Below are positions 1 through 62,560 of a DNA stretch of 62,560 bases, in pieces. The notes under the pieces were generated by a model that saw only the letters and a program-made list of their open reading frames with translations, did not search any database and had not been told where the DNA came from. The translations under genes were made by a program, and so were the position numbers. Positions within the stretch are counted from its first letter, which is position 1. Every line of letters starts with the position of its first letter. Source of the DNA: a virus (lineage: Duplodnaviria > Caudoviricetes); the IMG/VR virus record IMGVR_UViG_3300011442_000003, positions 1-62,560 of that record, one strand, 5' to 3'.

Positions 1-123
1 GAGTTACGCCTTGCCGGGGAGCTACACCAGCCAGCGTACACCTACGCGCTGATCCACCTGCCGTCGGGACGCGTGCACCTTGGCGCGAGCGACGACATTC
101 GAAAGGCGGCTAACATGTGGGCC
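1..123. repeat. Terminal direct repeat, copy 1 (probable circular-assembly overlap)
   Basis: Identical to 62438-62560; lies inside a CDS that reads through the junction. Confidence 0.95.
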
Positions 124-639
124 AAGCGCCTGCGTGACCCCGATGGTAACCCTCAGGTGCCGCGCCCGTTCATGGCGTTCCCGTGGGCACCAGAGGACTG
201 GGCGTTCAAGCTGGGGTCTCCCCACCCCACGCTGTCCGAAGCCCGCTCTGCCGTCGCCAAGGCGTGCCTGAGCCCCACTCTCAGCGTGCTGAACAGCACG
301 CGCCACCTGCCCGTGCCAAGTACGGTATGCAAGCTGCCGCGTCGGATAACTACGTTGGTATACCCCAACCCATTGCCGCGCGAGCAGCACGAGCTTGGAT
401 GGCGGGAGCTACTTCCATGGTTACTCGCGTTCAACCGCTCGCCGCATCCCAGCGATGCACAGGTCCGCGAGCTTTGGATCGAGTACCACGAACGGCAGGG
501 GGTCCAGCCGCCCACCGTGGTCTACGATCCCGACCGGCAGGTGAGGCGCGAGCGTCAGGAGCGCACCCGCCGGTATTCGCGCAACGCCCGCGAGGTGCGG
601 GCTGGCCTGCGCCCCAGAACATGGCTCAAGCTACGCTGA
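1..639 (+). CDS. 3' part of an origin-spanning ORF (true start ATG 62399); GIY-YIG-like N-terminal motif
   Basis: Frame is open from ATG 62399 (after GAGGT SD) across the junction: MADRTLPFPFDTRELRLAGELHQPAYTYALIHLPSGRVHLGASDDIRK; YTY-x9-HLG resembles a degenerate GIY-YIG. Confidence 0.6.
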   Translation, partial: ELRLAGELHQPAYTYALIHLPSGRVHLGASDDIRKAANMWAKRLRDPDGNPQVPRPFMAFPWAPEDWAFKLGSPHPTLSEARSAVAKACLSPTLSVLNSTRHLPVPSTVCKLPRRITTLVYPNPLPREQHELGWRELLPWLLAFNRSPHPSDAQVRELWIEYHERQGVQPPTVVYDPDRQVRRERQERTRRYSRNAREVRAGLRPRTWLKLR

Positions 640-808
640 AATGAGGGCACCCGGCTACCGCGAGCGAAGTCCTCGCCTCTGGCCGGGTCGAAGCACTGGA
701 GCACGGGTGGGCAAGGCCCGTGACGCGCGGCCCGCGCGTGGCATAGGATGGGACAAGCCTATGCCGCCAGTGTATCTTTAACCACCAACATAACCAAGGA
801 AGTAAGCC

Positions 809-997
809 ATGATCGATCAGTACAACATCATCGGCGCACTCATAGTGCTGCAGATGGCGCTCTCGGCTCTCGCGTTCGGCTACATGGGCTGGCGCTCCAC
901 CGTGCACGCCAAGCCCTTCAGCGCGCTGTTCGGCTACGTCTGCGCCTTCTTTACGTCGGGGCTGGCCGGGATTGCCGGGCAACTGGTGTTCGGCTGA
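809..997 (+). CDS. Small membrane protein (2 TM)
   Basis: Two hydrophobic segments; AAGGAAG SD; stop overlaps next start (TGATG). Confidence 0.65.
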   Translation: MIDQYNIIGALIVLQMALSALAFGYMGWRSTVHAKPFSALFGYVCAFFTSGLAGIAGQLVFG

Positions 998-1221
998 TGT
1001 CATCGTTCCGCCGGGGCTGGAAGGATTACCAAGGTGGTAGTTCGTTCGCTGCCGAATACGAACGCTGGTCGCCCCAGCAGCAGCTTGCCTATGAGAGAGG
1101 CCGTCGTGCCGCAGCGGTGGCGTCGTACCACACCAAGGGTACGGTATGCCGGTCATGGAAGGACGCACGCGCCGTGATCCCCCGAGGACTTCGGGCGGCG
1201 GCGCTGCGTGAGGTGCGCTGA
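997..1221 (+). CDS. Hypothetical protein
   Basis: ATG 997 coupled to the upstream stop and TGATG-coupled to the next gene. Confidence 0.6.
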   Translation: MSSFRRGWKDYQGGSSFAAEYERWSPQQQLAYERGRRAAAVASYHTKGTVCRSWKDARAVIPRGLRAAALREVR

Positions 1222-1433
1222 TGGAAGCTACCATCCTGCTCGCCTTTGTCGCCGCCTACTACATCATCAAGGAGTGGGAGGCGCACAAGGAGCGCACCCT
1301 GACCCAACGCTGGGAAAGTCAGAAAGCCATCGAGCGGGCGTGCAAGGAACACGATGCCGCTGAACGAACCGCACAGATGGGCGCGCCCGCACATTGGGCG
1401 AGCGACCCCGAGGAGGATAACCATGCAGGTTAG
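1221..1433 (+). CDS. Small protein with N-terminal TM anchor
   Basis: ILLAFVAAYYII; GAGGT SD; translational coupling. Confidence 0.6.
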   Translation: MEATILLAFVAAYYIIKEWEAHKERTLTQRWESQKAIERACKEHDAAERTAQMGAPAHWASDPEEDNHAG

Positions 1434-1695
1434 CAAGGATCTGGCGCAGCTTGAGTGCGTGATTACCCAAGCCGAGGCGGACAAGCTGGAACGCATCCGC
1501 CTCGATAGCCGTGGCGGCATGTGCGGCACCGGCATCGTTGCCGTCGGTCACACTCCCGAGGGCGAGATCGAGGACGAGCATCAAAAGTTCGTGATCTTTC
1601 CCTGCTTCCTCGTGAACCTCGACAGCACGGGCTGTTACCCCGAGTTCGTCTATCTCTCGCGCACCGGCTATCCCTTGCCGGTGACGGTTGAATAA
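1423..1695 (+). CDS. Hypothetical protein
   Basis: GAGGAGG SD before ATG 1423. Confidence 0.6.
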   Translation: MQVSKDLAQLECVITQAEADKLERIRLDSRGGMCGTGIVAVGHTPEGEIEDEHQKFVIFPCFLVNLDSTGCYPEFVYLSRTGYPLPVTVE

Positions 1696-1711
1696 CTAGT
1701 GAGGTAATCTA

Positions 1712-2023
1712 ATGATGCTGAACATACGTGTTATCATCGCGCACCTGCCCGAGGACTGGATCAGCCAGTCGCGCTACGACGACCTGACCAACGTTACCAC
1801 CGTGGTGATCGACGACCGGCGCATCCCCGAGGGGCGCACGCTGCAGTTCATCATCGCCCACGAGATCAGTCATGCCCTCGCGGCGTATGAGCATCGGCAA
1901 CGGTATGCAGCGCGCTTCAACGCCGCGCAGGACTACATCATCAACGAGATGCTGAAGCCCTCGCGCATACGCACCGACGGCCACCAGATCGACGCCGACG
2001 GCATCGACTGGTCGCGTTCATAA
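1712..2023 (+). CDS. Small HExxH (ImmA/IrrE-like) metallopeptidase-motif protein
   Basis: FIIAHEISHAL motif; GAGGT SD. Confidence 0.55.
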   Translation: MMLNIRVIIAHLPEDWISQSRYDDLTNVTTVVIDDRRIPEGRTLQFIIAHEISHALAAYEHRQRYAARFNAAQDYIINEMLKPSRIRTDGHQIDADGIDWSRS

Positions 2024-2054
2024 ACCCTAACCAGTGAGGTAACCAACAACCAAT

Positions 2055-2639
2055 ATGTACCAGCACAATATCGAGGGCGACGCCCTGCGTGCGGCCTACA
2101 ACTGGCACGGCACGCAGACGCGCAAGGACAGCGACGTGCCCTACATCATCCATCCTGTACGCGTCGGCTTGCTGATCAGCGTGGCGTTCACCGAGGTGCC
2201 GCGCTTCGAAACCGGCGGCGACAACCCCGACATGATCGTTGCGGCGGCGTTCCTGCACGACGTGGTCGAAGATTGCAACGTCAACCTTGCCGACTTCGAA
2301 CAGGAGTTCGGCTACCACGCTGGTAACCATCTCTACAGGTTGGTCAACGAGGTCACCGAGCCAAGTCGTGTGCACAAGGGAGACCCACTATGGAACCGTG
2401 CGGCGCGCAAGTCGCTCGACGCCCAACACTACGGCAACTCATCACCTGCGGGGGCGACCATCAAGCTGGCCGACATCATCGATAACCTCAGCGAGATCGA
2501 GAAGCTCCAGCCGCGTTTCCTGCCGGTATACATGCGCGAGATGCTCGCTCTCGTGCCGCTGCTGGCGCACGGGCACCCCACGCTGTACGCTCGTGCCGAG
2601 CAAGCCATCGGCATAACCAGTGAGGTAACCAGATGCTAG
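2055..2639 (+). CDS. HD-domain (p)ppGpp hydrolase-like protein (Mesh1/small alarmone hydrolase family)
   Basis: H-x-x-Q-x-RK...PYIIHP...AAFLHDVVED...LVNEVTE...IKLADIIDNL match RelA/SpoT hydrolase motifs. Confidence 0.85.
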   Translation: MYQHNIEGDALRAAYNWHGTQTRKDSDVPYIIHPVRVGLLISVAFTEVPRFETGGDNPDMIVAAAFLHDVVEDCNVNLADFEQEFGYHAGNHLYRLVNEVTEPSRVHKGDPLWNRAARKSLDAQHYGNSSPAGATIKLADIIDNLSEIEKLQPRFLPVYMREMLALVPLLAHGHPTLYARAEQAIGITSEVTRC

Positions 2640-2845
2640 GTCGCTATCTCGTGCACGCCGAGCAGACCACGTCGAGCCAGAGCGGCAGCACGCTCTACAA
2701 CTACTACATCCGTGAGCGAGGCGCGCACGAGGGGGAGTACCTCGCCCGCGTCTATGACCCCCAGCTTGCCGACCGCATCGTGGATCTTCTCAACAGGTAC
2801 GGTACGCCCCGGCCCAGCACGGCCCAACAACAGAAACTTCTTTAA
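2633..2845 (+). CDS. Hypothetical protein
   Basis: Motif/SD at 2614-2628. Confidence 0.6.
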   Translation: MLGRYLVHAEQTTSSQSGSTLYNYYIRERGAHEGEYLARVYDPQLADRIVDLLNRYGTPRPSTAQQQKLL

Positions 2846-2874
2846 CCAGCTAACTAACCAACGAGGTAAGTCAA

Positions 2875-3987
2875 ATGTATCTTCGTCAACTCGCGACCCG
2901 GCTCTATCCGATACTCGCTTCCGACAACGCGGTTGAGCTTATTAGCCCGCCGGGAATTGGTAAGTCCGAGTTTGTGCGGCAGTTCGTCGAGGAACGCCGT
3001 CGCATCACCGGCAAGCGCATCGGCCTTGGCATCATGATGATCGCCAACTACACGCCGATTGATCTTCTGGGATACATGATCCCCGAGGACACGCTGATCA
3101 CCAACGCCGACGGCATTACCATCACGGTTAAGCGTTCGGTCTACACGATCCCGCCGTGGTTCCTGTCGGAGGAGGGTATCCCCCTCAACGACTACGACGA
3201 AGCCTACCTGTTCATGGACGAGTATGGTCAGGGCGAGCCCGACGTGAAGAAGCTGACGGCTGAGCTATTGCTCAATGCCCAGATCGGCCCGTGGAAGCTG
3301 GACAAGAGCAAGGTGTTTCGCATCGCCGCGAGCAATCGCGCGAGCGACCGTTCGGGTGTGACCAAGTCGATGGATCACATCATCAACCGACGCATCGAGC
3401 TTCACATCAAGCCCGACTGGCTCTCGTTCGACCAGTGGGCCATGAAAGGCGGCGTCGCGCCGTTTTTCCGGCTCTATGCCGAGAAGCACATCGAAGTGGT
3501 GTTCAGCGGCACCATGCCCAAGGACCAAGGTCCCTTCTGCACGCCTCGCTCGCTGGTGAAGCTCTCACGCGTGTTCGACGCCTTTGCCGACCCCGACACG
3601 GGGGCTTACCCGGCTGGTAACGACGAGGAGATGGCGTTCCTGTCGGAGGTAGCCGAGGGCACGGTGGGCACGCCTGCAGCGCGCTCGATCATGGCCTTCA
3701 TCAAGGTCCAGACCGAGACGCCTGCCTTCGAACTTATCGTGAAAGATCCCAAGGGCGTGTGGTTGCCCGAGCGTGCCGACGCCAAGATGCTCACGGCCTA
3801 CTCGTGCGCGCATCGCGTCGACGTGTCCAACATCGCCCCGGTGATCGAGTTCATGCAGCGGCTGAGCCCTGACTACGCAACCACGTTCGCGAAGTCGGCG
3901 GCCAAGCGGGACCATCGCCTCATGAAGTCCAAGGAGTTCTTGGGCTGGGTGTCCAAGAACGCCGCGCTGCTCAACGCGATCAGCTAG
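2875..3987 (+). CDS. MoxR-type AAA+ ATPase
   Basis: Walker A SPPGIGKS, Walker B YLFMDE, sensor AASNR, IINR, TPRS. Confidence 0.85.
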   Translation: MYLRQLATRLYPILASDNAVELISPPGIGKSEFVRQFVEERRRITGKRIGLGIMMIANYTPIDLLGYMIPEDTLITNADGITITVKRSVYTIPPWFLSEEGIPLNDYDEAYLFMDEYGQGEPDVKKLTAELLLNAQIGPWKLDKSKVFRIAASNRASDRSGVTKSMDHIINRRIELHIKPDWLSFDQWAMKGGVAPFFRLYAEKHIEVVFSGTMPKDQGPFCTPRSLVKLSRVFDAFADPDTGAYPAGNDEEMAFLSEVAEGTVGTPAARSIMAFIKVQTETPAFELIVKDPKGVWLPERADAKMLTAYSCAHRVDVSNIAPVIEFMQRLSPDYATTFAKSAAKRDHRLMKSKEFLGWVSKNAALLNAIS

Positions 3988-4035
3988 GGAGCTAGTAACC
4001 AGCGTGGTTAAGCCGAGGGTTATTAACAATAACCC

Positions 4036-4064
4036 TTGACTTACGGTATGCAACTAGTTAAACA
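4036..4064 (+). promoter_or_regulatory. Putative sigma70-like promoter
   Basis: TTGACT-17 nt-TAAACA, preceded by inverted repeat GGGTTATT-AAC-AATAACCC (4017-4035); spacer contains ACGGTATGC. Confidence 0.45.
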
Positions 4065-4086
4065 ACCATAACCAAGGACATAAGTC

Positions 4087-4311
4087 ATGGCTTTGAAGAA
4101 GCGCACGTTCCGCCTCGTAATGGAATACTGGTCCGAGGACGAGAGTTCGTTCGACACGATCAAGGACATCTTCGTGACCACCGCACGGGAGACGTTCGCC
4201 GTCGGCCTGCTGGCCTCGGGCGGCGCGAGCAAGCCGCCTGTGGTGAGTATCTTCACCGACAGCGCGGCGTCGGGGTCGACCGAGTTCAATCGAGATGGGG
4301 AGGAAGTCTGA
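4087..4311 (+). CDS. Hypothetical protein between the MoxR and VWA genes
   Basis: AAGGA SD; TGATG-coupled to the VWA gene. Confidence 0.65.
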   Translation: MALKKRTFRLVMEYWSEDESSFDTIKDIFVTTARETFAVGLLASGGASKPPVVSIFTDSAASGSTEFNRDGEEV

Positions 4312-5927
4312 TGGCAAGCTTCGCGCCTATTACCAGACAGGTTAAGCCCGCCATTCCGGCGTTGCCCAACATGAAGTCGCAACTCAAGTTCGTCGAGGTC
4401 AAGCTGACGCCCGTGCAGGCGCAGGCGTGGAACGAGACCAAGACGGCGCTGATCTGGCAAGCGCCCGGCTTCGCCCATATATTTTACTCGCTCCTGAACC
4501 TGAAGAAGGACGACGGCGTGTTATTCTGGACACGCTCGATCCCGACCATGTGCACCGATGGTCGTGCCATCGCCGCCAACCCGGATTTCTTCTTTGCGCT
4601 GGCGCTGCAGTACCGGGTGTTCGGTGTGTGCCATGAGATCGCGCATGCGATGTTCAACCACTGCGAGGTGGGTTACCAGTTACAGCGGTCGGGAAAGATC
4701 CAAGTTTACCGCGCTGGTAACTGGATCAAGCTGCCGTACATCCATCTGATCGGCAACAAGGCGATGGATTACGTGATCAACGATCTTCTCGTCGAGAGCA
4801 AGATCGGCAAGTGCCACAAGAACTGGCTGCACGACACCGACATCGGCACTCACAAGAACTCGTGGGTCGAAGTCTATGAACGCCTATTCGCTGATCAGGA
4901 GGAGCCCGACGAGCCCGAGGACGGTGACGAACCCAAGGAAGGTGACGAGGGCGAGGAAGGCGAGGAGGGCGAAGCGGGTGAAGGCCCGACCCGGCCCGGT
5001 GACCAGCCCGGTGAAGGCGACGAGGAGGGTGAAGGGGAAGGCGAGGGCAAGGGCGGCAGCGAGGGCGACCCCGACGACCAAGAGGCCGAGGACGGGAACG
5101 GTACGCAGAAGCAGCCGCCTAACCAAGCTGGTAAGCCTCCCAAGGGCAAAGGTGGGGGCGGTGGCGGCAAGGTGCCGGAACAGACCCGCGACCCCGGCCA
5201 GTTCGATGATCATCTCGCACCGGGCACCATCGAGGGCAAGAACCCCGAGGAGTGTCCGACCAACGAGGCTCAGTGGCAGGAGGCCATCGCCAGTGCCATG
5301 GAGATCGCCCGTGCGCAGGGCAAGCTGCCCGGCTGCATGGAGCAGTTCTTCACGACGTTCTTGGAGCCCAAAGTCACGTGGCAGGACGAGATCCGGGGCG
5401 AACTCGCGCGCAAGGTGGGCTCGGGCGGGTATGACTTTCGCAAGGCGCATCGCAGGCTGATCGTCAGGGACATCTACGCGCCCTCACAGTCTGGCTACGG
5501 CTGCGATACCATCGTGGTTATGATCGACACGTCGGGATCGGTCTTTGCCGTCAAGCATCTGCTGGATCGCTGGTTCGCTGAAATGTCTGGCATCATTGCC
5601 GAGGTGCATCCGCGACGGCTGATCGTGATCGAGGCCGACGACGGCGTGCAGAAGGTCACCGAGGTCGAGGACGAGATGGATCTGCTGGAGTACCGGGCGA
5701 CGCCTTCCAAGGGCGGCGGCGGCACCGACTTCCGGCCCTCGTTCAAGTACCTCGATGACGAGCAAATCGTGCCCGATGCGGTGGTCTACCTCACCGACAT
5801 GTGGGGAGATTTTCCCGAGGAGGACACGGCTTACCCGGTGATCTGGGGGAGCATCACCCCCAAGGATCAGCACGAGGAGCCGCCGTTTGGTAAGGTGGTG
5901 TATATCCCCACCGACGGCACCGCATGA
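4311..5927 (+). CDS. DUF2201-type metallopeptidase + VWA domain protein (MoxR partner)
   Basis: TMCTDG, CHEIAH (HExxH), acidic E/G linker, MIDAS IDTSGS, GGGGTDF, YLTDMWG. Confidence 0.85.
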   Translation: MASFAPITRQVKPAIPALPNMKSQLKFVEVKLTPVQAQAWNETKTALIWQAPGFAHIFYSLLNLKKDDGVLFWTRSIPTMCTDGRAIAANPDFFFALALQYRVFGVCHEIAHAMFNHCEVGYQLQRSGKIQVYRAGNWIKLPYIHLIGNKAMDYVINDLLVESKIGKCHKNWLHDTDIGTHKNSWVEVYERLFADQEEPDEPEDGDEPKEGDEGEEGEEGEAGEGPTRPGDQPGEGDEEGEGEGEGKGGSEGDPDDQEAEDGNGTQKQPPNQAGKPPKGKGGGGGGKVPEQTRDPGQFDDHLAPGTIEGKNPEECPTNEAQWQEAIASAMEIARAQGKLPGCMEQFFTTFLEPKVTWQDEIRGELARKVGSGGYDFRKAHRRLIVRDIYAPSQSGYGCDTIVVMIDTSGSVFAVKHLLDRWFAEMSGIIAEVHPRRLIVIEADDGVQKVTEVEDEMDLLEYRATPSKGGGGTDFRPSFKYLDDEQIVPDAVVYLTDMWGDFPEEDTAYPVIWGSITPKDQHEEPPFGKVVYIPTDGTA

Positions 5928-6072
5928 CGCTGATCCTGTTCCAGCGTGGTGCTACTTCGTGGGGCTTCCAGATTGGGAAGCTCTGCATGTACTGGCCCTA
6001 CCTGCCGTTCTGGCGGGTGGGCTGCCGTCCCACGTTCATGTGGGAAGATGAATAACCAGAGAGGTAACTGTC

Positions 6073-6297
6073 ATGGGCGAACGTAAAGTCGAGGTCGAGA
6101 TCAACGGCACCGTGAGCGAAGAACTGAGCGCCAGCCTTGCCGCTGCCTTACGTGAGGTCGAGGCAGCCAGCGCCATGTTGGCTGCGTTGCGGGCGTGCCA
6201 CGACGTTCTGATGATGAACCCTCATACCAACGCAGGGCGGGCGCACAAGATGGCAGCAGTCGCTATCGCGCAGGCCGAGGAGGCGGGCATCGAATAA
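6073..6297 (+). CDS. Hypothetical protein
   Basis: Motif/SD at 6053-6067. Confidence 0.6.
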   Translation: MGERKVEVEINGTVSEELSASLAAALREVEAASAMLAALRACHDVLMMNPHTNAGRAHKMAAVAIAQAEEAGIE

Positions 6298-6490
6298 TTT
6301 GGGGTGGTGTGTCAGTCCTTTACGGCGACGGGGCGAGCCCGAAACAGCAAGTTCCTCCTGCCTAACCGCGCAGTCCCCTGCAATCGTACATAGCTGCGCG
6401 GCATGGTCAAATCCTGCACACCAGCGTTGTGCACCGGCAACAACGGTATGCAACGTGACATTACTGGATAAGGGAACAGCCCCACTTATT
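6298..6490 (+). ncRNA. Putative structured non-coding RNA
   Basis: Several complementary stems with G-U pairs in a ~230-nt intergenic gap (see findings). Confidence 0.4.
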
Positions 6491-6528
6491 TAACTAGTCT
6501 AACCAGTGTAACCAACGAGGTAATCAAT

Positions 6529-7125
6529 ATGCCGAGCAAAACCCGACTGAACAAGGACATGCGCCACATGCTGCTGCGACTGGCGAGAGATCGCGTCAAG
6601 GCCCCCAAGAGCGTCGAGGACGCGTTCACCGCCGCCCACAAAATCTGCGAGAAGGAGATCCGGCGCGTCTGCAAGGGTCTATTTCCCAAGCGCGATATGG
6701 AGGTGTTGAAGAAGTACCACGCCGCGCATCAGCCGCCCTACATCGACCTGATCATCCCCGGCGAGGCGGCGCGGTTCGACCGCTTTAACTTCGTTGGTCA
6801 CTCGTGGGAGACGGCGCGCACCGGCACGACCGACCTGCCGTGGGTGCCCAAGCACACCGAGCATGGTCGCATCCAGTTGGACGAGCGTGCCGCCAAGGCG
6901 TTCCAAGTCTACGCCAGTGCCGCCGCCGGGCGCGAGATGGCACGCAACGAACTGCTGGGCACGTTCGAAACGGCGATCCGCAACGCCAAGAACCTTGAGG
7001 AGATCGAGGCGGTATGGCCTGCCGCCCGCGAGGCGCGCGTCTATGCCCCGCCGTCGGTCCCCGCCGTGATCCTGTCCACCGTGTTCGACCGGATGCGCGA
7101 GGCGGTCGAGCAGAAGAACGCGTAA
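6529..7125 (+). CDS. Nmad5-like (nucleotide-modification-associated domain 5) protein
   Basis: N-terminal RLNKDMR and C-terminal AKNLEEIEAVWPAARE are typical of Nmad5. Confidence 0.65.
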   Translation: MPSKTRLNKDMRHMLLRLARDRVKAPKSVEDAFTAAHKICEKEIRRVCKGLFPKRDMEVLKKYHAAHQPPYIDLIIPGEAARFDRFNFVGHSWETARTGTTDLPWVPKHTEHGRIQLDERAAKAFQVYASAAAGREMARNELLGTFETAIRNAKNLEEIEAVWPAAREARVYAPPSVPAVILSTVFDRMREAVEQKNA

Positions 7126-7138
7126 CCAGAGAGGTAAC

Positions 7139-7564
7139 ATGACCGAGCTTTTCAAGTGCGCCGTCGCGCCCTGTAAATCTTGCCCCTACCGCAAAGACGT
7201 GCCGTCGGGGGTCTGGGCGATCAACGAGTACGTCAAGCTGCCCGAGTATGACGGCGAGATCTTCGAACAACTCATGAAGGGCGCGACGGCGCTGTTCATG
7301 TGCCATCAGAACGACGGCAAGCTGTGTGCCGGGTGGGTCGGCGCGCACGGCCCGCAGAACCTGCTGGCGATACGCCTGCACAACGACAAGGTCGACCCCG
7401 AGGTGTCCAAGTACAAATCCCCGGTGGCGCTGTTCAAGTCGGGTGCGGCGGCAGCAAAGCACGGTATGCGCGCGATCCGGCGGCCTGCCGTGCGTGCCCG
7501 CCAGATGGTCGAGCGACTGGCGCGCAAGCAGAAGCGGCTCTCCAACAACTCCCATAACCAGTGA
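7139..7564 (+). CDS. DUF6283-like Cys-rich protein
   Basis: PCKSCPYRKDVPSGVW...YVKLPEYD...FMCHQ...LCAGW. Confidence 0.7.
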   Translation: MTELFKCAVAPCKSCPYRKDVPSGVWAINEYVKLPEYDGEIFEQLMKGATALFMCHQNDGKLCAGWVGAHGPQNLLAIRLHNDKVDPEVSKYKSPVALFKSGAAAAKHGMRAIRRPAVRARQMVERLARKQKRLSNNSHNQ

Positions 7565-7571
7565 GGTAACT

Positions 7572-7868
7572 ATGAAGGAGATAACCGTCGATCCGGTTTG
7601 GGTCGCGGCCACGCTGTTCACCGTGATGGGTGTCGCCTTCGGGTGGTACATCGTCAGGCTGGATCACATGGTCGAGGATCTGCGTCGCGAGATCATCAAG
7701 ATCGAGAAAGACATCGGCAAGCTGCAGAACGCCGACGTTACCTGCACCAACGACCAGACCATCCTCAAGCAGGACATGTCGGCCATCCGCGAGACGATGC
7801 TCAAGATCGTTGCCCGTCGCTTCATGCGGCGCGGCCTTCGCAAGGACTTCAAGGATCGGGTGCGCTGA
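7572..7868 (+). CDS. TM-anchored coiled-coil protein
   Basis: N-terminal TM followed by a heptad-rich region; motif/SD at 7555. Confidence 0.65.
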   Translation: MKEITVDPVWVAATLFTVMGVAFGWYIVRLDHMVEDLRREIIKIEKDIGKLQNADVTCTNDQTILKQDMSAIRETMLKIVARRFMRRGLRKDFKDRVR

Positions 7869-8041
7869 TGCGACAGAAGATGGCACCCCTCCTCATGTGC
7901 GTGATCTGCCTCGCCATGGCGGCGTGGGTCGTGTGGGGCGGCGGACCCGACGACAGTGCCCGGCTTGTTGTCGGGATGGTCTCGATGATCGGCACCTGCG
8001 TGGCGATTATCGCGATTGTCCTACCTAATCCGTGGGACTGA
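7868..8041 (+). CDS. Small 2-TM membrane protein
   Basis: TGATG coupling; two hydrophobic segments. Confidence 0.55.
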   Translation: MRQKMAPLLMCVICLAMAAWVVWGGGPDDSARLVVGMVSMIGTCVAIIAIVLPNPWD

Positions 8042-8064
8042 GGCGATTAACCAGTGAGGTAACT

Positions 8065-8193
8065 ATGCCTATAATGACGTTATACCATGCTGGCCTTGCA
8101 GGCTTCGCGCTTGGCTGCTTCGTCGGCTGGTTTGCCCGCGTCGGCTGGCGCTGGCATCGCCGCCGTCGGCATCGCCTACATTACGGAGATTAA
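8065..8193 (+). CDS. Small membrane peptide (42 aa), not in the ORF track
   Basis: MPIMTLYHAGLAGFALGCFVGWFARVGWRWHRRRRHRLHYGD; motif/SD at 8048. Confidence 0.5.
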   Translation: MPIMTLYHAGLAGFALGCFVGWFARVGWRWHRRRRHRLHYGD

Positions 8194-8194
8194 C

Positions 8195-8494
8195 ATGGCA
8201 CGTTTCAGAGGCACCGTTCAGGGAGGACGTGGCGAGGGCTCCCGGCTGGGTCACGTGAGTACCGGCCTGACCACGCGAGCGAACGGCTGGAGCGGACGCA
8301 TCAGCACCCGTCTATTCGTCAACGAGAGAGACGAGGACTGGGCCAGCGTCCACCACGAGGACAACGCGGGCAACTGCAAGACGCTCTATCACGGCCCGCT
8401 CAACAAGTACGTCCCCGAGACCCCGTGGGTCGAGGTGCCGTGGAAGATCGAGCCGGTGTCCCTTACCAGTGAGGTAACCCATGCGAAGGAATAA
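8195..8494 (+). CDS. Phage hypothetical protein
   Basis: GGAG SD; MARFRGTVQGGRGEGSRLG N-terminus. Confidence 0.6.
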   Translation: MARFRGTVQGGRGEGSRLGHVSTGLTTRANGWSGRISTRLFVNERDEDWASVHHEDNAGNCKTLYHGPLNKYVPETPWVEVPWKIEPVSLTSEVTHAKE

Positions 8495-8714
8495 GCAACC
8501 GATCATCCACGGGCGGGTCAAACCCCACCCCGAGATGCAGAAGCTGATGCACATGCTGCGCGCGACCGGCAAGATCCACAATGGCGAGCCGCAGCGCCCG
8601 CCCATCGACAAGCGCGACGCCGACGAGGCGTTCACGTGGATGGTGCACGGCTTTGGTTGGGCGCTGCTGGCCGTGATGATCGCCGTCATTGGTTATGTCT
8701 ACTGGCAAACCTAA
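8481..8714 (+). CDS. Small protein with C-terminal TM
   Basis: Motif/SD at 8463. Confidence 0.55.
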   Translation: MRRNKQPIIHGRVKPHPEMQKLMHMLRATGKIHNGEPQRPPIDKRDADEAFTWMVHGFGWALLAVMIAVIGYVYWQT

Positions 8715-8943
8715 GCGCCGCAGGCGCTACGCGTGGATACGCTACGTGCCGCATCCCAACGGGGATCTGGTAGCCGACATGTCGGGCTTCCACGACTGGG
8801 GCACGGTCGATCAGATCCAGTGCCCCAACCTACTGTCACATAGCTACCAGTTAAATAACCCGTGGCTCATGATCGAGAACCCCGGCATCAACGAAAGGGT
8901 GCCCCGCTTGCAACGGATCGAATGGAAGGAACCCCAAAAATAA
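8689..8943 (+). CDS. Hypothetical protein
   Basis: Fills the gap in the + strand gene run; start uncertain. Confidence 0.45.
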   Translation: MVMSTGKPKRRRRYAWIRYVPHPNGDLVADMSGFHDWGTVDQIQCPNLLSHSYQLNNPWLMIENPGINERVPRLQRIEWKEPQK

Positions 8944-8965
8944 GTTAAATAACTATTAGTGGTAC

Positions 8966-8994
8966 TTGACAGGTTATGTAACCCGTGATATAGT
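8966..8994 (+). promoter_or_regulatory. Sigma70-like promoter
   Basis: TTGACA-17 nt-TATAGT with AT-rich upstream; spacer holds GGTTA-TG-TAACC. Confidence 0.75.
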
Positions 8995-9021
8995 GTCACG
9001 GACAATCGAGAGAGGTACGGT

Positions 9022-9210
9022 ATGCCAGATAATTTCAAGCCTGCCCGCATCGTCAGGTTCGTCGCGGCCAACGATCTCTACCCCGGCCATATCTGCGAGT
9101 TCGACAAGGAGAAGAACATCCTTCGCATCAACCGCGAGATATACAGCGCGCTGACCGAGCGCCAAAAAACCAAGGTGTTCCGATCCAACGAGACCATCGC
9201 TTCCTTCTGA
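9022..9210 (+). CDS. Hypothetical protein
   Basis: GAGAGG SD; directly downstream of the promoter. Confidence 0.6.
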   Translation: MPDNFKPARIVRFVAANDLYPGHICEFDKEKNILRINREIYSALTERQKTKVFRSNETIASF

Positions 9211-9231
9211 CCAGATAACCAGCGAGGTAAC

Positions 9232-10002
9232 ATGCCGACCTTCTATGTCGCTCAGTCGGTCCGACGGGACTTCGAAGCCATCCTTGAGAAGCTCGACCGC
9301 GCCCGCAAAGACGAGACGCGGCTCAAGCTGATCGTGCAGGCCGACAACTTCCTACGAGTGCACGGCTACGGCTGGGACGCCGTCAAGCTGCGCCCCGACA
9401 AACACTACAAGCCGGTGTTGCCGCCGCCGCGACAGGTACACGGGCTGACCCCTGACGCGCCCCGCGTGAATGGTGCGGCTCCCACCCCGGCACCCACTGC
9501 CGCGCCGACGCCGCTGCGAAATATCTCGCAGGCTGCCGTCGACAAAGAGACCCAGCGGTTCACTATGTCCAAGGAGGGCCGCAACAACCTGCGCGCCGCC
9601 CTGCGGCTCCATCCCAATTATCCGATGTACCCGCTGGCACAAGTCAAGACCGTCGAAAGTTGGAACAAGGCGCAGATGGTGCAGGCGGCGCTGGAGTTCG
9701 GCATCGATCTGCAGCGCATGTTCGAAACTACCATGGTGGTTATCCCGGTGCAGCCCGGCGCGCAGTTGGACATCGAAGATGCGATTGCTGCAGCCAAGGC
9801 GAAGATCCCCGTCAAGGTCGTCGAGCGGGTGATCGACACTAACGAGGACAGCATCGAGTACAAGCGATACGCCGTCGAGCTATCCGAGCGCGCCAGCCTC
9901 GACGAGATCGAGCGCAAGTACTTTCGCTTCCTCGGCAAGCTCAACCGGACGCTCGATGCGTCGGAGTTCGACCGGATCGCGGAGGTCTACACGAGACCGT
10001 AG
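9232..10002 (+). CDS. Hypothetical protein
   Basis: 256-aa ORF; motif/SD at 9216. Confidence 0.7.
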   Translation: MPTFYVAQSVRRDFEAILEKLDRARKDETRLKLIVQADNFLRVHGYGWDAVKLRPDKHYKPVLPPPRQVHGLTPDAPRVNGAAPTPAPTAAPTPLRNISQAAVDKETQRFTMSKEGRNNLRAALRLHPNYPMYPLAQVKTVESWNKAQMVQAALEFGIDLQRMFETTMVVIPVQPGAQLDIEDAIAAAKAKIPVKVVERVIDTNEDSIEYKRYAVELSERASLDEIERKYFRFLGKLNRTLDASEFDRIAEVYTRP

Positions 10003-10046
10003 GGTCTCCAATAATACTTTAACCAGATAACCAACGAGGTAAGACA

Positions 10047-10886
10047 ATGGCGAGACGCAGAAAATCATGGGCTGATCCCCCCACCAAGACAGTGTTCGGC
10101 ACCGCCACCAGCGGCATCAAGCTGGCGATCAACACGATGGCCCGACAGGTGGTGTCGCGCTTCAGGCCCGCCCCCCTGCCGACGGTCGAGGCCCTGAAGA
10201 TGGTCATACATCCCGACGACATAGATCTGCTGCGCCGGGTGCGCGGGCTGATGACGCTCCAGCAGCAGGGACACTCCACCGACTACATGCTGAAGTTCGA
10301 CGACGACAAGGGTGCGTGGGCGGGTGCCGCACGTATACGCCTTCGCGTCGAGGCCAGCGATCCCGATCAGGCAGCGCCGCCTGACTACTGCGCGGCGAGC
10401 TACTTCGAAAAGGCGCTGGGCAAGAGCTACCACAAGGGTAACCTGCTGCCGACGGCGAGCTTCGAACACACGATGGCGCTGGAGCATGGCGTTAGGGATT
10501 ATCTGGAGGTCGCCCACGACTGGGCGCTGGTCGAGGCGCTGTTCAATCACTTCGACAGCAAGCCCGAAGTCTACAAACGTTCCAACGTCAGGTTCCTCTG
10601 GTCGGGCATCATGCCCCTTCTCAGGCACGGCGGCGAAAGCTGCCAGAACGCGGCGATCCTGCTTGCGCAGGTGAAGGAGAGCGGCTGGTGCCACACACCA
10701 CCCGAGATCTTCCCGGCGCTCAAGCACGCCAACGAGGTCATCGCGCGGGGTCAACTCCTGATCGATCAGACGGGCTCGACGGCAATGCCGCCCGCCATCG
10801 TGGGCTACGCAATGCCCCATGTGCTGTGCAGCGAGTACAGCCATCCACAGTGGCCGCTGGCTAAGCTCACGCCCAAGCTGGCGTGA
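10047..10886 (+). CDS. Hypothetical protein
   Basis: 279-aa ORF; motif/SD at 10028. Confidence 0.7.
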   Translation: MARRRKSWADPPTKTVFGTATSGIKLAINTMARQVVSRFRPAPLPTVEALKMVIHPDDIDLLRRVRGLMTLQQQGHSTDYMLKFDDDKGAWAGAARIRLRVEASDPDQAAPPDYCAASYFEKALGKSYHKGNLLPTASFEHTMALEHGVRDYLEVAHDWALVEALFNHFDSKPEVYKRSNVRFLWSGIMPLLRHGGESCQNAAILLAQVKESGWCHTPPEIFPALKHANEVIARGQLLIDQTGSTAMPPAIVGYAMPHVLCSEYSHPQWPLAKLTPKLA

Positions 10887-10890
10887 CCCC

Positions 10891-10921
10891 AAAAAATAGG
10901 GCGGGGGATCTCCCCCCGCCC
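10891..10921. terminator. GC-rich hairpin with A-tract on its 5' side (terminator-like; T-tract on the - strand)
   Basis: AAAAAATA-GGGCGGGGG-ATCT-CCCCCCGCCC. Confidence 0.55.
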
Positions 10922-11072
10922 AGTCGTAACCAGATAACCAACCAACCGGCTGATCAAGCAACTCAGGTATCCATTTGGATACCAAATGTCAACTGGACCC
11001 CCAGCAGTAATTTTGTTACATCTACATAACCAGCGAAGTAACTCGCTAAATCAACAGCATAGGAGCCCCCTC

Positions 11073-11261
11073 ATGGCCGCAGGCAAGCATCTCAAGGCGT
11101 TCACTTTCTTCATGTCGAAGGAGGAACACAAGTTCGTCAAGGTCGTTGCGCAAAAGAAGAAGGTCTCGGCAGCGAAGGTCATGCGGACGCTCGTGCAGCG
11201 TCTCGCAAGCCAGCCCGCCAACAAGGATCTCGGCGCGAAGGTCCGCGAGCAGCAGATCTAA
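11073..11261 (+). CDS. Ribbon-helix-helix (Arc/CopG-like) DNA-binding protein
   Basis: LKAFTFFMSKEEHKFVKVVAQKKKVSAAKVMRTLV has a beta-alpha-alpha pattern; AGGAG SD. Confidence 0.6.
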   Translation: MAAGKHLKAFTFFMSKEEHKFVKVVAQKKKVSAAKVMRTLVQRLASQPANKDLGAKVREQQI

Positions 11262-11262
11262 C

Positions 11263-11703
11263 ATGCCTCGCGAAATGCACGGCCTGTCCCACGTCAACGG
11301 CAAGCGTACCAAGCTGAACCGGACGTGGCTCAACATCCGCAACCGATGCAATAACCCCCGTGGGCAGGACTATGCTTACTACGGTGGTAAGGGCATCAGG
11401 GTGTGTGCGCGGTGGGACAGGTTCGTGCATTTCGTCGCGGACATGGGAGAGCCGCCATCGCCCGACCACACCGTCGAGCGGCGCGACACCAACGGCGACT
11501 ACGAACCGGGCAACTGCTTCTGGGCAACACGCCAAACGCAAGCGCGCAACAGGCCGGGTTATAACACCATGACGAAGGCGAAGGCCGACCAGATGCGGAC
11601 GCTCTATATCAGGGGCGTGACACGGCAAGTCGACCTTGCCGAGCAATTTGGATGCACCCAAGGTATGGTCAGCCAGATCATTCGGGGGGTCACATGGGCC
11701 TAG
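11263..11703 (+). CDS. HNH homing-endonuclease-like protein with C-terminal HTH
   Basis: W-x-NIRNRC-x-NP...YGGKGIRVC-x-RW...FVADMG...HTVERRDTNGDYEPGNCFWAT...QARN; RQVDLAEQFGCTQGMVSQI. Confidence 0.85.
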   Translation: MPREMHGLSHVNGKRTKLNRTWLNIRNRCNNPRGQDYAYYGGKGIRVCARWDRFVHFVADMGEPPSPDHTVERRDTNGDYEPGNCFWATRQTQARNRPGYNTMTKAKADQMRTLYIRGVTRQVDLAEQFGCTQGMVSQIIRGVTWA

Positions 11704-13568
11704 TGCTGGGGTTTGACGCAGAGACGTATTACTCGACGGCGCTGAAGTACTCGCTGAAGAAAATGAATATGATAGAATATATCTGTGACCCTCGTTTCGA
11801 GGTGATCGGCGCTGCCTTTCGAGAAAATCACGACGAGCCATATTGGATCGACGGCCCTGATATGGCGCGCCATCTTCAAAGTTTCGACTGGGCTAACACT
11901 ACAGTCGTCGGCCATAATTTACAATTCGATGCTTCGATCCTAAGCTGGGTTTACGGTATACATCCCAAGCTGTGGTTCTGCACGCTCGCCGCCGCGCGCA
12001 CCCTATGGCAGCACAAGTTCAAGTACCTGTCCCTCGCCAAGCTTGCCGAAAGCTTCGGCTTCCCGGCCAAGGGCACCACCGTGGTCAAGGTGGATGGTAT
12101 GACGCGGCAGATGATCATCGATGCCGGGCTCTACGACGAGTACGTCGACTACTGTCTGCACGACGTTACCTTGTCGGTAATGCTCTACGAGCTTCAGAAG
12201 GATCACATACCAGTTCGGGAGATGGTCCTCGCTGATAGTGTGTTGCGGCTCACCACCGAGCCACGTCTCACGCTCAACTACACGAAACTCGGGGCGCACC
12301 TGTTGGAAGTTAAAGCATCCAAGGAACAATCCATGGCGCTGGCGATGTTCGCGGGCATCAACGGCAAGGACGACCTGATGTCCAACGACCGGTTCGCGCA
12401 GGCCCTCATGAACTTGGGCGTAGATCCCCCTCGCAAGATCAGCGTTACAACAGGTAAGCGCACGTGGGCGTTTGCGAAGTCCGATCCCGACTTCAAGGAG
12501 TTGGCTAACCACGAAAATAACCACGTTCAGAACCTCGTCGCGGCAAGGTTGGGTCACAAGTCTACGCTCGATGAAACTCGTGCAGAACGCCTTATCAAGA
12601 CGGCGGGGTTCGACTTCCCACAATGGGGCATGCACATACTGCCGGTCCCCTTGAAGGTCTCTGGCGCGCACACGCACCGACTTAGTGGCGATGCTGGGTT
12701 AAATCTTCAGAACCTCCGACGTGGCGGTCTCCTCAGGGAAGCCATCGAGGCACCCGAGGGCTATAAGATCGTGGCGGGGGATTTGTCCCAGATTGAGGCG
12801 CGCATGAACGCGGTGTTCTGCGGTCAGCTAGATTTGATCGAGCAGTTCAGGACCGGCCAAGATCCCTACTCGATCATGGCATCGAGGGTGTTCGGTCGCA
12901 CGATCACCAAGGCCAACGTGGGCGAGCGTTTCATAGGTAAGAAGCTGGTGCTGAGCGCGGGCTACGGGGTGGGTCACGTCAAGTACCACGCGACCTTGCG
13001 GCACGACAGCATGGAGCAGCTAGGCGAGATGCTCGACATCGACATTGCCGAGGCGCAGCGCCAGATATTGGCCTACCGCGCGATCAATTCAAACATCGCT
13101 CACATGTGGGCCAAGCTGGGGAACATCATCCCCGAAATGACCAGTGTTCATACCAACTTTCAGTTGGGGCCGGTCGTGTTCCAGCACGAGGCAATCCGGT
13201 TACCATCGGGGTTACATCTCCACTACCATAACCTGCGGCTTGACCACGTCTCCAACAACTGGCTCTACGACTACGCGGGTCGACCCAAGCGTATTTATGG
13301 CCCCAAGCTGCTGGAGAATATCATCCAAGCTCTGGCGCGCATCGTGATCATGGATGCGATGGTCTCTTTGCGACGCGAGCTTATCGGGTTCGACGCGCAC
13401 TGGGTTCATCAGGTCCACGACGAGCTTGTTTACCTAGTTAATGATCACTACGTGGACGTATTCAAAGAGCGTCTCCAGCGTGCGCTGACCACGCCGCCAG
13501 CGTGGATGCCGACGCTTCCGCTGGCCTGTGAAATAGGTGTCGGGTCCAACTACGGTGAGTGCAAATGA
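11694..13568 (+). CDS. DNA polymerase family A with 3'-5' exonuclease
   Basis: ExoI FDAETY, ExoII GHNLQFD, ExoIII YCLHD; motif A GDLSQIEAR, motif B RFIGKKLVLSAGYG, motif C VHDELV. Confidence 0.93.
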   Translation: MGLVLGFDAETYYSTALKYSLKKMNMIEYICDPRFEVIGAAFRENHDEPYWIDGPDMARHLQSFDWANTTVVGHNLQFDASILSWVYGIHPKLWFCTLAAARTLWQHKFKYLSLAKLAESFGFPAKGTTVVKVDGMTRQMIIDAGLYDEYVDYCLHDVTLSVMLYELQKDHIPVREMVLADSVLRLTTEPRLTLNYTKLGAHLLEVKASKEQSMALAMFAGINGKDDLMSNDRFAQALMNLGVDPPRKISVTTGKRTWAFAKSDPDFKELANHENNHVQNLVAARLGHKSTLDETRAERLIKTAGFDFPQWGMHILPVPLKVSGAHTHRLSGDAGLNLQNLRRGGLLREAIEAPEGYKIVAGDLSQIEARMNAVFCGQLDLIEQFRTGQDPYSIMASRVFGRTITKANVGERFIGKKLVLSAGYGVGHVKYHATLRHDSMEQLGEMLDIDIAEAQRQILAYRAINSNIAHMWAKLGNIIPEMTSVHTNFQLGPVVFQHEAIRLPSGLHLHYHNLRLDHVSNNWLYDYAGRPKRIYGPKLLENIIQALARIVIMDAMVSLRRELIGFDAHWVHQVHDELVYLVNDHYVDVFKERLQRALTTPPAWMPTLPLACEIGVGSNYGECK

Positions 13569-13789
13569 AAAAACGTGCCTTCCGTAGCATCAAGGCGATA
13601 GCCGACCAGTTCGGCTACTCGTTCGACGGCATGACGGGCAACCAGCATCTGCGCTGGGTTCACCCAACCAAGCCGATGGTGATCACGATCTCCAAGGAGA
13701 GCGATACCCGTTCGCTCAAAAATGTGACAGCCTGCTTCCGGCGTATCGCGTCTAACCAAGCTGGTAACGATGACCGGCGACCAATCTAA
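13565..13789 (+). CDS. HicA-like small protein
   Basis: Basic helix then GYSF...TGNQHLRWVHP...VITIS resembles the HicA fold. Confidence 0.5.
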   Translation: MKKRAFRSIKAIADQFGYSFDGMTGNQHLRWVHPTKPMVITISKESDTRSLKNVTACFRRIASNQAGNDDRRPI

Positions 13790-14174
13790 CTTCGAACTCG
13801 ATGACGAGGAACTGGTCAACACCACGACCATGGCGAACCCAACCGTGCTGCCGCTTACCACGCCGCCCAATCCTCGCCGGGGTGCGCCTCAGCGCCCGCC
13901 CGTCTCGGCTCCTACCATGGCGCGCGGCAAGGACTGGTTCGCGCGTGCCGGGGTAGAGCCGTTGCAGCTTCTCGTGATGCGCTTGCGCCGCGACTACAAC
14001 CCCGGTGCGATCATGGACTGGTCGCCGCTGGAGCATATCAACATCTATGTTGGCGACACTAAGGCTTACATAACCATCGTCAAGGACGACGCCGCCGTCG
14101 TGCTGGAAGATGATGCAAACCTCTACCCGTCTGATACACTGTTGGCTCAGCTTAAAACAATCATGGGCCTTTAG
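13770..14174 (+). CDS. Hypothetical protein
   Basis: Continuous + strand gene run. Confidence 0.65.
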   Translation: MTGDQSNFELDDEELVNTTTMANPTVLPLTTPPNPRRGAPQRPPVSAPTMARGKDWFARAGVEPLQLLVMRLRRDYNPGAIMDWSPLEHINIYVGDTKAYITIVKDDAAVVLEDDANLYPSDTLLAQLKTIMGL

Positions 14175-14179
14175 ATCAG

Positions 14180-14932
14180 GTGGGTAACATGTTCAACAAC
14201 GCCACAACGACTTACCAAGGTGGTAAGCCAGCAGCGAAGCCGTTCACGTGGAGCTACTCGCGCTTGAAGAACTTCAATACCTGCCCGAGCAGGTATAACC
14301 ACTACGATGTTCTCAAGGACGTGGTCGAGGAAAAGAGCGAAGCTCTGGTCTACGGCGACGAGGTCCATGCCGCCATGGCAAAGCGGATCTCACGGGGCAC
14401 CCCCCTGCCCCCTGCACTCGAAAGCTTCGAACCGCACGCTGCCAAGGTCTTGGAGGGATCGCTGCACAACCCCAACGTCAAGGTGCTGGTCGAGCGCAAG
14501 TACGCCATCCGCAAGGACTACACCCCCTGTGGATATTTCGACAAGGATGTCTGGTATCGCGCCGTTGCCGATGCCCTTCGCCTGCAAGGCGCGGTGGGCC
14601 TGTTGGTGGATTGGAAAACCGGCGGCCAGCCCAACAACGAGCGCAAGGTGCGCGAGATCATCCCCCAGCTTTGGCTCGCGAGCGCGAGCGTGTTCGCCCA
14701 TCACCCCGAGGTGCAGGCGCTGGTCGCCAAGTTCGTCTGGCTCGACCATCATGCTGAAACTACGCTCAAAATCTACCGCCACCAGATGAAATCCTTCTGG
14801 GAGCACATTCTCCCCGAGGTCGCCAAGCTGCAGGAGGCGCACGTGACCAACAGCTTCCCGCCCAAGCCGTCGGGCCTGTGTCGCGACTTCTGTGGCGTGC
14901 AGTCCTGCGAATACTACGGCGTCGGAGCTTAG
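14180..14932 (+). CDS. Cas4-like PD-(D/E)XK exonuclease
   Basis: WSYSRLKNFNTCP, G-x-x-x-H, VE, AVAD, VDWKTG, Q-x-x-L, C-terminal C-x3-C-x5-C. Confidence 0.85.
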   Translation: MGNMFNNATTTYQGGKPAAKPFTWSYSRLKNFNTCPSRYNHYDVLKDVVEEKSEALVYGDEVHAAMAKRISRGTPLPPALESFEPHAAKVLEGSLHNPNVKVLVERKYAIRKDYTPCGYFDKDVWYRAVADALRLQGAVGLLVDWKTGGQPNNERKVREIIPQLWLASASVFAHHPEVQALVAKFVWLDHHAETTLKIYRHQMKSFWEHILPEVAKLQEAHVTNSFPPKPSGLCRDFCGVQSCEYYGVGA

Positions 14933-14993
14933 TATCTGTTTAAGTAACCATATTGGTAATTCAAAAACCCCGTAAAACGAAAAAGCGAAAACC

Positions 14994-15197
14994 ATGAGCG
15001 AAAAAATCCGCGACGATCTGCTCGATCAGGTACTGCGCATGAAGGAAGAACGCGACTACTGGCGCGAACGGTGTGCACGTTACGAAGGGCACCACGCCAA
15101 GATGGAACACGCGGCTGCCGACATTAAGGGTCGCGTCGAGCAGTTTCTGGTGGTGCTGCAGATGGCACGACCCCAAGGCACGGAGCCACGCGCATGA
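14994..15197 (+). CDS. Hypothetical coiled-coil protein
   Basis: ORF coupled to the next gene (ATGA overlap). Confidence 0.55.
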   Translation: MSEKIRDDLLDQVLRMKEERDYWRERCARYEGHHAKMEHAAADIKGRVEQFLVVLQMARPQGTEPRA

Positions 15198-15454
15198 GCA
15201 GCGGCGATCATATCCAGTGGTGCAAGAACATCATGTCGATGCTGCGCGACAACGGCGTGTGGGGCGTGCCCAGATCGGGGCTGACCTTCACCAAGCGAGG
15301 CGACACGCTGGTGCTGACCAAACGCTCAGGCGTGCCACCCGACGTGAAGATCCTCGACTATGTGTGGTCGCGCCAGCAAGAGGAAGAATACAACGCCGTC
15401 AAGAAACACTTCGGCGCGGCAGGCTTCAAGGTCACCGACGAGACGCTCCAGTGA
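15194..15454 (+). CDS. Hypothetical protein
   Basis: GGAG SD; overlap coupling. Confidence 0.6.
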   Translation: MSSGDHIQWCKNIMSMLRDNGVWGVPRSGLTFTKRGDTLVLTKRSGVPPDVKILDYVWSRQQEEEYNAVKKHFGAAGFKVTDETLQ

Positions 15455-15545
15455 AAGCGATGATAACCGCCGTGCTTGGGCTAGTGATCTTGTCCATGCT
15501 GGTCGGAAGCATCTTCGTTCTGTGGGCCGTGGCGATGGACAAACT

Positions 15546-15836
15546 ATGACGCCCGAGGGGAGAGTTAAGTTAAAAGTTAAAATGTTGCTGGCGCTATACA
15601 GCAGCACGTGGGGCTACATGCCGGTGCCCTACGGCTACGGCAAACAGGCGCTCGACTTTATAATCTGCTTCCGGGGAAAGTTTCTAGCCATCGAGACCAA
15701 GGCACCCGGCGAGGATCTGACCGGCCCGCAGAGGTTATGCGCGGTGGAGATCTTGGAAGCGGGAGGTACGGTATTCGTTATCTCGGAGGAGGCGGGGTTA
15801 ATATCGCTGGCCCGCTGGTTGAAACTAAATAGTTAA
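15546..15836 (+). CDS. VRR-NUC nuclease
   Basis: MTPEGRVK...GYGKQALDFIIC...FLAIETKAPG...Q...GGTVFVI. Confidence 0.85.
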   Translation: MTPEGRVKLKVKMLLALYSSTWGYMPVPYGYGKQALDFIICFRGKFLAIETKAPGEDLTGPQRLCAVEILEAGGTVFVISEEAGLISLARWLKLNS

Positions 15837-15854
15837 ATAACCATATAGGTAACT

Positions 15855-17387
15855 ATGAGCCTCATGAACATGATCACGGCTGCGACCACGCCGCAGATCG
15901 CGCTTGCTTACGACAGCGAGGTGCAGAAGCTGTTCCCCGCTGCGCCTCTGGTCAACAACAAGATCCTCCTACCGCACGACGTGCTGACCACCAAGGTGCT
16001 GAGCAACATCGGCTACGATGTTCCCTCCAGCTTGACGCATTACAAATGGCCGAGCGACCGCGCGCCCTTCGAAGTGCAGGTCAAGACGGTGGAGATGCTG
16101 ATCCATCATCAACGTGCCTATGTCCTCTCGTCGATGGGCGTTGGTAAAACATCCTGTCCGATCTGGGCGTTCGATCTGCTCAAGAAGCAGGGCTACGCCA
16201 ACAAGATGATCGTGGTCGCGCCCCTCAGCACGCTCTCGTTCGTGTGGCTGCGCGAGATCTTTTACTCGGCACCCCACCTGAAAGCGGTTGTCCTCCACGG
16301 CTCCCGCGAGAAGCGTCGCGATCTGCTCAAGACCGACGCCGACATCTACATCATTAACCACGATGGTATACCCACCGTGATCGACATCCTGCTCAAGCGC
16401 ACCGACATCGACGTGATGGTGCTGGACGAGCTTGCCGTCTACCGCAACAACTCCAAGCGCACCCGGATGATGATCCATCTGGCGCAACATAAACCGACGG
16501 TCTGGGGAATGACGGGGGCTCCGACGCCTAACAGTCCGTGCGACGTTTACCAACAGGCAAAGATTATCACGCCAGATCGTGTGCCGAAGTACTTCGGCAG
16601 GTTCCGTGACGAGTTAATGCTCAAGGTCTCGCCCTTCAAATGGGTGGCTAAAAAGGATGCCACGCAGAAGGCGTTCGATGCTCTGCAGCCGAGCGTTCGC
16701 TTCGTACTGGAGGACGTAACCGAGCTTCCGCCCTACGTCTCGCGACGGATCGACATCCCGATGGGCAAGAAACAGGCGCACGTCTATGAGGAGATGCGCA
16801 AGCACGCGTTCAGCTTGGTCGGGCAACATAAAATCACGGCGGCGAACGCGGGCGCGGTCCTGAGCAAGCTTCTGCAGATCTCCTCGGGCTGGGTGTACTC
16901 CAAAGCCAAGGGCATCGTCGCTCTCGACAACGACGGGCGGGTTACCACAGTGGTAGACTTGGTCGAGGCAAGCGACAGCAAGCTGATCGTGTTTGCCGCG
17001 TTCAAGAGCGCGCTCGACGGTCTCTCCAAGGCGCTGACGGCTGCGGACTACGACAACATCATCGTGTCGGGCGACACGCCTGCTCACGAACGGGACCGGA
17101 TTTTCCACGCCTTCCAGAACACGCTCCAATACAAGGTGCTGGTCGCGCATCCACAATGCCTTGCCCATGGCATAACCCTGACCCGCGCCAACACCGTGGT
17201 GTGGTTCACCCCAATTACCAGCTTGGAGATCTACGATCAGGCCAACGCACGCATCCGTCGCGTCGGGCAGGCGACCAAGCAGCAGTTTATCCATCTCCAG
17301 TCGAGCAAGACCGAAGATAAGATCTATGGCCTGCTGATCAACAAAGGAGATATTCAGTCCCAACTGCTAACCATGTTTGAGAGCTAG
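15855..17387 (+). CDS. SNF2-family helicase
   Basis: MGVGKT, VVAPLS, LDEL, MTGAP, KLLQI, HGITL, QANARIRRVGQ. Confidence 0.9.
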   Translation: MSLMNMITAATTPQIALAYDSEVQKLFPAAPLVNNKILLPHDVLTTKVLSNIGYDVPSSLTHYKWPSDRAPFEVQVKTVEMLIHHQRAYVLSSMGVGKTSCPIWAFDLLKKQGYANKMIVVAPLSTLSFVWLREIFYSAPHLKAVVLHGSREKRRDLLKTDADIYIINHDGIPTVIDILLKRTDIDVMVLDELAVYRNNSKRTRMMIHLAQHKPTVWGMTGAPTPNSPCDVYQQAKIITPDRVPKYFGRFRDELMLKVSPFKWVAKKDATQKAFDALQPSVRFVLEDVTELPPYVSRRIDIPMGKKQAHVYEEMRKHAFSLVGQHKITAANAGAVLSKLLQISSGWVYSKAKGIVALDNDGRVTTVVDLVEASDSKLIVFAAFKSALDGLSKALTAADYDNIIVSGDTPAHERDRIFHAFQNTLQYKVLVAHPQCLAHGITLTRANTVVWFTPITSLEIYDQANARIRRVGQATKQQFIHLQSSKTEDKIYGLLINKGDIQSQLLTMFES

Positions 17388-17515
17388 TGTTCGAAAGTTA
17401 AAGATGTTTAACTAGTTCAACTAAGTGCTTGACAATCCTATGTAGTTGTGCCACAAGAGCCGACCCACCAGCAATAGGTGGGACCTACCAGATGACCGTA
17501 ACCAACGAGGTAACA

Positions 17516-17911
17516 ATGGCTGATCAAGCCGAAGATCTCAACCGCCTTGTCGGCAAGCGCATCGCGCTGCGGGACAAGATCAAGGCGCTGAACGATGCCC
17601 ACAAGGCAGCGATGAAGCCCTACAACGAAGCCGCCGACAAGTTCGACGCCCTGCTTCTCGCACGCATCGACGAGCTTGGTGTCAAGAGCGTCGCCACCGA
17701 GGCAGGCACGATCTTCCCCCTTGAGCGATGGACGGCGTCGGCAGAGGATGCCGAGAAGTTTCGTCAGTATCTGATCGACATGGAGGAGTGGGACCTCGCT
17801 GACATCAAGCCCAACGTCACCGCGACCCGCGAGTACCTTGAGAAGAACAAGATGCTGCCGCCCGGCGTCAAGACCAGCGTGTTCCGCGACCTCGGCCTGA
17901 GGCGTTCGTAG
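17516..17911 (+). CDS. Conserved replication-module hypothetical protein
   Basis: Motif/SD at 17499; coiled-coil then SVATEAGT...LPPGV; between helicase and SSB. Confidence 0.7.
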   Translation: MADQAEDLNRLVGKRIALRDKIKALNDAHKAAMKPYNEAADKFDALLLARIDELGVKSVATEAGTIFPLERWTASAEDAEKFRQYLIDMEEWDLADIKPNVTATREYLEKNKMLPPGVKTSVFRDLGLRRS

Positions 17912-17972
17912 CGTGTAAACGCCAGCCGCAACAACATAACTAGTAACATAACCAGAAAGGTAACTTCACCCC

Positions 17973-19295
17973 ATGAATGAGATCATGATCCCGGCGGGCC
18001 TCACGCCCTCCACCAAGTTCGCCCAATCCAAGGTCAGCCACGACGATCTCGCGGCTGGTATTCAGGCTTCGTTCGCCGTCATCAGCTACAAGGGCAAGGT
18101 GTGGCGCGTGAAGCATCGCGGCGAGGAGAAGATGCTGATGCGCCCCGACGAGCCGGGTGTGCCGCAGGCGTTCATCGAGTGCGTCATCGTGAAGGCGTCT
18201 CCCGCCATCGCCAAGATCTATTACATTGGCACCTATGCCGAGGGCGACATGAGCCCGCCCGACTGCTGGTCGGTGAATGGCATCTCGCCTGACCCAGCGT
18301 CGCCCAAGAAGCAGTCGCCCACCTGCGCTGGCTGCCCGATGAACGCGTGGGGTTCCAAGATCACCGGCAACGGCAAAGCGACCAAGGCGTGTCAGGACAG
18401 CAAGCGCCTCGCCATCGTGCCTGCTGCCGACATGAACAACGAGCTTTTCGGTGGTCCCATGCTGCTGCGTGTTCCCCCGGCTTCGCTGGCGGACCTGTCG
18501 GCCTACGGTGCCAAGCTCAAGCAGATCAGCGCCGACTACTTCAGCGTGGTCACGCGCATCGGCTTCGATGCCAACGAGGCTTTCCCGAAGTTCACGTTCG
18601 CGGCCCTGCGGGGTCTCAACGACGCCGAGGCTGACGTGATCCTGCCGCTGCAGGAGGACCCACGGGTGACCCGCATCCTGCAGGAGGCTGTGGATCACGT
18701 GCGCGCCGAGCCGCCGGGCGCACCGGCCCCGACGACGGCGACCCCGGCTCCGGGCACGGCGGGTGCCGCCAAGGCTGCGCCCACGGCGGGGGACGGGATG
18801 GATCTCCCGCCGCACCTCAACCGCACCACTACCACCGTGGTTACGCCGCCTGCGACTGCACCGGCCACCCCTGCCGATGCAGGAGGTAAGGCTCCGACAC
18901 CGCCGACGCCGCCGACGACGGTCGCTGCTGCCGCGCCTGCTCCGCAGGACCCTAAGGAAGCCGAGATCGAGGCGCTCAAGGCCAAGCTCGCGGCCCTTCA
19001 GGGTGGGGTGCAAGGGGGTGCAACCGGCCAGCCCGCTGGTCAACCCAACGGCGCTGCTCCGACCCCGGTGGTCAAGCGCACGCGCAACAAGGCGGCCACC
19101 CCGACGGTGCCGCCGCCGTCGCCCGCGCCCACTCCTCCGGTCGCTGAGACGGCACCGCCGCCGGGCGTGACGACCGAGACCCCCTCGACCGACGCGCACC
19201 CGGATACTCCCGCTGCGCCGACCACGCCACCCGCGACCAACGGCACCGCCGAGGCGATGGCGACGCTGGAGAACGAACTCGACAACCTGTTGTGA
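17973..19295 (+). CDS. Putative ssDNA-binding/annealing protein with Cys cluster and long Pro/Thr/Ala tail
   Basis: PDCWS...CAGCPMN...KAC...LLRVPPASL; acidic C-terminus LENELDNLL; replication context. Confidence 0.6.
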   Translation: MNEIMIPAGLTPSTKFAQSKVSHDDLAAGIQASFAVISYKGKVWRVKHRGEEKMLMRPDEPGVPQAFIECVIVKASPAIAKIYYIGTYAEGDMSPPDCWSVNGISPDPASPKKQSPTCAGCPMNAWGSKITGNGKATKACQDSKRLAIVPAADMNNELFGGPMLLRVPPASLADLSAYGAKLKQISADYFSVVTRIGFDANEAFPKFTFAALRGLNDAEADVILPLQEDPRVTRILQEAVDHVRAEPPGAPAPTTATPAPGTAGAAKAAPTAGDGMDLPPHLNRTTTTVVTPPATAPATPADAGGKAPTPPTPPTTVAAAAPAPQDPKEAEIEALKAKLAALQGGVQGGATGQPAGQPNGAAPTPVVKRTRNKAATPTVPPPSPAPTPPVAETAPPPGVTTETPSTDAHPDTPAAPTTPPATNGTAEAMATLENELDNLL

Positions 19296-19317
19296 CCTTC
19301 ACGTAGGCGTGGCTTGC

Positions 19318-19337
19318 CCCTGCCTTAACCGGCAGGG
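19318..19337 (+). terminator. Hairpin downstream of the SSB-like gene
   Basis: CCCTGCC-TTAACC-GGCAGGG; no clear U-tract. Confidence 0.35.
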
Positions 19338-19363
19338 ACACCCATCCTTGGGGGGAGGTTGGT

Positions 19364-22333
19364 ATGTTCGTTCAGACGTTCGACGACGCTGCCCAGTTCC
19401 TCGCGCGTGCGCTGCCGTGGCCGACGGCAGGCGAGCCCGACTGGTTCGTGAACATCCATCACAGCTTCCTGCCGCCCGGTGGTGTTAAGCCACTGTTTCC
19501 GGGGCGCGCCTGCACGACCGTGAAGGAAGCCGTCGCGTGTGTGTCTTGGGCGAGCACGCTACCCAAGGCCGACATCTACGTGTGCATGTCGGCGCAGTCT
19601 CAGGCGACCCAGCGCGTCGGCAAAACAGGTCGCCCATGGATGGCAGCCAAGCGCCTTGCGGCCAACGCGATCTGGCACAAGAGCTTGTTCGTCGATGTCG
19701 ACGTGAAGGAGGGGGCCTACGGATCGACTGCGGAGGCCGCCAGCGAGTTCCAGCGCATCCGCCGGGAGGTCGGCCTACCCGAGCCCAGCATCGCGATCCT
19801 GAGCGGCTCTGGCGGCTTCCACGTGCACTGGATTTTTGTCGAGCCGATCAGGGGGTTGAGATTTCTCAAGCTCGCCAATTCGCTGGTGGCTGCTCTCCAG
19901 TCCAAAGGCTTCAAGGGCGACACGGGCGTTTCAATCGACGGCGCGAGGCTGTTAAGGATCCCTAACACCCTGAATTGGAAGCATGATCCGCCGAAGCCTG
20001 TGAAGGTGGGGTCCAACTCCTCCAAGGACTACATGGTCGAGGCGCTTGAGGAAGTCCTCGCGCCCTACGAGGGCATTGTTACCACGAAGGTAACCGGTCC
20101 CCAGACCCTACAAAACATGCCTAACTTGTTGATTTCAAACAAGTTTAAGGCTTCGAAGCTGGCCGGATCTGACCTTGGCGAGGGTTACACCCAGACCTAT
20201 CCACTGTCTGCCGTCGAACGAGTTTGCCCGTGGGTGGCGAACACGGTGGCAACGGGAGGAGCTTCAAACACGAACCCGCTCTGGCTGGCCTCGACCAACC
20301 TGTCTCTATTCCTCGACGACAGCAGGGCGGCCTGCCACGCGATGGCTGATGGTTACATAAACTATACACAGGCCGAGACGGACGCGTTGTTCGACCGCCA
20401 GTGGGTAACCCAGCAGGCGCGCAACCTCGGCTGGCCGCAGTGCCGGTCCATCCACAACAACGGCGCGCCCGAGTGCGCGACGTGCCCGCATCTCGCGATG
20501 GGCAAGTCGCCGCTCAACTTCGTGGCGTTGATGCAGCCACCAGCACCTACGCCTGCGCCGCCTACCAGCGTGGTAACCCCGCCCCTCGCGCCACCAACTG
20601 CGCTGCCTGAAGGCTACGCCTACGCCGTCAACGGCACGGCGGGCATCGTCTGCAAGATCGAGACCGACGAGGCGGGCACCCAGCGCATGGTGGCAATCAC
20701 CGAGCGGCCTATGCTCAACGGCTGGCTGCAGGAGAACCCCAACGTCCTGCACTTCGACACGGTCGCGTCGGAGGGCAAAGGTCTGACCAAGATCTCGATA
20801 CCCCAGAACATGATCGGCAACACCGAGAAGTGGAGCGCCCACTGCAGCGACAGCGGGTTGTTTATCCAGTTACAGCACAGGAAGGAAGTCATGATCTTTC
20901 ATTCGGCATGGGTCAGCAAGCTCAAAGAAGATCGCGCTGCGACAATCAGCACGGTGCCCTTTGGGTGGCTGGTCGAGGAGGGTGTCCGACAAGGCTTCGT
21001 CTACGGCGGGCAACTGTCCTCGCCGTCGGGTGCCAAGCCCGCAGGCAAGGTCGATAGAGCACTCGCGGAGAGGTACACGCCCAAGGGAACCATCCAGCCC
21101 TACCTCGATGCGATGCTCATGCTCATGGCGCAGAAGCGCCCGGCCATCGACGCGCTGCTCGCCGTGTCCTACGGCTCGCCCTTGGTGGCGCTGATCGGGC
21201 AAACAGGCTTCATCATGAGCGTCTACTCCCAAGAGAGCGGCATCCAGAAAACCAGTGCGCTGCGCACCAACGCCAGCGTGTGGGGCCACCCCTCGATGTC
21301 GATGCAGACCCTCGATGACACTTCCAACGCGGTGTTCAGAAAGGCAGGCCAGATCCGGCATCTGCCTATCGTCTGGGACGAGGTGCGCACGGGCGACGAC
21401 GCGCAAAGGTTCAGCGACTTCGTGTTCCAACTCTCGGGTGGCAAGGAGAAGGCTAGGCTCAAGGCCACCACCGAGTTCCAGAGCGTGGGCGACTGGGCGA
21501 CGATCCTCGTCGGTGCCTCCAACAACAGCCTGCTGAGCGCAGTGAACAAAGCCAACAAGGCGACTGAAGCTGGCGCGATGCGGATCTTCGAATACGTGGT
21601 GCCCAAAGCGACACAGGGGATCATCAGCACAGCCGACGCTACCATGATGGTAAGTACCCTCGACGACAACTATGGCGTGGCCGGGATGATGTACGCCAAA
21701 TTCCTTGGCGAGAACTTCGAAGTCGCCCGCGACGAGACCTTGAACCGGTTACGTGACTACGAGGTCCGCTACGGCGCTCGCCCCGAGGAGAGGTTCTGGT
21801 TCGCGCTGATCGCGTGTCTCCAGCAGGGCGCGACCTACGCCAACGCCGTGGTCGGCACCAGCTTCGACCTGAAGGCGCTGGAGAAGTTCCTGATCGACAC
21901 GCTGGCGGGGATGCGTACCAGCAAGCTTGATGCCACCGTGAACATGCGCGACCCGGTGAACCTCTCGGAGATGCTGTCGCGCTACCTCAACTTCCAGCGC
22001 CCCGAGCACACGCTGATCACCGATCAGTTCATCCATCACACCCAGAAGGCGACGGCGTCGGTCAAGTCCGACTTCAGCCGCCTCAAGGAGACGCAGGTTC
22101 ATATCGCTCAGGACGGCCACATGCGGCTCCGTCTGACGGCGTTCAACGAATGGCTTGACAAGCAGAAGCTGCCGTCTACAATCGTATTGAACGAGTTAAA
22201 GCTCCAATTCGGAGCGCAGTACACCAAGCAGTCGCGGCTGGGTTGGGGTACCAACTTCATGACCCAGCCCGACCAGTGCCTGACGATTGACTTCCGCCAT
22301 CCCGGCTTCCCGCCCGACTGGGCACCCTACTAG
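19364..22333 (+). CDS. Primase-helicase (AEP-like primase, Cys cluster, DUF927/SF3-like helicase)
   Basis: FVDVDVK, SGSGGFHVHW, RLLRIP; WPQC...ECATCPH; FGW, SGIQKTS (variant Walker A), VWDE, GGKEKARL, NYGVAG. Confidence 0.85.
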   Translation: MFVQTFDDAAQFLARALPWPTAGEPDWFVNIHHSFLPPGGVKPLFPGRACTTVKEAVACVSWASTLPKADIYVCMSAQSQATQRVGKTGRPWMAAKRLAANAIWHKSLFVDVDVKEGAYGSTAEAASEFQRIRREVGLPEPSIAILSGSGGFHVHWIFVEPIRGLRFLKLANSLVAALQSKGFKGDTGVSIDGARLLRIPNTLNWKHDPPKPVKVGSNSSKDYMVEALEEVLAPYEGIVTTKVTGPQTLQNMPNLLISNKFKASKLAGSDLGEGYTQTYPLSAVERVCPWVANTVATGGASNTNPLWLASTNLSLFLDDSRAACHAMADGYINYTQAETDALFDRQWVTQQARNLGWPQCRSIHNNGAPECATCPHLAMGKSPLNFVALMQPPAPTPAPPTSVVTPPLAPPTALPEGYAYAVNGTAGIVCKIETDEAGTQRMVAITERPMLNGWLQENPNVLHFDTVASEGKGLTKISIPQNMIGNTEKWSAHCSDSGLFIQLQHRKEVMIFHSAWVSKLKEDRAATISTVPFGWLVEEGVRQGFVYGGQLSSPSGAKPAGKVDRALAERYTPKGTIQPYLDAMLMLMAQKRPAIDALLAVSYGSPLVALIGQTGFIMSVYSQESGIQKTSALRTNASVWGHPSMSMQTLDDTSNAVFRKAGQIRHLPIVWDEVRTGDDAQRFSDFVFQLSGGKEKARLKATTEFQSVGDWATILVGASNNSLLSAVNKANKATEAGAMRIFEYVVPKATQGIISTADATMMVSTLDDNYGVAGMMYAKFLGENFEVARDETLNRLRDYEVRYGARPEERFWFALIACLQQGATYANAVVGTSFDLKALEKFLIDTLAGMRTSKLDATVNMRDPVNLSEMLSRYLNFQRPEHTLITDQFIHHTQKATASVKSDFSRLKETQVHIAQDGHMRLRLTAFNEWLDKQKLPSTIVLNELKLQFGAQYTKQSRLGWGTNFMTQPDQCLTIDFRHPGFPPDWAPY

Positions 22334-22342
22334 GAGAGATCT

Positions 22343-22762
22343 ATGAACGCCGCCGCTGCCCCCGTCGAAGCCATCCTGACGCTTGGCTCGCTCCCCGACC
22401 ACGAACAGGAGGAGCGGCACGTGAGCTTTGAGTTCGACAGCAAGTACACCACCGGCATGTCCTGCAGGCTGCGCTTCTCGTGCAACGTCAGCCTGCCAGA
22501 GTTTAACGAGTTGTCGATTGGCCGCCGGTTCTATGTCGAGAAGGGCAGGGTCAACTATACCGAGATCGTCGACATGATGGGCGAGCTTCTGCGCCTGTCG
22601 GTGCAGGCCGAGATGGGCCTGCGGGGGCACGCGTGGCGCTCCGACGCCGACCGCAGCATCTTTGCCGACAGCATCGCCGCGCGGCTGGGCTTCGCGCTGC
22701 GCACCATCACCGGCATCGACTTCGAAGTCGACGACATCAGGATCATCTTCGTCGCCCGCTAA
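22343..22762 (+). CDS. Hypothetical protein
   Basis: GGAGAG SD. Confidence 0.65.
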   Translation: MNAAAAPVEAILTLGSLPDHEQEERHVSFEFDSKYTTGMSCRLRFSCNVSLPEFNELSIGRRFYVEKGRVNYTEIVDMMGELLRLSVQAEMGLRGHAWRSDADRSIFADSIAARLGFALRTITGIDFEVDDIRIIFVAR

Positions 22763-22790
22763 CCCTAACCCGTAACCATAAAGGTAACCC

Positions 22791-23069
22791 ATGACCGATC
22801 ACCCTCCCCGCTACTGGCTGCCCGACCCCGCGCTCAAGCTCAGCGACACGTCGCTGGAACTGGTGCGCTCCGAGTTTAACCCCTCGGGCATCGATGCCGT
22901 GACCAAACTCAAACTGATGGCGGCGGCGCTGATCACCATGGCCGAGGAGATCCGGGGCTCGATCCCGACCAGCGCCCGGCACTGCGCGCTGGGCATCACC
23001 GCCATCGAGGACGGCGCGATGTGGCTGGTTAAAGCGGCGACGACGCCGGTCCCCAAGCCTAAGAGCTAA
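22791..23069 (+). CDS. Acb2/Tad1-like helical-hairpin protein (candidate signalling-nucleotide sponge)
   Basis: VR-x-x-FNPS...K-x-x-AA-x-LI...R-x-x-AL-x-IT-x-IE-x-x-AMW-x-VKA pattern. Confidence 0.6.
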   Translation: MTDHPPRYWLPDPALKLSDTSLELVRSEFNPSGIDAVTKLKLMAAALITMAEEIRGSIPTSARHCALGITAIEDGAMWLVKAATTPVPKPKS

Positions 23070-23359
23070 CGTCCCTTGCCGTAGCCCGCCGCGTCGTGGG
23101 TGTACTTCTGGGTGCGCGCATGACCATGGGTCATGTTGGACTTGTCTGCGCGGTTCTCGTTGGGATCGCGCAGACGCAGGTTGGAGATCGCATTAGTGCC
23201 GCCCTCGCTCAGGGGCTTGATGTGATCGACATCCTTGCCTTCGACGGCGGCCTCGCCCCATCGCTTGATCGCCTCGCGACGTGCCTGAACCCGCGCATCG
23301 GTTAGCTCGACGCGCGACTTGTCGTAGGCCGAGTAACCTCTAGGCCCCTTGGCTGGCAT
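23066..23359 (-). CDS. HNH endonuclease
   Basis: GKDVDHIKPLSEGGTNAISNLRLRDPNENR. Confidence 0.85.
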   Translation of the reverse strand: MPAKGPRGYSAYDKSRVELTDARVQARREAIKRWGEAAVEGKDVDHIKPLSEGGTNAISNLRLRDPNENRADKSNMTHGHARTQKYTHDAAGYGKGR

Positions 23360-23609
23360 CGAGCGGCCCTCCGACTGCTGGACCTGTCGGCGTGACAACG
23401 GGTGCCTGTGGCGAGAACGCCACGACATCGGCCACGTTGACGACCCAGACTTGCCCACTGTCCTCGACGAACTTCCCCATGCCGGAAGTCGGGTACCATA
23501 CCCAGTTGCCGACCATTCGCACGCCGTTCGACAACAGGAGCACGCCGACCGGTGCGCTCATTGGCAACGGCAAGTCGTAGACGAAGGCGTACTTGACCGG
23601 GTTAAACAT
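23340..23609 (-). CDS. Hypothetical protein
   Basis: Part of the tight - strand run. Confidence 0.55.
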   Translation of the reverse strand: MFNPVKYAFVYDLPLPMSAPVGVLLLSNGVRMVGNWVWYPTSGMGKFVEDSGQVWVVNVADVVAFSPQAPVVTPTGPAVGGPLDASQGA

Positions 23610-23612
23610 CGG

Positions 23613-23771
23613 TCACCCAACGTTGTGCAGGTTGCCCGTGAGGAACAGGATCAGCAGCACGACCAGCACGAGGCCGACCACGCCGCCGAGCCCGCCGTAG
23701 CCCCACTGTGCGTGGCCGTACCAGCCGCCACCCAGCAGCACCACGATCAGGATGATGATTATAAGGGTCAT
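23613..23771 (-). CDS. DUF3309-like small membrane protein
   Basis: MTLIIIILIVVLLGGGWYGHAQWGYGGLGGVVGLVLVVLLILFLTGNL. Confidence 0.7.
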   Translation of the reverse strand: MTLIIIILIVVLLGGGWYGHAQWGYGGLGGVVGLVLVVLLILFLTGNLHNVG

Positions 23772-23917
23772 CCGGGTGGGTAGACCTTCCACCCGAGGAT
23801 CGCGAGCAACACCAGCACCACGCCGACGCCGGGGAACCAAGGCTGCACGCGGTAGTAATACCCGCCGCCGAGGGCCGCCAACACGAGGATCACCCAGAAC
23901 AGGATCATGAGGAGCAT
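23768..23917 (-). CDS. Small 2-TM membrane protein (49 aa), not in the ORF track
   Basis: MLLMILFWVILVLAALGGGYYYRVQPWFPGVGVVLVLLAILGWKVYPPG; GGAGG SD. Confidence 0.65.
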   Translation of the reverse strand: MLLMILFWVILVLAALGGGYYYRVQPWFPGVGVVLVLLAILGWKVYPPG

Positions 23918-23928
23918 GACAGCCTCCA

Positions 23929-24099
23929 TCACTTCTTCTTGAACAACCTACACCACATGCCGGTGTCGATCTGGCCCTGCACCAACGCGCACTTACCATC
24001 GTGGTAGTGCCTGCAGATCCCACAATGGGCAGACTTCATGCCCATCGAATAACCGACACTCGACTTCGATCTCAGGTTCGTTGGTTTGCGTGCCGCCAC
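23929..24099 (-). CDS. HiPIP-like four-Cys mini-protein (56 aa), not in the ORF track
   Basis: KSSVGY...CGIC-x7-CALVQGQIDTGMWCRLF. Confidence 0.6.
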   Translation of the reverse strand: MAARKPTNLRSKSSVGYSMGMKSAHCGICRHYHDGKCALVQGQIDTGMWCRLFKKK

Positions 24100-24100
24100 G

Positions 24101-24325
24101 CTACTTGCGGCCCTTCATTGCGTTGTTGCGAAAGCCTCCCTGCACCGAGCCGCCGCCGCAGAACGACTGCGCCATCTTGTTGGCCTTGATCGGCTTAGCC
24201 TTCATGATGCCCGACTTGCTAATGCCGGGGGCCATCGACGGCGCATTGGTGTCGGAGCCGTAGCCCGCAGCGGGACCGCCAGCGCCCTTGAGCCTAGCAG
24301 GCGTGTCGCCCTTGGTCATCGCCAT
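24101..24325 (-). CDS. Small basic Gly/Lys-rich protein
   Basis: Lys/Gly/Met-rich; SFCGGGSV motif. Confidence 0.6.
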   Translation of the reverse strand: MAMTKGDTPARLKGAGGPAAGYGSDTNAPSMAPGISKSGIMKAKPIKANKMAQSFCGGGSVQGGFRNNAMKGRK

Positions 24326-24326
24326 C

Positions 24327-24473
24327 TCACTTCCCCTTTTTCTTGGACCTGAGGAAGGCGGGGAACTGCTTCGCGTCCCGCTTCTGGTCCGCCTTCGAAC
24401 CCTCCTTCACGCCCTTGTCGTTGTCGAACTTGGAACGTTCGAACGCCGCCTTGGTCGGCTTACCCTTTGCCAT
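24327..24473 (-). CDS. Small basic protein (48 aa), not in the ORF track
   Basis: [48 protein letters not shown]; GAGG SD. Confidence 0.6.
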   Translation of the reverse strand: MAKGKPTKAAFERSKFDNDKGVKEGSKADQKRDAKQFPAFLRSKKKGK

Positions 24474-24634
24474 CACTTCCTCACTTTCTTGAGCTTGGTC
24501 GCTGTACCTCCACCACTCTTACGCGCCGTGTTCATCGCTATCGCGACGGCCTGCTTCTGGGGTTTGCCTGCTGCCAACTCGGTCCTGATGTTCTGCGAGA
24601 CGGTGGCGCGGTCGGTCCCCTTCTTGAGCGGCAT
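24473..24634 (-). CDS. Small basic phage protein (MPLKKG...KQAVAIA type), not in the ORF track
   Basis: [40 protein letters not shown]; motif/SD at 24637. Confidence 0.7.
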
Positions 24635-24670
24635 GGTTACCTCGGTGGTTATCTGGGATGTCTAACTGGT

Positions 24671-27600
24671 TCAGTAGTTGTACGTCGCTTGGGCGTGCTT
24701 CGCAACCTCGGGCACCCGCTTGCTGACGCGCGCCCCGGCAGGCAGGCCCGCTCGACGTGCCTCCATCTCGGATCGCTTGGCAGCGCGCTCCTGCTTGATC
24801 AGGTCGCCCATCTGGATCTTCGCGTTGGCCGAGGTCTGCTGGGAGTTGAACCGCTGGACCGCCGCCCACGCATTGGCCTTGTCGTCGGGGTTGTCGGCAC
24901 CGACCCAGCGACCCGACAGTTCAGTACGCTGCTTGGCATAGCTCTGGTTGCCGCCGTAGATCACGCTCTTGGCAGCGTTGGCCTCGGCAATGCGCGAAGG
25001 CCGGAAGCCGAAGCCCTGTACGATACCCTCCGCAGGCGTCCACTGGTCGCCCGCCGCACGACCCGAGGGTCCGACCTTGCCGTGCATCACGTTGGTGTAG
25101 CCCTTGACGCTGTCAGCGGCGAGCTTGAGGGGTGCCAGCTTGTACGCCGCGTCGCCGTAGTTGCCCGCCGCGATGTCGCCAATGCCTGACAGATAATCCA
25201 TCGACATGCCGACGCCCGACCCCGAGAGCCACTTGCCGAAGTAAACAAACAGGTCGTCGGCCTTGCGCGACTTCGGCGCACCGAACGGTCCCAGCAACTG
25301 GTTGAGACCGAACCGGCTGGAGGTATCCACGCCGAACAGGCTCGGCACGCCAGTCGATACAAACTGCCCAGCTTCCTTGCCGAACGCCGCCGCCACGGTC
25401 TCCCTGAACGAGTTCTGTAACGTCTCCGAGGTCTCGTCGGTGAGGCCCATGGCGTTCATCATGTTTACCGCCATGGTAACCGGCTCGGTAGGCAGGCCCA
25501 GCGCACCCGCCATGATGAAGTGCGTGCCCATCAGCCAGCCCATCGCCTTGGCGTTCTCCAGCTTGTGATCACCGATCATCATGCCGTGGCCCATCTTCGC
25601 CAGCAGGTAGTACTGGCGCTGGCCGAACTTGCGGAACTGCAAAGCCACCCTACCGAGAGGGTGATTAAACATCGGCGGCGCGTTCCACCGATCATAGGTG
25701 CCCATCGTGTGATCGAGCGTCTCGGCCACCTTCTCGATGGCCTTCGCGTGGGCATTAGGGTCGCTACCCAGCTTTTCACGCGCCAACCTGTACGCCGCGA
25801 CCGCCATCACGCTGCGGTTGGTCCCCTCGATGGCCTGTCCCATCTGGCGAGACACGTGATCAGCACGGTCCACCGCCCGGCCCACGATGTTGGTGCGAGA
25901 TGGATCCAGCTTCTGAAGCTCCATGCCCGCCTCGCGACCGGTCATCCCCCGATCCCTGATGTCGTCGAGCATGCGACGCTCGTCGCCCGCGAACCGGTTA
26001 CGGATCCGGTCGCTGAAGTCCATCGTCTCGTTCTCGCGCAGCGCCTTCACCGTCTCCTTCATGCCGTGCCACACGATGTCTCGGCCACCGATGTCGAAGT
26101 AGGCTTTGGTCAGCGCCGCCATCGATCTCGCGAAGCCGTACTCGCCTGCCATGTAGGGCAGGCCAATCATGTAGGGCTCCATCGAGTTGATCACGTGGAA
26201 CGCCGGGCTTGCCAGCCTGCGCAGGAAGCTTAGTTGCAGCAGCCGGTTGATCGAACGTCCTAGCAGGCCGTCGTTGTTGGGCGGTGCCACCTGATCGCGC
26301 CGCGCGTCGAGGTGGTTCATCACTTCCGAGCGCAAGAACGCGTTGGTGTCGGTGCCCTTGGTCTTGACCTCCTGCTGCATGATGTCGGCCACCCGATGAA
26401 TGTGGGGACCGAACTCCAGCCGGGCGATGTAACCGGAATTGGAGTGTGCGAAGTCGGCAAAGTTGGATCCCAGTTCGTTGCTCGCGCCCAGCACGTTTTT
26501 ACGAGGGAGCCGGTGGCTCTGCACCCGCGTAGATCCCAGTACCCGGATCGCGTGCTGTGCCAGCACGTCACGCATCACCTGCTGGTCGGCCTTGTCGAGC
26601 TTGGCGAAGCCGGTCGACCTCTCCATGGCGTTCTTCACGCCGATCATTTCACGCGACATCAGGTCGGTGACTTGCCCCGTCGGCTCGTAGGGGCGCTTGC
26701 CGTACTCGGTGACCTTGAAGCCTTTCACGGCCTCCATCTCGCGACGACCCATCTCGGCGTTGGTCATCGTGTCGTGGAACTGCACGTCCTTGTTCTGCAT
26801 CGTCGTGTGTATACGCCGATCATAATTGGCAGCGATGAACGCGTCACGCGCTTTGATCCCGTCGGCACGCGTCGCGTGGATCTGGTGGTTACCACCATAG
26901 TTAGTTTCAAAGGTCGGCGGCGCGCCCGGTGCCGCAGATAGTTTCTTGGGCATCGGCACGGTCTCGACTTTGTTGGTCGCCTTGTTGACCAGCTTCTCGC
27001 CCGTGCTCTGCGCCTTGAACGGGCTGTTCTCGATGAAAGGCCGCGCCGTGGTCTCGTCGGCAAACTCGTAGGTATTGAACTCGTGCGCGCGGTCAACGTG
27101 ATCAGGGTTGCTCGGATCGTAATCCTCGCCAGCCTTATCCATACGACGTAGCTGTCCCGGCGCGTCGGCAAGCTCGTGGTAGCCCGTCACGTGATAGTCG
27201 CCGCGTCGCATGAGAGGCATGTACGGCCCCTCGATCTCGGCCAGCGCCCGGATCTCTTTCAGGCGCTTGCCCTCGGGACCGGTGTTGAGAATATCCTTGT
27301 AGAGATCCTTGTTAGCGTGGGTGTCAGGACGCCCGTCGCGCAGCCACTGTTTGAAGTCCTCGATGCCCGCCTTGTCGAATATAGGTGCCTGCTTTGCCTT
27401 CTGAGCTTCAGCATTGCGGATCGCATCAGTCAGTTCGTCTACCACGTTGTCGGTTAGCCAGTCCGACATCGCCTTATGTTGCTTCTTAAAGTACAGGTGC
27501 GCGTCGCCACGCAGGTTCACGAGGTCGGTCGGCAGCATGGCGTAGCGTTTTTTACCCTCGGTAAGCCCAGCCAGCGCCTGCGCATGGTCGAGGTTCTTGG

Positions 27601-30600
27601 GATCGAGATGCGCATTGCTCTCGCCGCCCCAGAACGCACCTTGCACGGTCTCGTCGTGCACCAGCTTGGTGAAGAAGTCCCACATAGAGCCGCCCTTGCC
27701 GTCGGGCGAGGTGCCTTCCAAACCATACTTACGCTGAAGCCGATAGGCTTCGTTGGTCAGCTTCGCGCCCTTGCTGTCGTGCATGATGCTCTCGGCACGG
27801 GCGTTTTGTCGTTGATGCAGATCAGCGTAGACGCGGCTCAGAGACTTACCCTCCATCAAAGGTCGCAGGTTGTCGGGCATCAGTTCAAGGGCGCGCTTGG
27901 CGAGGTCCGAGTGCTTCTCCGACAGGTTACCAAACAGGTAATCCATGCCCTGCCCGATCTGCATCGAGGTCTTGAAGTGCAGCATCTTGGCTGCCCAGCG
28001 TTGGGTGAACGTCGCACCCGACGCCGACATGCGGGCGGCTTGGTTGGTGATCCCCTGACGCACCTGCTGAGCAACCGGTATCCGGTAGGGGTACGACCCC
28101 GCCGTGCTTCCAGCGTTCATGTCGGCGGTTGCCTGCGCGAACCGGCTGCTGCGCGACGCCGTGATCTCGCGGGCATGCTCGGCGGCGTGCTGGTTCATTC
28201 GAACCACCGCCTCGATGACCGTCATCTTGGGGCGCGAGATGTTCAACGCCCGCATGATCAGGCCGACGAACGCCTTCGCCATGTTCATCGGCGTGGTCGC
28301 CTTGGGCAGGCCCTGTATGTAGGCAACCACGGCGTCGGGCGCTTGCATCCCCGCCATCTCGTCGAACAGCTTGCCGCCCTTGATCGCGTCGGCGGCGAAC
28401 TCGTAGACATCGACGAACGCGTTGTGCCTCGGCATCGAGGTTTCGTCGGCAGCCTTTTCCATCAGGGCCTGCATGTGGCCCAAGAACACCGGATCGTTGT
28501 CGAGCTTCTTGGTCGTGGCGGCGTGGCCGTATTCGTGGGTCAGCACCTCGATCAGGAACTCGGGGTCGTTCCACGTCCGCTCGGGGATCAGGATCTTGCC
28601 CTGCGTCGCCTGACCAGCTTTCTGCGATGGCGTCTCGTGATAGACGCCGCCGACAGTGTCACCGTCCTCGTTAAACAACCGCGCGACGATCTCGTTCCAG
28701 TGCGCGTCGCTCACCACCTCGGTCCTGATGTGCGGCACCGCGCTGCGCATGGTCTGCGCCCACTCGATCAGGTGCTTATGGTACTGGTGGTCGCCCGGCT
28801 GCTCCTCGGGCTCGCGCAGCTTCTGCTGGAAGTGCCGGATCACGTTGGCGAGCGCCACGTGCCCCGGCAACCGGTTCAACACCGGTACGCGCACCTTCTG
28901 GCCGATCAGGTGGTCGGGGATGTACTTGGCATGCGGGCTGGTGTTGGGATCGACCTCGGTGGTCGGCCTGCGGATCGCTTGTCCTGTGTCGTCGGGGTCG
29001 ATCTCGGTGAAGCCGTGCGCGCTGAGGCTCTCGCCAGCTTCCTTCTCGCGACCTACCCGCTCACCCTCACCAAGCCCGCTGGCCCGCGACAACTTCTCGG
29101 TGTCCGCGTCGGCACCCCGAAGGGGAGCTTCCTTCTTCTCGCCGCTCAGGTCGGGCCGCTCGTCGTCCATGCCCCGTGCGACGTTCTCGATGGGCTTGCC
29201 AGAGGCTTCGCGGCGGGCCTGCTTCTCTAATGCCGAACGCTCCTCGCGCCGCGCCCCCAGCGCGTCGAGATGCTCTGCACCACCCTTGCGCAGGAACGCC
29301 ATCGTCTCAGCGAAGTCGATGAAGTCCTGATTGATCCGTGCCGCGCGTTTTTCCCGCGCCTTGACTGTACCGGTGTCGCGCTTGGCCCAGCGTTCCAGCA
29401 TCATCTTGGTGTCGCGCAAGGCGTTCATCACGCTCTGGTTGACCTTGCCCTCCTTCGACCACACCGCCTTGCCGCCAACCTCGCCAACCTTGTCCTCGAT
29501 AGCCTTGACCAGTGCATGAGCCCGCACGATCACCCGGTTGCGTGCCCCTGCCCGTGAGCCCTTCGCGTCGTCGCTCTGCCGCAGCGCCATCACCTCCTCG
29601 GCAGCGTGCGTGTCGTGGTCCTCCGACAGGTTCTCGACGTGACCACGCGCCGCGTCGCGCACCAGCACCTCGGTCGCCTCAGTGCCTTCCTTACGCACCT
29701 CGCGCGCCTTGGCGGCACGCTTGGTGTTCGCCTCCTCAGCCCGCTTCAGCGTGGCGACCCGGTGTTCGTCCAGCAGGCGCGCGTGGATCGTCTCCACGTC
29801 GTCGACCTTCTTGAACTTGACGGGCCTGCCTGCAGCACGGTCGGCAGCGCGCTCCTCAGCACCATCCTTGACCTTCTGCGCGTGCTCAGCCTTGGCTTCC
29901 TCCATAAGACGTTCGCTGGCCTGCAGGGCGCTCTCGACAGCCTCGCCACCGCGCACAGCCGTGTCGGCTTCCTTGGTGCGCTTGCCGGTGTCGGGCTCCT
30001 TCACGCCGCTGACGCCCTCCTCGACCTTGGTGACGGTCGGCTTCTTGGGCTCGGGCTTCGCCTCGGGCTTCGGTGCTACCGTCTCGGCAGGTTTGCCGTG
30101 GACCTTCTCCCAAGCCTTTAGCGCATCGTCGAACTTCCACTGGACATCGAAGTCCTCCCGCACTGGACGGGACGACTGCTTGATCTGCTCCTGCTCGGCA
30201 GCTTCCAGCGCAGCGCGGCGCTTGGCTTTCTCGGCAACGAACTCGGGCCTGCGCTTCGCCAACTCGGCACCGACCATGTCACCGCCGAAGCGGGCATCGA
30301 CCTCTTTATCGTGTGCGCCGAAATGCTCTCGCGCCGCAGCGACCTCAGGCGTATCCGTGCCCGTCCAGCGAGGAACCTCGGGCACCACTTCAGGTGCTTT
30401 AACTGGTTCCACAACCGGAGCAGGCTCCTCGGGCGTCCTCGCTGCCTCAACAACCGGAGCCGTGTCGACGACCTTCACCTCGGGGAGAGCCTCAGGCACG
30501 ACTTCGGGCGTAACTACAGGAACCGTCTCAGGGACAACTTCAGGAGGCTTAGCCTTAGCTGCCTCGGCGGCGGCTTTCCGAGCATCGTTACGAATGTTGG

Positions 30601-32032
30601 CGAGAGCAATCTGCAGTTCGCCGTGAGTACCACCATCTGCCTTGGCCGGTGGCTTGCCAGCGTTGTGATCTGTTTTCCACTTGCCATAGGCTGCTTGGAA
30701 ACCCGCAGCGTCCATGCCCGCCTGAGTATCAGCCACCATGCGCTTGCTGAAGTCGGCCCACGTCTCGACCGGTGTAGTACGTGCCGCTGCACCGGGTGCA
30801 GGAGTTACCGCCGTGGTAACCGGAGGAGGCGCGACGACAGGAGTAGGTGTTGCACCGGGAGTAGCTCCCGGCGTCGTGCCCGGCTGGCCCTGAGCTTGTT
30901 GAACCTGTTGCTGTGCCGTCTGCGCGCCTGCCTGTTGCGCCTGCGCCGTGCCAGCTTTAACCGAGGGGCCGCCCGTGGCGCTCGCCACGTTGAGCGCCGC
31001 CGCCTGCGCCGGGTTCGGCGCGTTGCCTGCAGGGACGACTACCGCCGAGGGGTTATTCAACGCGTACAGGTCATAGAGTTCGTTAAGCTCCTCGCCGTGG
31101 CCGTACATCGCGTCGTACTGCTTGCGCGCCGTGCGGGCACCAGCGATGCCCCTCGGCGCACTCGTCGCCACGCCGAAGATGCCACCCGTGATAGCACCCT
31201 CGCCCGTGTGCTTGGCGATCTTGAGCGGCTCGTAGCCCTCCTGCGCACCGATATTGATGTCGCCGGTCTGGCGCGCTGTCTCGCCAAGGCCCGACTGCGC
31301 GCCCATCGCGCCCGCCTGCTCTGCCGCGCTGATGCCAATCGCCCTGCCCACAGGCGGCCTGATGCCAAGCGCGATGCGTTCCGTGACCGCTTTGTTGAAG
31401 CCCTTGGTGAGCCCGTGGCCGACTGCGCCGCCACCAGCACCGCCGCCGATCACGTTCAGGATGTCGGCAATCGCCGGGTGCATCGCGGCGACCAGCTTCT
31501 CGCTGGCCTCCTCGGGCGAGCCACCGCTGGCAATCACTTCCTGATACACAGGAAAGCGCGCACGATCCTCAGGCGACATATCCTCGACCCGGCGGCGCGC
31601 CTCATACTCAGCGGCACCAAAGCCCTGCCCGGCCCCCGCCAGCGTACCTCCAACAAGACCGCCCACAGGGCCGCCCACAGCGGTGCCAGCCGTCGTGCCT
31701 GCAACGAACGCAGGCAGCGCCCCAACCAGACGGGCACCTCCCTGCAGGGCGCTGCGCACAGGATGACGGAACACCGAGGTCTCGCCCTCCTCGGTGGGGA
31801 TGAACGCGGCTTTCGAAACCTCCTTGCCGGTGGGCGACATCTGCGCCTCGGCGCTGCGCTGCACGTCGCGCGTCGCCGCAGCGAACTCCTTGGCACCTAC
31901 CGCTTGACCGACTTCACCAAGGCCACCGGCAACGCTGCCTGCGAGCGTGAGCCCGGTATCCTTGAGCGTGCTGCCCCAAGTATCCGGGGGCGCTGCCGCG
32001 TCACGATCCCAGTCGTAACCCCGATAGGCCAT
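24671..32032 (-). CDS. Large internal virion / polyvalent ejection protein (HExxH and PLxRFG-like domains)
   Basis: 2453 aa; Gly/Ala-rich N-terminus, VLTHEYGH, PYMPLMRRGDY, hydrophobic C-terminal region; last of three large genes after the tail genes. Confidence 0.75.
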   Translation of the reverse strand: MAYRGYDWDRDAAAPPDTWGSTLKDTGLTLAGSVAGGLGEVGQAVGAKEFAAATRDVQRSAEAQMSPTGKEVSKAAFIPTEEGETSVFRHPVRSALQGGARLVGALPAFVAGTTAGTAVGGPVGGLVGGTLAGAGQGFGAAEYEARRRVEDMSPEDRARFPVYQEVIASGGSPEEASEKLVAAMHPAIADILNVIGGGAGGGAVGHGLTKGFNKAVTERIALGIRPPVGRAIGISAAEQAGAMGAQSGLGETARQTGDINIGAQEGYEPLKIAKHTGEGAITGGIFGVATSAPRGIAGARTARKQYDAMYGHGEELNELYDLYALNNPSAVVVPAGNAPNPAQAAALNVASATGGPSVKAGTAQAQQAGAQTAQQQVQQAQGQPGTTPGATPGATPTPVVAPPPVTTAVTPAPGAAARTTPVETWADFSKRMVADTQAGMDAAGFQAAYGKWKTDHNAGKPPAKADGGTHGELQIALANIRNDARKAAAEAAKAKPPEVVPETVPVVTPEVVPEALPEVKVVDTAPVVEAARTPEEPAPVVEPVKAPEVVPEVPRWTGTDTPEVAAAREHFGAHDKEVDARFGGDMVGAELAKRRPEFVAEKAKRRAALEAAEQEQIKQSSRPVREDFDVQWKFDDALKAWEKVHGKPAETVAPKPEAKPEPKKPTVTKVEEGVSGVKEPDTGKRTKEADTAVRGGEAVESALQASERLMEEAKAEHAQKVKDGAEERAADRAAGRPVKFKKVDDVETIHARLLDEHRVATLKRAEEANTKRAAKAREVRKEGTEATEVLVRDAARGHVENLSEDHDTHAAEEVMALRQSDDAKGSRAGARNRVIVRAHALVKAIEDKVGEVGGKAVWSKEGKVNQSVMNALRDTKMMLERWAKRDTGTVKAREKRAARINQDFIDFAETMAFLRKGGAEHLDALGARREERSALEKQARREASGKPIENVARGMDDERPDLSGEKKEAPLRGADADTEKLSRASGLGEGERVGREKEAGESLSAHGFTEIDPDDTGQAIRRPTTEVDPNTSPHAKYIPDHLIGQKVRVPVLNRLPGHVALANVIRHFQQKLREPEEQPGDHQYHKHLIEWAQTMRSAVPHIRTEVVSDAHWNEIVARLFNEDGDTVGGVYHETPSQKAGQATQGKILIPERTWNDPEFLIEVLTHEYGHAATTKKLDNDPVFLGHMQALMEKAADETSMPRHNAFVDVYEFAADAIKGGKLFDEMAGMQAPDAVVAYIQGLPKATTPMNMAKAFVGLIMRALNISRPKMTVIEAVVRMNQHAAEHAREITASRSSRFAQATADMNAGSTAGSYPYRIPVAQQVRQGITNQAARMSASGATFTQRWAAKMLHFKTSMQIGQGMDYLFGNLSEKHSDLAKRALELMPDNLRPLMEGKSLSRVYADLHQRQNARAESIMHDSKGAKLTNEAYRLQRKYGLEGTSPDGKGGSMWDFFTKLVHDETVQGAFWGGESNAHLDPKNLDHAQALAGLTEGKKRYAMLPTDLVNLRGDAHLYFKKQHKAMSDWLTDNVVDELTDAIRNAEAQKAKQAPIFDKAGIEDFKQWLRDGRPDTHANKDLYKDILNTGPEGKRLKEIRALAEIEGPYMPLMRRGDYHVTGYHELADAPGQLRRMDKAGEDYDPSNPDHVDRAHEFNTYEFADETTARPFIENSPFKAQSTGEKLVNKATNKVETVPMPKKLSAAPGAPPTFETNYGGNHQIHATRADGIKARDAFIAANYDRRIHTTMQNKDVQFHDTMTNAEMGRREMEAVKGFKVTEYGKRPYEPTGQVTDLMSREMIGVKNAMERSTGFAKLDKADQQVMRDVLAQHAIRVLGSTRVQSHRLPRKNVLGASNELGSNFADFAHSNSGYIARLEFGPHIHRVADIMQQEVKTKGTDTNAFLRSEVMNHLDARRDQVAPPNNDGLLGRSINRLLQLSFLRRLASPAFHVINSMEPYMIGLPYMAGEYGFARSMAALTKAYFDIGGRDIVWHGMKETVKALRENETMDFSDRIRNRFAGDERRMLDDIRDRGMTGREAGMELQKLDPSRTNIVGRAVDRADHVSRQMGQAIEGTNRSVMAVAAYRLAREKLGSDPNAHAKAIEKVAETLDHTMGTYDRWNAPPMFNHPLGRVALQFRKFGQRQYYLLAKMGHGMMIGDHKLENAKAMGWLMGTHFIMAGALGLPTEPVTMAVNMMNAMGLTDETSETLQNSFRETVAAAFGKEAGQFVSTGVPSLFGVDTSSRFGLNQLLGPFGAPKSRKADDLFVYFGKWLSGSGVGMSMDYLSGIGDIAAGNYGDAAYKLAPLKLAADSVKGYTNVMHGKVGPSGRAAGDQWTPAEGIVQGFGFRPSRIAEANAAKSVIYGGNQSYAKQRTELSGRWVGADNPDDKANAWAAVQRFNSQQTSANAKIQMGDLIKQERAAKRSEMEARRAGLPAGARVSKRVPEVAKHAQATYNY

Positions 32033-32033
32033 G

Positions 32034-35000
32034 TCAGCGCCCGATCAGCGACTGGATCGCGCGACCGGCGCTGCTCAGGATCCCCGGATCTTCTTCCTTG
32101 GGAACCTTCGAAGCTTCGAAGCGACGAGCGACCACATCGTTGAGAAGCTTGTACTCGGCAGGCTTGATGTGGATCTCCTTGGGGCCGTAGTTCCACACCG
32201 GCTCGCCGGGCTTCTTCTCGATGATCTGACCCTTGACGTTGCGCCTCGGGATCAGTTGCCGGATGATCACGTTGCCCGCCTCGTCGTGGCCCTTGGCGTG
32301 GAACGCCCGGAAGTTCGGGTTGGCATCGTCGAAGCCGGTCAACTGGGCGTAGACATCCGTCGCCTGATCGAGCGTCATGTTGTTGGTCAGGCCGAGTTCC
32401 ATAACCAGTTGACGATTGGTCTTGGGATCAATCACCGGCTTCACTTTGCCGTCGGGCATGGTGATCGACTGTCCAAACACCGTGTCGGCCTTCTCCTTGT
32501 CAGTCGGCTTGTAGTTGGTGATCGCGCCGTCGGCGTCATTCGCATAGGTCTGTAGCTGCTCGCCCGACAGCACCTTGCCGTGAGTTGCCTTCGCCTGATC
32601 GCGGCGTTCCTTCTCGGCAGTCGTGCGATCCAGCTTCGTGCGATCCTTGAAGGCGGCAGCACGAAGGTTCCACTCAAGCTGGTCGCGCTTGAACTTGGCA
32701 ACGTCCTCGGCGTGCTGCTTCTGAAAGGCTCGCGCCTGTTGGATAACCCCCTTGTTGCCGCTGGCGAGCATCTTCTGGATGTTCTGCCGCCAGTTCGGAT
32801 CCGGGTAATGCTCAGGATGATCGGGATCGGCACGACCGCTGGGGCGTGGGTCGTCGGGATTTGCCAGCGAGTACTCTTGCTCAACTGGTTTCTCAACCAG
32901 CTTACCATCGTGGTAAATGTCCGGGGGCGGGCTATAGGGATCAGGCGTCTCGACCAGAGGCGAGACCGCCTGAGCGGGCTCGCGCTCCTGCGGCACGAGG
33001 GACACGGCTCCCGGCGGCGCGCTGACCGACTGCTCGGGCGCGACCTTAGGCATCGGCGGCATGCCCGGCTGACCTTGGAAGAAGCCCTCGCGCGGCCCAG
33101 CAGGGCTCAGAGACACCGCTTCGGCGCGTGCAGCTTCTAGTGCCTCGGGAGAGAGGAGCGCGTCACGGTTGGTAAAAAAACCGGCAGGCGCTGCCGCCGC
33201 GCCCCCATCCTGAAAGCTCTGGACAGCAGGCACCGAGCCGCCATTGGCGTAGCCAAACGGGTTGGCGACCACGGGCGCGCCGCCACCACCGCCACCTTGG
33301 CCTCGGAGGAGAAGCTGCCTCAGTCGCTCGTCGCTCAGTTCCTGATGGCGCGCTTGGCGATCCTCGCGCGCCTCAGCACGAGCTTCCTTCATTTGCTTGC
33401 GATACGCCTCGGAGTTACGCACCCGATGCTCAAGCTCGCGATGGAACAGCGAGCCGTTGCTCATACCGGTCGCCGCCGTCCAGAGATTTTGAGGCGTATA
33501 CGACATCTTCGAAACGACCGTGCCCTTGGGGTTCACGAACTCGACGGTGTTGCCCTCGCCCTTGCGCGCGTTAAGGCCATCGGGGATGTGAATGTTGTAG
33601 CCCTCGATGATGTGGTTGGTCGCCGCGATGTGATCGCCCTTGTGCAGAGCTTCCAGCGCGCCATTGCCATAGTGCTGGAGCATCATGTTGTGATGCTGGA
33701 GTAGCTCGCCTGCGTAGGCGTCGGCCATCTTGGTGTCGCCGCGCATCTTGTAGAACTGATAACCACGCACGAGACGCTTGGCCTGCCACTGGTCGAGGTT
33801 GCTCACCTTCTCGCCGTGCTGCTGCAACGCGTGATCGATAGCCGCCACCGTCTTGGCACCACCCTTGGGGCCGCCGAAGCCCTGATGCAGCGCCATACGC
33901 CCGGCGTCACGCTGCGGGTTGGGTGCACCCGGCACAGCCGTCGTCGAGTTCTGATCGAACTCGTTCATCAGGTGGCGGTGGCCTCCTTGCAACGCCTCGT
34001 ACAAGCCGTCGTGCAGATCGATGTCCTGACCCGAGATCTGACCCGGTCGGTTGGCGTTCGCCACGTCGCGCTCAAGCTGGGTCATCGGACGACCACCAAC
34101 ACCGCCAGCGCCGGGAGCCACCGGCACCGCACCAGCGACCGCCGTAGGCACGCCCTTGGAGCCCGTCACGATGGTGCCCGGCGGGATGTTGCCCGGCCCA
34201 GCGAGGTCGGGGTCGTAGGCCGCGTTCACGTCCTGCACGGGCTTGGCAGGCGCTGCAGCCACCGTAGGAGCCGCTGCAGGGGGCGCTGCGCCGGGCGGCG
34301 GCGTGGCGACTGGCGCAGCACCCTGCCCGCCGCCCGTGCCCGACGCCGTGGTGGTCTGGGCGGGGCCGGTATTCTTGGGGGCTTGCGGGCTCGGTGCGGC
34401 GGCACGGATCGCCTCGACGGCACCGGGCGTGTTGATCGTGCGCGCCCACAGGCTGTCCGCGCCGACCACGTCGGAACCACGTCCACCCGTGACCCCCGCC
34501 AGCGGCACCGCCTCGGCAGGTGGACGTGCAGACCCACCACCAGCGGCGGGAGCCGGGGCAGGCGCGGTCGTCCCAGCAGGCTTAGCAACGGAGCCGGGCG
34601 GTGCCCGAGCTTCGGCTTCGTAGCGCGCCGTAAGCTCCTTGGTCTTGCGCTCGTTCTCCTTCAAGGCGGCTTCGTCGGCAGTCCTCTTAGCATCGGTTTT
34701 CGCTTCGAACGGGTTGGTCAGCGCACGACGCTCGTCGGCCAGCTTCCCGGCTTCGTCGTAGTAAGCCGCGTCGCGGGCGCGTGCTATCGGATCCTCGTTC
34801 CCAAAGAGCGCCCGCCGCACCAACCTGCCAGCCGCCGAACTCGTCGGCGCGGGACGGTCTGGCAACGATCCTTCGAAGTCGCTCTGCGCGCCACGCGGCG
34901 GCACAGGCGGCGGCACCCGATCCGGCAGCGACCCTTCGAAGTCGCTCTGAGGGATACCGGCCACCTTGGCGCGCACGGCATCGCCGCGTGCCTGTTCACG

Positions 35001-35729
35001 AGCCTCGATGCCCTGACGGCCACGCTCGGTGAGACCCTCCTGCTCCCACTGGCCCGACGGCGCAGGGGACGCTTCCCGTGGCACAGGCCCCAACCGACGG
35101 TTGATTTCTGCGGTGATGTTCTCCTCGATCTCCTTGGGCGTGAGCGCACCCATCTGGGGGACGCCTTCGTAGGCTGCGCTGCCTGCACCGGTCGGGTCGC
35201 CAACGCCACGATCCTGATAGAGTTCGAACGGCGCGCGACGAACGTCGCCACCGTCTTGGAAGCTGCGCACAGCGTAGCCGCCGTCGCGATAGTTACGGAT
35301 CAGGCCGCCGCGCGCACCCGACTGTTCCAGCGGCACCGCCGAGGTCTGGCTCTCACCACCTCCCAGCCCACCCCCACCATAATCAGCACCGCCGCCCCAG
35401 CTACCGCCGTCGCTGGTTACTGGCGCAGGCAGGTCGCTAGAATAAATCGGTGCAGAGGACGCTCCACCGGGCGGGATCTTCTCGTCCCACGGGTTGGGCA
35501 TGCTGCTGTGGCCGAGGATGCCGCCCGTGTTGCGATGTAACCAGTCACTAACGTCGCTGCGCGCCCCACGGATCATGCCGCCGATGCCACCGCCACCCAT
35601 GCCATGCTGACGATCAATGTCATCGTAGTTAGGACCCCTGCTGGCTCGCATCGCCTCGTTGTATTTTCGCTTCTCGGCGCGATCCAGACCAGCGTTGAGG
35701 GCGTCGGCAAAGCCCGATGCAAACGTCAT
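32034..35729 (-). CDS. Internal virion / ejection protein
   Basis: 1231 aa, low-complexity; MTFASGFADAL start; repeated [FY]xxGG motifs; position in module. Confidence 0.65.
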   Translation of the reverse strand: MTFASGFADALNAGLDRAEKRKYNEAMRASRGPNYDDIDRQHGMGGGGIGGMIRGARSDVSDWLHRNTGGILGHSSMPNPWDEKIPPGGASSAPIYSSDLPAPVTSDGGSWGGGADYGGGGLGGGESQTSAVPLEQSGARGGLIRNYRDGGYAVRSFQDGGDVRRAPFELYQDRGVGDPTGAGSAAYEGVPQMGALTPKEIEENITAEINRRLGPVPREASPAPSGQWEQEGLTERGRQGIEAREQARGDAVRAKVAGIPQSDFEGSLPDRVPPPVPPRGAQSDFEGSLPDRPAPTSSAAGRLVRRALFGNEDPIARARDAAYYDEAGKLADERRALTNPFEAKTDAKRTADEAALKENERKTKELTARYEAEARAPPGSVAKPAGTTAPAPAPAAGGGSARPPAEAVPLAGVTGGRGSDVVGADSLWARTINTPGAVEAIRAAAPSPQAPKNTGPAQTTTASGTGGGQGAAPVATPPPGAAPPAAAPTVAAAPAKPVQDVNAAYDPDLAGPGNIPPGTIVTGSKGVPTAVAGAVPVAPGAGGVGGRPMTQLERDVANANRPGQISGQDIDLHDGLYEALQGGHRHLMNEFDQNSTTAVPGAPNPQRDAGRMALHQGFGGPKGGAKTVAAIDHALQQHGEKVSNLDQWQAKRLVRGYQFYKMRGDTKMADAYAGELLQHHNMMLQHYGNGALEALHKGDHIAATNHIIEGYNIHIPDGLNARKGEGNTVEFVNPKGTVVSKMSYTPQNLWTAATGMSNGSLFHRELEHRVRNSEAYRKQMKEARAEAREDRQARHQELSDERLRQLLLRGQGGGGGGAPVVANPFGYANGGSVPAVQSFQDGGAAAAPAGFFTNRDALLSPEALEAARAEAVSLSPAGPREGFFQGQPGMPPMPKVAPEQSVSAPPGAVSLVPQEREPAQAVSPLVETPDPYSPPPDIYHDGKLVEKPVEQEYSLANPDDPRPSGRADPDHPEHYPDPNWRQNIQKMLASGNKGVIQQARAFQKQHAEDVAKFKRDQLEWNLRAAAFKDRTKLDRTTAEKERRDQAKATHGKVLSGEQLQTYANDADGAITNYKPTDKEKADTVFGQSITMPDGKVKPVIDPKTNRQLVMELGLTNNMTLDQATDVYAQLTGFDDANPNFRAFHAKGHDEAGNVIIRQLIPRRNVKGQIIEKKPGEPVWNYGPKEIHIKPAEYKLLNDVVARRFEASKVPKEEDPGILSSAGRAIQSLIGR

Positions 35730-35731
35730 AG

Positions 35732-36862
35732 CTATGCTCCCCCTTGGTGACCAAGAGGCACCGCGCTGCCGTGCAGCGAACCGGGCGACCGATAAGTCGG
35801 CGGCAGATCGAGCGCGGGCTTCATCTCCGGTTTGGCAGGCTTACCATCGGGGTTATCCCGCTTGGCACGCGCCTTCATGATCTCTTTCTGCGCCCACTCC
35901 TCGCCCTTCCACGCCATCACGTCCTTGGGGAAAATGAACTCTCCCGGTTGCACGCGCGCAGGAACGTCGTCCTCGACGCGACCACGCGACGGCGACGCAC
36001 TGAGAGGGACGGCAGAGCCGGGCTCGGGCACGTCGCCACCCTCGGCAGCCATCAGCATCGATGCAGCCGTGCCCGCCAGCTTGCCCCAGCCAGCTTGGTT
36101 GGCCGCGTTGGCGGCGTTGCGCGCGTCGGCGTTCTTGCTCTCGGCACCGAACTTCGCCATGTCGGTGTTAACCGAGCCGCTGATCGCCTGATTACCTCCT
36201 CCGAACCAGCCCAGCGCGTTGCCCAGCGCAGGTGCTTGGGCGTTGAACGTGCTGGTACCTTCCCCGATACCCGTCGCGCCGACGTTGGCACCTCCCACCG
36301 CCGTGTTGAGGCCGATACCCGCCATGGTGTTGCCGGTGCCCAGCGCCTGATTGAGCAGGTTCTGGCCCAGAGCTTCCTGAGATCTCCCCGCCTGATCCAT
36401 CGCGCCTGCCTTGCCGGTCGCCTCGGCAAGCTTGACGCCCAGATCCAGCGCGCCGCCACGACCGGTACCCGGATCGATGCCGCCAGCTTCCAGCTTGCGA
36501 TTGGCAGCGTCGCCTGCCGCCTTGAAGGCGTCGCTGACGCGCGCACCCGCCGCCCCCATGGCGGCCTTGATGCGGTCGCTCGACCCGGCACCAAGTGCAT
36601 AATCAAGCTGCACCTGCGCCGCCGGGCCGTACTTGTCGATGTAGCGTTGCATCAGCCCAGTGCCCTGTCCCATCAGGGTGGACCCTGTTTGGAAGGTCTG
36701 CGGCTGAATTTGCTTGAGGGCTTCGTCGAGCGTGGTGCCATGGGCCTTCGCCCACGCCAGCGCATCGTTCATGTTGGTCTTGGCAGAAGCGGCCTGATCG
36801 CCAAAAGCTCCCTTCGCCCAAGATAGATCAGGAGCGGCTGCAGTCTCGGCGTTGAGCGACAT
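35732..36862 (-). CDS. Internal virion / pilot-like protein
   Basis: Ala/Gly-rich; AEGGDV...DDVPARVQPGEFIFPKDV motif seen in phage ejection and tape-measure proteins. Confidence 0.65.
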   Translation of the reverse strand: MSLNAETAAAPDLSWAKGAFGDQAASAKTNMNDALAWAKAHGTTLDEALKQIQPQTFQTGSTLMGQGTGLMQRYIDKYGPAAQVQLDYALGAGSSDRIKAAMGAAGARVSDAFKAAGDAANRKLEAGGIDPGTGRGGALDLGVKLAEATGKAGAMDQAGRSQEALGQNLLNQALGTGNTMAGIGLNTAVGGANVGATGIGEGTSTFNAQAPALGNALGWFGGGNQAISGSVNTDMAKFGAESKNADARNAANAANQAGWGKLAGTAASMLMAAEGGDVPEPGSAVPLSASPSRGRVEDDVPARVQPGEFIFPKDVMAWKGEEWAQKEIMKARAKRDNPDGKPAKPEMKPALDLPPTYRSPGSLHGSAVPLGHQGGA

Positions 36863-37313
36863 TGACGTGCCTCGCGAGTAGGTCTGGCGGCACTAGGGCC
36901 AGCCACCGGCACTGCCAAGCGTACATGGAATAGATAACCAAGTCACCACCGGGGACCGCATCTCGCACAACGGTCTCGGGCACGAAGCCCAGCCCCCGAG
37001 CAAACTTGAGGGTCTCGGGTCTGGTGCTTCGCATCAGGGCCAAGACCTTCTCGACTTTTAGCTGAAGAAACACATAGCCGAAGCTCGCCACCAACAGGTG
37101 CCGGTTGAGCCAGCGAGGGTGCCACTTTGCGACGTGTATGCAGATCGAGCGTCCCAGATAGTGATCAAAAAGAAACCCGCCCATCAGGTTCCCCTGATCG
37201 TCGAGGCGGGCCATGCAGTGGTCCCAGCCCTCACCAAAAGTCGCATCGGGGTTACCCTCAGCGATCTTCACGGCAAGCGCCTTGCCATGGAACGGGTTAT
37301 CGATCACCACCAT
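36828..37313 (-). CDS. GNAT-fold acetyltransferase-like protein (podovirus internal-protein module)
   Basis: ICIHVA...FGYVFLQLKVEKV...LKFARGLGFVPE...DLVIYSM. Confidence 0.7.
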   Translation of the reverse strand: MVVIDNPFHGKALAVKIAEGNPDATFGEGWDHCMARLDDQGNLMGGFLFDHYLGRSICIHVAKWHPRWLNRHLLVASFGYVFLQLKVEKVLALMRSTRPETLKFARGLGFVPETVVRDAVPGGDLVIYSMYAWQCRWLALVPPDLLARHVNVAQRRDCSRS

Positions 37314-37348
37314 GGATCAAGTTACCACGGTGGTAACAGTTGTTTAAC

Positions 37349-37609
37349 CTAGCAGCAGCGACGACCGTGACCCTGACCGTAGCCATAGTTGTAGCCGCCA
37401 CGACCGCCGACGTTGAAGTTCAGCGACACTGGGAAGGCGGCGTACATAGGCGTTGGTGCGTAGTAGACCGGCTGCGGTGCGTAGGCGTAGACCGGCGTGG
37501 GCTGGTAGTACTGCTGCGGCTGAGCATACACCTGCTGCGGGTAGTAGGCAGGCTGGGCTACATAACCCGCCTGACAGAGCGCAAACGCCAGAACGAGACA
37601 TCCAATCAT
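37349..37609 (-). CDS. Putative secreted Tyr/Pro/Gln-repeat protein
   Basis: Hydrophobic N-terminus, PVYYAP-type repeats, Gly/Tyr tail ending RRCC; GGAGG SD. Confidence 0.6.
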   Translation of the reverse strand: MIGCLVLAFALCQAGYVAQPAYYPQQVYAQPQQYYQPTPVYAYAPQPVYYAPTPMYAAFPVSLNFNVGGRGGYNYGYGQGHGRRCC

Positions 37610-37851
37610 GACTTCCTCCCGGTGGCCCATCCACCTGCGAAAGCCAGCGCAGCACTGAGTGCCTGCGTCAAGAGATCGTAGACCCGGCTATCAGCATCGC
37701 ACCTGTATTTTCCGGTCACAACCTCGGTGTCGTGCATCCAGCAGAACGCCAGCAGTCCGAAAGCTACTACGACGTAGGACCCCAGTACCATCCCCACCAA
37801 AAGGAAGGCAGCTTTTACCGGATCAAAGGCGGGCTTCCGGGGCTCCTCCAT
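37606..37851 (-). CDS. Small 2-TM membrane protein
   Basis: Two hydrophobic segments flanking a C-x12-C loop. Confidence 0.6.
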   Translation of the reverse strand: MEEPRKPAFDPVKAAFLLVGMVLGSYVVVAFGLLAFCWMHDTEVVTGKYRCDADSRVYDLLTQALSAALAFAGGWATGRKS

Positions 37852-38012
37852 GTCGCATCATACACGACCCCGCCTGCCCGCGCGCTGACGCGCTGAAGGG
37901 CGACCGGCTGGGTGTTCTGAATGGGCACCGCGTAGAGGGCGCTGTAGCTCCAAGCATTGACGTTGTGCGGCGGCAAGCAAAGCAGCAGACCGACGATGCA
38001 AAAATGGGACAT
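37815..38012 (-). CDS. Small hypothetical protein
   Basis: GGAG SD; hydrophobic N-terminus. Confidence 0.4.
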   Translation of the reverse strand: MSHFCIVGLLLCLPPHNVNAWSYSALYAVPIQNTQPVALQRVSARAGGVVYDATWRSPGSPPLIR

Positions 38013-38014
38013 GG

Positions 38015-38320
38015 TTAACTCCGGTTGGGGGTATCTGGTTTAGGCATCATCAGCTTTTTGCCCTTGAAGGGACCAGCAGTCAGTACTGGCCCTTCCTCCA
38101 TGGTCGCGGTGTCGACCAGCACAACGCCGTCGCCGTTGCTGGTCGCGACAAACCACTGATCTCCGATCTGGAACGCCGCAAGGCCGTCCAATAGCTCACC
38201 GGGAGGAACGTCTTGTCTGATCGTCTCAGCTAAAACCTTGAGGGCAGTCTCGCGGTCGCTATGCGCCCTGATGAAGGCGTCCGCCAATTCGGTGCAGCCG
38301 ATTTTATAGTGGGCGATCAT
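38015..38320 (-). CDS. Hypothetical protein
   Basis: TGATG-coupled to the upstream gene. Confidence 0.55.
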   Translation of the reverse strand: MIAHYKIGCTELADAFIRAHSDRETALKVLAETIRQDVPPGELLDGLAAFQIGDQWFVATSNGDGVVLVDTATMEEGPVLTAGPFKGKKLMMPKPDTPNRS

Positions 38321-38670
38321 CAGTCCTGTCTCGGCTGGAAGCCGAAGCTGCCCGCTTGGTAGGGCTCCAGCATGGGGAGGATCTGGGTAGGCGGCGTAAC
38401 CTGAGGACCCAGCTTGGGGCCATTGATTACGAGGTTGGAGCCCGCCGCGCTGGCGCTCGGATCAGTCATCCCGTTGCCAGTGTACTCGTCGCCCTCGGGC
38501 GTGATCGTGCGCCAGAAACCGTTATTGCACTGGATGGTGTTATTGACCCCGTTGGGGACCGACCAGCACTGCACCTGCGCCTTGGCAGTACTACAGTAGG
38601 TGACGGTAACGCCGATCACGAGGCCGACCAGAAGTCCGGTCGTCACGTCGCGCATTGAAATCATGGTCAT
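38320..38670 (-). CDS. Putative exported protein
   Basis: TM/signal ending AKA-Q; two Cys; GGAG SD. Confidence 0.6.
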   Translation of the reverse strand: MTMISMRDVTTGLLVGLVIGVTVTYCSTAKAQVQCWSVPNGVNNTIQCNNGFWRTITPEGDEYTGNGMTDPSASAAGSNLVINGPKLGPQVTPPTQILPMLEPYQAGSFGFQPRQD

Positions 38671-38681
38671 GCTTCAACTCC

Positions 38682-38728
38682 AAAAAAGAGACCCCCGCTC
38701 CTAGGGGGTAGTGGCGTAGGAGCGGGGG
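38682..38728 (-). terminator. Rho-independent terminator
   Basis: 12-bp stem CCCCCGCTCCTA/TAGGAGCGGGGG followed on the - strand by TCTCTTTTTT. Confidence 0.75.
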
Positions 38729-38764
38729 CAATAGACGGCACTCCGGGGGGAGTTATCCTGCCGT

Positions 38765-39499
38765 CTAGCCAGAGTAGCATGAACTCTGATCGTTCGGTCC
38801 CTTGCAGCGTGGCAGGCGCTTGGGGTCCATCAGCGACGGGTTCGGAGCCTGCACCATCGGTGCGGGCGGTGCCGTGTAGGTCACGACCGGCGGCGCAAGC
38901 TGCGTCGGCATCGCCTGCGGTGCGGCACCAGCCGGTTCGAAGTTAGCGCGGAAGGCGCAGGGGCCTTCACCGCTCGACTTGAACGCGTTGTAGGTCGCCT
39001 GATCGTTGCACATCAGTTCCTTGGCGACGAGCTTGTAGCCCGCGTTGTGAACCATGGCGATCTTCTGGCGATTAGCGCAGTCGGTGTCGACGAAGGTGCC
39101 ACCGGCACTCGCGCCCCAGCCGATCACCGAGACGCCGCCCGACACCGCGAGGGTGCAGGGGTTGCCGCCGGAAACAGGAGGAGCGTAGACGGTCGGCGTC
39201 GTGCGAACGATGTTGTCGCTCGACGTGTAGCCCGAGTTGACGTTCTGGTTAGAGAACGCGCCAGTCGACGCATTGTTGGTGCGCACGGTGCTGGTGTTGG
39301 TGGTGTTGGCCGGGACGTTGGTCGTCTGGTTGATCACCGCCGCAGCGCCCGAGTTGGACCCCGACTGAGATCCAGCACTGGACTGGGCACCGGCATTAGC
39401 ACCGGCATTGGCGGTCTGCGCCTTGCCTTCGTTGGCTGCCATGAGGGCGAGGAACGAGGCACTGAACAGGATACTGAGGACAGTCTTAGAGTAGTTCAT
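38765..39499 (-). CDS. Secreted protein: Asn/Ser/Thr-rich region plus Cys-containing domain
   Basis: Signal peptide (GKA-Q); APPVSGGNPC...DTDC...ELMC...GPC; C-terminal C-x8-C. Confidence 0.75.
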   Translation of the reverse strand: MNYSKTVLSILFSASFLALMAANEGKAQTANAGANAGAQSSAGSQSGSNSGAAAVINQTTNVPANTTNTSTVRTNNASTGAFSNQNVNSGYTSSDNIVRTTPTVYAPPVSGGNPCTLAVSGGVSVIGWGASAGGTFVDTDCANRQKIAMVHNAGYKLVAKELMCNDQATYNAFKSSGEGPCAFRANFEPAGAAPQAMPTQLAPPVVTYTAPPAPMVQAPNPSLMDPKRLPRCKGPNDQSSCYSG

Positions 39500-39540
39500 A
39501 GCTAGTTTGGTAACCTCTCGATTGCTTTACCCACGATATT

Positions 39541-39583
39541 AAAAACCAGAGGGCGGGCGACCGCTCGTGGGGAGCGGTCGCCC
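39541..39583 (-). terminator. Rho-independent terminator
   Basis: Perfect 12-bp stem GGGCGACCGCTC/GAGCGGTCGCCC; GGTTTTT follows on the - strand. Confidence 0.7.
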
Positions 39584-39647
39584 TTCCCCTCGGAAGGGGA
39601 ACCTCGCGCCGGGGCATTACTACCGACGCGAAGCAGTTGCTGCTGGC

Positions 39648-40061
39648 TTACGGCAGCGGGGACAGGACGATGGTGAAGAAGTTGCCCGCCGCGTTGCCCG
39701 CACCGGCACCGTTCGCGCCAGCCGTGGAACCGCTGCCGTTGGCAGCGATGCCGAGGCTGAACGAAGCGTTGTTCGCGCCGCTGGACGACGTGGTCTGGCT
39801 GGCCGTCTGGCCGATGGTGCCGCCCGGCGTGGTCTGCTGCGAAGCAGCGCCGTTGCTGTCATTGTGGCTCGCGCCGTTGGTCGTGCCAGCGGTCACGCCG
39901 ATGATCGCCGTCGCACCGTTGGAGGTGCTGGTCGATCCGCCGACACTGCCAGAACCGGCAGTGGTGCCGCCGACGCCGAAGGTCAGCGAAGCCGCCATGG
40001 CCGGAACGGCCAGAGCGACCATGGCGATACCCGAGAGCAGCGCCAGCTTGAGGTTCTTCAT
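39648..40061 (-). CDS. Secreted Gly/Ser/Thr/Asn/Ala-rich low-complexity protein
   Basis: Sec signal MKNLKLALLSGIAMVALAVPAMA-A; mature part nearly uncharged; GGAG SD. Confidence 0.75.
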   Translation of the reverse strand: MKNLKLALLSGIAMVALAVPAMAASLTFGVGGTTAGSGSVGGSTSTSNGATAIIGVTAGTTNGASHNDSNGAASQQTTPGGTIGQTASQTTSSSGANNASFSLGIAANGSGSTAGANGAGAGNAAGNFFTIVLSPLP

Positions 40062-40203
40062 GAAAACGTCTCCGATTTGTTGCAACAAAAAAACTCCCAC
40101 ACCCCAAAGGTTCGAAGGAGCATCGGGACTATACACAGTAGAAATAACTATGCAACTACTTAAATCACTTTTTTATAGTTCCGATTTGCGAACCAACTTC
40201 TGG

Positions 40204-40749
40204 TTAGCTTCCCAGCCTCACAATGCTGGCCGAAGTATAGGGCTTGCTGTTGCTGAAGGTTGCGGCAACGCCACCCATCATACCCTTGAACAGGATCGTG
40301 TCGCCAACCGCAAGCTGACCAAACCACCGCACCGGGAAGTTCAAGGTAAGCGGACCGGCAGTGACGTTGTAATTGGCAGCGGTCTGGACCGTGTCAGCAC
40401 CATTAACGAAGATGTGCGCCTCAGCTTGTGCAGCATAGGGCGACCCGATATTCGGCCAGACAAAGCCGACGCTGAAGTCGATCATATATAACCCAGCAAC
40501 GGGGGCAGTATACTGCGACCCGCTCCATGCGCCGCCGCCGTTATTGAAGTCGAGGCTCGCCCACGAGACCGTGAACTGTACGAACTGCGAGATCGCCTGA
40601 GCGTTCACCGCGTTGGTCTTGAGCGCCACCATGCCAGCGGATCCGCTGATCGCCAACCACAGGAACCCGTTCCATTGGTAGGACACGCCGTTCGCAGCGT
40701 TGAATATCTGCCCGACCGTGGGTGACGCGGGGAAGTCGATTACCGCCAT
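40204..40749 (-). CDS. Tail-fibre-associated protein with C1q-like domain
   Basis: IDFPASPTVGQ...YQWNG N-terminal motif; YTAPVAGLYMIDF...LAVGDTI. Confidence 0.65.
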   Translation of the reverse strand: MAVIDFPASPTVGQIFNAANGVSYQWNGFLWLAISGSAGMVALKTNAVNAQAISQFVQFTVSWASLDFNNGGGAWSGSQYTAPVAGLYMIDFSVGFVWPNIGSPYAAQAEAHIFVNGADTVQTAANYNVTAGPLTLNFPVRWFGQLAVGDTILFKGMMGGVAATFSNSKPYTSASIVRLGS

Positions 40750-40765
40750 AGTAACTCCTTTGCGA

Positions 40766-43588
40766 TCACGCCACCCTCATTGCGGTGATCCACGCGCCGC
40801 CAGCACCAATGCCACCATTTCCAGTAGATGTATCTTTACCCTGAAGCGTGAAAGTTGTCGCTCCGGTCAAGGTCACGACGGCGCAGCATTGCGTATAGGT
40901 ATTCAAGCCGTTGATGCTGACTACCGTGGGCTGCGATCCGACAGCCGCAGTGCCGTTGTGAATTTGGAAAGTAAAAAAATCATACCCAGCCGGGCTATTT
41001 CCAAAAACCACACCCGCGTCGATGCGCCACTTCTGACCGTTCGCTCCGACTGCCCCAGTGTTGCACAGATTTGCAAACGTATTGACAGGAGTGAGCAGCA
41101 CGGTACCAGCATTTTGAGCAAAAGCAGGAGGAGCGTGGAACCCCGACACGAACGCCGTCGTCGCTCCCTTAGTAGTTACATCGGTCGTAGCGGGCGTCGG
41201 GAAAATCGGCGTCGTGTTGAACGTATGTACCCCGACCTCGCAGGTGTAGCTCATGTTGGCGTTGTCGAAGCCGAGATAACCAAGCCGCGTGCCGTCGGCC
41301 TTGAAGAACGCGACGTAGCCCGCGTTAACCGGCCCGCCCTCGTTGATATGAACGAAGCCCTCAACACCCGTTGTTCCGACCCTGACGCTGGTGTTGAACT
41401 CCCCTGTCGTGCCGAGCAGCGCACCAGTCAGCGTGCCACCCGCGAGCGGCAGATACGCCGTCGCCAACGTCGGGTTTGGGTATGTCCCAGCGAGCGCACC
41501 GCCTGCAGGACCGGAAGGCGGACCCCCGGTGCCGGGCGTCGCCCAAGCTGCAACGCCAGCAACCGTCGTCATCACCTGACCATTGGTGACGCTGGGCTTG
41601 AGCAATGGGTTGGGATAGCTCCCGCTGAGATCACCACCTGCCGTGCCCGAGGGCGGCAACGAAGTGGGGAGACCAGTTACCGCGATGGTAAGTGTCCCCG
41701 CCGTGTCGTTGTAAGTCAGCCCAATGTTCGCACCGGCAGCCAACAAAGCTGCCACGCGATCATCGACACCCTCGGCAAAATCGGTGACTTGCGACGAGGT
41801 ATGATTGTGGGTCAGCGCCGCGTAGCGCGCATCGGCATCAGCCGTCGTCGGCACCGAGGTTCCTGCACCAACACCAAACGCTCGCTTGGTGAACGCCGCC
41901 GCACCCGTCTGCTCGACCAGCCCCGCCGTAGCATTGAGGCCTGCCAGCGCCGTCAACTCCGCATCGAGCGGCTGGTAGGTCGTCGCCGCCGTCGCCGTGG
42001 TCAAGTAGTTGCTGAGAGGTCCACCCACCAACGTCGGGTTAGGATAGGTACCAGTTAAAGCACCACCCGCCGCACCCGACGGCGGCAACGTGGTGGGATA
42101 CGCTGCAGCGGTGACCGTCAGCGTGCCAGCCGCATCGTTGTAGGTGATCGTGATGTTGGTCCCGCCCACCAACAAAGCTGCTACGCGGTCGTCGGTCGCC
42201 TCGGAAAAGTCAGTGATCTGCGAAGCCGTGTGGTTGTGCACCAACGCCGCATAGCGCGCGTCGGCGTCACCCAACGTCGGCACCGAGGAAGCCGCACCGA
42301 CGCCAAGCGCCCGCTTGGTGAACGCCGCCGCGCCTGTTTGTTCAACCAACCCTGCCGTGGCGGTGAGGCCCGCCAGCGCCGTCAGTTCAGCATCGAGGGG
42401 CTGGTAAGTCAGCGCCGCGTTCGACGTAGTTAAGTAATTAGAAAGCGGGCCACCCACCAGCGTCGGGTTGGGGTAGGTGCCCGTGAGCGCCCCGCCCGCC
42501 GCGCCCGAGGGCGGCAGCGTCGTTGGGTTGGGCACGACCACCGTCCAGCCACTGGTCTGGCGACCGTACTGCTGGCCGTCGGTGGGAGCCTCAGCGATGC
42601 CGGGGCCGGGCGGACCCGTGGCACCCGTCGGACCGGTCGGGCCAGCAGGACCCGTCGGACCGGCAGGACCCTGCAGGCCGACGCCGCCCGACGCCGTGGC
42701 GGGCACCCACTGCACCGTGTTGCCGTCGTTGTAGAAAATATAAAGCTGGCCGCCGCCCGTGGCGTCGTTGGGATTGAACCACAACTCGTTCGCAGCGGGG
42801 CTGGCAGGGGGCGCAGGAGTGGACGTGATCGGTGTCGAGGGACCAGCCGGGCCAGTCGGACCAGCAGGGCCTGTGGGGCCAGCAGGGCCTGTAGCACCCG
42901 GTGCACCCGGCGTGCCCGGTGCACCCGTGGCACCCGTCGCGCCATCGGCACCGGGAGGGCCAGTTGCACCTGTGGGACCGGCAGGACCCGGCGCACCGTC
43001 AGCGCCGTCAGCGCCATCGGCACCGGGCGCACCAGCAGGACCGGCAGGACCGGCACGGCTCGGGGTAGCTGGCACCCACTGCGGCGCACCCGTGCCATCG
43101 TCGTAGAAAAAATATAGCTCGCCGCCGCCCGCAGGATCGCCCTCGCTCCACCACCAAAGCTGGTTTGGCGCAGGCGACGCAGGCGGCGTCGTGCCGACCG
43201 AGACCGAGCCGCCACCGGGGCCGGGCGGACCGGCGGGACCAGCCGGGCCAGCAGGGCCGGGCGGACCGGGACTGCCCGGTGGTCCCGGCGTGCCGCCGCC
43301 GCTGCCACCGCTGGCAGTGACCTCCCACTTGCCCTTGCGCCAGATGCTCTCGACCGGAACCTCGCCCGGCAGGCGCGCAGGCTTGTACCAGCGGTCGCCA
43401 TCGAGGCGCGCCTTGGGTGCGTCATCGGAGATGTGGGTCTGGGTGCCCCAGCCGCCGGTACCCTTCTCGCCGGTCACCGTCTCAAGGTTTTCCTTGATCG
43501 CCGCCACCGAGTGCATCAGCGAGCGCAGATCTTCCTGCGGGACCGGGATCTCGGAAAATATAAGGGGTTTTTTAGGAGGAGTAGCCAC
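40766..43588 (-). CDS. Collagen-like tail fibre
   Basis: Several (G-P-A/T)n tracts; repeated GGALTGTYPNP motifs; duplicated ~140-aa module. Confidence 0.85.
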   Translation of the reverse strand: MATPPKKPLIFSEIPVPQEDLRSLMHSVAAIKENLETVTGEKGTGGWGTQTHISDDAPKARLDGDRWYKPARLPGEVPVESIWRKGKWEVTASGGSGGGTPGPPGSPGPPGPAGPAGPAGPPGPGGGSVSVGTTPPASPAPNQLWWWSEGDPAGGGELYFFYDDGTGAPQWVPATPSRAGPAGPAGAPGADGADGADGAPGPAGPTGATGPPGADGATGATGAPGTPGAPGATGPAGPTGPAGPTGPAGPSTPITSTPAPPASPAANELWFNPNDATGGGQLYIFYNDGNTVQWVPATASGGVGLQGPAGPTGPAGPTGPTGATGPPGPGIAEAPTDGQQYGRQTSGWTVVVPNPTTLPPSGAAGGALTGTYPNPTLVGGPLSNYLTTSNAALTYQPLDAELTALAGLTATAGLVEQTGAAAFTKRALGVGAASSVPTLGDADARYAALVHNHTASQITDFSEATDDRVAALLVGGTNITITYNDAAGTLTVTAAAYPTTLPPSGAAGGALTGTYPNPTLVGGPLSNYLTTATAATTYQPLDAELTALAGLNATAGLVEQTGAAAFTKRAFGVGAGTSVPTTADADARYAALTHNHTSSQVTDFAEGVDDRVAALLAAGANIGLTYNDTAGTLTIAVTGLPTSLPPSGTAGGDLSGSYPNPLLKPSVTNGQVMTTVAGVAAWATPGTGGPPSGPAGGALAGTYPNPTLATAYLPLAGGTLTGALLGTTGEFNTSVRVGTTGVEGFVHINEGGPVNAGYVAFFKADGTRLGYLGFDNANMSYTCEVGVHTFNTTPIFPTPATTDVTTKGATTAFVSGFHAPPAFAQNAGTVLLTPVNTFANLCNTGAVGANGQKWRIDAGVVFGNSPAGYDFFTFQIHNGTAAVGSQPTVVSINGLNTYTQCCAVVTLTGATTFTLQGKDTSTGNGGIGAGGAWITAMRVA
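41680..42524 (-). repeat. Tandem ~140-codon duplication inside the tail fibre (approximate bounds)
   Basis: PTTLPPSGAAGGALTGTYPNPTLVGGPLSNYLTT...YQPLDAELTALAGL...DDRVAALL...TYND-x-AGTLT occurs twice. Confidence 0.85.
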
Positions 43589-43590
43589 GG

Positions 43591-45354
43591 CTACACCTGA
43601 CGCAATTCTTTAGGCGAAGTTGCGATCTGGATGTTCTCGATGCGAAGGTTGCCCGATAGCTCAAACTGATATGTGTCCGCCGTGTAGCCGTTGGGTAGAC
43701 GGAACATCTGGCCCGACGCGGGCAACATGCGATCCTCGACCAATACGCCGTCAGCAAAGACCTTGAAGCGTGTCCCGACATCGGCGGGCAAAACCTCCAT
43801 AGGTAACTGGTAAAAGCACTTAACTGCTGACAGGTTCTGCTTGTTGCCCATCTGGAACAACTTGCTGCGCCAGAAGTAATCTCCCTCAGCAGTCGTGTGG
43901 GTGATCGTGACCTGTTGAACCTTCTCGTCACGGATGATCATCACCTCACCAGTCCAGATGTCGGAGATCACGTTGTAGGTGGGCTGCTCGTGCTGCAACA
44001 ACGTGAAGTTGGTCGGCGCGCCTCGGGGCTCAACGAAGCAGCCATTGCGGGTGCCCGTGAAGTCGTGCATCTCGAAAGCACTATTTTCGAACGCCGTCTT
44101 TTCGAAGCACCCTTCATCCTGCGTCGAAAAAGCATAATACGTCCCCAACAACATCGCGGCCCGCAGGTTCCTGATGTTGAGCAGCGTCTGCCAGTCGTCC
44201 TTGGCAAGCAGCTTGGCCGTCACAACCGTGCCCGAGCCCGCCGAGATCATCACCAGCCCCGACGGCGAGCAGTAATATACACCCAACTCGGTCGAGACGA
44301 TGGAGCCCTGCGACGTGCAGGGCTCAGGCAGAGGGATCGCCGCCTGCGCCATCTGATCAGGCATGGTACCAGTTACAGCATAGGGCTTCGTGTTCGTGCA
44401 AGCGATCAACGTCTGGCCGATCACGCCCAGCCCGACAATCGGGTAATCCACGCCGATCATGTATTTGAACGGCCACGCGTGAAGCTGGTAGGGCTCGCAA
44501 AACCAGATCTGATTTTCACGCCACCCCGCCACCATGCCGTTGGGCAAGCTCACCATGCCCACCAGATCCTCAGGAGGAGGGTCGAACGTCTGCGAAGTCA
44601 TCTGCTCGTTAAGCACGATCACGTCGTTGCTCGCTGCGTCGTGATACGCCGTCGTCGCAATCGGAAGCTCGGCAACGAAGTAGAACTCGGCGTTGCCCTG
44701 ATCGCTGGTGATCGTGCGATACACACGCGTATGCGTCAGGCTCCGGTTCGCCATGGTCGCAGGCGACGGCACGGTGATCACGAGATCAAACGTGCTATCG
44801 GCAGGCTCAGTGAACACAGGCGACGGCGGCGCGGGCGCACCCTCCTCACCAAAGCTCGACACCCAAGTGTAGGTATACGAGCGCGATAGGAGGAGTGTGC
44901 TGAAGCCCGGATTTGGCGTGACGACAGGAGCATTGGGCGGGCTCGGAATACCCATCAGCAGCGGCGGCGAGAGGCCCACCGTCGGAGCAGTGTTGTTCGC
45001 CACGATCCGCGAATGGGAAGTCATCATTGGAGGCGTGAGACCATCGCACCAGTAATACGTCTGGTCGGTGCGCTGGGTGTTAGGGCTGCGCACCACCGTC
45101 GTATGAACTGACAAAAACTCCAGCCAGTAGCTGTCGACCAGCGAGAACGTATTGGCGAAGTCCTTGGGCACGCGAAACACGCTGCGTGCCGCGGTATTTA
45201 GGAGGTTATGTACGACCAAGGGCTCCCTGAACCCCAGCAGCTTGCCGTCGAACAACCACGTATTGACCGCCCACGTACCAGTGTTATCAGGCAGCAGCTT
45301 ATCGTCGACTGCTGGCGTCATCCCTTGGAACTGCTGGATCCTGATCGCGACCAT
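43591..45354 (-). CDS. Tail tubular/nozzle (head-closure, stabilisation) protein
   Basis: 587 aa beta-rich; RSYTYTWVSSFGEEGAP, WFCEPY-x-x-HAWP, CTSQGSIV, WRSKLF; position in module. Confidence 0.7.
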   Translation of the reverse strand: MVAIRIQQFQGMTPAVDDKLLPDNTGTWAVNTWLFDGKLLGFREPLVVHNLLNTAARSVFRVPKDFANTFSLVDSYWLEFLSVHTTVVRSPNTQRTDQTYYWCDGLTPPMMTSHSRIVANNTAPTVGLSPPLLMGIPSPPNAPVVTPNPGFSTLLLSRSYTYTWVSSFGEEGAPAPPSPVFTEPADSTFDLVITVPSPATMANRSLTHTRVYRTITSDQGNAEFYFVAELPIATTAYHDAASNDVIVLNEQMTSQTFDPPPEDLVGMVSLPNGMVAGWRENQIWFCEPYQLHAWPFKYMIGVDYPIVGLGVIGQTLIACTNTKPYAVTGTMPDQMAQAAIPLPEPCTSQGSIVSTELGVYYCSPSGLVMISAGSGTVVTAKLLAKDDWQTLLNIRNLRAAMLLGTYYAFSTQDEGCFEKTAFENSAFEMHDFTGTRNGCFVEPRGAPTNFTLLQHEQPTYNVISDIWTGEVMIIRDEKVQQVTITHTTAEGDYFWRSKLFQMGNKQNLSAVKCFYQLPMEVLPADVGTRFKVFADGVLVEDRMLPASGQMFRLPNGYTADTYQFELSGNLRIENIQIATSPKELRQV

Positions 45355-45374
45355 TTCTTACCACCGTGGTAATC

Positions 45375-45647
45375 CTACGACAGATCGTCGGCTGACGTTC
45401 CGCCCTTCTTCAGAGCATCAGCGCGAGCCTTCAGATCAAGCGCCCGTATCCGACGCTGTTCTACCTCAGCCCCGGCAACCATCTGGCTACCCATCTCCAT
45501 CTCGGCATCGAGCCGGGCCTGCGCGGTTGGGCTAAGCGGAGGACGCGTGTATGTGTCCTCGGACGGCGTCACCGGCAAGGGCGCGTTCTTGGCTTCCTGC
45601 TGACGGGCTGCTTCCTTGAAGTTCGCCTCTGCTCTTGTTTTTGCCAT
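45375..45647 (-). CDS. Hypothetical protein
   Basis: AGGAAG SD before ATG 45647. Confidence 0.6.
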   Translation of the reverse strand: MAKTRAEANFKEAARQQEAKNAPLPVTPSEDTYTRPPLSPTAQARLDAEMEMGSQMVAGAEVEQRRIRALDLKARADALKKGGTSADDLS

Positions 45648-45665
45648 GTTTAACTTCCTAAACAA

Positions 45666-46562
45666 CTACACCTTGATGAACAGGTTCGCGCCAATGGTCG
45701 GCTGCACGTTGTTGTGCGGCGTATAGATCCCGACGTTGCCCGTTGCCCCGCCCGTGCCGTTGACCATGAAGTTGAGCGGACCACCAGCACTGCTGTTGCC
45801 TTGGAACCCCGGAACCACCGCGCCAGTGACGTGCGCGTGTGTCGGCAGTTCGTCGTTTTGCAGAACGTGCTTTTCCTCACCCACCCCGACGCCCATCTTG
45901 TCGAGCAGCAAGTTCACCGTCGTACCGCCCGTGGGCATGCCGACCACCCGGCCCCGCGCGTCAGGCAACGCCAAGACATAATTGTTCGCCCAAGCAAACT
46001 CGGCACTGGTACCCCGGTTGGGAGTAACCGGCCATGTGTCACCATTGAGATGCCACAACATGATGAACAAGTCATGTAACTGATCATCGGCATGGAACGC
46101 CGACGAGATGGTAGGTCCAATCGTTGAACCGTCGAGTATCATCCAGCCCGCCTTGGTCGCCCTGATCGACGCACAGATGTCGCCCGTTTCGAAGCTGCCC
46201 AGCCCCGCCACGGCATCCTCGATCAACTGCTGAATGTACTCCGTCGTCGGGATGTGCAGGGCGTCACCCGTCCCCGACGCGTCAATCGGCAAGCACTGTG
46301 CAGGGCCAGCGCCAGTGCTGTCACGCCCGACAACGGACGACGCGGGCAGCTTCATGGAGTGCGCGTCATTCCAGTTGTTCGGCTGCACCAGCGTGCTGTC
46401 GATCCCCGGATCCTTGGTCGAGACAAACAGATGCTCGATCAGGGGAGCCGTCGACAGCACCGCGAAGGGAGTTGCTTCCGGCGTGCGTGGGTCGCTCGGC
46501 GGCGGCACCCGATTGATGTTGCGGCTCAGGGGTCGCAGCGGCGGGCGAGGAGGTACGGCCAT
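45666..46562 (-). CDS. Tail-collar domain protein (short fibre)
   Basis: GWMILDGSTI...LPDARGRV...GEEKHVL...LPTHAH...PHNNVQPT. Confidence 0.8.
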   Translation of the reverse strand: MAVPPRPPLRPLSRNINRVPPPSDPRTPEATPFAVLSTAPLIEHLFVSTKDPGIDSTLVQPNNWNDAHSMKLPASSVVGRDSTGAGPAQCLPIDASGTGDALHIPTTEYIQQLIEDAVAGLGSFETGDICASIRATKAGWMILDGSTIGPTISSAFHADDQLHDLFIMLWHLNGDTWPVTPNRGTSAEFAWANNYVLALPDARGRVVGMPTGGTTVNLLLDKMGVGVGEEKHVLQNDELPTHAHVTGAVVPGFQGNSSAGGPLNFMVNGTGGATGNVGIYTPHNNVQPTIGANLFIKV

Positions 46563-46572
46563 CTTGATCTCC

Positions 46573-47265
46573 TCAGACGCCGCGCTGGGGCCGCGACGCG
46601 GCGAAACTCTGAGGGAAGCGCCACGCCTGCGCCCCCTTCAGATTGGCATGCTCGACATCGACCCGCGCCTCGTTGCGCGCCTTGTTGTAGAGCTTCCAGT
46701 GGAACGCCCCAGCGTCCTTATTGAAGTACGGCTTCGACACCGACAGGTGGAGCCGTCCAAGAAGCCCATTCTGGAACGCGTCGTAGTAGGTCTCCATGAT
46801 CCAGTCGTCGATGATCGGCATGTCCTGCGCGTCGGTCGGATCGACCGGCACCTTGGCGACCGTCGCCACCATCAATGCGTCCGCCGTGGGCGGCTGCGCC
46901 AGCACCAACACGCCGGGGATCCGCATCGTCGGGTTACCGACGTATTGCTTCTGGGGATCGGTCGAATTGTAGAAGTTCAACAACCGCTTGATCTTGCCGT
47001 TGGGCATCGTCGGCGTGACGGCTGGCGGGATCGGCGGCAGCAGGGCAGGGCTAATCTGGTAGGTCGTCGTGCCAACCACAACGGGTACGTCGATGTCCTC
47101 CTGCCACACGTTGGTGAAGTCGCAGAAGTCGCGCTCGACGCTGAATAGCTCGGCCTGCGCCGTCAGCACGCTCACGCCCAGCACCTTGCTGCGCACGTTC
47201 TCCATCATGCGCGTTGCCCCCGCGCTCGGGTAGGGCGGCGGGAACGGAACAGGTCGCAGCGCCAT
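46573..47265 (-). CDS. Head-tail adaptor / tail tubular protein A-like
   Basis: RDFC-x-x-TNVWQE...KPY; position downstream of the capsid gene. Confidence 0.6.
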   Translation of the reverse strand: MALRPVPFPPPYPSAGATRMMENVRSKVLGVSVLTAQAELFSVERDFCDFTNVWQEDIDVPVVVGTTTYQISPALLPPIPPAVTPTMPNGKIKRLLNFYNSTDPQKQYVGNPTMRIPGVLVLAQPPTADALMVATVAKVPVDPTDAQDMPIIDDWIMETYYDAFQNGLLGRLHLSVSKPYFNKDAGAFHWKLYNKARNEARVDVEHANLKGAQAWRFPQSFAASRPQRGV

Positions 47266-47618
47266 CAGGCACCTCCAGTGATCATCTTGGCCGTGAAGGT
47301 ACTCAGCATCGCCGCAGCGCGCTGATCCTCGACGCCTTCGATGTCGAACGCCTGCAACATGCCTGCAGTATAGATCACCAGAGCCGGGACGTATTGCTGT
47401 TCCAGATAGATAAACGTGCCCGCGTCGGCGGCAGGATCGTACTGGGGGATGTTGTCGAGGACGCCCCGGAACATGTCAGGCCGCAGCCGACGGGCTTCCA
47501 GCATGCCCATGTTGAGCGACTGGTAGACCTTGGTGTCGGGCCACCGCTCGCCGCTGTCATCCTGAAGGATGCCCCGGATCTGGGTGACCACGTCACCTAC
47601 AGTTAAATAACCGGCCAC
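47265..47618 (-). CDS. Head-tail connector-like protein
   Basis: ILQD...RW...LN-x-G-x-x-E-x-x-RLRPD...ALV-x-Y. Confidence 0.6.
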   Translation of the reverse strand: MAGYLTVGDVVTQIRGILQDDSGERWPDTKVYQSLNMGMLEARRLRPDMFRGVLDNIPQYDPAADAGTFIYLEQQYVPALVIYTAGMLQAFDIEGVEDQRAAAMLSTFTAKMITGGA

Positions 47619-47717
47619 CGCGCCCTCCCGATCTGGCTTGCGCTAACACAAGCATGTGGCCGAAGTTACCACGAAGGTAACCCCGACCACACACCCGTGA
47701 AACCCAGCAGTGAGAGG

Positions 47718-48830
47718 TCAGCCGGGAATGACGATAGCCTGCGACAGCGCCTTGCCGTCGATCACCTTGTAGCCGTACACCTGCAGGCCACGGAACAACT
47801 GACCGAAGGTCCGCTCGGAGCGGAGCGTCTCGACGTTGGTCATCTGCGACGCGAACGTCAGGCCGTGCGCGTGACCGGCGTAGATCACCCACTCGGTGGC
47901 AGCGAGGCCCGCAGCGGTCCCGTGCGGCAGCAGGTTGGACGTGTAGACCATGAAGCGGTCGACCATGCCCAACTGGCCGTTGCGCAGCATCGAGACGCTG
48001 TCACCGGACAGGTACGCCTGCCGCAGTTCCGACTTCTTGACCATGGCCGAGGCCCACGCGGGCATCACGATCCAGCGGCCATCTTCGGGGATGTTCTGCT
48101 CGTCGAGCGCCTGCCCCAGCCGCATCATGATTTCGAGGATCGTGACGGTGCCCGCGACGACCGGATTGGCGAGGTTCGCCACGGCGGTGAGGGGGGTGCC
48201 CGTCACGCCGAGGTTGACCACCGCAGAAATCGCGCCAGCAGTGAGGCCCCGGTTCAGCGCCGAGGACTGGTTGATGATGCCCAGCAACACGTCGGTGTCG
48301 ATGGTGATCTTCATCTGCTGCGCGGCGTCGTCCGACCAGATCGACATCAGGTTGATGTCGGACTGGACCTTCATGATGTCGTCGAGGATCGTGTTGAAGT
48401 ACTTAGCCTTGTCGATGCTGAGATCGACGATGTTCGACGCAGGCCGGTCGACGCTGAGGTCGCCACCGACGAGATAGTCGCGGATCGCGATGGTCGGCTT
48501 GGTGCGAATGTGGACCTTGTCGCCTTGACCCGAGATCTCGCCCTCGTAGGCGGTGTTCGAAATCGCCGCGAGGACCGTGGCAGCGTAGAACTTCTCGATC
48601 AGCTTGCCCGACCAGATCTCGGGAATGAACGTGCCCGAGTAGGCAGGCGCAGGCTGCAGCGAGCCCACCGGGTAGATCGGCGGGGTGGTGCCAGCACCGG
48701 CATTGCCGACGATGAAGGCGGTGCTGCTCGAAAGCTCGACCTTGTGGTTGAGCGCGAGGCCGGGATCGATCTCGCCAAAAGTCGCGACCGCAGGGTCGAG
48801 CTTGGCGAGCGGGATGAACGGACGAGGCAT
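47718..48830 (-). CDS. Major capsid protein
   Basis: FIPEIWSGKLIEKFY...ISNTAYEGEI...GDKVHIR...RGLQVYGYKV; GGAGAG SD. Confidence 0.9.
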   Translation of the reverse strand: MPRPFIPLAKLDPAVATFGEIDPGLALNHKVELSSSTAFIVGNAGAGTTPPIYPVGSLQPAPAYSGTFIPEIWSGKLIEKFYAATVLAAISNTAYEGEISGQGDKVHIRTKPTIAIRDYLVGGDLSVDRPASNIVDLSIDKAKYFNTILDDIMKVQSDINLMSIWSDDAAQQMKITIDTDVLLGIINQSSALNRGLTAGAISAVVNLGVTGTPLTAVANLANPVVAGTVTILEIMMRLGQALDEQNIPEDGRWIVMPAWASAMVKKSELRQAYLSGDSVSMLRNGQLGMVDRFMVYTSNLLPHGTAAGLAATEWVIYAGHAHGLTFASQMTNVETLRSERTFGQLFRGLQVYGYKVIDGKALSQAIVIPG

Positions 48831-48877
48831 GGCTATCTCTCCCTGCACGCCACGTGGTCACGGGCGCGCGTGCTGCA

Positions 48878-50116
48878 TTAGTCGATGACCCTCCCTTCCA
48901 GTTGTGCAGCGAAAAGATCCGCCTCGATGGCGTCCTTCTCGGCCTGCTTCCCGCGATAGTAGCCACGGTTAGCCTGCGCGTAGAACTGGGCGATCTGGGC
49001 CTTAGTCCATGTGGATTTTTGCTCGACAGGGCCACCAATGGTTGGCGCTGCAGTAGCTGCCCTCCCCGGTGCTGCAAGGCTGACCAGCGGTATCCGGTTG
49101 CTCGGGGCCGGGGTTGTAGGAACCACGGCGGGAACTCCCGGTTGCGGCTGACCGCCCTGAGGACGCTGGGAGGCGTCGCCTGAGGCGAGATAGCTGTTGA
49201 AGATCGCCAGCACTCTGGAGGGCTCGCGGCGCTCCCATGCTTGCGTCAACAACTGCTGACGATTAACACCACTCACGGGGTCGGGCAAGGCCAACCACGC
49301 AAGCAAGGTGGGGTCGGAGTTCAACTCGACGAAGTTGGGCACGTGCCCAACCATGAAGTCGATCATGCCCTGAAGCTTCTGGGCGTCGGCGTCGGCACCC
49401 ATCTGGTTGACCCGCTGGGCGACCGTGCCCAAGCCCTGCTGAACCAGCACCTCGGCCTCGGCACGCGCGGCACGCCGGATGATGTCGACCAGTTCCGGCC
49501 CGAACGCATCGACCTCCTCCTGCGTCAGAGCACCAGCAACAAGCGGTGGCGTGACACCGCTGGTACCCGGCGCATGGCTGACCGGTAGCGGCTGGGCAGG
49601 CACGATGGCGCGCTGCAGGTTAGTGTTCTCGCTGACCAACCTGCGGATCTCGGTCGACATCGCGTCGATCTGGTTATGCAACTTCGGGAACTGCCCGTCG
49701 TAGCGCCCCTTCAGCGACTTGTAGGCATGCTCCCACTTCGCCTCCTCGGACCCCGGCGGCGCGCTGGTGACAGGCGGCTCGGGGTTCAGGTTCTCGGGCG
49801 GCGCGGTGGGATCTGGAGGTGTCGCAGGAGGTGTCTCGGGGGGAGGCGCAGGCGGCGCGGGTGGCGTCTGCGTCGGGTCGGCCACACCCTTCGTCAGGTC
49901 GCTGGTGGGCCGCATGTCGTGCTTGATCGCGGCCTGTGGCGGTGGCGGCGCGTTGGGATCACCGCGCAGGCGAGCCTGCTCCTCGGCAATCAATCGATCA
50001 GCGCGCGAGATCGTCGCCTGCACGCTGGGGGGTATCACGTTGGGCTGGGCAGCTACTGTACCGGGTGGCGGTGGCGTCGGCGCGGCGGGTGATGCGGCGC
50101 TTGGGGCCTGTGCCAT
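48878..50116 (-). CDS. Capsid scaffolding protein
   Basis: Pro-rich N-terminus, WEHAYKSLKGRYD coiled coil, C-terminal EADLFAAQLEGRVID; directly upstream of the capsid gene. Confidence 0.75.
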   Translation of the reverse strand: MAQAPSAASPAAPTPPPPGTVAAQPNVIPPSVQATISRADRLIAEEQARLRGDPNAPPPPQAAIKHDMRPTSDLTKGVADPTQTPPAPPAPPPETPPATPPDPTAPPENLNPEPPVTSAPPGSEEAKWEHAYKSLKGRYDGQFPKLHNQIDAMSTEIRRLVSENTNLQRAIVPAQPLPVSHAPGTSGVTPPLVAGALTQEEVDAFGPELVDIIRRAARAEAEVLVQQGLGTVAQRVNQMGADADAQKLQGMIDFMVGHVPNFVELNSDPTLLAWLALPDPVSGVNRQQLLTQAWERREPSRVLAIFNSYLASGDASQRPQGGQPQPGVPAVVPTTPAPSNRIPLVSLAAPGRAATAAPTIGGPVEQKSTWTKAQIAQFYAQANRGYYRGKQAEKDAIEADLFAAQLEGRVID

Positions 50117-50118
50117 GT

Positions 50119-50364
50119 TTACTTCCTCTCCTTGATCTGGCGGGCCTTATCGGCGCAGTTATTGAAGATCTCCGCGATCTCGTTGGCGTCCTGTGCCCGG
50201 CCTTGCGCTTGCAAAATCTGATCCTGCGAAGCGGAGACTAGGGACATCACGCGACGAGCGGCGAACTCACTAAAAGCGACACGAAAGGCATCCCACAATT
50301 CCGGGGGCGTGTGCGCCCGAAGGTCGTTGGCTGCCAGTGCTAGTTTAGACGTTTGGTCGTTCAC
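50119..50364 (-). CDS. Hypothetical protein
   Basis: GTG start after GAGGT; ILQAQGRAQ motif. Confidence 0.55.
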   Translation of the reverse strand: MNDQTSKLALAANDLRAHTPPELWDAFRVAFSEFAARRVMSLVSASQDQILQAQGRAQDANEIAEIFNNCADKARQIKERK

Positions 50365-50371
50365 CCCGCTG

Positions 50372-50596
50372 TCATACCTCGGGTTCTGCCATGTGTTCAA
50401 TATCGGCGTAGCTGCCCGGCGCTTTCGTGCCGCTCGGCGTGAACTTGGCATAGTCGCCCATGTCGGCCCCACCGGGGATCTGCGACAGCGCCCGCAGCGC
50501 ACCGCGCCCCGGCAACATCTGCGAGCCCTTGCCGGGATGCTGGAACACCGGGGTCTTGCCGAACGTGAGGGGCTTCGCGCCCTTGACCGGCTTCAT
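50372..50596 (-). CDS. Small basic protein
   Basis: GAGG SD. Confidence 0.55.
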   Translation of the reverse strand: MKPVKGAKPLTFGKTPVFQHPGKGSQMLPGRGALRALSQIPGGADMGDYAKFTPSGTKAPGSYADIEHMAEPEV

Positions 50597-50757
50597 CCGA
50601 ACGTCCTCTTGATCTTGGGCGCACCTGCGATCCTCGGCTGCTTGAGCTTCAGCATCGCGTTGGTGTTCTTCATCAGGTTGGTGGCGCGCGGCACAGGCAC
50701 AGGGTTAACGTTCTGCACCGACTTGGTGACGCGCAGGGGCCGCATGCCCTTAGCCAT
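50593..50757 (-). CDS. Small basic protein (54 aa), not in the ORF track
   Basis: MAKGMRPLRVTKSVQNVNPVPVPRATNLMKNTNAMLKLKQPRIAGAPKIKRTFG; GGAGG SD. Confidence 0.55.
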   Translation of the reverse strand: MAKGMRPLRVTKSVQNVNPVPVPRATNLMKNTNAMLKLKQPRIAGAPKIKRTFG

Positions 50758-50766
50758 GGATCCCTC

Positions 50767-50988
50767 CTAGTGATGCCAGCCGGTCTTGATCACCTTGTGC
50801 GCGTGGTGCTTGCAGCCCGGCACGAGGCCGCCCTTGCCGTAGGACAAGTGCTCACGACGCTCACTGTCGCTCTCGAACGGCGATGCTGTCTCGTTCATTG
50901 TCGTGCCAATCGCCGTGCTTTCATCTTGCTGCCGCTTGCGAATAGCCTCCGAACCAAACTTCTTGGTTACTGGCTTATAGTCGGCCAT
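50767..50988 (-). CDS. Small protein with YGKGGLV motif
   Basis: GGAGAG SD. Confidence 0.6.
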   Translation of the reverse strand: MADYKPVTKKFGSEAIRKRQQDESTAIGTTMNETASPFESDSERREHLSYGKGGLVPGCKHHAHKVIKTGWHH

Positions 50989-51019
50989 GGATCTCTCCTA
51001 TGTTACCAGTGTGGTAACC

Positions 51020-51355
51020 CTAGTAGGCGGTGGACTTGCCCGGTCGTGCGGGCACGCTGCCCCGGTTCGACATCATCGGGTGCGAGCCGCCTGAGGCGAA
51101 CTTGCCGCCGTCGCCCGAGCGCGCCACGACCGTGGTGTTGGGCGTCTGAGGGCCAGCCGACGCAGTGGACTGCGGGTTGAACGCGCCGGGTCCGCCGCCC
51201 TTGGCGAACTTGTCGCTGCCACCGCCGCCCTCGCGCGACGCAACCGCTGCGTTGGGCTTGGCGTGATTTGCCGACGCCGTCGTCTGCGGGTTGAAGCTGC
51301 CGGGGCCGCCGCCCTTGGCGAACGTGGGAGCCGACTTCGATACGACCTTTGCCAT
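51020..51355 (-). CDS. Small Gly-rich basic protein with FAKGG repeats
   Basis: FAKGGGPG(S/A)FNPQ(T/S)TASA twice plus FASGG; GGAG SD. Confidence 0.65.
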   Translation of the reverse strand: MAKVVSKSAPTFAKGGGPGSFNPQTTASANHAKPNAAVASREGGGGSDKFAKGGGPGAFNPQSTASAGPQTPNTTVVARSGDGGKFASGGSHPMMSNRGSVPARPGKSTAY

Positions 51356-51364
51356 GGTTATCTC

Positions 51365-53641
51365 CTATCCGACGCCGCCTGCAATGATGCCCGGTCGGCG
51401 CGCCTGCAGGTTGGTACGCGGCCCCATGTCCTGTGTCACGCCCGGTCCCTGCCCACCTTGAGCTTGACCGGCCCCTTTCGCAATACCCGGCGGGCCGCCC
51501 GGCGCACCCGGCGGGCCGCCCGGTGGCACGCCCGGTCCGCCTGCTCCCGGCGGTCCTCCACCCGGCGGTCCTCCACCCGGCCCACCCGGTGGTCCCCCTA
51601 GTGACGCCTGCATGTCCTGCGCGGCCTTCTCGGCCTTCTGCTGCGCGGTAATCTGCTCGTCGGTGGGCACGATCTCGCCCGGCAGGCCCAACCCCTCGGA
51701 CACCGCGCGCAGCACCTTGGCGCGTCCCTTGACGCCCATGATCTGAGCATCCATCGGGTTGGCCGTGATCTGCAAGAACTCAAGCTGGCGCGACCGCTGG
51801 GTCTCACGTTGGACAGCGACCGCGACACCCTTGACGACGACGCTCTCCTCGCCTGTGAGCAAACCCGTCTCGTCGGTGAGCAAGACCATATCCACGACAG
51901 CGGTCAGCGCCGGATCCATCACCTCGCGGTCGACGTTGGCTGCAACCGTCTGGAGGATCTTGGACGCATTTCCCATGAGCATCGCCAAGCCAGACGCCGT
52001 TCGACCAGCGCCGCCGCCCGGAGAGTTACCCTGAAGGTAACGCGGGATGGCAGACTGATCGTCGGCCATCGCACCGAGGGCTGTGTAGACGCTTAACAAC
52101 TCCTGTGCGTTCGACTGCGGCTGGAAGAAGTCAATCGGCTTCTGCGTCGAGTTAGAATTGGTCGGGTCCTCGGAGACGTGCCAGCGTTTCCAAGGGTATA
52201 TATCTTCACCCGTCTCGCCCCCTGCCAACCGATCATCGTTGACGACGACCTGAGGCCCCGACGCGATGCTGAGATTGTTCATCAACGCGCGCAGCGTCCC
52301 GTTCGAAGTCTCTTGGATGTCGTTCAGGATGTCGGGGAGGGCGTTGCCAACCGGCGTGCCGGGGACTTTTTCGAAGCTGGTCAGGTAGTAGGGGGGCCGA
52401 CGGCGCGGCGACGGCGAGAGTTGTGCCTTGATCAGATGCGGCCCGATCATCCATGCTTCGACGGCGTAGTCACGCATCTCGTCGGGGATCTGTAACTCGG
52501 TAAAACCTAAATCCTTGAGCAGCAGCCCCTGCACGTTGCCGTGGAACTCGTAGCAGGTGATCATCAACGAGCGGTTCCAGAGAGGGTTCTCCCGGCTCTC
52601 CAGCGACGCCCGAGGACTGTCGGTGCGATCCCAAGTATCCACGAAGCCCGACGCGCCATAGTCCTGAAGGACTTTGCGAATGGCTTCGTGATTGAACCCC
52701 GGCAGATCCAGAAGATCGTTGATCTCGGCGCGCGTGAACCTCAGGCGCTCGACGAACGAAGCATTAGCCGTGTCGGCCACGCCCGGCGTCATCCAGATGT
52801 CGAACGGGGAAACTCGCGCCCACATCAGGCGAGGGATCTGGTTCTGTATCGGCTGGCCGTCCTGCCAGTCGATCTCGGTGGCGATCTTGACGACAGGTCC
52901 CTTGATGCACGCGAACGGGAACAGCGGTAGGTCGACAAGGAACTCGGCTAGGGCATCGTAGAAGCCGCCCTCGCGCAAGAGGGTCTCGATCTTGCTCTCG
53001 GCAATCTTGGCTTGGTCGCCCGCCTTCACCATGGCGGCGTCGCGCGCCGCGAGCATCAGTTGTTTGGTGCGGTCGCGAATGTCCTCGGGCTTGAGCGCCG
53101 CGATGGGCTCGCCATCGGGGCCGGGCTTGCCCACGTTGGACATCACGTTCATGACCTCGGTGTGGACCTTCTCGACGATGGCCTGCAGCATCTCAGGCTC
53201 GATCTCGGGCTCGGCGGGCGGTGCCAGACCCCAAGGCCGGTCAGCGCCAAGGTACACGTCGCGCAAGAGCGAACTTGCGCCACGGCACTTCACAGCGATC
53301 ACGCGGGCGTAGACCTCGGACCCGCCGAACTTCCTGATCTCGGCCAGCTTGGACGGCTCGTACTGACCGTTGAAGGTGCGCAGCGCGGAGAGCAACCGCT
53401 CGGTCCAGCCGTAGGCGCTGTCCCGGTGGATCCGCATGATCTCCCACTGCTGGCGGATGTAACCAGTGAGACCCGTCTCGACGCTTGCGGTTATCGGCTG
53501 CGACTGAGCGGCGGCGTAGGCCGCGTCCGCAGCCTGACGATGTTGGTCGACCTCGGCATTGCTCTGGAAATTAAACCCGGCACGCTGGGGGAACCCTGCA
53601 CTGGCGCTAGCACCGGCAGGCGAGAGGTTCACAGCAGGCAT
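51365..53641 (-). CDS. Portal protein
   Basis: 758 aa upstream of scaffold and capsid; ACIKGPV, VSPFDIW, LRALMNNLSIASGPQV, GRTASGLAMLM; Gly/Pro C-tail. Confidence 0.85.
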   Translation of the reverse strand: MPAVNLSPAGASASAGFPQRAGFNFQSNAEVDQHRQAADAAYAAAQSQPITASVETGLTGYIRQQWEIMRIHRDSAYGWTERLLSALRTFNGQYEPSKLAEIRKFGGSEVYARVIAVKCRGASSLLRDVYLGADRPWGLAPPAEPEIEPEMLQAIVEKVHTEVMNVMSNVGKPGPDGEPIAALKPEDIRDRTKQLMLAARDAAMVKAGDQAKIAESKIETLLREGGFYDALAEFLVDLPLFPFACIKGPVVKIATEIDWQDGQPIQNQIPRLMWARVSPFDIWMTPGVADTANASFVERLRFTRAEINDLLDLPGFNHEAIRKVLQDYGASGFVDTWDRTDSPRASLESRENPLWNRSLMITCYEFHGNVQGLLLKDLGFTELQIPDEMRDYAVEAWMIGPHLIKAQLSPSPRRRPPYYLTSFEKVPGTPVGNALPDILNDIQETSNGTLRALMNNLSIASGPQVVVNDDRLAGGETGEDIYPWKRWHVSEDPTNSNSTQKPIDFFQPQSNAQELLSVYTALGAMADDQSAIPRYLQGNSPGGGAGRTASGLAMLMGNASKILQTVAANVDREVMDPALTAVVDMVLLTDETGLLTGEESVVVKGVAVAVQRETQRSRQLEFLQITANPMDAQIMGVKGRAKVLRAVSEGLGLPGEIVPTDEQITAQQKAEKAAQDMQASLGGPPGGPGGGPPGGGPPGAGGPGVPPGGPPGAPGGPPGIAKGAGQAQGGQGPGVTQDMGPRTNLQARRPGIIAGGVG

Positions 53642-53738
53642 GGGAGTGTGACCATTCGAACGCGCCTCGACGTGCGGCGGGGGCTGGGCGTAAGCTGCAC
53701 CCTAACCGTAACCATCACGAAAAACAACGGGTACGCAA

Positions 53739-54266
53739 ATGGCTGTGCCGATCAATCCGGTTGCCACGCTAGGGCTTGACGAAGCGAAGCTCCAACGTCT
53801 GGCGACCGAACTCGCCCGCGAGATGTACGAGCCGCGAGACATCCTCAAGATGTTTGGGCTCAGCACCGACGAAGTGGGCGAGCTACTCGAAAAGAGCGTG
53901 ACGTTCCAAACGATGTACCGCGAGGCTTACCAGCTTTGGCACTCGTCGGGGGGCACCCGTGATCGTATCGAGGCGAAGGCACTGATCGTGTACGAGCAGT
54001 CACTGGAGCAACTGGATAAGGACCTTCACGACACGAGCCATCCGCTCTCGGCACGCGTCGACCTCGCCAAGCACCTCGCGGCGACCGCCCGCCTCGTCCA
54101 GAAGGACGGCGCTGGTCAGGCCCAGATTGGCGACAAGGTCGTGCTGAATATCTACTTCAAGGGACAGCCGCTCCAACTCGCCAAGGAGATCTCAGTCGTG
54201 GGAACTCCCAAGTTCGAACCCCCTGATGTGGATACATCACCAGTTACCACCGTGGTAAGTCCGTGA
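53739..54266 (+). CDS. Putative terminase small subunit
   Basis: Helical HTH-like N-terminus; directly upstream of the large terminase. Confidence 0.55.
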   Translation: MAVPINPVATLGLDEAKLQRLATELAREMYEPRDILKMFGLSTDEVGELLEKSVTFQTMYREAYQLWHSSGGTRDRIEAKALIVYEQSLEQLDKDLHDTSHPLSARVDLAKHLAATARLVQKDGAGQAQIGDKVVLNIYFKGQPLQLAKEISVVGTPKFEPPDVDTSPVTTVVSP

Positions 54267-54276
54267 TCACCCTGAC

Positions 54277-55719
54277 ATGAGTACCCAGACCCTCGACTAT
54301 GTGCCCCCCGACACCCTTGAGCAGTTCATGCTCTCGGAGGCGTTCTTCAGGATCGCGGCGGGGCCTGTTGGATCGGGCAAGACGACTTCGTGCATTTTTG
54401 AACTCCTGCGAAGGAGTATGCAACAAGCTCAAGCACCCGACGGGTTTAGATACACACGCTGGGCCATCGTTCGCCAGACCCTCCAACAACTCAAGACCAC
54501 CGTCCTCAGGGACATCATGCAGTGGCTGCCCGGCATCGCCCAATGGCGTGTGTCAGAGAGCACGATCTACATACGAATTGGAGACGTGATCAGCGAGTGG
54601 ATCCTGATCCCCCTTGAAGATCCTGAGGACCAACGTCGTCTGCTCTCGATGAACCTGACCGGCGCGTGGATCTCGGAAGGCATCGAGATCGACGCCGAAC
54701 TGATCCCTCCCCTGCAAGGCCGTATCGGAAGATTTCCCTACGGCACGTTTGGCGTGCCAACGTGGTCGGGAATTATCTGCGACACCAACATGCCGCCCGA
54801 GGGCTCGCCATGGCATGCGATCATGAGCCAGCCGGGGGGAGACACTCAGGTGTTTATTCAGCCGTCGGGGCTCTCAGCGCACGCCGAGAACCTCCCCTAC
54901 TTGCTGCAGACAGCCGACACGATTGACCTAGCCATCGACCATCCGCTGCGCATCGCCCAAGGTCGAAAGTATTACGAACGGCTGGCCCGCAACCAGAACG
55001 AGGCATGGGTCACGAGGTACGTGCGCGCCGAGTATGGCCCCGACCCATCGGGCACAGCGGTGTATAGCTCCACCTTCAGGCCGACGTTTCACGTGGTGGA
55101 CAACCTTGAGCCAACGCCCGGTGGCCTGATCCTTATAGGCCAAGACTTCGGACGTGACCCGTGCTCGATGATCACCCAGATGGATTATCAGGGAAGATTG
55201 CTGGTGCTCGACGAAGTGCCCGCCGACGACATCGGTCTCGATCTCCATTGCCGGATGTTCCTTAAACCGAAGCTGCTTGACCTGAGGTATCTAGGTCGGC
55301 CTGTCGCGGTGATTGGCGACCCGTCGGGCATAGCAAAAAGCTCGGTGTTCGAACATACCAGCTTTGACGTGTTAAAGCAGCATGGCTTCGTGGCTTACCC
55401 TGCGCCGACCAACGACCTCGACCCGCGAATTAGATCCCTTGAAGGTTTCTTCCTAGGGTCCATCGGCGCGGGGCCAGCGATCATGATCGACCGTTCACGG
55501 TGCCCAACCCTGCTACGGGCGCTCAACGGTGGTTACCGCTTCGCAATGAACGCCCGTGGAGAAGCCAACCCTACGCCGGTCAAGAACAACCACTCCCACA
55601 TTGTCGAGGCCCTGCAGTATGCGGCCCTCGTCGCCGGGTCGGGTGCCATTGCCTACATCGGGAAACGCTTCAACCGGCCCCAGCGCAAGCCCGCGCCGTC
55701 GCCAGCAGGATGGACCTAG
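54277..55719 (+). CDS. terL: Terminase large subunit
   Basis: GPVGSGKTT Walker A, WAIVRQT, LTGAWISE Walker B, DTNMP, nuclease IGQDFG, GDPSG, SHIVEALQY. Confidence 0.92.
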   Translation: MSTQTLDYVPPDTLEQFMLSEAFFRIAAGPVGSGKTTSCIFELLRRSMQQAQAPDGFRYTRWAIVRQTLQQLKTTVLRDIMQWLPGIAQWRVSESTIYIRIGDVISEWILIPLEDPEDQRRLLSMNLTGAWISEGIEIDAELIPPLQGRIGRFPYGTFGVPTWSGIICDTNMPPEGSPWHAIMSQPGGDTQVFIQPSGLSAHAENLPYLLQTADTIDLAIDHPLRIAQGRKYYERLARNQNEAWVTRYVRAEYGPDPSGTAVYSSTFRPTFHVVDNLEPTPGGLILIGQDFGRDPCSMITQMDYQGRLLVLDEVPADDIGLDLHCRMFLKPKLLDLRYLGRPVAVIGDPSGIAKSSVFEHTSFDVLKQHGFVAYPAPTNDLDPRIRSLEGFFLGSIGAGPAIMIDRSRCPTLLRALNGGYRFAMNARGEANPTPVKNNHSHIVEALQYAALVAGSGAIAYIGKRFNRPQRKPAPSPAGWT

Positions 55720-55726
55720 CTAGGCC

Positions 55727-56059
55727 CTAAATCTTGGGCGCAGCGGTCGGCGGCGGCACGGGGAGAGGCATCGGGATGGTGGTCGCCGGGACGGTCGCCC
55801 AGTGCCACTTGCCGTCGGGCGTGCGTGCCAGCACGAGGGTCGATCCCGCCGGGACCATCGGCGGCGGGTTGGTCGGCAGGCTGTTGTCGGGGATACCCGG
55901 CAGGTGCGGCAGTTCGTGGCCGGGGTGCGGCATGCCGGGATGACCGCCACCGTAGCCCGGATCGACCGGGCCTGCACCGTTGCCGAAGCCGGGATCGAGC
56001 GGGTTGACGGGCTGGATAAACACGAGGCTGCCACCGAGGTGATGGATGCGAGCAAGCAT
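55727..56059 (-). CDS. Pro/Gly/His-rich protein
   Basis: (L/V)DPG(F/Y)G repeats, HPGMPHPGHELP; GGAG SD. Confidence 0.6.
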   Translation of the reverse strand: MLARIHHLGGSLVFIQPVNPLDPGFGNGAGPVDPGYGGGHPGMPHPGHELPHLPGIPDNSLPTNPPPMVPAGSTLVLARTPDGKWHWATVPATTIPMPLPVPPPTAAPKI

Positions 56060-56123
56060 GGGACTTCTCCGTTGGTTAGAGGGCCGGGTAGCGCGCCCCC
56101 CATAGCACACAACGCGTGACGCT

Positions 56124-56426
56124 TCAGCGACGTTTCCCCGCCAAAATCTCAGACACCCGCCCGGTGTTGAGGTTCATCTTGTCGGCAATCGTCTGGTTGG
56201 TGATGCGCCGGTCACGATGGAACATCCTGATGACCTGTTGGCGCACCCGAGGCGTCACGGTTTGAGCCACCACGGCACCCATCTTGACGGGACGCCGATT
56301 ACGAAGCTCGCTCTTGAGGAGGCGCAACGCCTTCAGGATGTCGCTGCGGGACAGGCCGTGGTTGATCTGGTCGATCAGCGTGTCGATGAACGCACGCTGC
56401 TTTTGTTTGGTGGTCGGTCGGATCAT
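56124..56426 (-). CDS. HTH DNA-binding protein
   Basis: TNQTIADKMNLNTGRVSEILAG. Confidence 0.7.
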   Translation of the reverse strand: MIRPTTKQKQRAFIDTLIDQINHGLSRSDILKALRLLKSELRNRRPVKMGAVVAQTVTPRVRQQVIRMFHRDRRITNQTIADKMNLNTGRVSEILAGKRR

Positions 56427-56443
56427 GGATCTGGATCTCTTAG

Positions 56444-56698
56444 TTACTGGTTGGGGTTGTTCTCCTCGTGCATTAGATCATGTTTTGCCGTTTCAAGCAT
56501 CCCAATAGTTTCAATACGTTTAATATCGCCCGTCTGGTACACCGCGAACGTGCGATCAGGCCGGATGGCGACCACCACGATGCCGCAGATCAGCCCCTCG
56601 GAAATATCCATCACGAGTTGGCTCGCGACCTCGACCAGACGCGTCTTGCACTCCTGTTGGACGGTCGGTCGACCGATCTCTTTAAGCACGGCGCTCAT
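56444..56698 (-). CDS. Hypothetical protein
   Basis: GAGG SD before ATG 56698. Confidence 0.55.
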   Translation of the reverse strand: MSAVLKEIGRPTVQQECKTRLVEVASQLVMDISEGLICGIVVVAIRPDRTFAVYQTGDIKRIETIGMLETAKHDLMHEENNPNQ

Positions 56699-56709
56699 AC
56701 TAACCCCCC

Positions 56710-57168
56710 TCAGGCGAACCCGACGCGGGTACCCTTCTCGTCGATGGTCAGGCACTCACCTCGTGGTGCAACGCCGTGGGGGCACAGCCCGAGGTGGATC
56801 CAGTCGCCGTACTCCCAGATAAGCTGATCGATCCTGAGCAAGCCGACATAGGGCTGGATCGCCACGCAGACATCGTAAGGATCGCCAAAACAGGGCACGA
56901 TGAAGTCGGCAGCCAGACCTAACATATGGGCCGAATTGGCAGATCCACCGACCAGCCTGTTGGTCTCCTCGTTGCGGTAGCCCGAAGTGATCGTTATCGG
57001 ATTGTTACCACAGAGGTAACGTACCAGTTCCATCACCCCCGCGAGCTTTTGCAAGCTCAGGAACGCAGGGATCGTCGGCACGTTTTTCACGCCCGCACGA
57101 GCCGCCGTCTCCGAGTAGGTGAACTCGGCCAGCGTGAAGTGCGCGCTCAGCATTATGGGCGTGGTCAC
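56710..57168 (-). CDS. Peptidase M15 endolysin
   Basis: LSAHFTLAEF, ITSGYR, VGGSANSAHMLGLAAD, DQLIWE, WIHLG. Confidence 0.88.
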   Translation of the reverse strand: MTTPIMLSAHFTLAEFTYSETAARAGVKNVPTIPAFLSLQKLAGVMELVRYLCGNNPITITSGYRNEETNRLVGGSANSAHMLGLAADFIVPCFGDPYDVCVAIQPYVGLLRIDQLIWEYGDWIHLGLCPHGVAPRGECLTIDEKGTRVGFA

Positions 57169-57286
57169 GATGTACTCGGCATGGTGTAGCTAAAACCTCC
57201 CTAGCACTGCTGCAGCGATAAGATACACCAGCAGCACGACCAGCAGAACCCCCACGATGGTACCGATCAACGAACCGTTGTGCCGG

Positions 57287-57532
57287 TCACGCCTTGGCAC
57301 CTGACCCACCACCGAACGACCCCTTGGGGCACTGCAGGCTGTCGATGATCATGAAGATCCCCTTGTCCCCGAGATGCGTCCACGCCGGATCGTTGTAGGC
57401 GTGCATCGCGAACGCCATCTTGGCGCTGTCGAGGTCGAACGCCTGCGCGCAGCAAGCGGGCCAGAGGATCTCCATGTCGATGGCGCGCTGTCGGGCGTGC
57501 CACCAGTTCTGCAGGCGCTGGAACAGGTTCAT
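57287..57532 (-). CDS. Hypothetical protein
   Basis: - strand gene run. Confidence 0.5.
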   Translation of the reverse strand: MNLFQRLQNWWHARQRAIDMEILWPACCAQAFDLDSAKMAFAMHAYNDPAWTHLGDKGIFMIIDSLQCPKGSFGGGSGAKA

Positions 57533-57617
57533 GCGCTAAGCCACACTAAAATCATGCGATATTCCCGCCAAAGACGAAGCTGATATTCTCGCTTGTAGTT
57601 ACGGCGGCGTTTCTTTT

Positions 57618-57908
57618 TCATTCGGGCACCCTGATGCCGTACTCGATGTAGACGCGCGGGCCGCACGAGACGACTTTTGTCCAGAAACGATGTTTCGTCC
57701 GACCTGTTTTTCGGTAGTAAGCCCCAGAATTAACAATCGCCCAGCGCCGGTACTCGATCTTCTCGGGCTCGCTGTCCTCGCGCACCGAGCGCACGTCGCC
57801 CGGCTTCATCTGCAGGAGGCCGTAGCGATCCTGCACCGGTTGGATATAGCCCGCGTGCTTGAACTTGCGGACCCTGTTTTTCTCGATGATCGAGTAGGCA
57901 AGGCTCAT
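57618..57908 (-). CDS. Basic hypothetical protein
   Basis: GAGGT SD before ATG 57908. Confidence 0.55.
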   Translation of the reverse strand: MSLAYSIIEKNRVRKFKHAGYIQPVQDRYGLLQMKPGDVRSVREDSEPEKIEYRRWAIVNSGAYYRKTGRTKHRFWTKVVSCGPRVYIEYGIRVPE

Positions 57909-58013
57909 GTGATCACGACCTCGAAAATCAGCCACACCGTGACTGCGAGCATCAGCACCACGCTGCTTATCTCGGCCCAATGCCAGTCGGGACTGCGCTT
58001 CACCGACCTTCTC

Positions 58014-58250
58014 CTAAGTCGCGAGTTCCCAATCGTGCGCGAGAAGGTCGGTCTGGCTGCACAGCCACGGCACCAGAGAATAGGTCCCGTCGGGCTTCGG
58101 AATGTTGATGTAGACGTAGGGCAGGTTCATCTTGCTGCCGAGGTCGGGCACCTGTAGCTCAAGCCACATGCCCTTGCCGTGCCACCCGGCACGACGGACC
58201 TTCTGGTTGGCTTCCATCATCACGATGGCGTCACCGATTTTCATGCCCAT
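58014..58250 (-). CDS. DUF2829 / Tad2-like protein (candidate Thoeris anti-defence sponge)
   Basis: IGDAI...KVRRAGWHGKGMWL...PYVYI...VPWLCSQTDLLAHDWE; GGAGG SD; frame extends upstream to 58412. Confidence 0.8.
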   Translation of the reverse strand: MGMKIGDAIVMMEANQKVRRAGWHGKGMWLELQVPDLGSKMNLPYVYINIPKPDGTYSLVPWLCSQTDLLAHDWELAT

Positions 58251-58460
58251 GGGTTTGTCCTCCATCTCAGGGTCTTGGGTTTTGTTGAACACGCGCCCGC
58301 ACGTCGGGCAAAACATGTAGGCACCGATGCCGCCGCCAGCGAGGCCATAGCTGGCCTCCAACTCGACGCGGGGGTGGAACGGGCAATATCTCAGCAGGGG
58401 ACAAGCGGCCATAACCCGCCGAGCTTAGGCAGGTTATGGCACTTGTGCAAGTAGCTAGTT

Positions 58461-58880
58461 TCAGCCGACGGTAATGGTGTTCGACGCCACCGGAGCCGAA
58501 GATCCCACTCCGTTGGTTGCCACCATGTTGCAGACCGCGAGCTTGCCCACGTCGGCAGCTTGGACGGTATAGGCCGGGTTGTTGGTGCCGACGACGACGC
58601 CCGCGACCCGCCATTGATATACCCGCGCGGTGGGCTCGCCGTTCCAGTTGCCGAGCGTGCAGTTGAGCGTCGAGAGCGCGCCCGCACCGGCTTGGCTGAT
58701 GAATGGCGCATCGAGCACGGTGGGCGGATCCACCGGGGGTATGTCGCTGTCGATGATGTGCGCCATCTCGTCCTGCAGGCGGGCGGGCGTGCGGTTCATC
58801 ACGTAGTTGCGCGCCGCCCGTATCGCCTGCGGTTTAAGCTGGTTGTAGAGGTCCTGAGCCTCCTCTACCTGCGTCGTCAT
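58461..58880 (-). CDS. Ig-like domain protein
   Basis: PFIS...TLNCTLGNW...YQWR...AYTVQAADVGK-x-x-x-C-x-x-x-ATN. Confidence 0.7.
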   Translation of the reverse strand: MTTQVEEAQDLYNQLKPQAIRAARNYVMNRTPARLQDEMAHIIDSDIPPVDPPTVLDAPFISQAGAGALSTLNCTLGNWNGEPTARVYQWRVAGVVVGTNNPAYTVQAADVGKLAVCNMVATNGVGSSAPVASNTITVG

Positions 58881-59176
58881 CAGGGCACCGTGGTCGCGGC
58901 GATCTTGGCGATCATGGCGTCCTGATAGGTCGCGGGCGAGCGCGACAGGATGTACTGCACGAAGCCCGCCATGGCGAGCGGCAGCAGGGTTGCGAACAGC
59001 GCGGTGGCGGCGGCTGCGTCGGCGGTGCCGAGGGCGGGCTGACCCTGCGTCGGCGGCACCGGCCATGCGCCAGCGGCAGCTTGGGGCTCGATCACGGGGT
59101 CGCCCGTCGGGGTCGGCGTCGGGGCGTTGGGATCGTAGGGCACGTTGGGATCGTAGGTCGGGGCGGGTTCGCTCAT
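58880..59176 (-). CDS. Pro/Thr-rich protein with a hydrophobic helix
   Basis: AGGAG SD before ATG 59176; frame open upstream. Confidence 0.55.
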   Translation of the reverse strand: MSEPAPTYDPNVPYDPNAPTPTPTGDPVIEPQAAAGAWPVPPTQGQPALGTADAAAATALFATLLPLAMAGFVQYILSRSPATYQDAMIAKIAATTVP

Positions 59177-59334
59177 GGTCGGTCTCCTTGCTTGCTTTCC
59201 CTCGGCAAGATCGCCTTGGGCTTGGAGTTGCTCCTTGTCTGCCGCAGCGTCTGCCGCAGCCGACACGACCAGCTTAACCCAACGCTCCTGTCTACGCATC
59301 CGGTTTGTGACGAACGGGGAGGGCATGGCCCAGC

Positions 59335-59586
59335 CTAGCTTAGAAACAATACCAGCGCCGCACGATCTTCGGGCGCGAACCCTTCCGTGTCGGTTATCGG
59401 CACGGTGCACAGGCCACCGTCGCTGCTGCGCACCACGGTGAGCAGGTGCCGGTCATGACGGGGATCGCAGACCACCGCCCAGCGCCGGATGTTACTGGCA
59501 TACGCACCGCCCAGAAGCTCGCGCAGCCGGTGCCCCGGCATGGTGTAGTTCTTTAGGGCAGCGGGATCGTACTTCACATAAGCCAT
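59335..59586 (-). CDS. Hypothetical protein
   Basis: GGGGA SD before ATG 59586. Confidence 0.5.
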   Translation of the reverse strand: MAYVKYDPAALKNYTMPGHRLRELLGGAYASNIRRWAVVCDPRHDRHLLTVVRSSDGGLCTVPITDTEGFAPEDRAALVLFLS

Positions 59587-59641
59587 GTTTGTTCCCCATC
59601 GTCGCGCTCGGGCGCAGCCCTCGGCAAGCTGCTCCTCAGGG

Positions 59642-60067
59642 TTATTGAACCAAGATCTTGTTGGGACCGCGCCGCCGGGAATGTGTGTTGACCACGTTGA
59701 CGCCCTTGTCGGCAAGAACCTTGCGTAGATCATCGGCAGCGCCCGAGAGCGCGGAGCCCGCGCTAGCGGGCGGGAGCGGCGAGGGCACAGGAATAGCTCG
59801 AAACACCCAGTTATCGAACTGGTCATCGAACGCGGGCATGTTCGCAAGTTTTACCAGAGGAGGTTTCCCCTTGGCGCAGCGCGCAAACTGGCCCCTGAGG
59901 TACGCGGCATGCTGGGAGATCGATTTCACCACGCCGACGTAGGCGCGCTTGGTTGGCCTATGCAACAGGAAATATACCCCCGGCGAGTTCAATAACCCGG
60001 CAGGACAAATACGATGGATCGCCTCGGTGGCGGCGTGGGTCTCGGGGGTCGGGGTGGGCTCGTTCAT
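59642..60067 (-). CDS. GIY-YIG-like protein
   Basis: PGVYFLLHRPTKRAYVG. Confidence 0.6.
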   Translation of the reverse strand: MNEPTPTPETHAATEAIHRICPAGLLNSPGVYFLLHRPTKRAYVGVVKSISQHAAYLRGQFARCAKGKPPLVKLANMPAFDDQFDNWVFRAIPVPSPLPPASAGSALSGAADDLRKVLADKGVNVVNTHSRRRGPNKILVQ

Positions 60068-60073
60068 GGGCGT

Positions 60074-60102
60074 AACATAGTCATGGTTGAGTAACCTGTC
60101 AA
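60074..60102 (-). promoter_or_regulatory. Sigma70-like promoter (likely leaderless or short-leader transcript)
   Basis: TTGACA-17 nt-TATGTT on the - strand; spacer GGTTA-CT-CAACC; ATG 60067 lies 6 nt after the -10. Confidence 0.7.
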
Positions 60103-60309
60103 GGGAGACGCTTGGTTATTTAGTTTTTTGGAGGGGGCGGCGGTTTGATAGGCCGGGGGTGGATAGGTTACGTGGTTGAATAGGCTGGTTATTTAACCAA
60201 AGGGTATTTTTGGGAACCCATATTTCTCGATCCGCTGAGCGCGCGGGTGGGGGGCCGGGGGCCTGTCCAGATGGGGGGAGGGGGAGGCCCGGCTACCATG
60301 GTGGTATCA

Positions 60310-60710
60310 CGTTTTGCGAGGGATGTACGGCTCTACGACCGTGCCTCTAGGCAGACCCGCCCAGCCTAACAGAATGGGATACTCGATTGACGGAGCCAGT
60401 GACGCGGCTCGCGGTTTCAGGGCGACCTAATCGGTCGGATGGTCTCATTACACCGAGTGTCCACTATGACGCTCAGCGGCGGCCTTCCCTTTCCCCATCT
60501 TGGGGTGGGCAAGGTCGCGAAAAACCGGGGAACCGGCCAGAATACGCGCTGAGTGCTTGAACCGCCTGAGAGGGTGGGTGTGGGTCGCAGTCGGTCCCTG
60601 AGTTGATACGGCGCAAAGCCAGCCATCGGAGGGTGAGAGGAAGAACAAGCGAGAGTTTTTCCCTCACTTCCAGAGCGTAACCAGCGTGGTTACGTTCTGG
60701 AAGTGATTTA
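60310..60710 (+). ncRNA. Putative structured non-coding RNA or 5' leader
   Basis: Nested stems with G-U pairs, a GGAA tetraloop and a terminal 20-bp hairpin (see findings). Confidence 0.4.
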
Positions 60711-60727
60711 ACCTGTGGAGCAACGCA

Positions 60728-60931
60728 ATGTCTTTGATGCGTCCCAAGCTTGCCGACGGCAAGTACGTCCCCAACACTAAGCTCAAGCCCAAGGGCGCGG
60801 GCTTTGACAAGTCGCTGCGCACCAATGCGCAATTCAGCGACAAGTATCTCCGCACCTGCGCGTACCACACTCAGACCGCGATCTGGTCTAAGACGGTGGG
60901 TCAGGTGAAGCTCGTGAAGGGAGCGCGCTAG
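60728..60931 (+). CDS. Small basic hypothetical protein
   Basis: GGAG SD. Confidence 0.55.
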   Translation: MSLMRPKLADGKYVPNTKLKPKGAGFDKSLRTNAQFSDKYLRTCAYHTQTAIWSKTVGQVKLVKGAR

Positions 60932-61121
60932 GTCATGCTCAATATCCGGTTAATGAACCGCAAGATAGGCGGAATACGCTTTGTTCGCATCGGTAGGCTG
61001 TTTTTCAGCTTCGGAGTGTCCCGCCGATAGGGTACGGTACGCATGCCCCAACCATAAGACAACACGTTTTGCTAGTTCAATAACCCGTAACCACGATGGT
61101 TACAGAAAGCGAGAGAGTGCA

Positions 61122-61859
61122 ATGGATACGATCACCAACATCGAGACCAGCGAGATCGACGGCAACAATCAGCCCGAGATGACGCCGGAACAGGCGCAGG
61201 CTCAGGCGATGAAGTTCGCACGTGATTGCGGCAAGGCCGTCGCCAAGGGCGAGATGTCCCTGACCACGTTCGTCGCCAAGATCCTGCCGTTCGCGCGGGT
61301 CGACCGCCAGTGGATCAAGGCCGATCAGAGCAAGGACCTCTGGATCGAGAACACGACGGCGCGCAACGGCACGCTCAGCGACGCCTTCCAAGACAAGGCT
61401 AACCCCGAGGGTAACAGCAAGGCCGCGAACGGTTCGAAGCTGCGCCAGCCGCTGAAGCTGGCGAACTCGGTCGACTACACCGAGGAGCTTCTGCAGGACA
61501 CGCTCGACGAGATCGCGCGGCTGCGCAAGGCGGGCGAGACCACGAAGTCTCCCTATCCGGCGTTCGTCGACGTGTGCCGGGCGCAGTTGAAGGACAAGGA
61601 CAAGCGTCTCACCATCGAGGAGATCAGCTTCATCGTGTGCCCCACGCAGAAGGTCAGCACGGAACTGTCCAAGCTGGAAGCCGCGCTCAAGGCGCTCAAG
61701 GCCGCTGCCAAGATCCGCGACGACGCGGGCGAGCCCCTCTGCACCGCGACGGCACGGGCCGAAGCTCTGGTCTCGGACCAGATCGCGACGCTCAAGCAGG
61801 TCGCGCTGCAGGTCAAGGCCCGCGCCGCTGCGGTGGCGGCTGGCCTGACCGTGGTCTAG
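61122..61859 (+). CDS. Hypothetical early protein
   Basis: 245-aa ORF with genome-typical codon usage; GAGAG SD. Confidence 0.7.
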   Translation: MDTITNIETSEIDGNNQPEMTPEQAQAQAMKFARDCGKAVAKGEMSLTTFVAKILPFARVDRQWIKADQSKDLWIENTTARNGTLSDAFQDKANPEGNSKAANGSKLRQPLKLANSVDYTEELLQDTLDEIARLRKAGETTKSPYPAFVDVCRAQLKDKDKRLTIEEISFIVCPTQKVSTELSKLEAALKALKAAAKIRDDAGEPLCTATARAEALVSDQIATLKQVALQVKARAAAVAAGLTVV

Positions 61860-61879
61860 GTCAAATAACCAACGTGGTT

Positions 61880-61910
61880 ACTGCCTCAGCCTGTCATGGG
61901 CTGAGGCAGT
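61880..61910 (+). terminator. Hairpin after the early gene
   Basis: ACTGCCTCAGCC-TGTCATG-GGCTGAGGCAGT, 12-bp stem. Confidence 0.55.
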
Positions 61911-61919
61911 CTACCTAAA

Positions 61920-62340
61920 CATCCCTTGGTTAGGGGCGGTTAGGTAGACTGGTGTGTAATAGGCCGGGGTACGGTATGCGTCCCCACGCCGACTAGGTGC
62001 CCAATGTAATTGGCAAGGGTCAGCTACACCATCCTATGGCGCATTGCATGGTTAGCCGGCACTAGCCAGTCTACTCTCATGGTTAGTTTGTTAGATAGAT
62101 AGATAGAATAGATATAACTAATAAATAAAGAAACATAGGGGTCGTGCGAGGCCGGGGCCGAAGTGGAACTATCTGGTTAGCGTACACAACATATAACGTA
62201 TCTTGGCCCCCTATCAAATAGGTACCCTCTTGTTTTCAAACCCCCTTCTACTTCTGTCTATACTACCCACGTAGTAGCCCTACGGCTACACGCAACAATG
62301 ATACAAGGATTACCTTACATAAACAACGTTCTACTATTGA
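61920..62340. other. AT-rich non-coding region (candidate origin or terminus/regulatory region)
   Basis: Much lower GC than flanks; TAGA iterations at ~62091-62112; no ORF. Confidence 0.4.
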
Positions 62341-62366
62341 CTAGGGACTATGAGCCATGGTACCCT
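62337..62366 (+). promoter_or_regulatory. Putative promoter for the early operon
   Basis: TTGACT-18 nt-TACCCT with a TG extension. Confidence 0.4.
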
Positions 62367-62398
62367 AACCGCTTGGTCACATAACCAAAGAGGTAACT

Positions 62399-62560
62399 AT
62401 GGCTGATCGTACCCTGCCGTTCCCCTTCGACACTCGTGAGTTACGCCTTGCCGGGGAGCTACACCAGCCAGCGTACACCTACGCGCTGATCCACCTGCCG
62501 TCGGGACGCGTGCACCTTGGCGCGAGCGACGACATTCGAAAGGCGGCTAACATGTGGGCC
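62399..62560 (+). CDS. 5' part of the origin-spanning ORF
   Basis: ATG at 62399 preceded by TAACCAAAGAGGTAAC; in frame with 1..639. Confidence 0.7.
   Translation, partial: MADRTLPFPFDTRELRLAGELHQPAYTYALIHLPSGRVHLGASDDIRKAANMWA
62438..62560. repeat. Terminal direct repeat, copy 2
   Basis: Identical to 1-123. Confidence 0.95.

Follow-up and report, generated by a model that had tools for sequence, protein, structure and literature searches.

Programmed single-strand nicks have been known in phages for about 50 years, including in T5, a siphovirus with a genome of about 120 kb that is unrelated to the phage described here. In Pseudomonas phage tf the nick word is TACT/RTGMC (Glukhov 2012, PMC3517423), while in Rembedalsseter and 60 relatives nicks are associated with WACTRTGAC (Dougherty 2025, PMC11780129). 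[quoted passage not shown] The function of the nicks was still described as unknown in 2025. T5 and BF23 have one-strand sites at a short consensus, given as R/GCGCRGG in the tf paper, and T5 nicks are divided into few major and many minor ones. Extra determinants are needed in T5, since the un-nicked strand contains the 7-base consensus as well, and the T5 genes sciA and sciB have been mapped; the available text of PMC3517423 names no further enzyme for the described nick systems. The same text reports phiKMV-like phages to be nicked at a conserved 19-base consensus on one strand, the non-coding one, about four times per genome, with a function that is still obscure.

Scanning tf, we found its nick 9-mer 14 times, in every case on the top strand. 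Of these copies, twelve were located in the rightward early/middle block with a spacing of 0.7–5 kb, which also widened along the strand (rho = 0.78, p = 0.002). Two were antisense in late genes, and several copies coincided with a gene junction or a start codon.

The window (the whole stretch of DNA that was analysed, 62,560 nt) represents a podophage of ~62.4 kb, kin of the Rhizobium phages RHph_TM27A and relatives, whose hosts are probably alphaproteobacteria. The last 123 bp are an exact copy of the first 123 bp. This terminal repeat is an assembly overlap, which gives a unique length of 62,437 bp and allows an arc of interest to run unbroken through the origin. Within this arc, 11 co-oriented copies of ACGGTAYGC had been claimed, all on the + strand and none elsewhere, against a chance expectation of ~0.1. 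An exact scan of both strands of the whole window returned the same 11 copies at identical coordinates, with none on the − strand and all of them between 61034 and 9025. Dinucleotide-preserving shuffling (100 replicates) gave 1.09 copies on average and 5 at most (at least 11 copies in 0 of 100); for a single strand over the 10.4-kb arc this amounts to about 0.09, in agreement with the earlier figure.

Some 300 nt from the start of the rightward early block, the array opens with ACGGTACGC at 61034..61042, followed by an intergenic ACGGTATGC at 61971..61979. Further copies of ACGGTATGC were found at 322..330 (within ORF 73–639), 1141..1149 and 1900..1908 (123 nt ahead of the stop of ORF 1712–2023), and a second ACGGTACGC at 2799..2807, 76 nt upstream of an ATPase gene (2875–3987). 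After an intergenic ACGGTATGC at 4043..4051, the third ACGGTACGC (5098..5106) lies in the middle of a DUF2201 metallopeptidase/VWA gene (4311–5927), and ACGGTATGC recurs at 6443..6451, at 7461..7469 within a DUF6283 gene (7139–7564), and at 9017..9025, where ORF 9022–9210 starts at the ATG within the copy. Loosening the word to ACGGTAYRC added a twelfth + strand copy, ACGGTATAC at 11953..11961 within the DNA polymerase gene, and still none on the − strand. A peptide repeat as the source of the array was ruled out, since the copies occupy mixed reading frames.

Gaps between the 11 copies ranged from 759 to 1556 bp (CV 0.25), an unusually even spacing: for 11 random points over the array span, the probability of a minimum gap of at least 759 bp is 1.5e-5. 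At the same time the spacing widened along the strand (Spearman rho = 0.82, p = 0.002). One-mismatch variants of the word were depleted, with 7 on the + and 5 on the − strand of the window versus 11–14 expected on each. In relatives G001–G005 there were 17 (+) and 7 (−), compared to expectations of 30 and 28 under an order-3 Markov model and 59 and 58 under an order-1 model.

Related phages also carry the array, which is common to the whole family, with clade-specific words in one layout. In the sister contig L012 the word is ACGGTAYAC, in most relatives GCGCACTCA, and in one relative GGCTCTCAG; further clade words are GCGCATTC in L027 and G(G)CTCTCAG in L137, and the word of TM27A likewise differs from that of the window. 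Between the window and L012, single sites have been gained or lost while number and spacing were retained. Copies are present in L012 at about the same places as those at 1141 and 6443 (7791 and 13409, respectively), the exact positional partner of the 4043 copy (10935) reads ACGGTACAC, with the last three bases changed, and the 5098 copy has no partner in L012. In many relatives a copy lies just upstream of the ATPase gene. Across 129 distinct GCGCACTC contexts, information was limited to nine bases plus weak contributions at −2/−1 and +9/+10, and no other conservation was seen within ±30 nt; the word is sharply bounded and has no promoter-like flanks.

Relatives carry 8–15 copies per genome, nearly all on the early-sense strand, dense where the early region starts and sparser downstream. 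The split between the early-sense and the other strand was 58 versus 2 in five complete relatives, 160 versus 3 across twenty loci, and 116 versus 8 for GCGCACTC across eighty metagenome loci. Relatives had seven independent late-region copies that kept to the early-sense strand, and five of these lay within conserved late genes running the opposite way, where chance would provide ~0.07–0.6 per whole genome per strand; the word therefore follows the DNA strand and not the sense of transcription. Widening spacing was observed in seven of nine independent series, the rho values besides that of the window being 0.95 for the phage in G006, 0.95 for L137, 0.96 for G004, 0.82 for G001, 0.71 for G005 and 0.83 for TM27A. 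The gradient was not significant in two complete relatives, G002 (rho = 0.43) and G003 (rho = −0.12, from a series not anchored at the early-block start). Part of the gradient may stem from gene size, with small early genes preceding large replication genes, should copies accumulate preferentially where coding sequence is less constrained. Taken together, the polar, non-palindromic signal at the DNA level, concentrated on the early region, that had been put forward in the original prediction is supported, and its layout extends to relatives, so that the refuting condition named there, a lack of conservation among related phages, did not hold. Of the interpretations offered with it, neither Chi-like protection nor a nut-like site held up, for the reasons given below.

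The first of these takes the word as a Chi-like sequence attenuating a RecBCD/AddAB-type host nuclease on incoming DNA. Like Chi, the array word is short, polar, over-represented and co-oriented; Chi, however, is strongly over-represented in the host genome. One relative is present as two tandem copies in a contig of a Pseudolabrys MAG (G006, a 4.0-Mb genome), each with 14 words on one strand and none on the other. Of 35 copies of GCGCACTCA in this genome, 28 fell within the two phage copies and just 7 (2 + 5) in the remaining ~3.9 Mb, compared to 19 (10 + 9) for the reversed control word, a comparison that concerns the relatives' word and one linked MAG, which is no proven host. The array is thus absent from the linked bacterial genome, where the word is not enriched and is even rarer than its control, which argues against a Chi-like role. 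Neither the difference in the last three bases between sister phages nor the fall in density along the genome would be expected of a host Chi, and we regard this explanation as very improbable.

The layout of the array is that of the mapped nick sites of tf and its relatives, which favours nick sites, a possibility absent from the original list. Both the window family and the LUZ24-like Pseudomonas phages possess a non-palindromic 9-mer in about 9–14 copies, (nearly) all on one strand, with early-side concentration, widening spacing, few antisense late copies and some copies at gene junctions or start codons. In both, positions are broadly conserved among related phages although the main word changes from one phage to another, and the genome plan has early and replication genes rightward and late genes leftward. 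The words themselves are unrelated, as are the phage families, and the LUZ24-like phages infect Pseudomonas; the window's portal and terminase showed no similarity to those of tf, so the likeness is one of layout and not of inherited sequence. The window family further differs in having at least three or four distinct words within one family, and it is known here from sequence, whereas the LUZ24-like nicks were mapped experimentally. T5 and the phiKMV-like phages share with the window a conserved one-strand word, and the T5 consensus and GCGCACTCA have in common GCGC followed by a purine, which is a lead and not a test; T5 differs in its mix of few major and many minor nicks, and the phiKMV-like phages in the length of the consensus, the number of nicks and the reported strand.

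Features that mark nick sites recur in the present array. It keeps to one strand genome-wide (11–12 versus 0 in the window, with the strong bias noted for the five complete relatives), it has a short and strict consensus of 9–11 nt enriched in the phage clade (~14 per 62 kb versus 7 per ~3.9 Mb), its distribution is uneven and one-sided (11 of 11 copies in the 10.4-kb arc, with the gradient in most series), and its layout is kept in relatives while the word shifts, as in co-evolution with an enzyme. By this likeness, programmed nick sites fit best, and the array is probably a new case of programmed single-strand nicks in phages. We put at about one half the probability that the 9-mers are recognized by a sequence-specific nicking activity specified by the phage. 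If so, DNA packaged in virions would bear programmed breaks confined to the + strand, which is sense for the early genes; these nicks would crowd together where the early region begins and thin out further along, a pattern shared with tf and its relatives, with phiKMV-like phages and with T5. That the sites are cut, that their reader is phage-encoded and what that reader might be, we infer by analogy only.

Contig ends provide a weak hint of such interruptions. Of 28 right ends of fragment contigs, three stopped 7–16 nt beyond a copy, against 0.33 expected; these three came from the first contig set, with none among the 22 of the second, and none of 28 left ends lay near a copy. No nickase was identified. 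A small HNH endonuclease gene (23066..23458, − strand; Pfam HNH, E = 8.7e-5) is a weak candidate for the cutting enzyme on the basis of its domain. Among the window's proteins, its product alone has BLAST similarity to phage tf, a similarity covering just the HNH motif (48 aa), and the gene is not common to all six compared relatives, homologues being present in three and absent by BLAST from the other three.

Placement relative to genes leaves room for a signal in expression, with a roughly two-fold enrichment of copies upstream of genes and in intergenic regions, although the tf nick sites also lie at gene junctions. Among 206 copies, 26% had a gene start no more than 100 nt downstream, versus 13% of random positions, and 43% were intergenic versus 26% (gene calls being crude). 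The word could act in transcription from the non-template strand, either as a short promoter used by an unrecognised RNA polymerase or sigma-like factor of the phage, or as a pause or antitermination site at which a factor is reloaded along the early operon. All window copies are sense to early genes, several relatives have a copy 20–40 nt upstream of the ATPase gene, and promoters of phage-encoded polymerases, including single-subunit ones, resemble the array in being co-oriented, phage-specific words that recur roughly every kb in some genome segments and differ between clades. Unlike such promoters, most array copies are not upstream of genes: 74% of the 206 had no gene start within 100 nt downstream, and the seven late-region copies of relatives are antisense. 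Conservation limited to 9–11 nt includes no melting region and no second element. The position relative to promoter-like sequences is not fixed either. The copy at 4043 directly follows a −35-like TTGACT, but a promoter scan called no promoter there; a strong sigma-70-like promoter site (8966–8994) has its −10 element 23 nt ahead of the copy at 9017.

Searches of the window yielded no T7-type RNA polymerase (PF00940, whose control gave no signal in any of the 14 genomes), no sigma-70 region 2 and no NusG-like gene (PF02357), the controls for the latter two being positive in 11 of 14 genomes. The 11 motif flanks folded differently, with the word sometimes paired and sometimes not, and neither a conserved hairpin nor an Rfam match was found for the motif regions. 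Antitermination of the nut/put type finds no support on this ground, as the flanks and Rfam revealed no conserved hairpin or boxA–boxB arrangement; the missing NusG-like gene and the antisense late copies weigh against it as well. An ops/RfaH-type signal likewise finds no support, given the absence of a NusG paralogue from the window, a search that a host-encoded paralogue would escape. Overall, we consider a role in transcription unlikely.

The third idea in the original prediction was a polar DNA signal read without cutting, at which an injected or translocating phage protein loads or takes its direction, with sites most crowded on the DNA of earliest importance after entry. Candidate readers would be the SNF2 helicase or a 2453-aa DarB-like virion protein (24671..32032, − strand). 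The restriction to one strand genome-wide, the density falling from the start of the early block, the clade-specific form and the absence from the linked bacterial genome are all consistent with such a signal. Residues ~1820–2440 of the giant protein match proteins annotated as DarB-like antirestriction, and conservation with TM27A, the user of a different word, is lacking over the N-terminal ~1160 residues; the protein had no PDB or Pfam match, and a regex search of it found no polymerase motifs. No link was found, however, between this protein and the word, mapped nick sites show every feature listed for a loading signal, and we know of no phage precedent for one. Loading of this kind is also unlikely in our view. 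A more specific version, which we hold to be rather doubtful, is that the array forms, instead of nick sites, a graded polar 'address', crowded at the leading end of the early region and sparser further on, read by a protein of the phage that either arrives with the genome or acts on it. It is similarly doubtful that this reader would be, for example, the giant DarB-like, helicase-bearing virion protein, loading in one orientation and travelling along the incoming DNA, or that word and reader co-evolve between clades as a KOPS-like polarity system in a phage.

If the sites are nick sites, as we favour, they would add to the known cases a phage family that is widespread in soil and freshwater and has no sequence similarity to them. 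The occurrence of several words in one family could help to find the enzyme by co-variation. The family shows steady widening from the start of the early genes more clearly than known cases, the gradient in tf having been found here too, and its cultured members on Rhizobium are directly testable material. If nicking is not involved, the array would instead be a novel and unexplained type of strand-polar signal.

An exact scan of both strands of the window returned 11 copies of ACGGTAYGC, all on the + strand (11/11) and at exactly the coordinates named in the original prediction (61034, 61971, 322, 1141, 1900, 2799, 4043, 5098, 6443, 7461 and 9017). One hundred dinucleotide-preserving shuffles gave a mean of 1.09 copies and a maximum of five. 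The ten gaps between copies measured 759–1556 bp (CV 0.25), and for 11 random points on the array span the probability of a minimum gap of at least 759 bp was 1.5e-5. Words with one mismatch were depleted (7 and 5 by strand vs 11–14 expected on each), and an extra copy of the looser form ACGGTAYRC was located at 11953 on the + strand. No single reading frame is shared by the copies, and some lie between genes, so the repeat is a DNA-level word and not a peptide repeat. The copy at 9017 overlaps a start codon. The earlier observation is thus real, and it is far broader than first described.

The window is a metagenomic virus record. A search of sequencing runs listed 11 with sequence of the window, which are freshwater sediment metagenomes and include no RNA run; the single run containing the whole window may be its source. 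One block of rightward genes starts near 60.7 kb, crosses the origin and reaches 23 kb, encoding an HD phosphohydrolase, an ATPase, a DUF2201 metallopeptidase/VWA protein, a DUF6283 protein, DNA polymerase A, a PD-(D/E)XK nuclease, an SNF2 helicase and a DUF927 primase-helicase. Leftward structural genes occupy 23–53.6 kb (SU10-like portal and adaptor, internal virion protein, collagen-repeat fibre protein and two large proteins of 1231 and 2453 residues), followed by rightward terminase genes at 53.7–55.7 kb. The closest cultured phages were Rhizobium phages RHph_TM27A, TM27B, TM29 and TM3_14A (portal identity 59%); megablast of window positions 1–10000 against phage records gave no match. 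The window's end (62438–62560) is an exact 123-bp copy of its start (1–123). In sequencing run X1 the contig assembled for the same phage has 62464 bases and another overlap, so this 'direct terminal repeat' is probably an artefact of circular assembly that says nothing on the physical ends. As assembled, the molecule is either circular or permuted, which leaves the arc from 61034 to 9025 unbroken. The contig of one complete relative, G002, ends in the late region and not at the homologous place.

Several other features of the window were recorded. An Acb2/Tad1 hairpin domain (22791–23069, +; Pfam E 5.8e-10) and a Tad2-like domain (58014–58412, −; Pfam E 3.7e-18) likely mark anti-CBASS/anti-Thoeris sponge proteins, judging by these domain matches, and a HicA toxin match at 13559–13789 (+) was weak and sub-threshold (E 0.0034, 17.9 bits vs a cut-off of 27). 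A second + strand repeat, TAACCAGTGAGGTAAC with its variant TAACCAACGAGGTAA, is found at gene junctions directly 5' of start codons (2028–2043, 2614–2629, 7555–7570, 8048–8063 and 8465–8478; also 2855, 6509, 10028 and 17499); it resembles a conserved junction of a stop and a ribosome-binding site and is probably the 'first motif' of the original prediction. Two strand-biased 11-mers were scattered genome-wide: ACCACCGTGGT (5 vs 1; 1795, 12075, 18830, 45359 and 54245) and GCTGCGCACCA (5 vs 0; 21259, 22696, 45085, 59425 and 60814).

Conservation in related phages was looked for, and the array was present in a sister contig (L010/L012) and in nearly all retrieved relatives. The sister contig, 68–81% identical to the window in two early proteins, has ACGGTA nine times on the + strand but nowhere on the − strand, with spacing similar to that of the window, in the forms ACGGTACAC (six), ACGGTATAC (one) and ACGGTATGC (two). 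The copy at 4043 has an exact positional partner there that reads ACGGTACAC, so the word was altered and its place retained. Other copies lack a partner, which indicates turnover of individual sites at a maintained number and spacing. Several blocks of nucleotide homology between the two contigs start or stop 10–45 nt from a copy (688–1131 before 1141, 6316–6414 before 6443, 2849–5931 after 2799); such edges may represent either mosaic junctions located at the sites or simple gene boundaries.

Alignment of the ATPase yielded ~18 more distant relatives in viral contigs (33–47% identity) and 80 metagenome loci. A blind k-mer scan revealed (C)GCGCACTCA(Y) in nearly all relatives, 5–15 times on the early-sense strand and not on the other; RHph_TM27A had eight copies of GCGCACTCA vs none by strand. 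Counts on the early-sense vs the other strand were 160 vs 3 at 20 loci and 116 vs 8 at the 80 metagenome loci (some duplicating viral contigs), and the whole-genome strand count in five complete relatives (G001–G005) was 58 vs 2. Word types in the family include ACGGTAYRC, GCGCACTCA, GCGCATTC and GGCTCTCAG. Other clades displayed words of their own, namely G(G)CTCTCAG at locus L137 (10 vs 0), GCGCATTC at L027 (6 vs 0) and GCGCACTCC at L021 (4 vs 0), along with further, less certain candidates. A literature search covering main texts found nothing in print on the array, the matches listed for GCGCACTCA being unrelated primers or oligonucleotides, and searching by the names RHph_TM27A, TM27B, TM29 and TM3_14A gave no match.

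Across 129 distinct contexts of GCGCACTC, the information was confined to nine bases plus weak preferences one to two bases either side, with no other conservation within 30 nt. By chance the word would be expected at well below one copy per genome, and one-mismatch words were also depleted in G001–G005 (17 and 7 by strand, where an order-3 model predicts 30 and 28). From the beginning of the early block onward, copies in the window tend to lie further and further apart along the strand (Spearman rho 0.82, p = 0.002), with similar coefficients for order vs spacing in G004 (0.96), L137 (0.95), the phage copy in a Pseudolabrys MAG (G006, 0.95), RHph_TM27A (0.83), G001 (0.82) and G005 (0.71). The gradient was not significant in G002 (rho 0.43) or in G003 (rho −0.12), where the spacing series begins in the late region. 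Strand maps were drawn from ORFs conserved between genomes, which replaced long ORFs alone, too noisy at this GC content. The relatives contained seven late-region copies, on the same DNA strand and all at non-homologous places, five of them inside conserved late genes of opposite direction; the feature therefore tracks the DNA strand rather than transcriptional sense.

A role as a transcription signal was weighed against the position of copies relative to genes. Using crude GC3-based gene calls at 27 non-duplicate loci with at least three copies (of about 100), a gene began no more than 100 nt downstream of 26% of 206 copies (vs 13% of random positions), and 43% lay between called genes (vs 26%). 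This bias is real and modest. An earlier measure, how far a copy lies from the stop codon closing the longest stop-to-stop frame, was dropped as flawed because such frames extend upstream of true starts. A strong sigma-70-like site at 8966–8994, with the copy at 9017 lying 23 nt past its −10, suggests that host polymerase can serve the early genes. The copy at 4043, originally assigned to a promoter spacer, does directly follow a −35-like TTGACT, yet the promoter scan made no call. For most copies the placement is unlike that of promoters, and the position of the word with respect to promoter-like sequences varies (compare 4043 with 9017). Sigma-70 region 2 was searched for and not found; nor was a T7-type polymerase in a search of the window in which the control was also silent, so that this negative is weak. 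The suggested antitermination (nut-like) function fared poorly, with no conserved hairpin, no NusG-like gene and antisense copies in late genes. No common fold was detected around the 11 window copies, and no Rfam family reached its gathering score anywhere in the window. On balance, we consider a transcription signal unlikely.

The suggestion of Chi-like protection implies a word strongly over-represented in the host. The 4.0-Mb Pseudolabrys MAG, which may not be the true host and in which the relatives' GCGCACTCA was counted in place of the window's word, held 35 copies of GCGCACTCA. Twenty-eight of these were in two phage copies (14 each, one strand), leaving only seven in the rest vs 19 of a reversed control word; such scarcity outside the phage argues against Chi, which we regard as highly improbable. 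The phage copies themselves (L158/L159; contig 4, about 18–142 kb) are identical, in tandem and 61,893 bp apart on a 465-kb contig whose right phage flank is higher-GC DNA. They may represent either a tandem prophage that has integrated or a concatemer that the assembler fused to host DNA. The relative G005 is labelled a provirus in IMG/VR.

The one-sided polarity would also suit a signal read without cutting, including the originally proposed loading site for an ejected protein, a reading that we hold to be improbable. The 2453-aa virion protein (24671–32032, −) was considered as a virion RNA polymerase and rejected, having no PDB match at E <= 1, no Pfam family and no polymerase motifs by regular expression. 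Its residues ~1820–2440 match annotated DarB-like antirestriction proteins of many ~60-kb phages, and its N-terminal ~1160 residues had no match, RHph_TM27A included; from these similarities it looks DarB-like rather than polymerase-like.

The best-supported mechanism, to which we give about even odds (roughly 0.5), is that the array represents recognition sites of a phage nicking activity. Comparison was made with Pseudomonas phage tf, for which nicks have been mapped. In the tf record, annotated nick sites are dense in rightward early genes with increasing spacing (rho 0.78, p = 0.002), two are antisense in late genes and several coincide with gene junctions or start codons; the window copy at 9017 likewise overlaps a start codon. 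Portal and terminase are not similar between the two phages, and the array has the same kind of layout as the tf nicks in a family without detectable sequence relationship. The tf study (Glukhov 2012, PMC3517423) states that related phages keep nick positions with the main word shifted, and proposes co-evolution of nickase and sites. For phage Rembedalsseter, a 2025 study (Dougherty, PMC11780129) describes 13 strand-specific dips in Nanopore coverage at WACTRTGAC, a word with a net 9.0 copies on average and one-sided concentration in 61 related genomes, mostly, though not entirely, on the coding strand, and calls its function still unknown.

Contig ends give a weak hint of nicks. Of 73 full-length contigs examined, 28 carried one or more exact copies; among these, three right ends fell 7–16 nt past a copy vs 0.33 expected, and no left end did (0/28); the three came from the first (IMG/VR) set (3/8 real right ends), with none in the second, metagenome set (0/22). 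Contigs of runs X1, X2, X3 and X8 over window positions 1–20000 showed no pile-ups of beginnings or ends and no differences, though contigs cannot show nicks. An HNH gene at 23066–23458 is a weak candidate for a putative nickase, with homologues in only three of six compared relatives. Its product resembles an unannotated tf frame (16126–16413, +; 44% identity over 48 aa, pairwise E 5e-10) that has an HNH-type motif and overlaps tf_29 in another frame, being distinct from the annotated tf_29. This pair was the strongest of four weak BLAST matches between tf and the window plus relatives, and the sole one involving the window; the similarity is limited to the HNH motif.

We infer the cutting of DNA at the sites, the enzyme and the purpose of the nicks alike. 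Such a nicking activity would mark one strand of the packaged genome, most densely at its early end. If this is true, the array belongs to a known, so far unexplained kind of feature, and the occurrence of several words in one family together with the spacing gradient would be most useful to specialists.

Follow-up and report, generated by a model that had tools for sequence, protein, structure and literature searches.

A genome-wide array of a 15-bp palindrome in a 62.56-kb phage: putative operators at gene boundaries

Why should a phage genome carry dozens of copies of one short palindrome, in coding and intergenic DNA alike? The stretch of DNA that we analysed (the window) is a whole, complete phage genome of 62.56 kb, in which an earlier note had pointed out an array of the form TWACC-N5-GGTWA. 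By pattern count, the window holds 47 exact sites, whereas 100 dinucleotide-preserving shuffles gave a mean of 0.03 and a largest count of 1, and the pattern read backwards does not occur in it. The distance between the half-sites is fixed, as had been proposed: N5 gave the 47 sites, N0 to N4 and N6 to N11 gave 0 or 1 each and N12 to N15 gave 1 or 2, with direct and everted arrangements of the half-sites numbering just 0 or 1 in the window. Furthermore, 23 sites lie fully inside genes, against a mean of 1.1 and a maximum of 4 in 300 synonymous-codon shuffles. A chance origin of the array is excluded. All 43 starts that had been reported are among the 47, with 1418, 4330, 27927 and 61400 having been missed. 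We also found 20 one-mismatch sites in the window, and the near-matches proposed at 1026, 1693, 11027, 16942, 20562, 21639 and 23993 are of this kind, but the one given as 2322 is really at 2312, and that at 60293, read from the sequence, differs at both outer positions.

The array had been pictured as an even coat with a site about every 1.5 kb. We found instead that spacing is uneven (mean, 1325 bp; median, 782; range, 241 to 4355), with 33 sites falling in the rightward early/replication arm, the interval from 24.0 to 55.8 kb holding 13 and that from 55.8 to 60.6 kb just 1. Twenty-four of the 47 sites lie 1 to 19 nt upstream of a start codon or span one, and there the right half-site (GAGGTAA) is the Shine-Dalgarno sequence; since half of the sites are thus placed on ribosome-binding sites, the array tracks gene boundaries. 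Five more are otherwise intergenic. The remaining 18 lie deep in genes, in keeping with the claim that sites persist inside essential genes, and they occupy all three frames (frame 0, n = 1; frame 1, n = 7; frame 2, n = 10), so that no peptide motif is reflected. Because promoter-like sequences lie near few sites, control of transcription initiation by them is unlikely.

In the early/replication arm, the first site, TAACCATGCAGGTTA (1418-1432), has the ATG of gene 1423-1695 in its spacer. Starts follow closely on the sites at 2028-2042 (gene 2055-2639, encoding an HD-domain protein, 12 nt downstream), 2614-2628 (2633, 4 nt), 2855-2869 (2875, 5 nt), 6509-6523 (6529, 5 nt), 8463-8477 (8481, 3 nt), 9216-9230 (9232, 1 nt), 10028-10042 (ATG 10047 of ORF 10047-10886, 4 nt), 13753-13767 (13770, 2 nt), 15838-15852 (ATG 15855 of a SNF2 helicase, 2 nt), 17499-17513 (17516, 2 nt), 17949-17963 (17973, 9 nt) and 22773-22787 (22791, for an Acb2/Tad1-like protein, 3 nt). 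At 8048-8062, an ATG (8065) lies 2 nt and the called start (8087) 24 nt downstream. Some sites also take in the end of the preceding gene: the TAA of 6053-6067 is the stop of 5924-6055 (start 6073, 5 nt downstream), that of 7123-7137 is the stop of 6529-7125 (start 7139, 1 nt downstream), and 7555-7569 contains the stop of 7139-7564 (start 7572, 2 nt downstream). Two sites are intergenic, one (3996-4010) 8 nt past stop 3987 with no adjoining start and the other (14945-14959) 12 nt past stop 14932, with the next start 34 nt downstream. The others are coding. Gene 2875-3987 has two deep sites, both retained in relative L113, at 3116-3130 and, with an altered spacer, at 3606-3620. Gene 4311-5927 (DUF2201 metallopeptidase/VWA) has three, of which 4330-4344 and 5120-5134 are retained in L113 and 4706-4720 is absent from it. 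Further sites lie deep in the DNA polymerase gene (12166-12180 and 13200-13214), within the PD-(D/E)XK nuclease gene 14180-14932 (14212-14226) and deep in the primase-helicase gene 19364-22333 (20079-20093).

From 24.0 kb on, sites precede minus-strand starts at 24637-24651 (2 nt ahead of 24634), 37322-37336 (8 nt ahead of 37313), 45358-45372 (3 nt ahead of 45354, for an internal virion protein) and 51003-51017 (14 nt ahead of 50988; identical in L003, L004 and L005). The site at 54244-54258, 18 nt ahead of the large-terminase start (54277), is kept by relatives with an altered spacer. Deep sites lie in the 2453-aa gene (25465-25479, 27927-27941 and 30805-30819), the 1231-aa gene (32902-32916), the tail-fibre gene (41677-41691) and the portal gene (52026-52040, lost in L003, L004 and L005), and others fall within gene 35732-36862 (35841-35855) and the M15 endolysin gene 56710-57153 (57005-57019). 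Near the right end, site 60678-60692 is the centre of a 41-bp plus-strand palindrome (60665-60705) in a 0.65-kb noncoding control region, 35 nt ahead of gene 60728. The plus-strand gene for a 245-aa core protein (61122-61859) has a site 19 nt before its start (61088-61102, with both W positions changed together in L005), one within it (61400-61414) and an intergenic one 6 nt past its stop (61866-61880). The last site, 62382-62396, lies 2 nt ahead of ATG 62399, whose ORF continues past the window end.

Such a distribution bears on whether the sites, even if read as DNA, might serve something other than gene expression, such as priming or loading of the primase-helicase, genome condensation or packaging, or a "self" mark against a nuclease. 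In favor of such a purpose, deep sites in the long late genes hold the largest gap to 4355 bp, the intergenic placement may amount to the cheapest room for 15 fixed bases, and the primase-helicase is evolving fast, with an identity of 47% between family genomes G001 and G006 that ranks it with the least conserved of the core proteins (others, 51 to 87%). Density, however, follows gene junctions rather than distance (33 sites in ~26 kb of early DNA with small genes versus 13 in ~32 kb of late DNA), no ParB-type or similar protein was present among the 53 of 90 called proteins scanned, and the position downstream of the capsid gene, described below, is conserved across lineages, which points to gene expression. 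We consider a purpose of this kind improbable.

The nearest named relative of the window phage is Rhizobium phage RHph_TM27A. In 19 site comparisons with relatives of about 77% nucleotide identity, differences fell on 9 of the 152 fixed and 3 of the 38 W positions in the half-sites (6% change), on 13 of the 95 in spacers (14%) and on 153 of the 570 in flanks (27%). Sites were retained in 15 of the 19 comparisons, including 4 of the 5 made inside genes 2875-3987 and 4311-5927. The sites are under selection for sequence. A further idea is that there is no dedicated reader and that the palindromes are junction linkers, spread with shuffled cassettes and homogenized by recombination, with any function purely structural, as small hairpins. 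Three breaks in homology between the window and L113 do fall within 6 to 21 nt of sites 2855, 61088 and 61866; from the 245-aa gene to gene 2875-3987, the two carry different genes in between but the same junction motif; and four junctions share TAACCAGTGAGGTAA as an identical 15-mer. Point mutation under sequence selection must nevertheless have produced the 18 deep sites, which occupy three frames, half-sites are conserved while spacers drift, and structural hairpins would not need identical stems, nor can half of the window sites form one. We regard linkers without a reader as very improbable indeed.

Such an array is present in all eight complete genomes of the phage family, in 18 to 68 copies, but in lineage-specific sequence: besides the window type, we found TTACC-N6, TTACCC-N3/4, TTACGCCC-N-GGGCGTAA and TTGACA-N3-TGTCAA. 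The sites are real, under selection and matched by a counterpart in each family member that we examined. In these eight genomes, 83 to 93% of which is coding, 44 to 73% of sites per genome lie outside deep coding sequence, the lowest fraction being that of G007 (30 of 68). Motif type goes with the early/replication module and not with the structural one: in the primase and the 440-aa protein (17973-19295), TM27A is the nearer relative of the window, but in capsid and terminase it is G005. Lineage-specific arrays in all eight genomes imply a co-evolving, phage-encoded reader, and, given that relatives have versions of their own, a phage factor probably reads these sites.

We therefore asked what such a factor would recognize. 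Our preferred reading, to which we give a probability of roughly 0.45, is that the sites are putative double-stranded DNA operators for a co-evolving, phage-encoded dimeric factor acting at gene boundaries. The 47 sites would be cis-acting recognition sites for this sequence-specific factor, most likely a symmetric dimer on two TWACC(A) half-sites about one helical turn apart. They would mark gene boundaries (ahead of about half of the early/replication genes, downstream of the capsid gene and within the control region), with further sites retained inside long genes. As intergenic gaps are just 13 to 31 nt, the right half-site may have been adapted in the window phage to double as a Shine-Dalgarno sequence. 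Binding at boundaries might then set the extent of transcription from gene to gene, through a global repressor or activator or, purely speculatively, a roadblock. The protein nature of the reader, the double-stranded form of its DNA target and the consequences of binding are all things that we infer.

The spacer of the sites is variable, as had been claimed, but not fully free, since all 24 start-associated sites have A at position 6 and either A (18 sites) or T (6 sites) at position 10. The 6/10 pair is thus broken in 18 of these 24, and in 21 of the 47 window sites the bases at positions 2 and 14 are both A, which cannot pair. Half-site identity rather than pairing is therefore kept, which fits a dimeric protein on double-stranded DNA, as the earlier note had suggested; a free spacer between fixed arms is usual for half-site reading on DNA.

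Against DNA operators, a site lies 3' of the capsid gene in seven of the eight genomes, at the tip of a long RNA-type hairpin, which fits hairpin recognition. In the window, this sense-RNA hairpin occupies 47630-47717 on the minus strand, past the capsid stop, with site 47666-47680 as its tip, and the whole 113-nt stretch folds at -59.5 kcal/mol. Of 66 distinct relatives, 30 have TTAC-N(5-11)-GTAA no more than 100 nt from the capsid stop (versus 56 of 3200 control windows), and in 47 the sense strand is the one that folds more stably. In both the window, where there are several, and G006, G-U pairs read from the printed folds are valid in sense RNA only, as would be the single G-T pair that the sequence shows in the 41-bp palindrome around 60678. 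The palindromes might be read as hairpins, in single-stranded DNA or in RNA, by a stem-recognizing, phage-encoded factor. As RNA, they would mark the 5' edge of ribosome-binding sites and form the tip of the capsid mRNA 3' hairpin, where translation, mRNA processing or stability would be controlled gene by gene, by a logic like that by which Cas6 reads CRISPR repeats, RegA acts on early mRNAs of T4 or RNase III cuts between the early genes of T7. Every lineage's motif can form a 5- to 7-bp stem with a 3- to 5-nt loop, and sites adjoin or overlap a Shine-Dalgarno sequence in all lineages inspected. Two spacer lengths coexist in four of the five TTACC-type genomes (for instance, 49 N6 and 19 N5 in G007), which is easy for a hairpin loop and not for a rigid DNA dimer.

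The mispaired positions count against hairpins, however, as the clashes leave three contiguous pairs. One-mismatch sites across the eight genomes, although these near-cognates may be nonfunctional, would form G-U in 48 cases and A-C in 50 in the sense strand (P = 0.92), an absence of excess that gives no sign of RNA pairing. Loops vary while stems are fixed, and most RNA-hairpin readers show the reverse pattern. Conserved sites deep in essential genes would make no sense for a processing nuclease, at least 5 extra stem pairs (one mismatch allowed) occur at only 1 of the 47 window sites, and the motif matched no family in an Rfam search. We regard hairpin recognition as the chief rival of DNA operators, and as somewhat unlikely.

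Which protein might bind the proposed operators? A Pfam scan of 53 of the 90 called proteins yielded no DNA-binding family at the curated cutoff. The binders named earlier were a 62-aa RHH protein (11073-11261), a 100-aa HTH protein (56124-56426) and the 245-aa protein, none of which was supported by homology or fold evidence. The first two have sub-threshold Pfam or PDB matches only and no relative in the other seven array genomes. The third is a core gene product, but it is all-alpha, has no fold match and is unconserved among genomes that share the TTACC half-site; as the trans factor it is a weak candidate. Two roles floated earlier, silencing of a prophage and segregation of the parS type, are unsupported, since the scanned proteins included no integrase or parAB and the relatives found in genome collections are for the most part contigs of phage size in metagenome bins, with one partial match in a 3.17-Mb MAG chromosome.

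The boundary action proposed here would resemble that of stoperators or of the KorB operators (OB) of plasmid RK2. The latter, like ParB and Noc sites, are palindromes of 13 to 16 bp dispersed over a single replicon and bound by one dimeric protein, and in such systems specificity changes from one relative to the next by a few substitutions in site and protein. The window array differs in its higher copy number, in a placement tied to gene starts and in the lack of a ParB-domain protein among the 53 of 90 scanned. Cluster A stoperators share with it dozens of sites in short intergenic gaps of early and late operons, and are sites for one phage protein thought to affect elongation rather than initiation (PMC4351075, PMC3203893). 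They are asymmetric, however, follow the direction of transcription and are targets of a temperate phage's immunity repressor, whereas the window sites are symmetric, the deep ones are without orientation bias (3 A/A versus 3 T/T), and no repressor or integrase was found among the proteins scanned.

Cluster K mycobacteriophages carry start-associated sequences, SAS and ESAS, which also lie a few nucleotides upstream of starts, include a Shine-Dalgarno core and sometimes contain the stop of the upstream gene (PMC3203893). The ESAS inverted repeats have a subcluster-specific consensus, and the authors took them to be bound as DNA, given that variants away from the consensus fail to preserve RNA pairing, the argument that we apply here (PMC3203893). 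SAS is asymmetric, in a single orientation and confined to the nonstructural half (PMC3203893), whereas the window element is a dyad, present in both arms, with 18 of its 47 copies deep in genes.

Cluster O mycobacteriophages, with their 17-bp dyad repeat TGTTCGGNNNCCGAACA, provide the nearest known precedent (PMC4351075), and to call the array undescribed, as the earlier note did, was too strong. The phages, hosts and sequences are unrelated, and the accessible portion of the Cluster O report does not mention three traits of the window family: half of the window sites over a ribosome-binding site, lineages that differ in palindrome and spacer length, and a site topping a capsid-downstream hairpin (PMC4351075). 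Neither phage is evidently temperate, and the arrays are unexplained in both (PMC4351075). Each array exceeds 30 copies per genome, its inverted arms are invariant around a centre that varies, and orientation carries no meaning in either. In the two alike, many sites fall between genes or close to the 5' ends of genes and about one third lie in genes, with greater density in the nonstructural arm and most sites away from promoters (PMC4351075).

The palindrome TWACC-N5-GGTWA occurred 47 times in the window, compared with a mean of 0.03 in shuffled sequence, and the reversed pattern was absent from it. All 43 copies listed in the earlier note were correctly placed, and four that it had missed lay at 1418, 4330, 27927 and 61400; a further 20 sites carried a single mismatch, mostly at the outermost base. 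The fixed spacing that had been claimed was borne out, since only N5 exceeded background, spacers of N0-N4 and N6-N11 yielding 0 or 1 copies, and direct or everted arrangements of the half-sites were equally rare (0 or 1 copies). Synonymous-codon shuffles (n = 300) left on average 1.1 sites inside genes, with a maximum of 4, compared with the 23 observed, placing the array beyond codon-level chance.

The array is carried by a 62,560-bp virus record, which is complete and has direct terminal repeats. No named phage closely matched positions 1-20000 at the DNA level (megablast), and the phage was placed by protein search instead: the portal protein shares 59% identity with its counterpart in Rhizobium phage RHph_TM27A (TM27A) and three near-identical isolates, with more distant matches in HMO-2011-type podoviruses of marine alphaproteobacteria. 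Our own gene caller found 90 genes covering 92% of the window. A rightward early/replication arm, encoding DNA polymerase, an SNF2 helicase, a PD-(D/E)XK nuclease and a primase-helicase, begins at ~60.7 kb, crosses the record ends and continues to ~23 kb. The leftward structural arm (24-53.6 kb) carries the portal, capsid and tail-fibre genes and those for a 2453-aa and a 1231-aa protein; it is followed by the terminase genes (53.7-55.7 kb) and a leftward lysis and accessory operon (55.7-60.1 kb). A genome-collection scan returned nine loci, the relatives being mostly phage-sized MAG contigs; the closest, in metagenome bins, measured 50-58 kb, and one of the matches, a partial one, lay inside a 3.17-Mb MAG chromosome.

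Several other features of these genomes were recorded. A Tad2-like domain (Thoeris anti-defence 2; PF11195, E = 2.6e-18) is encoded at 58014-58361 (-), and an Acb2/Tad1 hairpin domain (PF24729, E = 5.8e-10) at 22791-23069 (+), both above the curated cut-offs; the latter protein is likely a sponge for cyclic-nucleotide defence signals, as predicted from its domain, and a palindrome lies 3 nt upstream of its gene start. The 2453-aa protein (24671-32032, -) has PHROG matches, with no function assigned, in its C-terminal third only, and its TM27A counterpart is 2307 aa long, that of the complete relative G001 2876 aa. GATC-containing pentamers are the most over-represented in the window (TGATC, 155 copies vs 41 expected from base composition). 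The GenBank "putative integrase protein" of TM27A (record positions 42248-45331; 12248-15331 of our piece L002) is an orthologue of the window primase-helicase, with 36% identity over 1031 aa and a DNA primase/helicase PHROG assignment, and the attL/attR features of TM27A are doubtful for that reason.

The sites were concentrated at gene junctions. Twenty-two either spanned a called start or preceded one by no more than 30 nt, and the addition of 10028 (ATG at 10047) and 62382 (ATG at 62399, in an ORF left incomplete by the end of the window) made 24 of the 47 start-associated. Five intergenic sites (3996, 14945, 47666, 60678 and 61866) were away from starts, and the remaining 18 were deep in genes, including those for DNA polymerase, the primase-helicase, the portal, the tail fibre, the endolysin and the 2453-aa protein. 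Whereas noncoding DNA makes up only 7.8% of the genome, 24 of the 47 sites were not wholly within a gene (binomial P = 6e-15). The even coat of roughly one site per 1.5 kb that had been pictured earlier does not describe this distribution, which is uneven (median spacing 782 bp, maximum 4355 bp) and tracks gene junctions, 33 sites belonging to the early arm and another 13, in the structural arm, to the stretch from 24.0 to 55.8 kb.

Start-associated sites followed the consensus TAACCA-(G/A)-N-G-A-GGTAAC, in most cases with 1 to 5 nt and ATG after it; position 6 was A in all 24, the GAGG was supplied by the right half, and in some (6053 and 7123) the preceding gene stops at the left TAA. Deep sites were the perfect palindrome TTACC...GGTAA in 12 of 18 cases and fell in frames 0, 1 and 2 (n = 1, 7 and 10, respectively). 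A peptide motif cannot explain them, because all three frames occur.

Promoters were considered as an identity for the sites and rejected: each genome held only two to nine promoter-like sequences, few of them near sites, and of the four in the window one overlaps a site. The exception is the TTGACA-type lineages, in which the motif contains a -35 hexamer. A promoter role is also argued against by G001, where a Shine-Dalgarno sequence directly follows the site. We likewise discarded the idea that the 2453-aa protein is a virion RNA polymerase using hairpin promoters, as it had no Pfam or PDB sequence match. In the complete relative G006, a perfect TTGACA-17-TATAAT promoter at 21038-21066 (-), in piece L098, takes its -35 hexamer from one of the palindromes and is followed directly by a Shine-Dalgarno sequence and start codon. 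In the window, a 0.65-kb noncoding control region (60067-60728) separates divergent operons; it contains a number of solitary GGTTA and TAACC half-sites (~60110-60210) and a leftward promoter-like TTGACA-17-TATGTT at 60102-60074.

Conservation was assessed at 19 site positions in the IMG/VR fragments L003, L004, L005 and L113 (~77% nucleotide identity) and the closer L013. Counting distinct relative sequences only, in relatives that are not mutually independent, the fixed half-site positions differed in 9 of 152 comparisons and the W positions in 3 of 38, compared with 13 of 95 for spacer positions and 153 of 570 for flanks. The pattern was still matched at 15 of the 19 sites. Within genes 2875-3987 and 4311-5927, four of five compared internal sites were kept while their spacers changed; the portal site and site 4706 were lost, and 45358 was lost in one relative. 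This gene pair (+) is orthologous to a TM27A ATPase-domain protein and a DUF2201 metallopeptidase/VWA protein, and is present in the six TTAC-type genomes and missing from the two TTGACA-type genomes.

A capsid protein search of IMG/VR gave 568 relatives, and we used the best 80 loci, 13 of which were on contigs of 58-66 kb. Eight complete genomes were assembled (the window, TM27A, G001 and G005-G009), spaced palindromes were sought in them de novo and the patterns were counted. TM27A shares the half-sites of the window in 39 copies of TWACC-N5/6-GGTWA, with a spacer mainly of six bases (31 copies) and otherwise of five (8 copies). The same pattern occurred 68 times in G007 and 36 times in G008, where 23 copies were exact TTACC...GGTAA, mostly TTACCC-N3/4-GGGTAA; G009 had 41 copies of TTACCC-N3/4-GGGTAA. 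G005 carried 22 copies of a TACGC-N5-GCGTA core (full form TTACGCCC-N-GGGCGTAA), and TGACA-N3-TGTCA, extended to TTGACA-N3-TGTCAA, was found 22 times in G001 and 18 times in G006. Shorter pieces added the types TTACAACGTTGTAA (L065) and TCACTCCGGAGTGA (L089 and L090), and the sharpest contrast was between L038 (TTACGCCC...) and L040 (TCACGCCC...), whose motifs are one half-site base apart; several shorter pieces from the structural region had no clear motif. Sites outside deep coding sequence made up 44-73% of the total in every one of the eight genomes, and in lineages lacking a Shine-Dalgarno-like half, many start-associated sites were directly 5' of a normal Shine-Dalgarno sequence. Regardless of motif type, seven of the eight had a site 1-37 nt past the capsid-gene stop; in G008 a one-mismatch copy occupied the post-capsid position. 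We conclude that the palindrome array is real, strongly selected and family-wide.

The leading reading, to which we give a probability of about 0.45, is that the sites are read as double-stranded DNA and are the candidate footprint of a dimeric protein, as the earlier note had proposed. What is kept is the identity of the half-sites rather than pairing. At positions 2/14 in the sense orientation, the 47 sites were A/A in 21 cases, T/A in 18, A/T in 5 and T/T in 3 (deep sites, T/A 12, A/A 3 and T/T 3), and the 6/10 pair was also broken in 18 of 24 start-associated sites, leaving three contiguous pairs. One-mismatch variants in the eight genomes would be G-U on the sense strand in 48 cases versus A-C in 50. 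The fixed arms and variable loops, and the conservation of deep sites in essential genes, also point to DNA. At starts the sites have shifted to TAACC, a change that could make an mRNA hairpin less stable and keep it from masking the Shine-Dalgarno sequence.

Recognition of the sites as hairpins, which we regard as rather unlikely, draws on the post-capsid site, which is the tip of a long stem. In the window and G006 the folds as printed include several G-U pairs, valid only in sense RNA; among 66 distinct post-capsid sequences the sense strand gave the more stable fold in 47 (Wilcoxon P = 9e-7), and TTAC-N(5-11)-GTAA was present downstream of the capsid gene in 30 of 66 distinct relatives compared with 56 of 3200 control windows. 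A 41-bp palindrome that includes one G-T pair is centred on site 60678, which precedes the first early gene, and two spacer lengths are mixed in four of the five TTACC-type genomes. Such extended stems are rare, however, only 1 of the 47 window sites having at least five extra pairs with one mismatch allowed. For the same reason we rejected intrinsic terminators (a G+C-rich stem and T run) as the identity of the sites; no T run follows the post-capsid hairpin in the window, and in TM27A a T-run hairpin follows the site. Rfam gave no match in the window at the family gathering score. If the sites are operators in DNA, the position at the hairpin tip can be accounted for, as a palindromic operator and a hairpin fit into one short gap only when concentric.

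Returning to the DNA reading, we sought the protein that reads the sites. Among the 53 of 90 window proteins scanned with Pfam, there was no DNA-binding family above cut-off, no ParB-domain protein and no integrase or repressor family, and the parS-type and silencing roles suggested earlier are thus unsupported. None of the three binders named in the earlier note fared well. The 62-aa (11073-11261) and 100-aa (56124-56426) proteins, together with a 146-aa protein (11263-11703) with a helix-turn-helix-like tail, have a ribbon-helix-helix or helix-turn-helix look by eye. We rejected all three, as their Pfam or PDB matches were sub-threshold only and jackhmmer found no relatives in the other seven array genomes except one G009 match for the 146-aa protein. 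The 245-aa protein (61122-61859) is among 17 protein clusters common to all eight genomes; a site lies no more than 30 nt upstream of its start in four of the eight, and in the window five sites lie within 1.7 kb around its gene. It has no Pfam or PHROG family and only 10 homologues; its AlphaFold model is all-alpha (pLDDT 78.7), its best PDB fold match had E = 0.82, and the only Atlas lead was to DUF3102, at 0.86. Lacking a fold match and too divergent among genomes with the common TTACC half-site, it was set aside as the binder and is kept only as a weak candidate.

The window is closer to TM27A in the 440-aa protein at 17973-19295 (57%) and in the primase, and closer to G005 in the capsid (75%) and terminase (60%). 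Motif type tracks the early/replication module, and the protein that reads the sites is therefore probably encoded there, judging from these sequence comparisons. One broader proposal, which we consider unlikely, is that the palindromes supply the cis component of a system, not yet described, for recognising gene boundaries, with a trans factor outside recognisable DNA-binding families and a code that diversifies by lineage, the outer TTAC being kept while the spacer and the two or three inner bases vary; the factor may read the sites as hairpins, in a Cas6-like punctuation of polycistronic transcripts. Such a system would be common to a very large phage family, most of it uncultured, with 568 capsid relatives in IMG/VR. 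Because this family offers hundreds of natural variants, with site sequence and spacer differing among relatives, the protein could be found by covariation, and the cultured member RHph_TM27A (Rhizobium phaseoli) makes direct tests of binding, transcript ends and site mutants possible. If the protein is of a new kind, the family would yield a collection of short sites and their binders that form orthogonal pairs.

In lytic phages, repeat arrays that extend across the genome, that of Cluster O among them, have gone unexplained for over a decade. The sites of KorB, ParB and Noc are analogues. Cluster A stoperators are targets of a temperate phage's immunity repressor; they are asymmetric and oriented with transcription, whereas the window sites are dyads. 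Searches of the literature outside supplementary tables turned up neither the motif nor arrays in this phage family. Cluster K start-associated sequences (PMC3203893) lie on ribosome-binding sites and come with an argument against RNA pairing; the window sites share both, start placement with a Shine-Dalgarno core applying to 24 of the 47 and not to the other 23. The Cluster K sequence, however, is an asymmetric 13-mer in one orientation, in the non-structural half only, whereas the window element is a dyad with 13 sites between 24.0 and 55.8 kb. Of the known systems, the Cluster O mycobacteriophage repeat, a 17-bp dyad, comes closest (PMC4351075): Corndog carries 34 copies, the arms are invariant and the centre is free, with about one-third of copies coding, a higher density in the non-structural arm and a location mostly off promoters; its function was not known, and its authors proposed a dimeric DNA-binding protein. 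The window array resembles that repeat in its more than 30 copies spread over the genome, invariant inverted arms, free centre, 18 of 47 sites deep in genes and location mostly away from promoters, a likeness in kind of feature rather than homologous family, as the window sequence differs and its relatives are alphaproteobacterial phages. The array is best classed as a variant of a known, yet unexplained, kind of phage feature.
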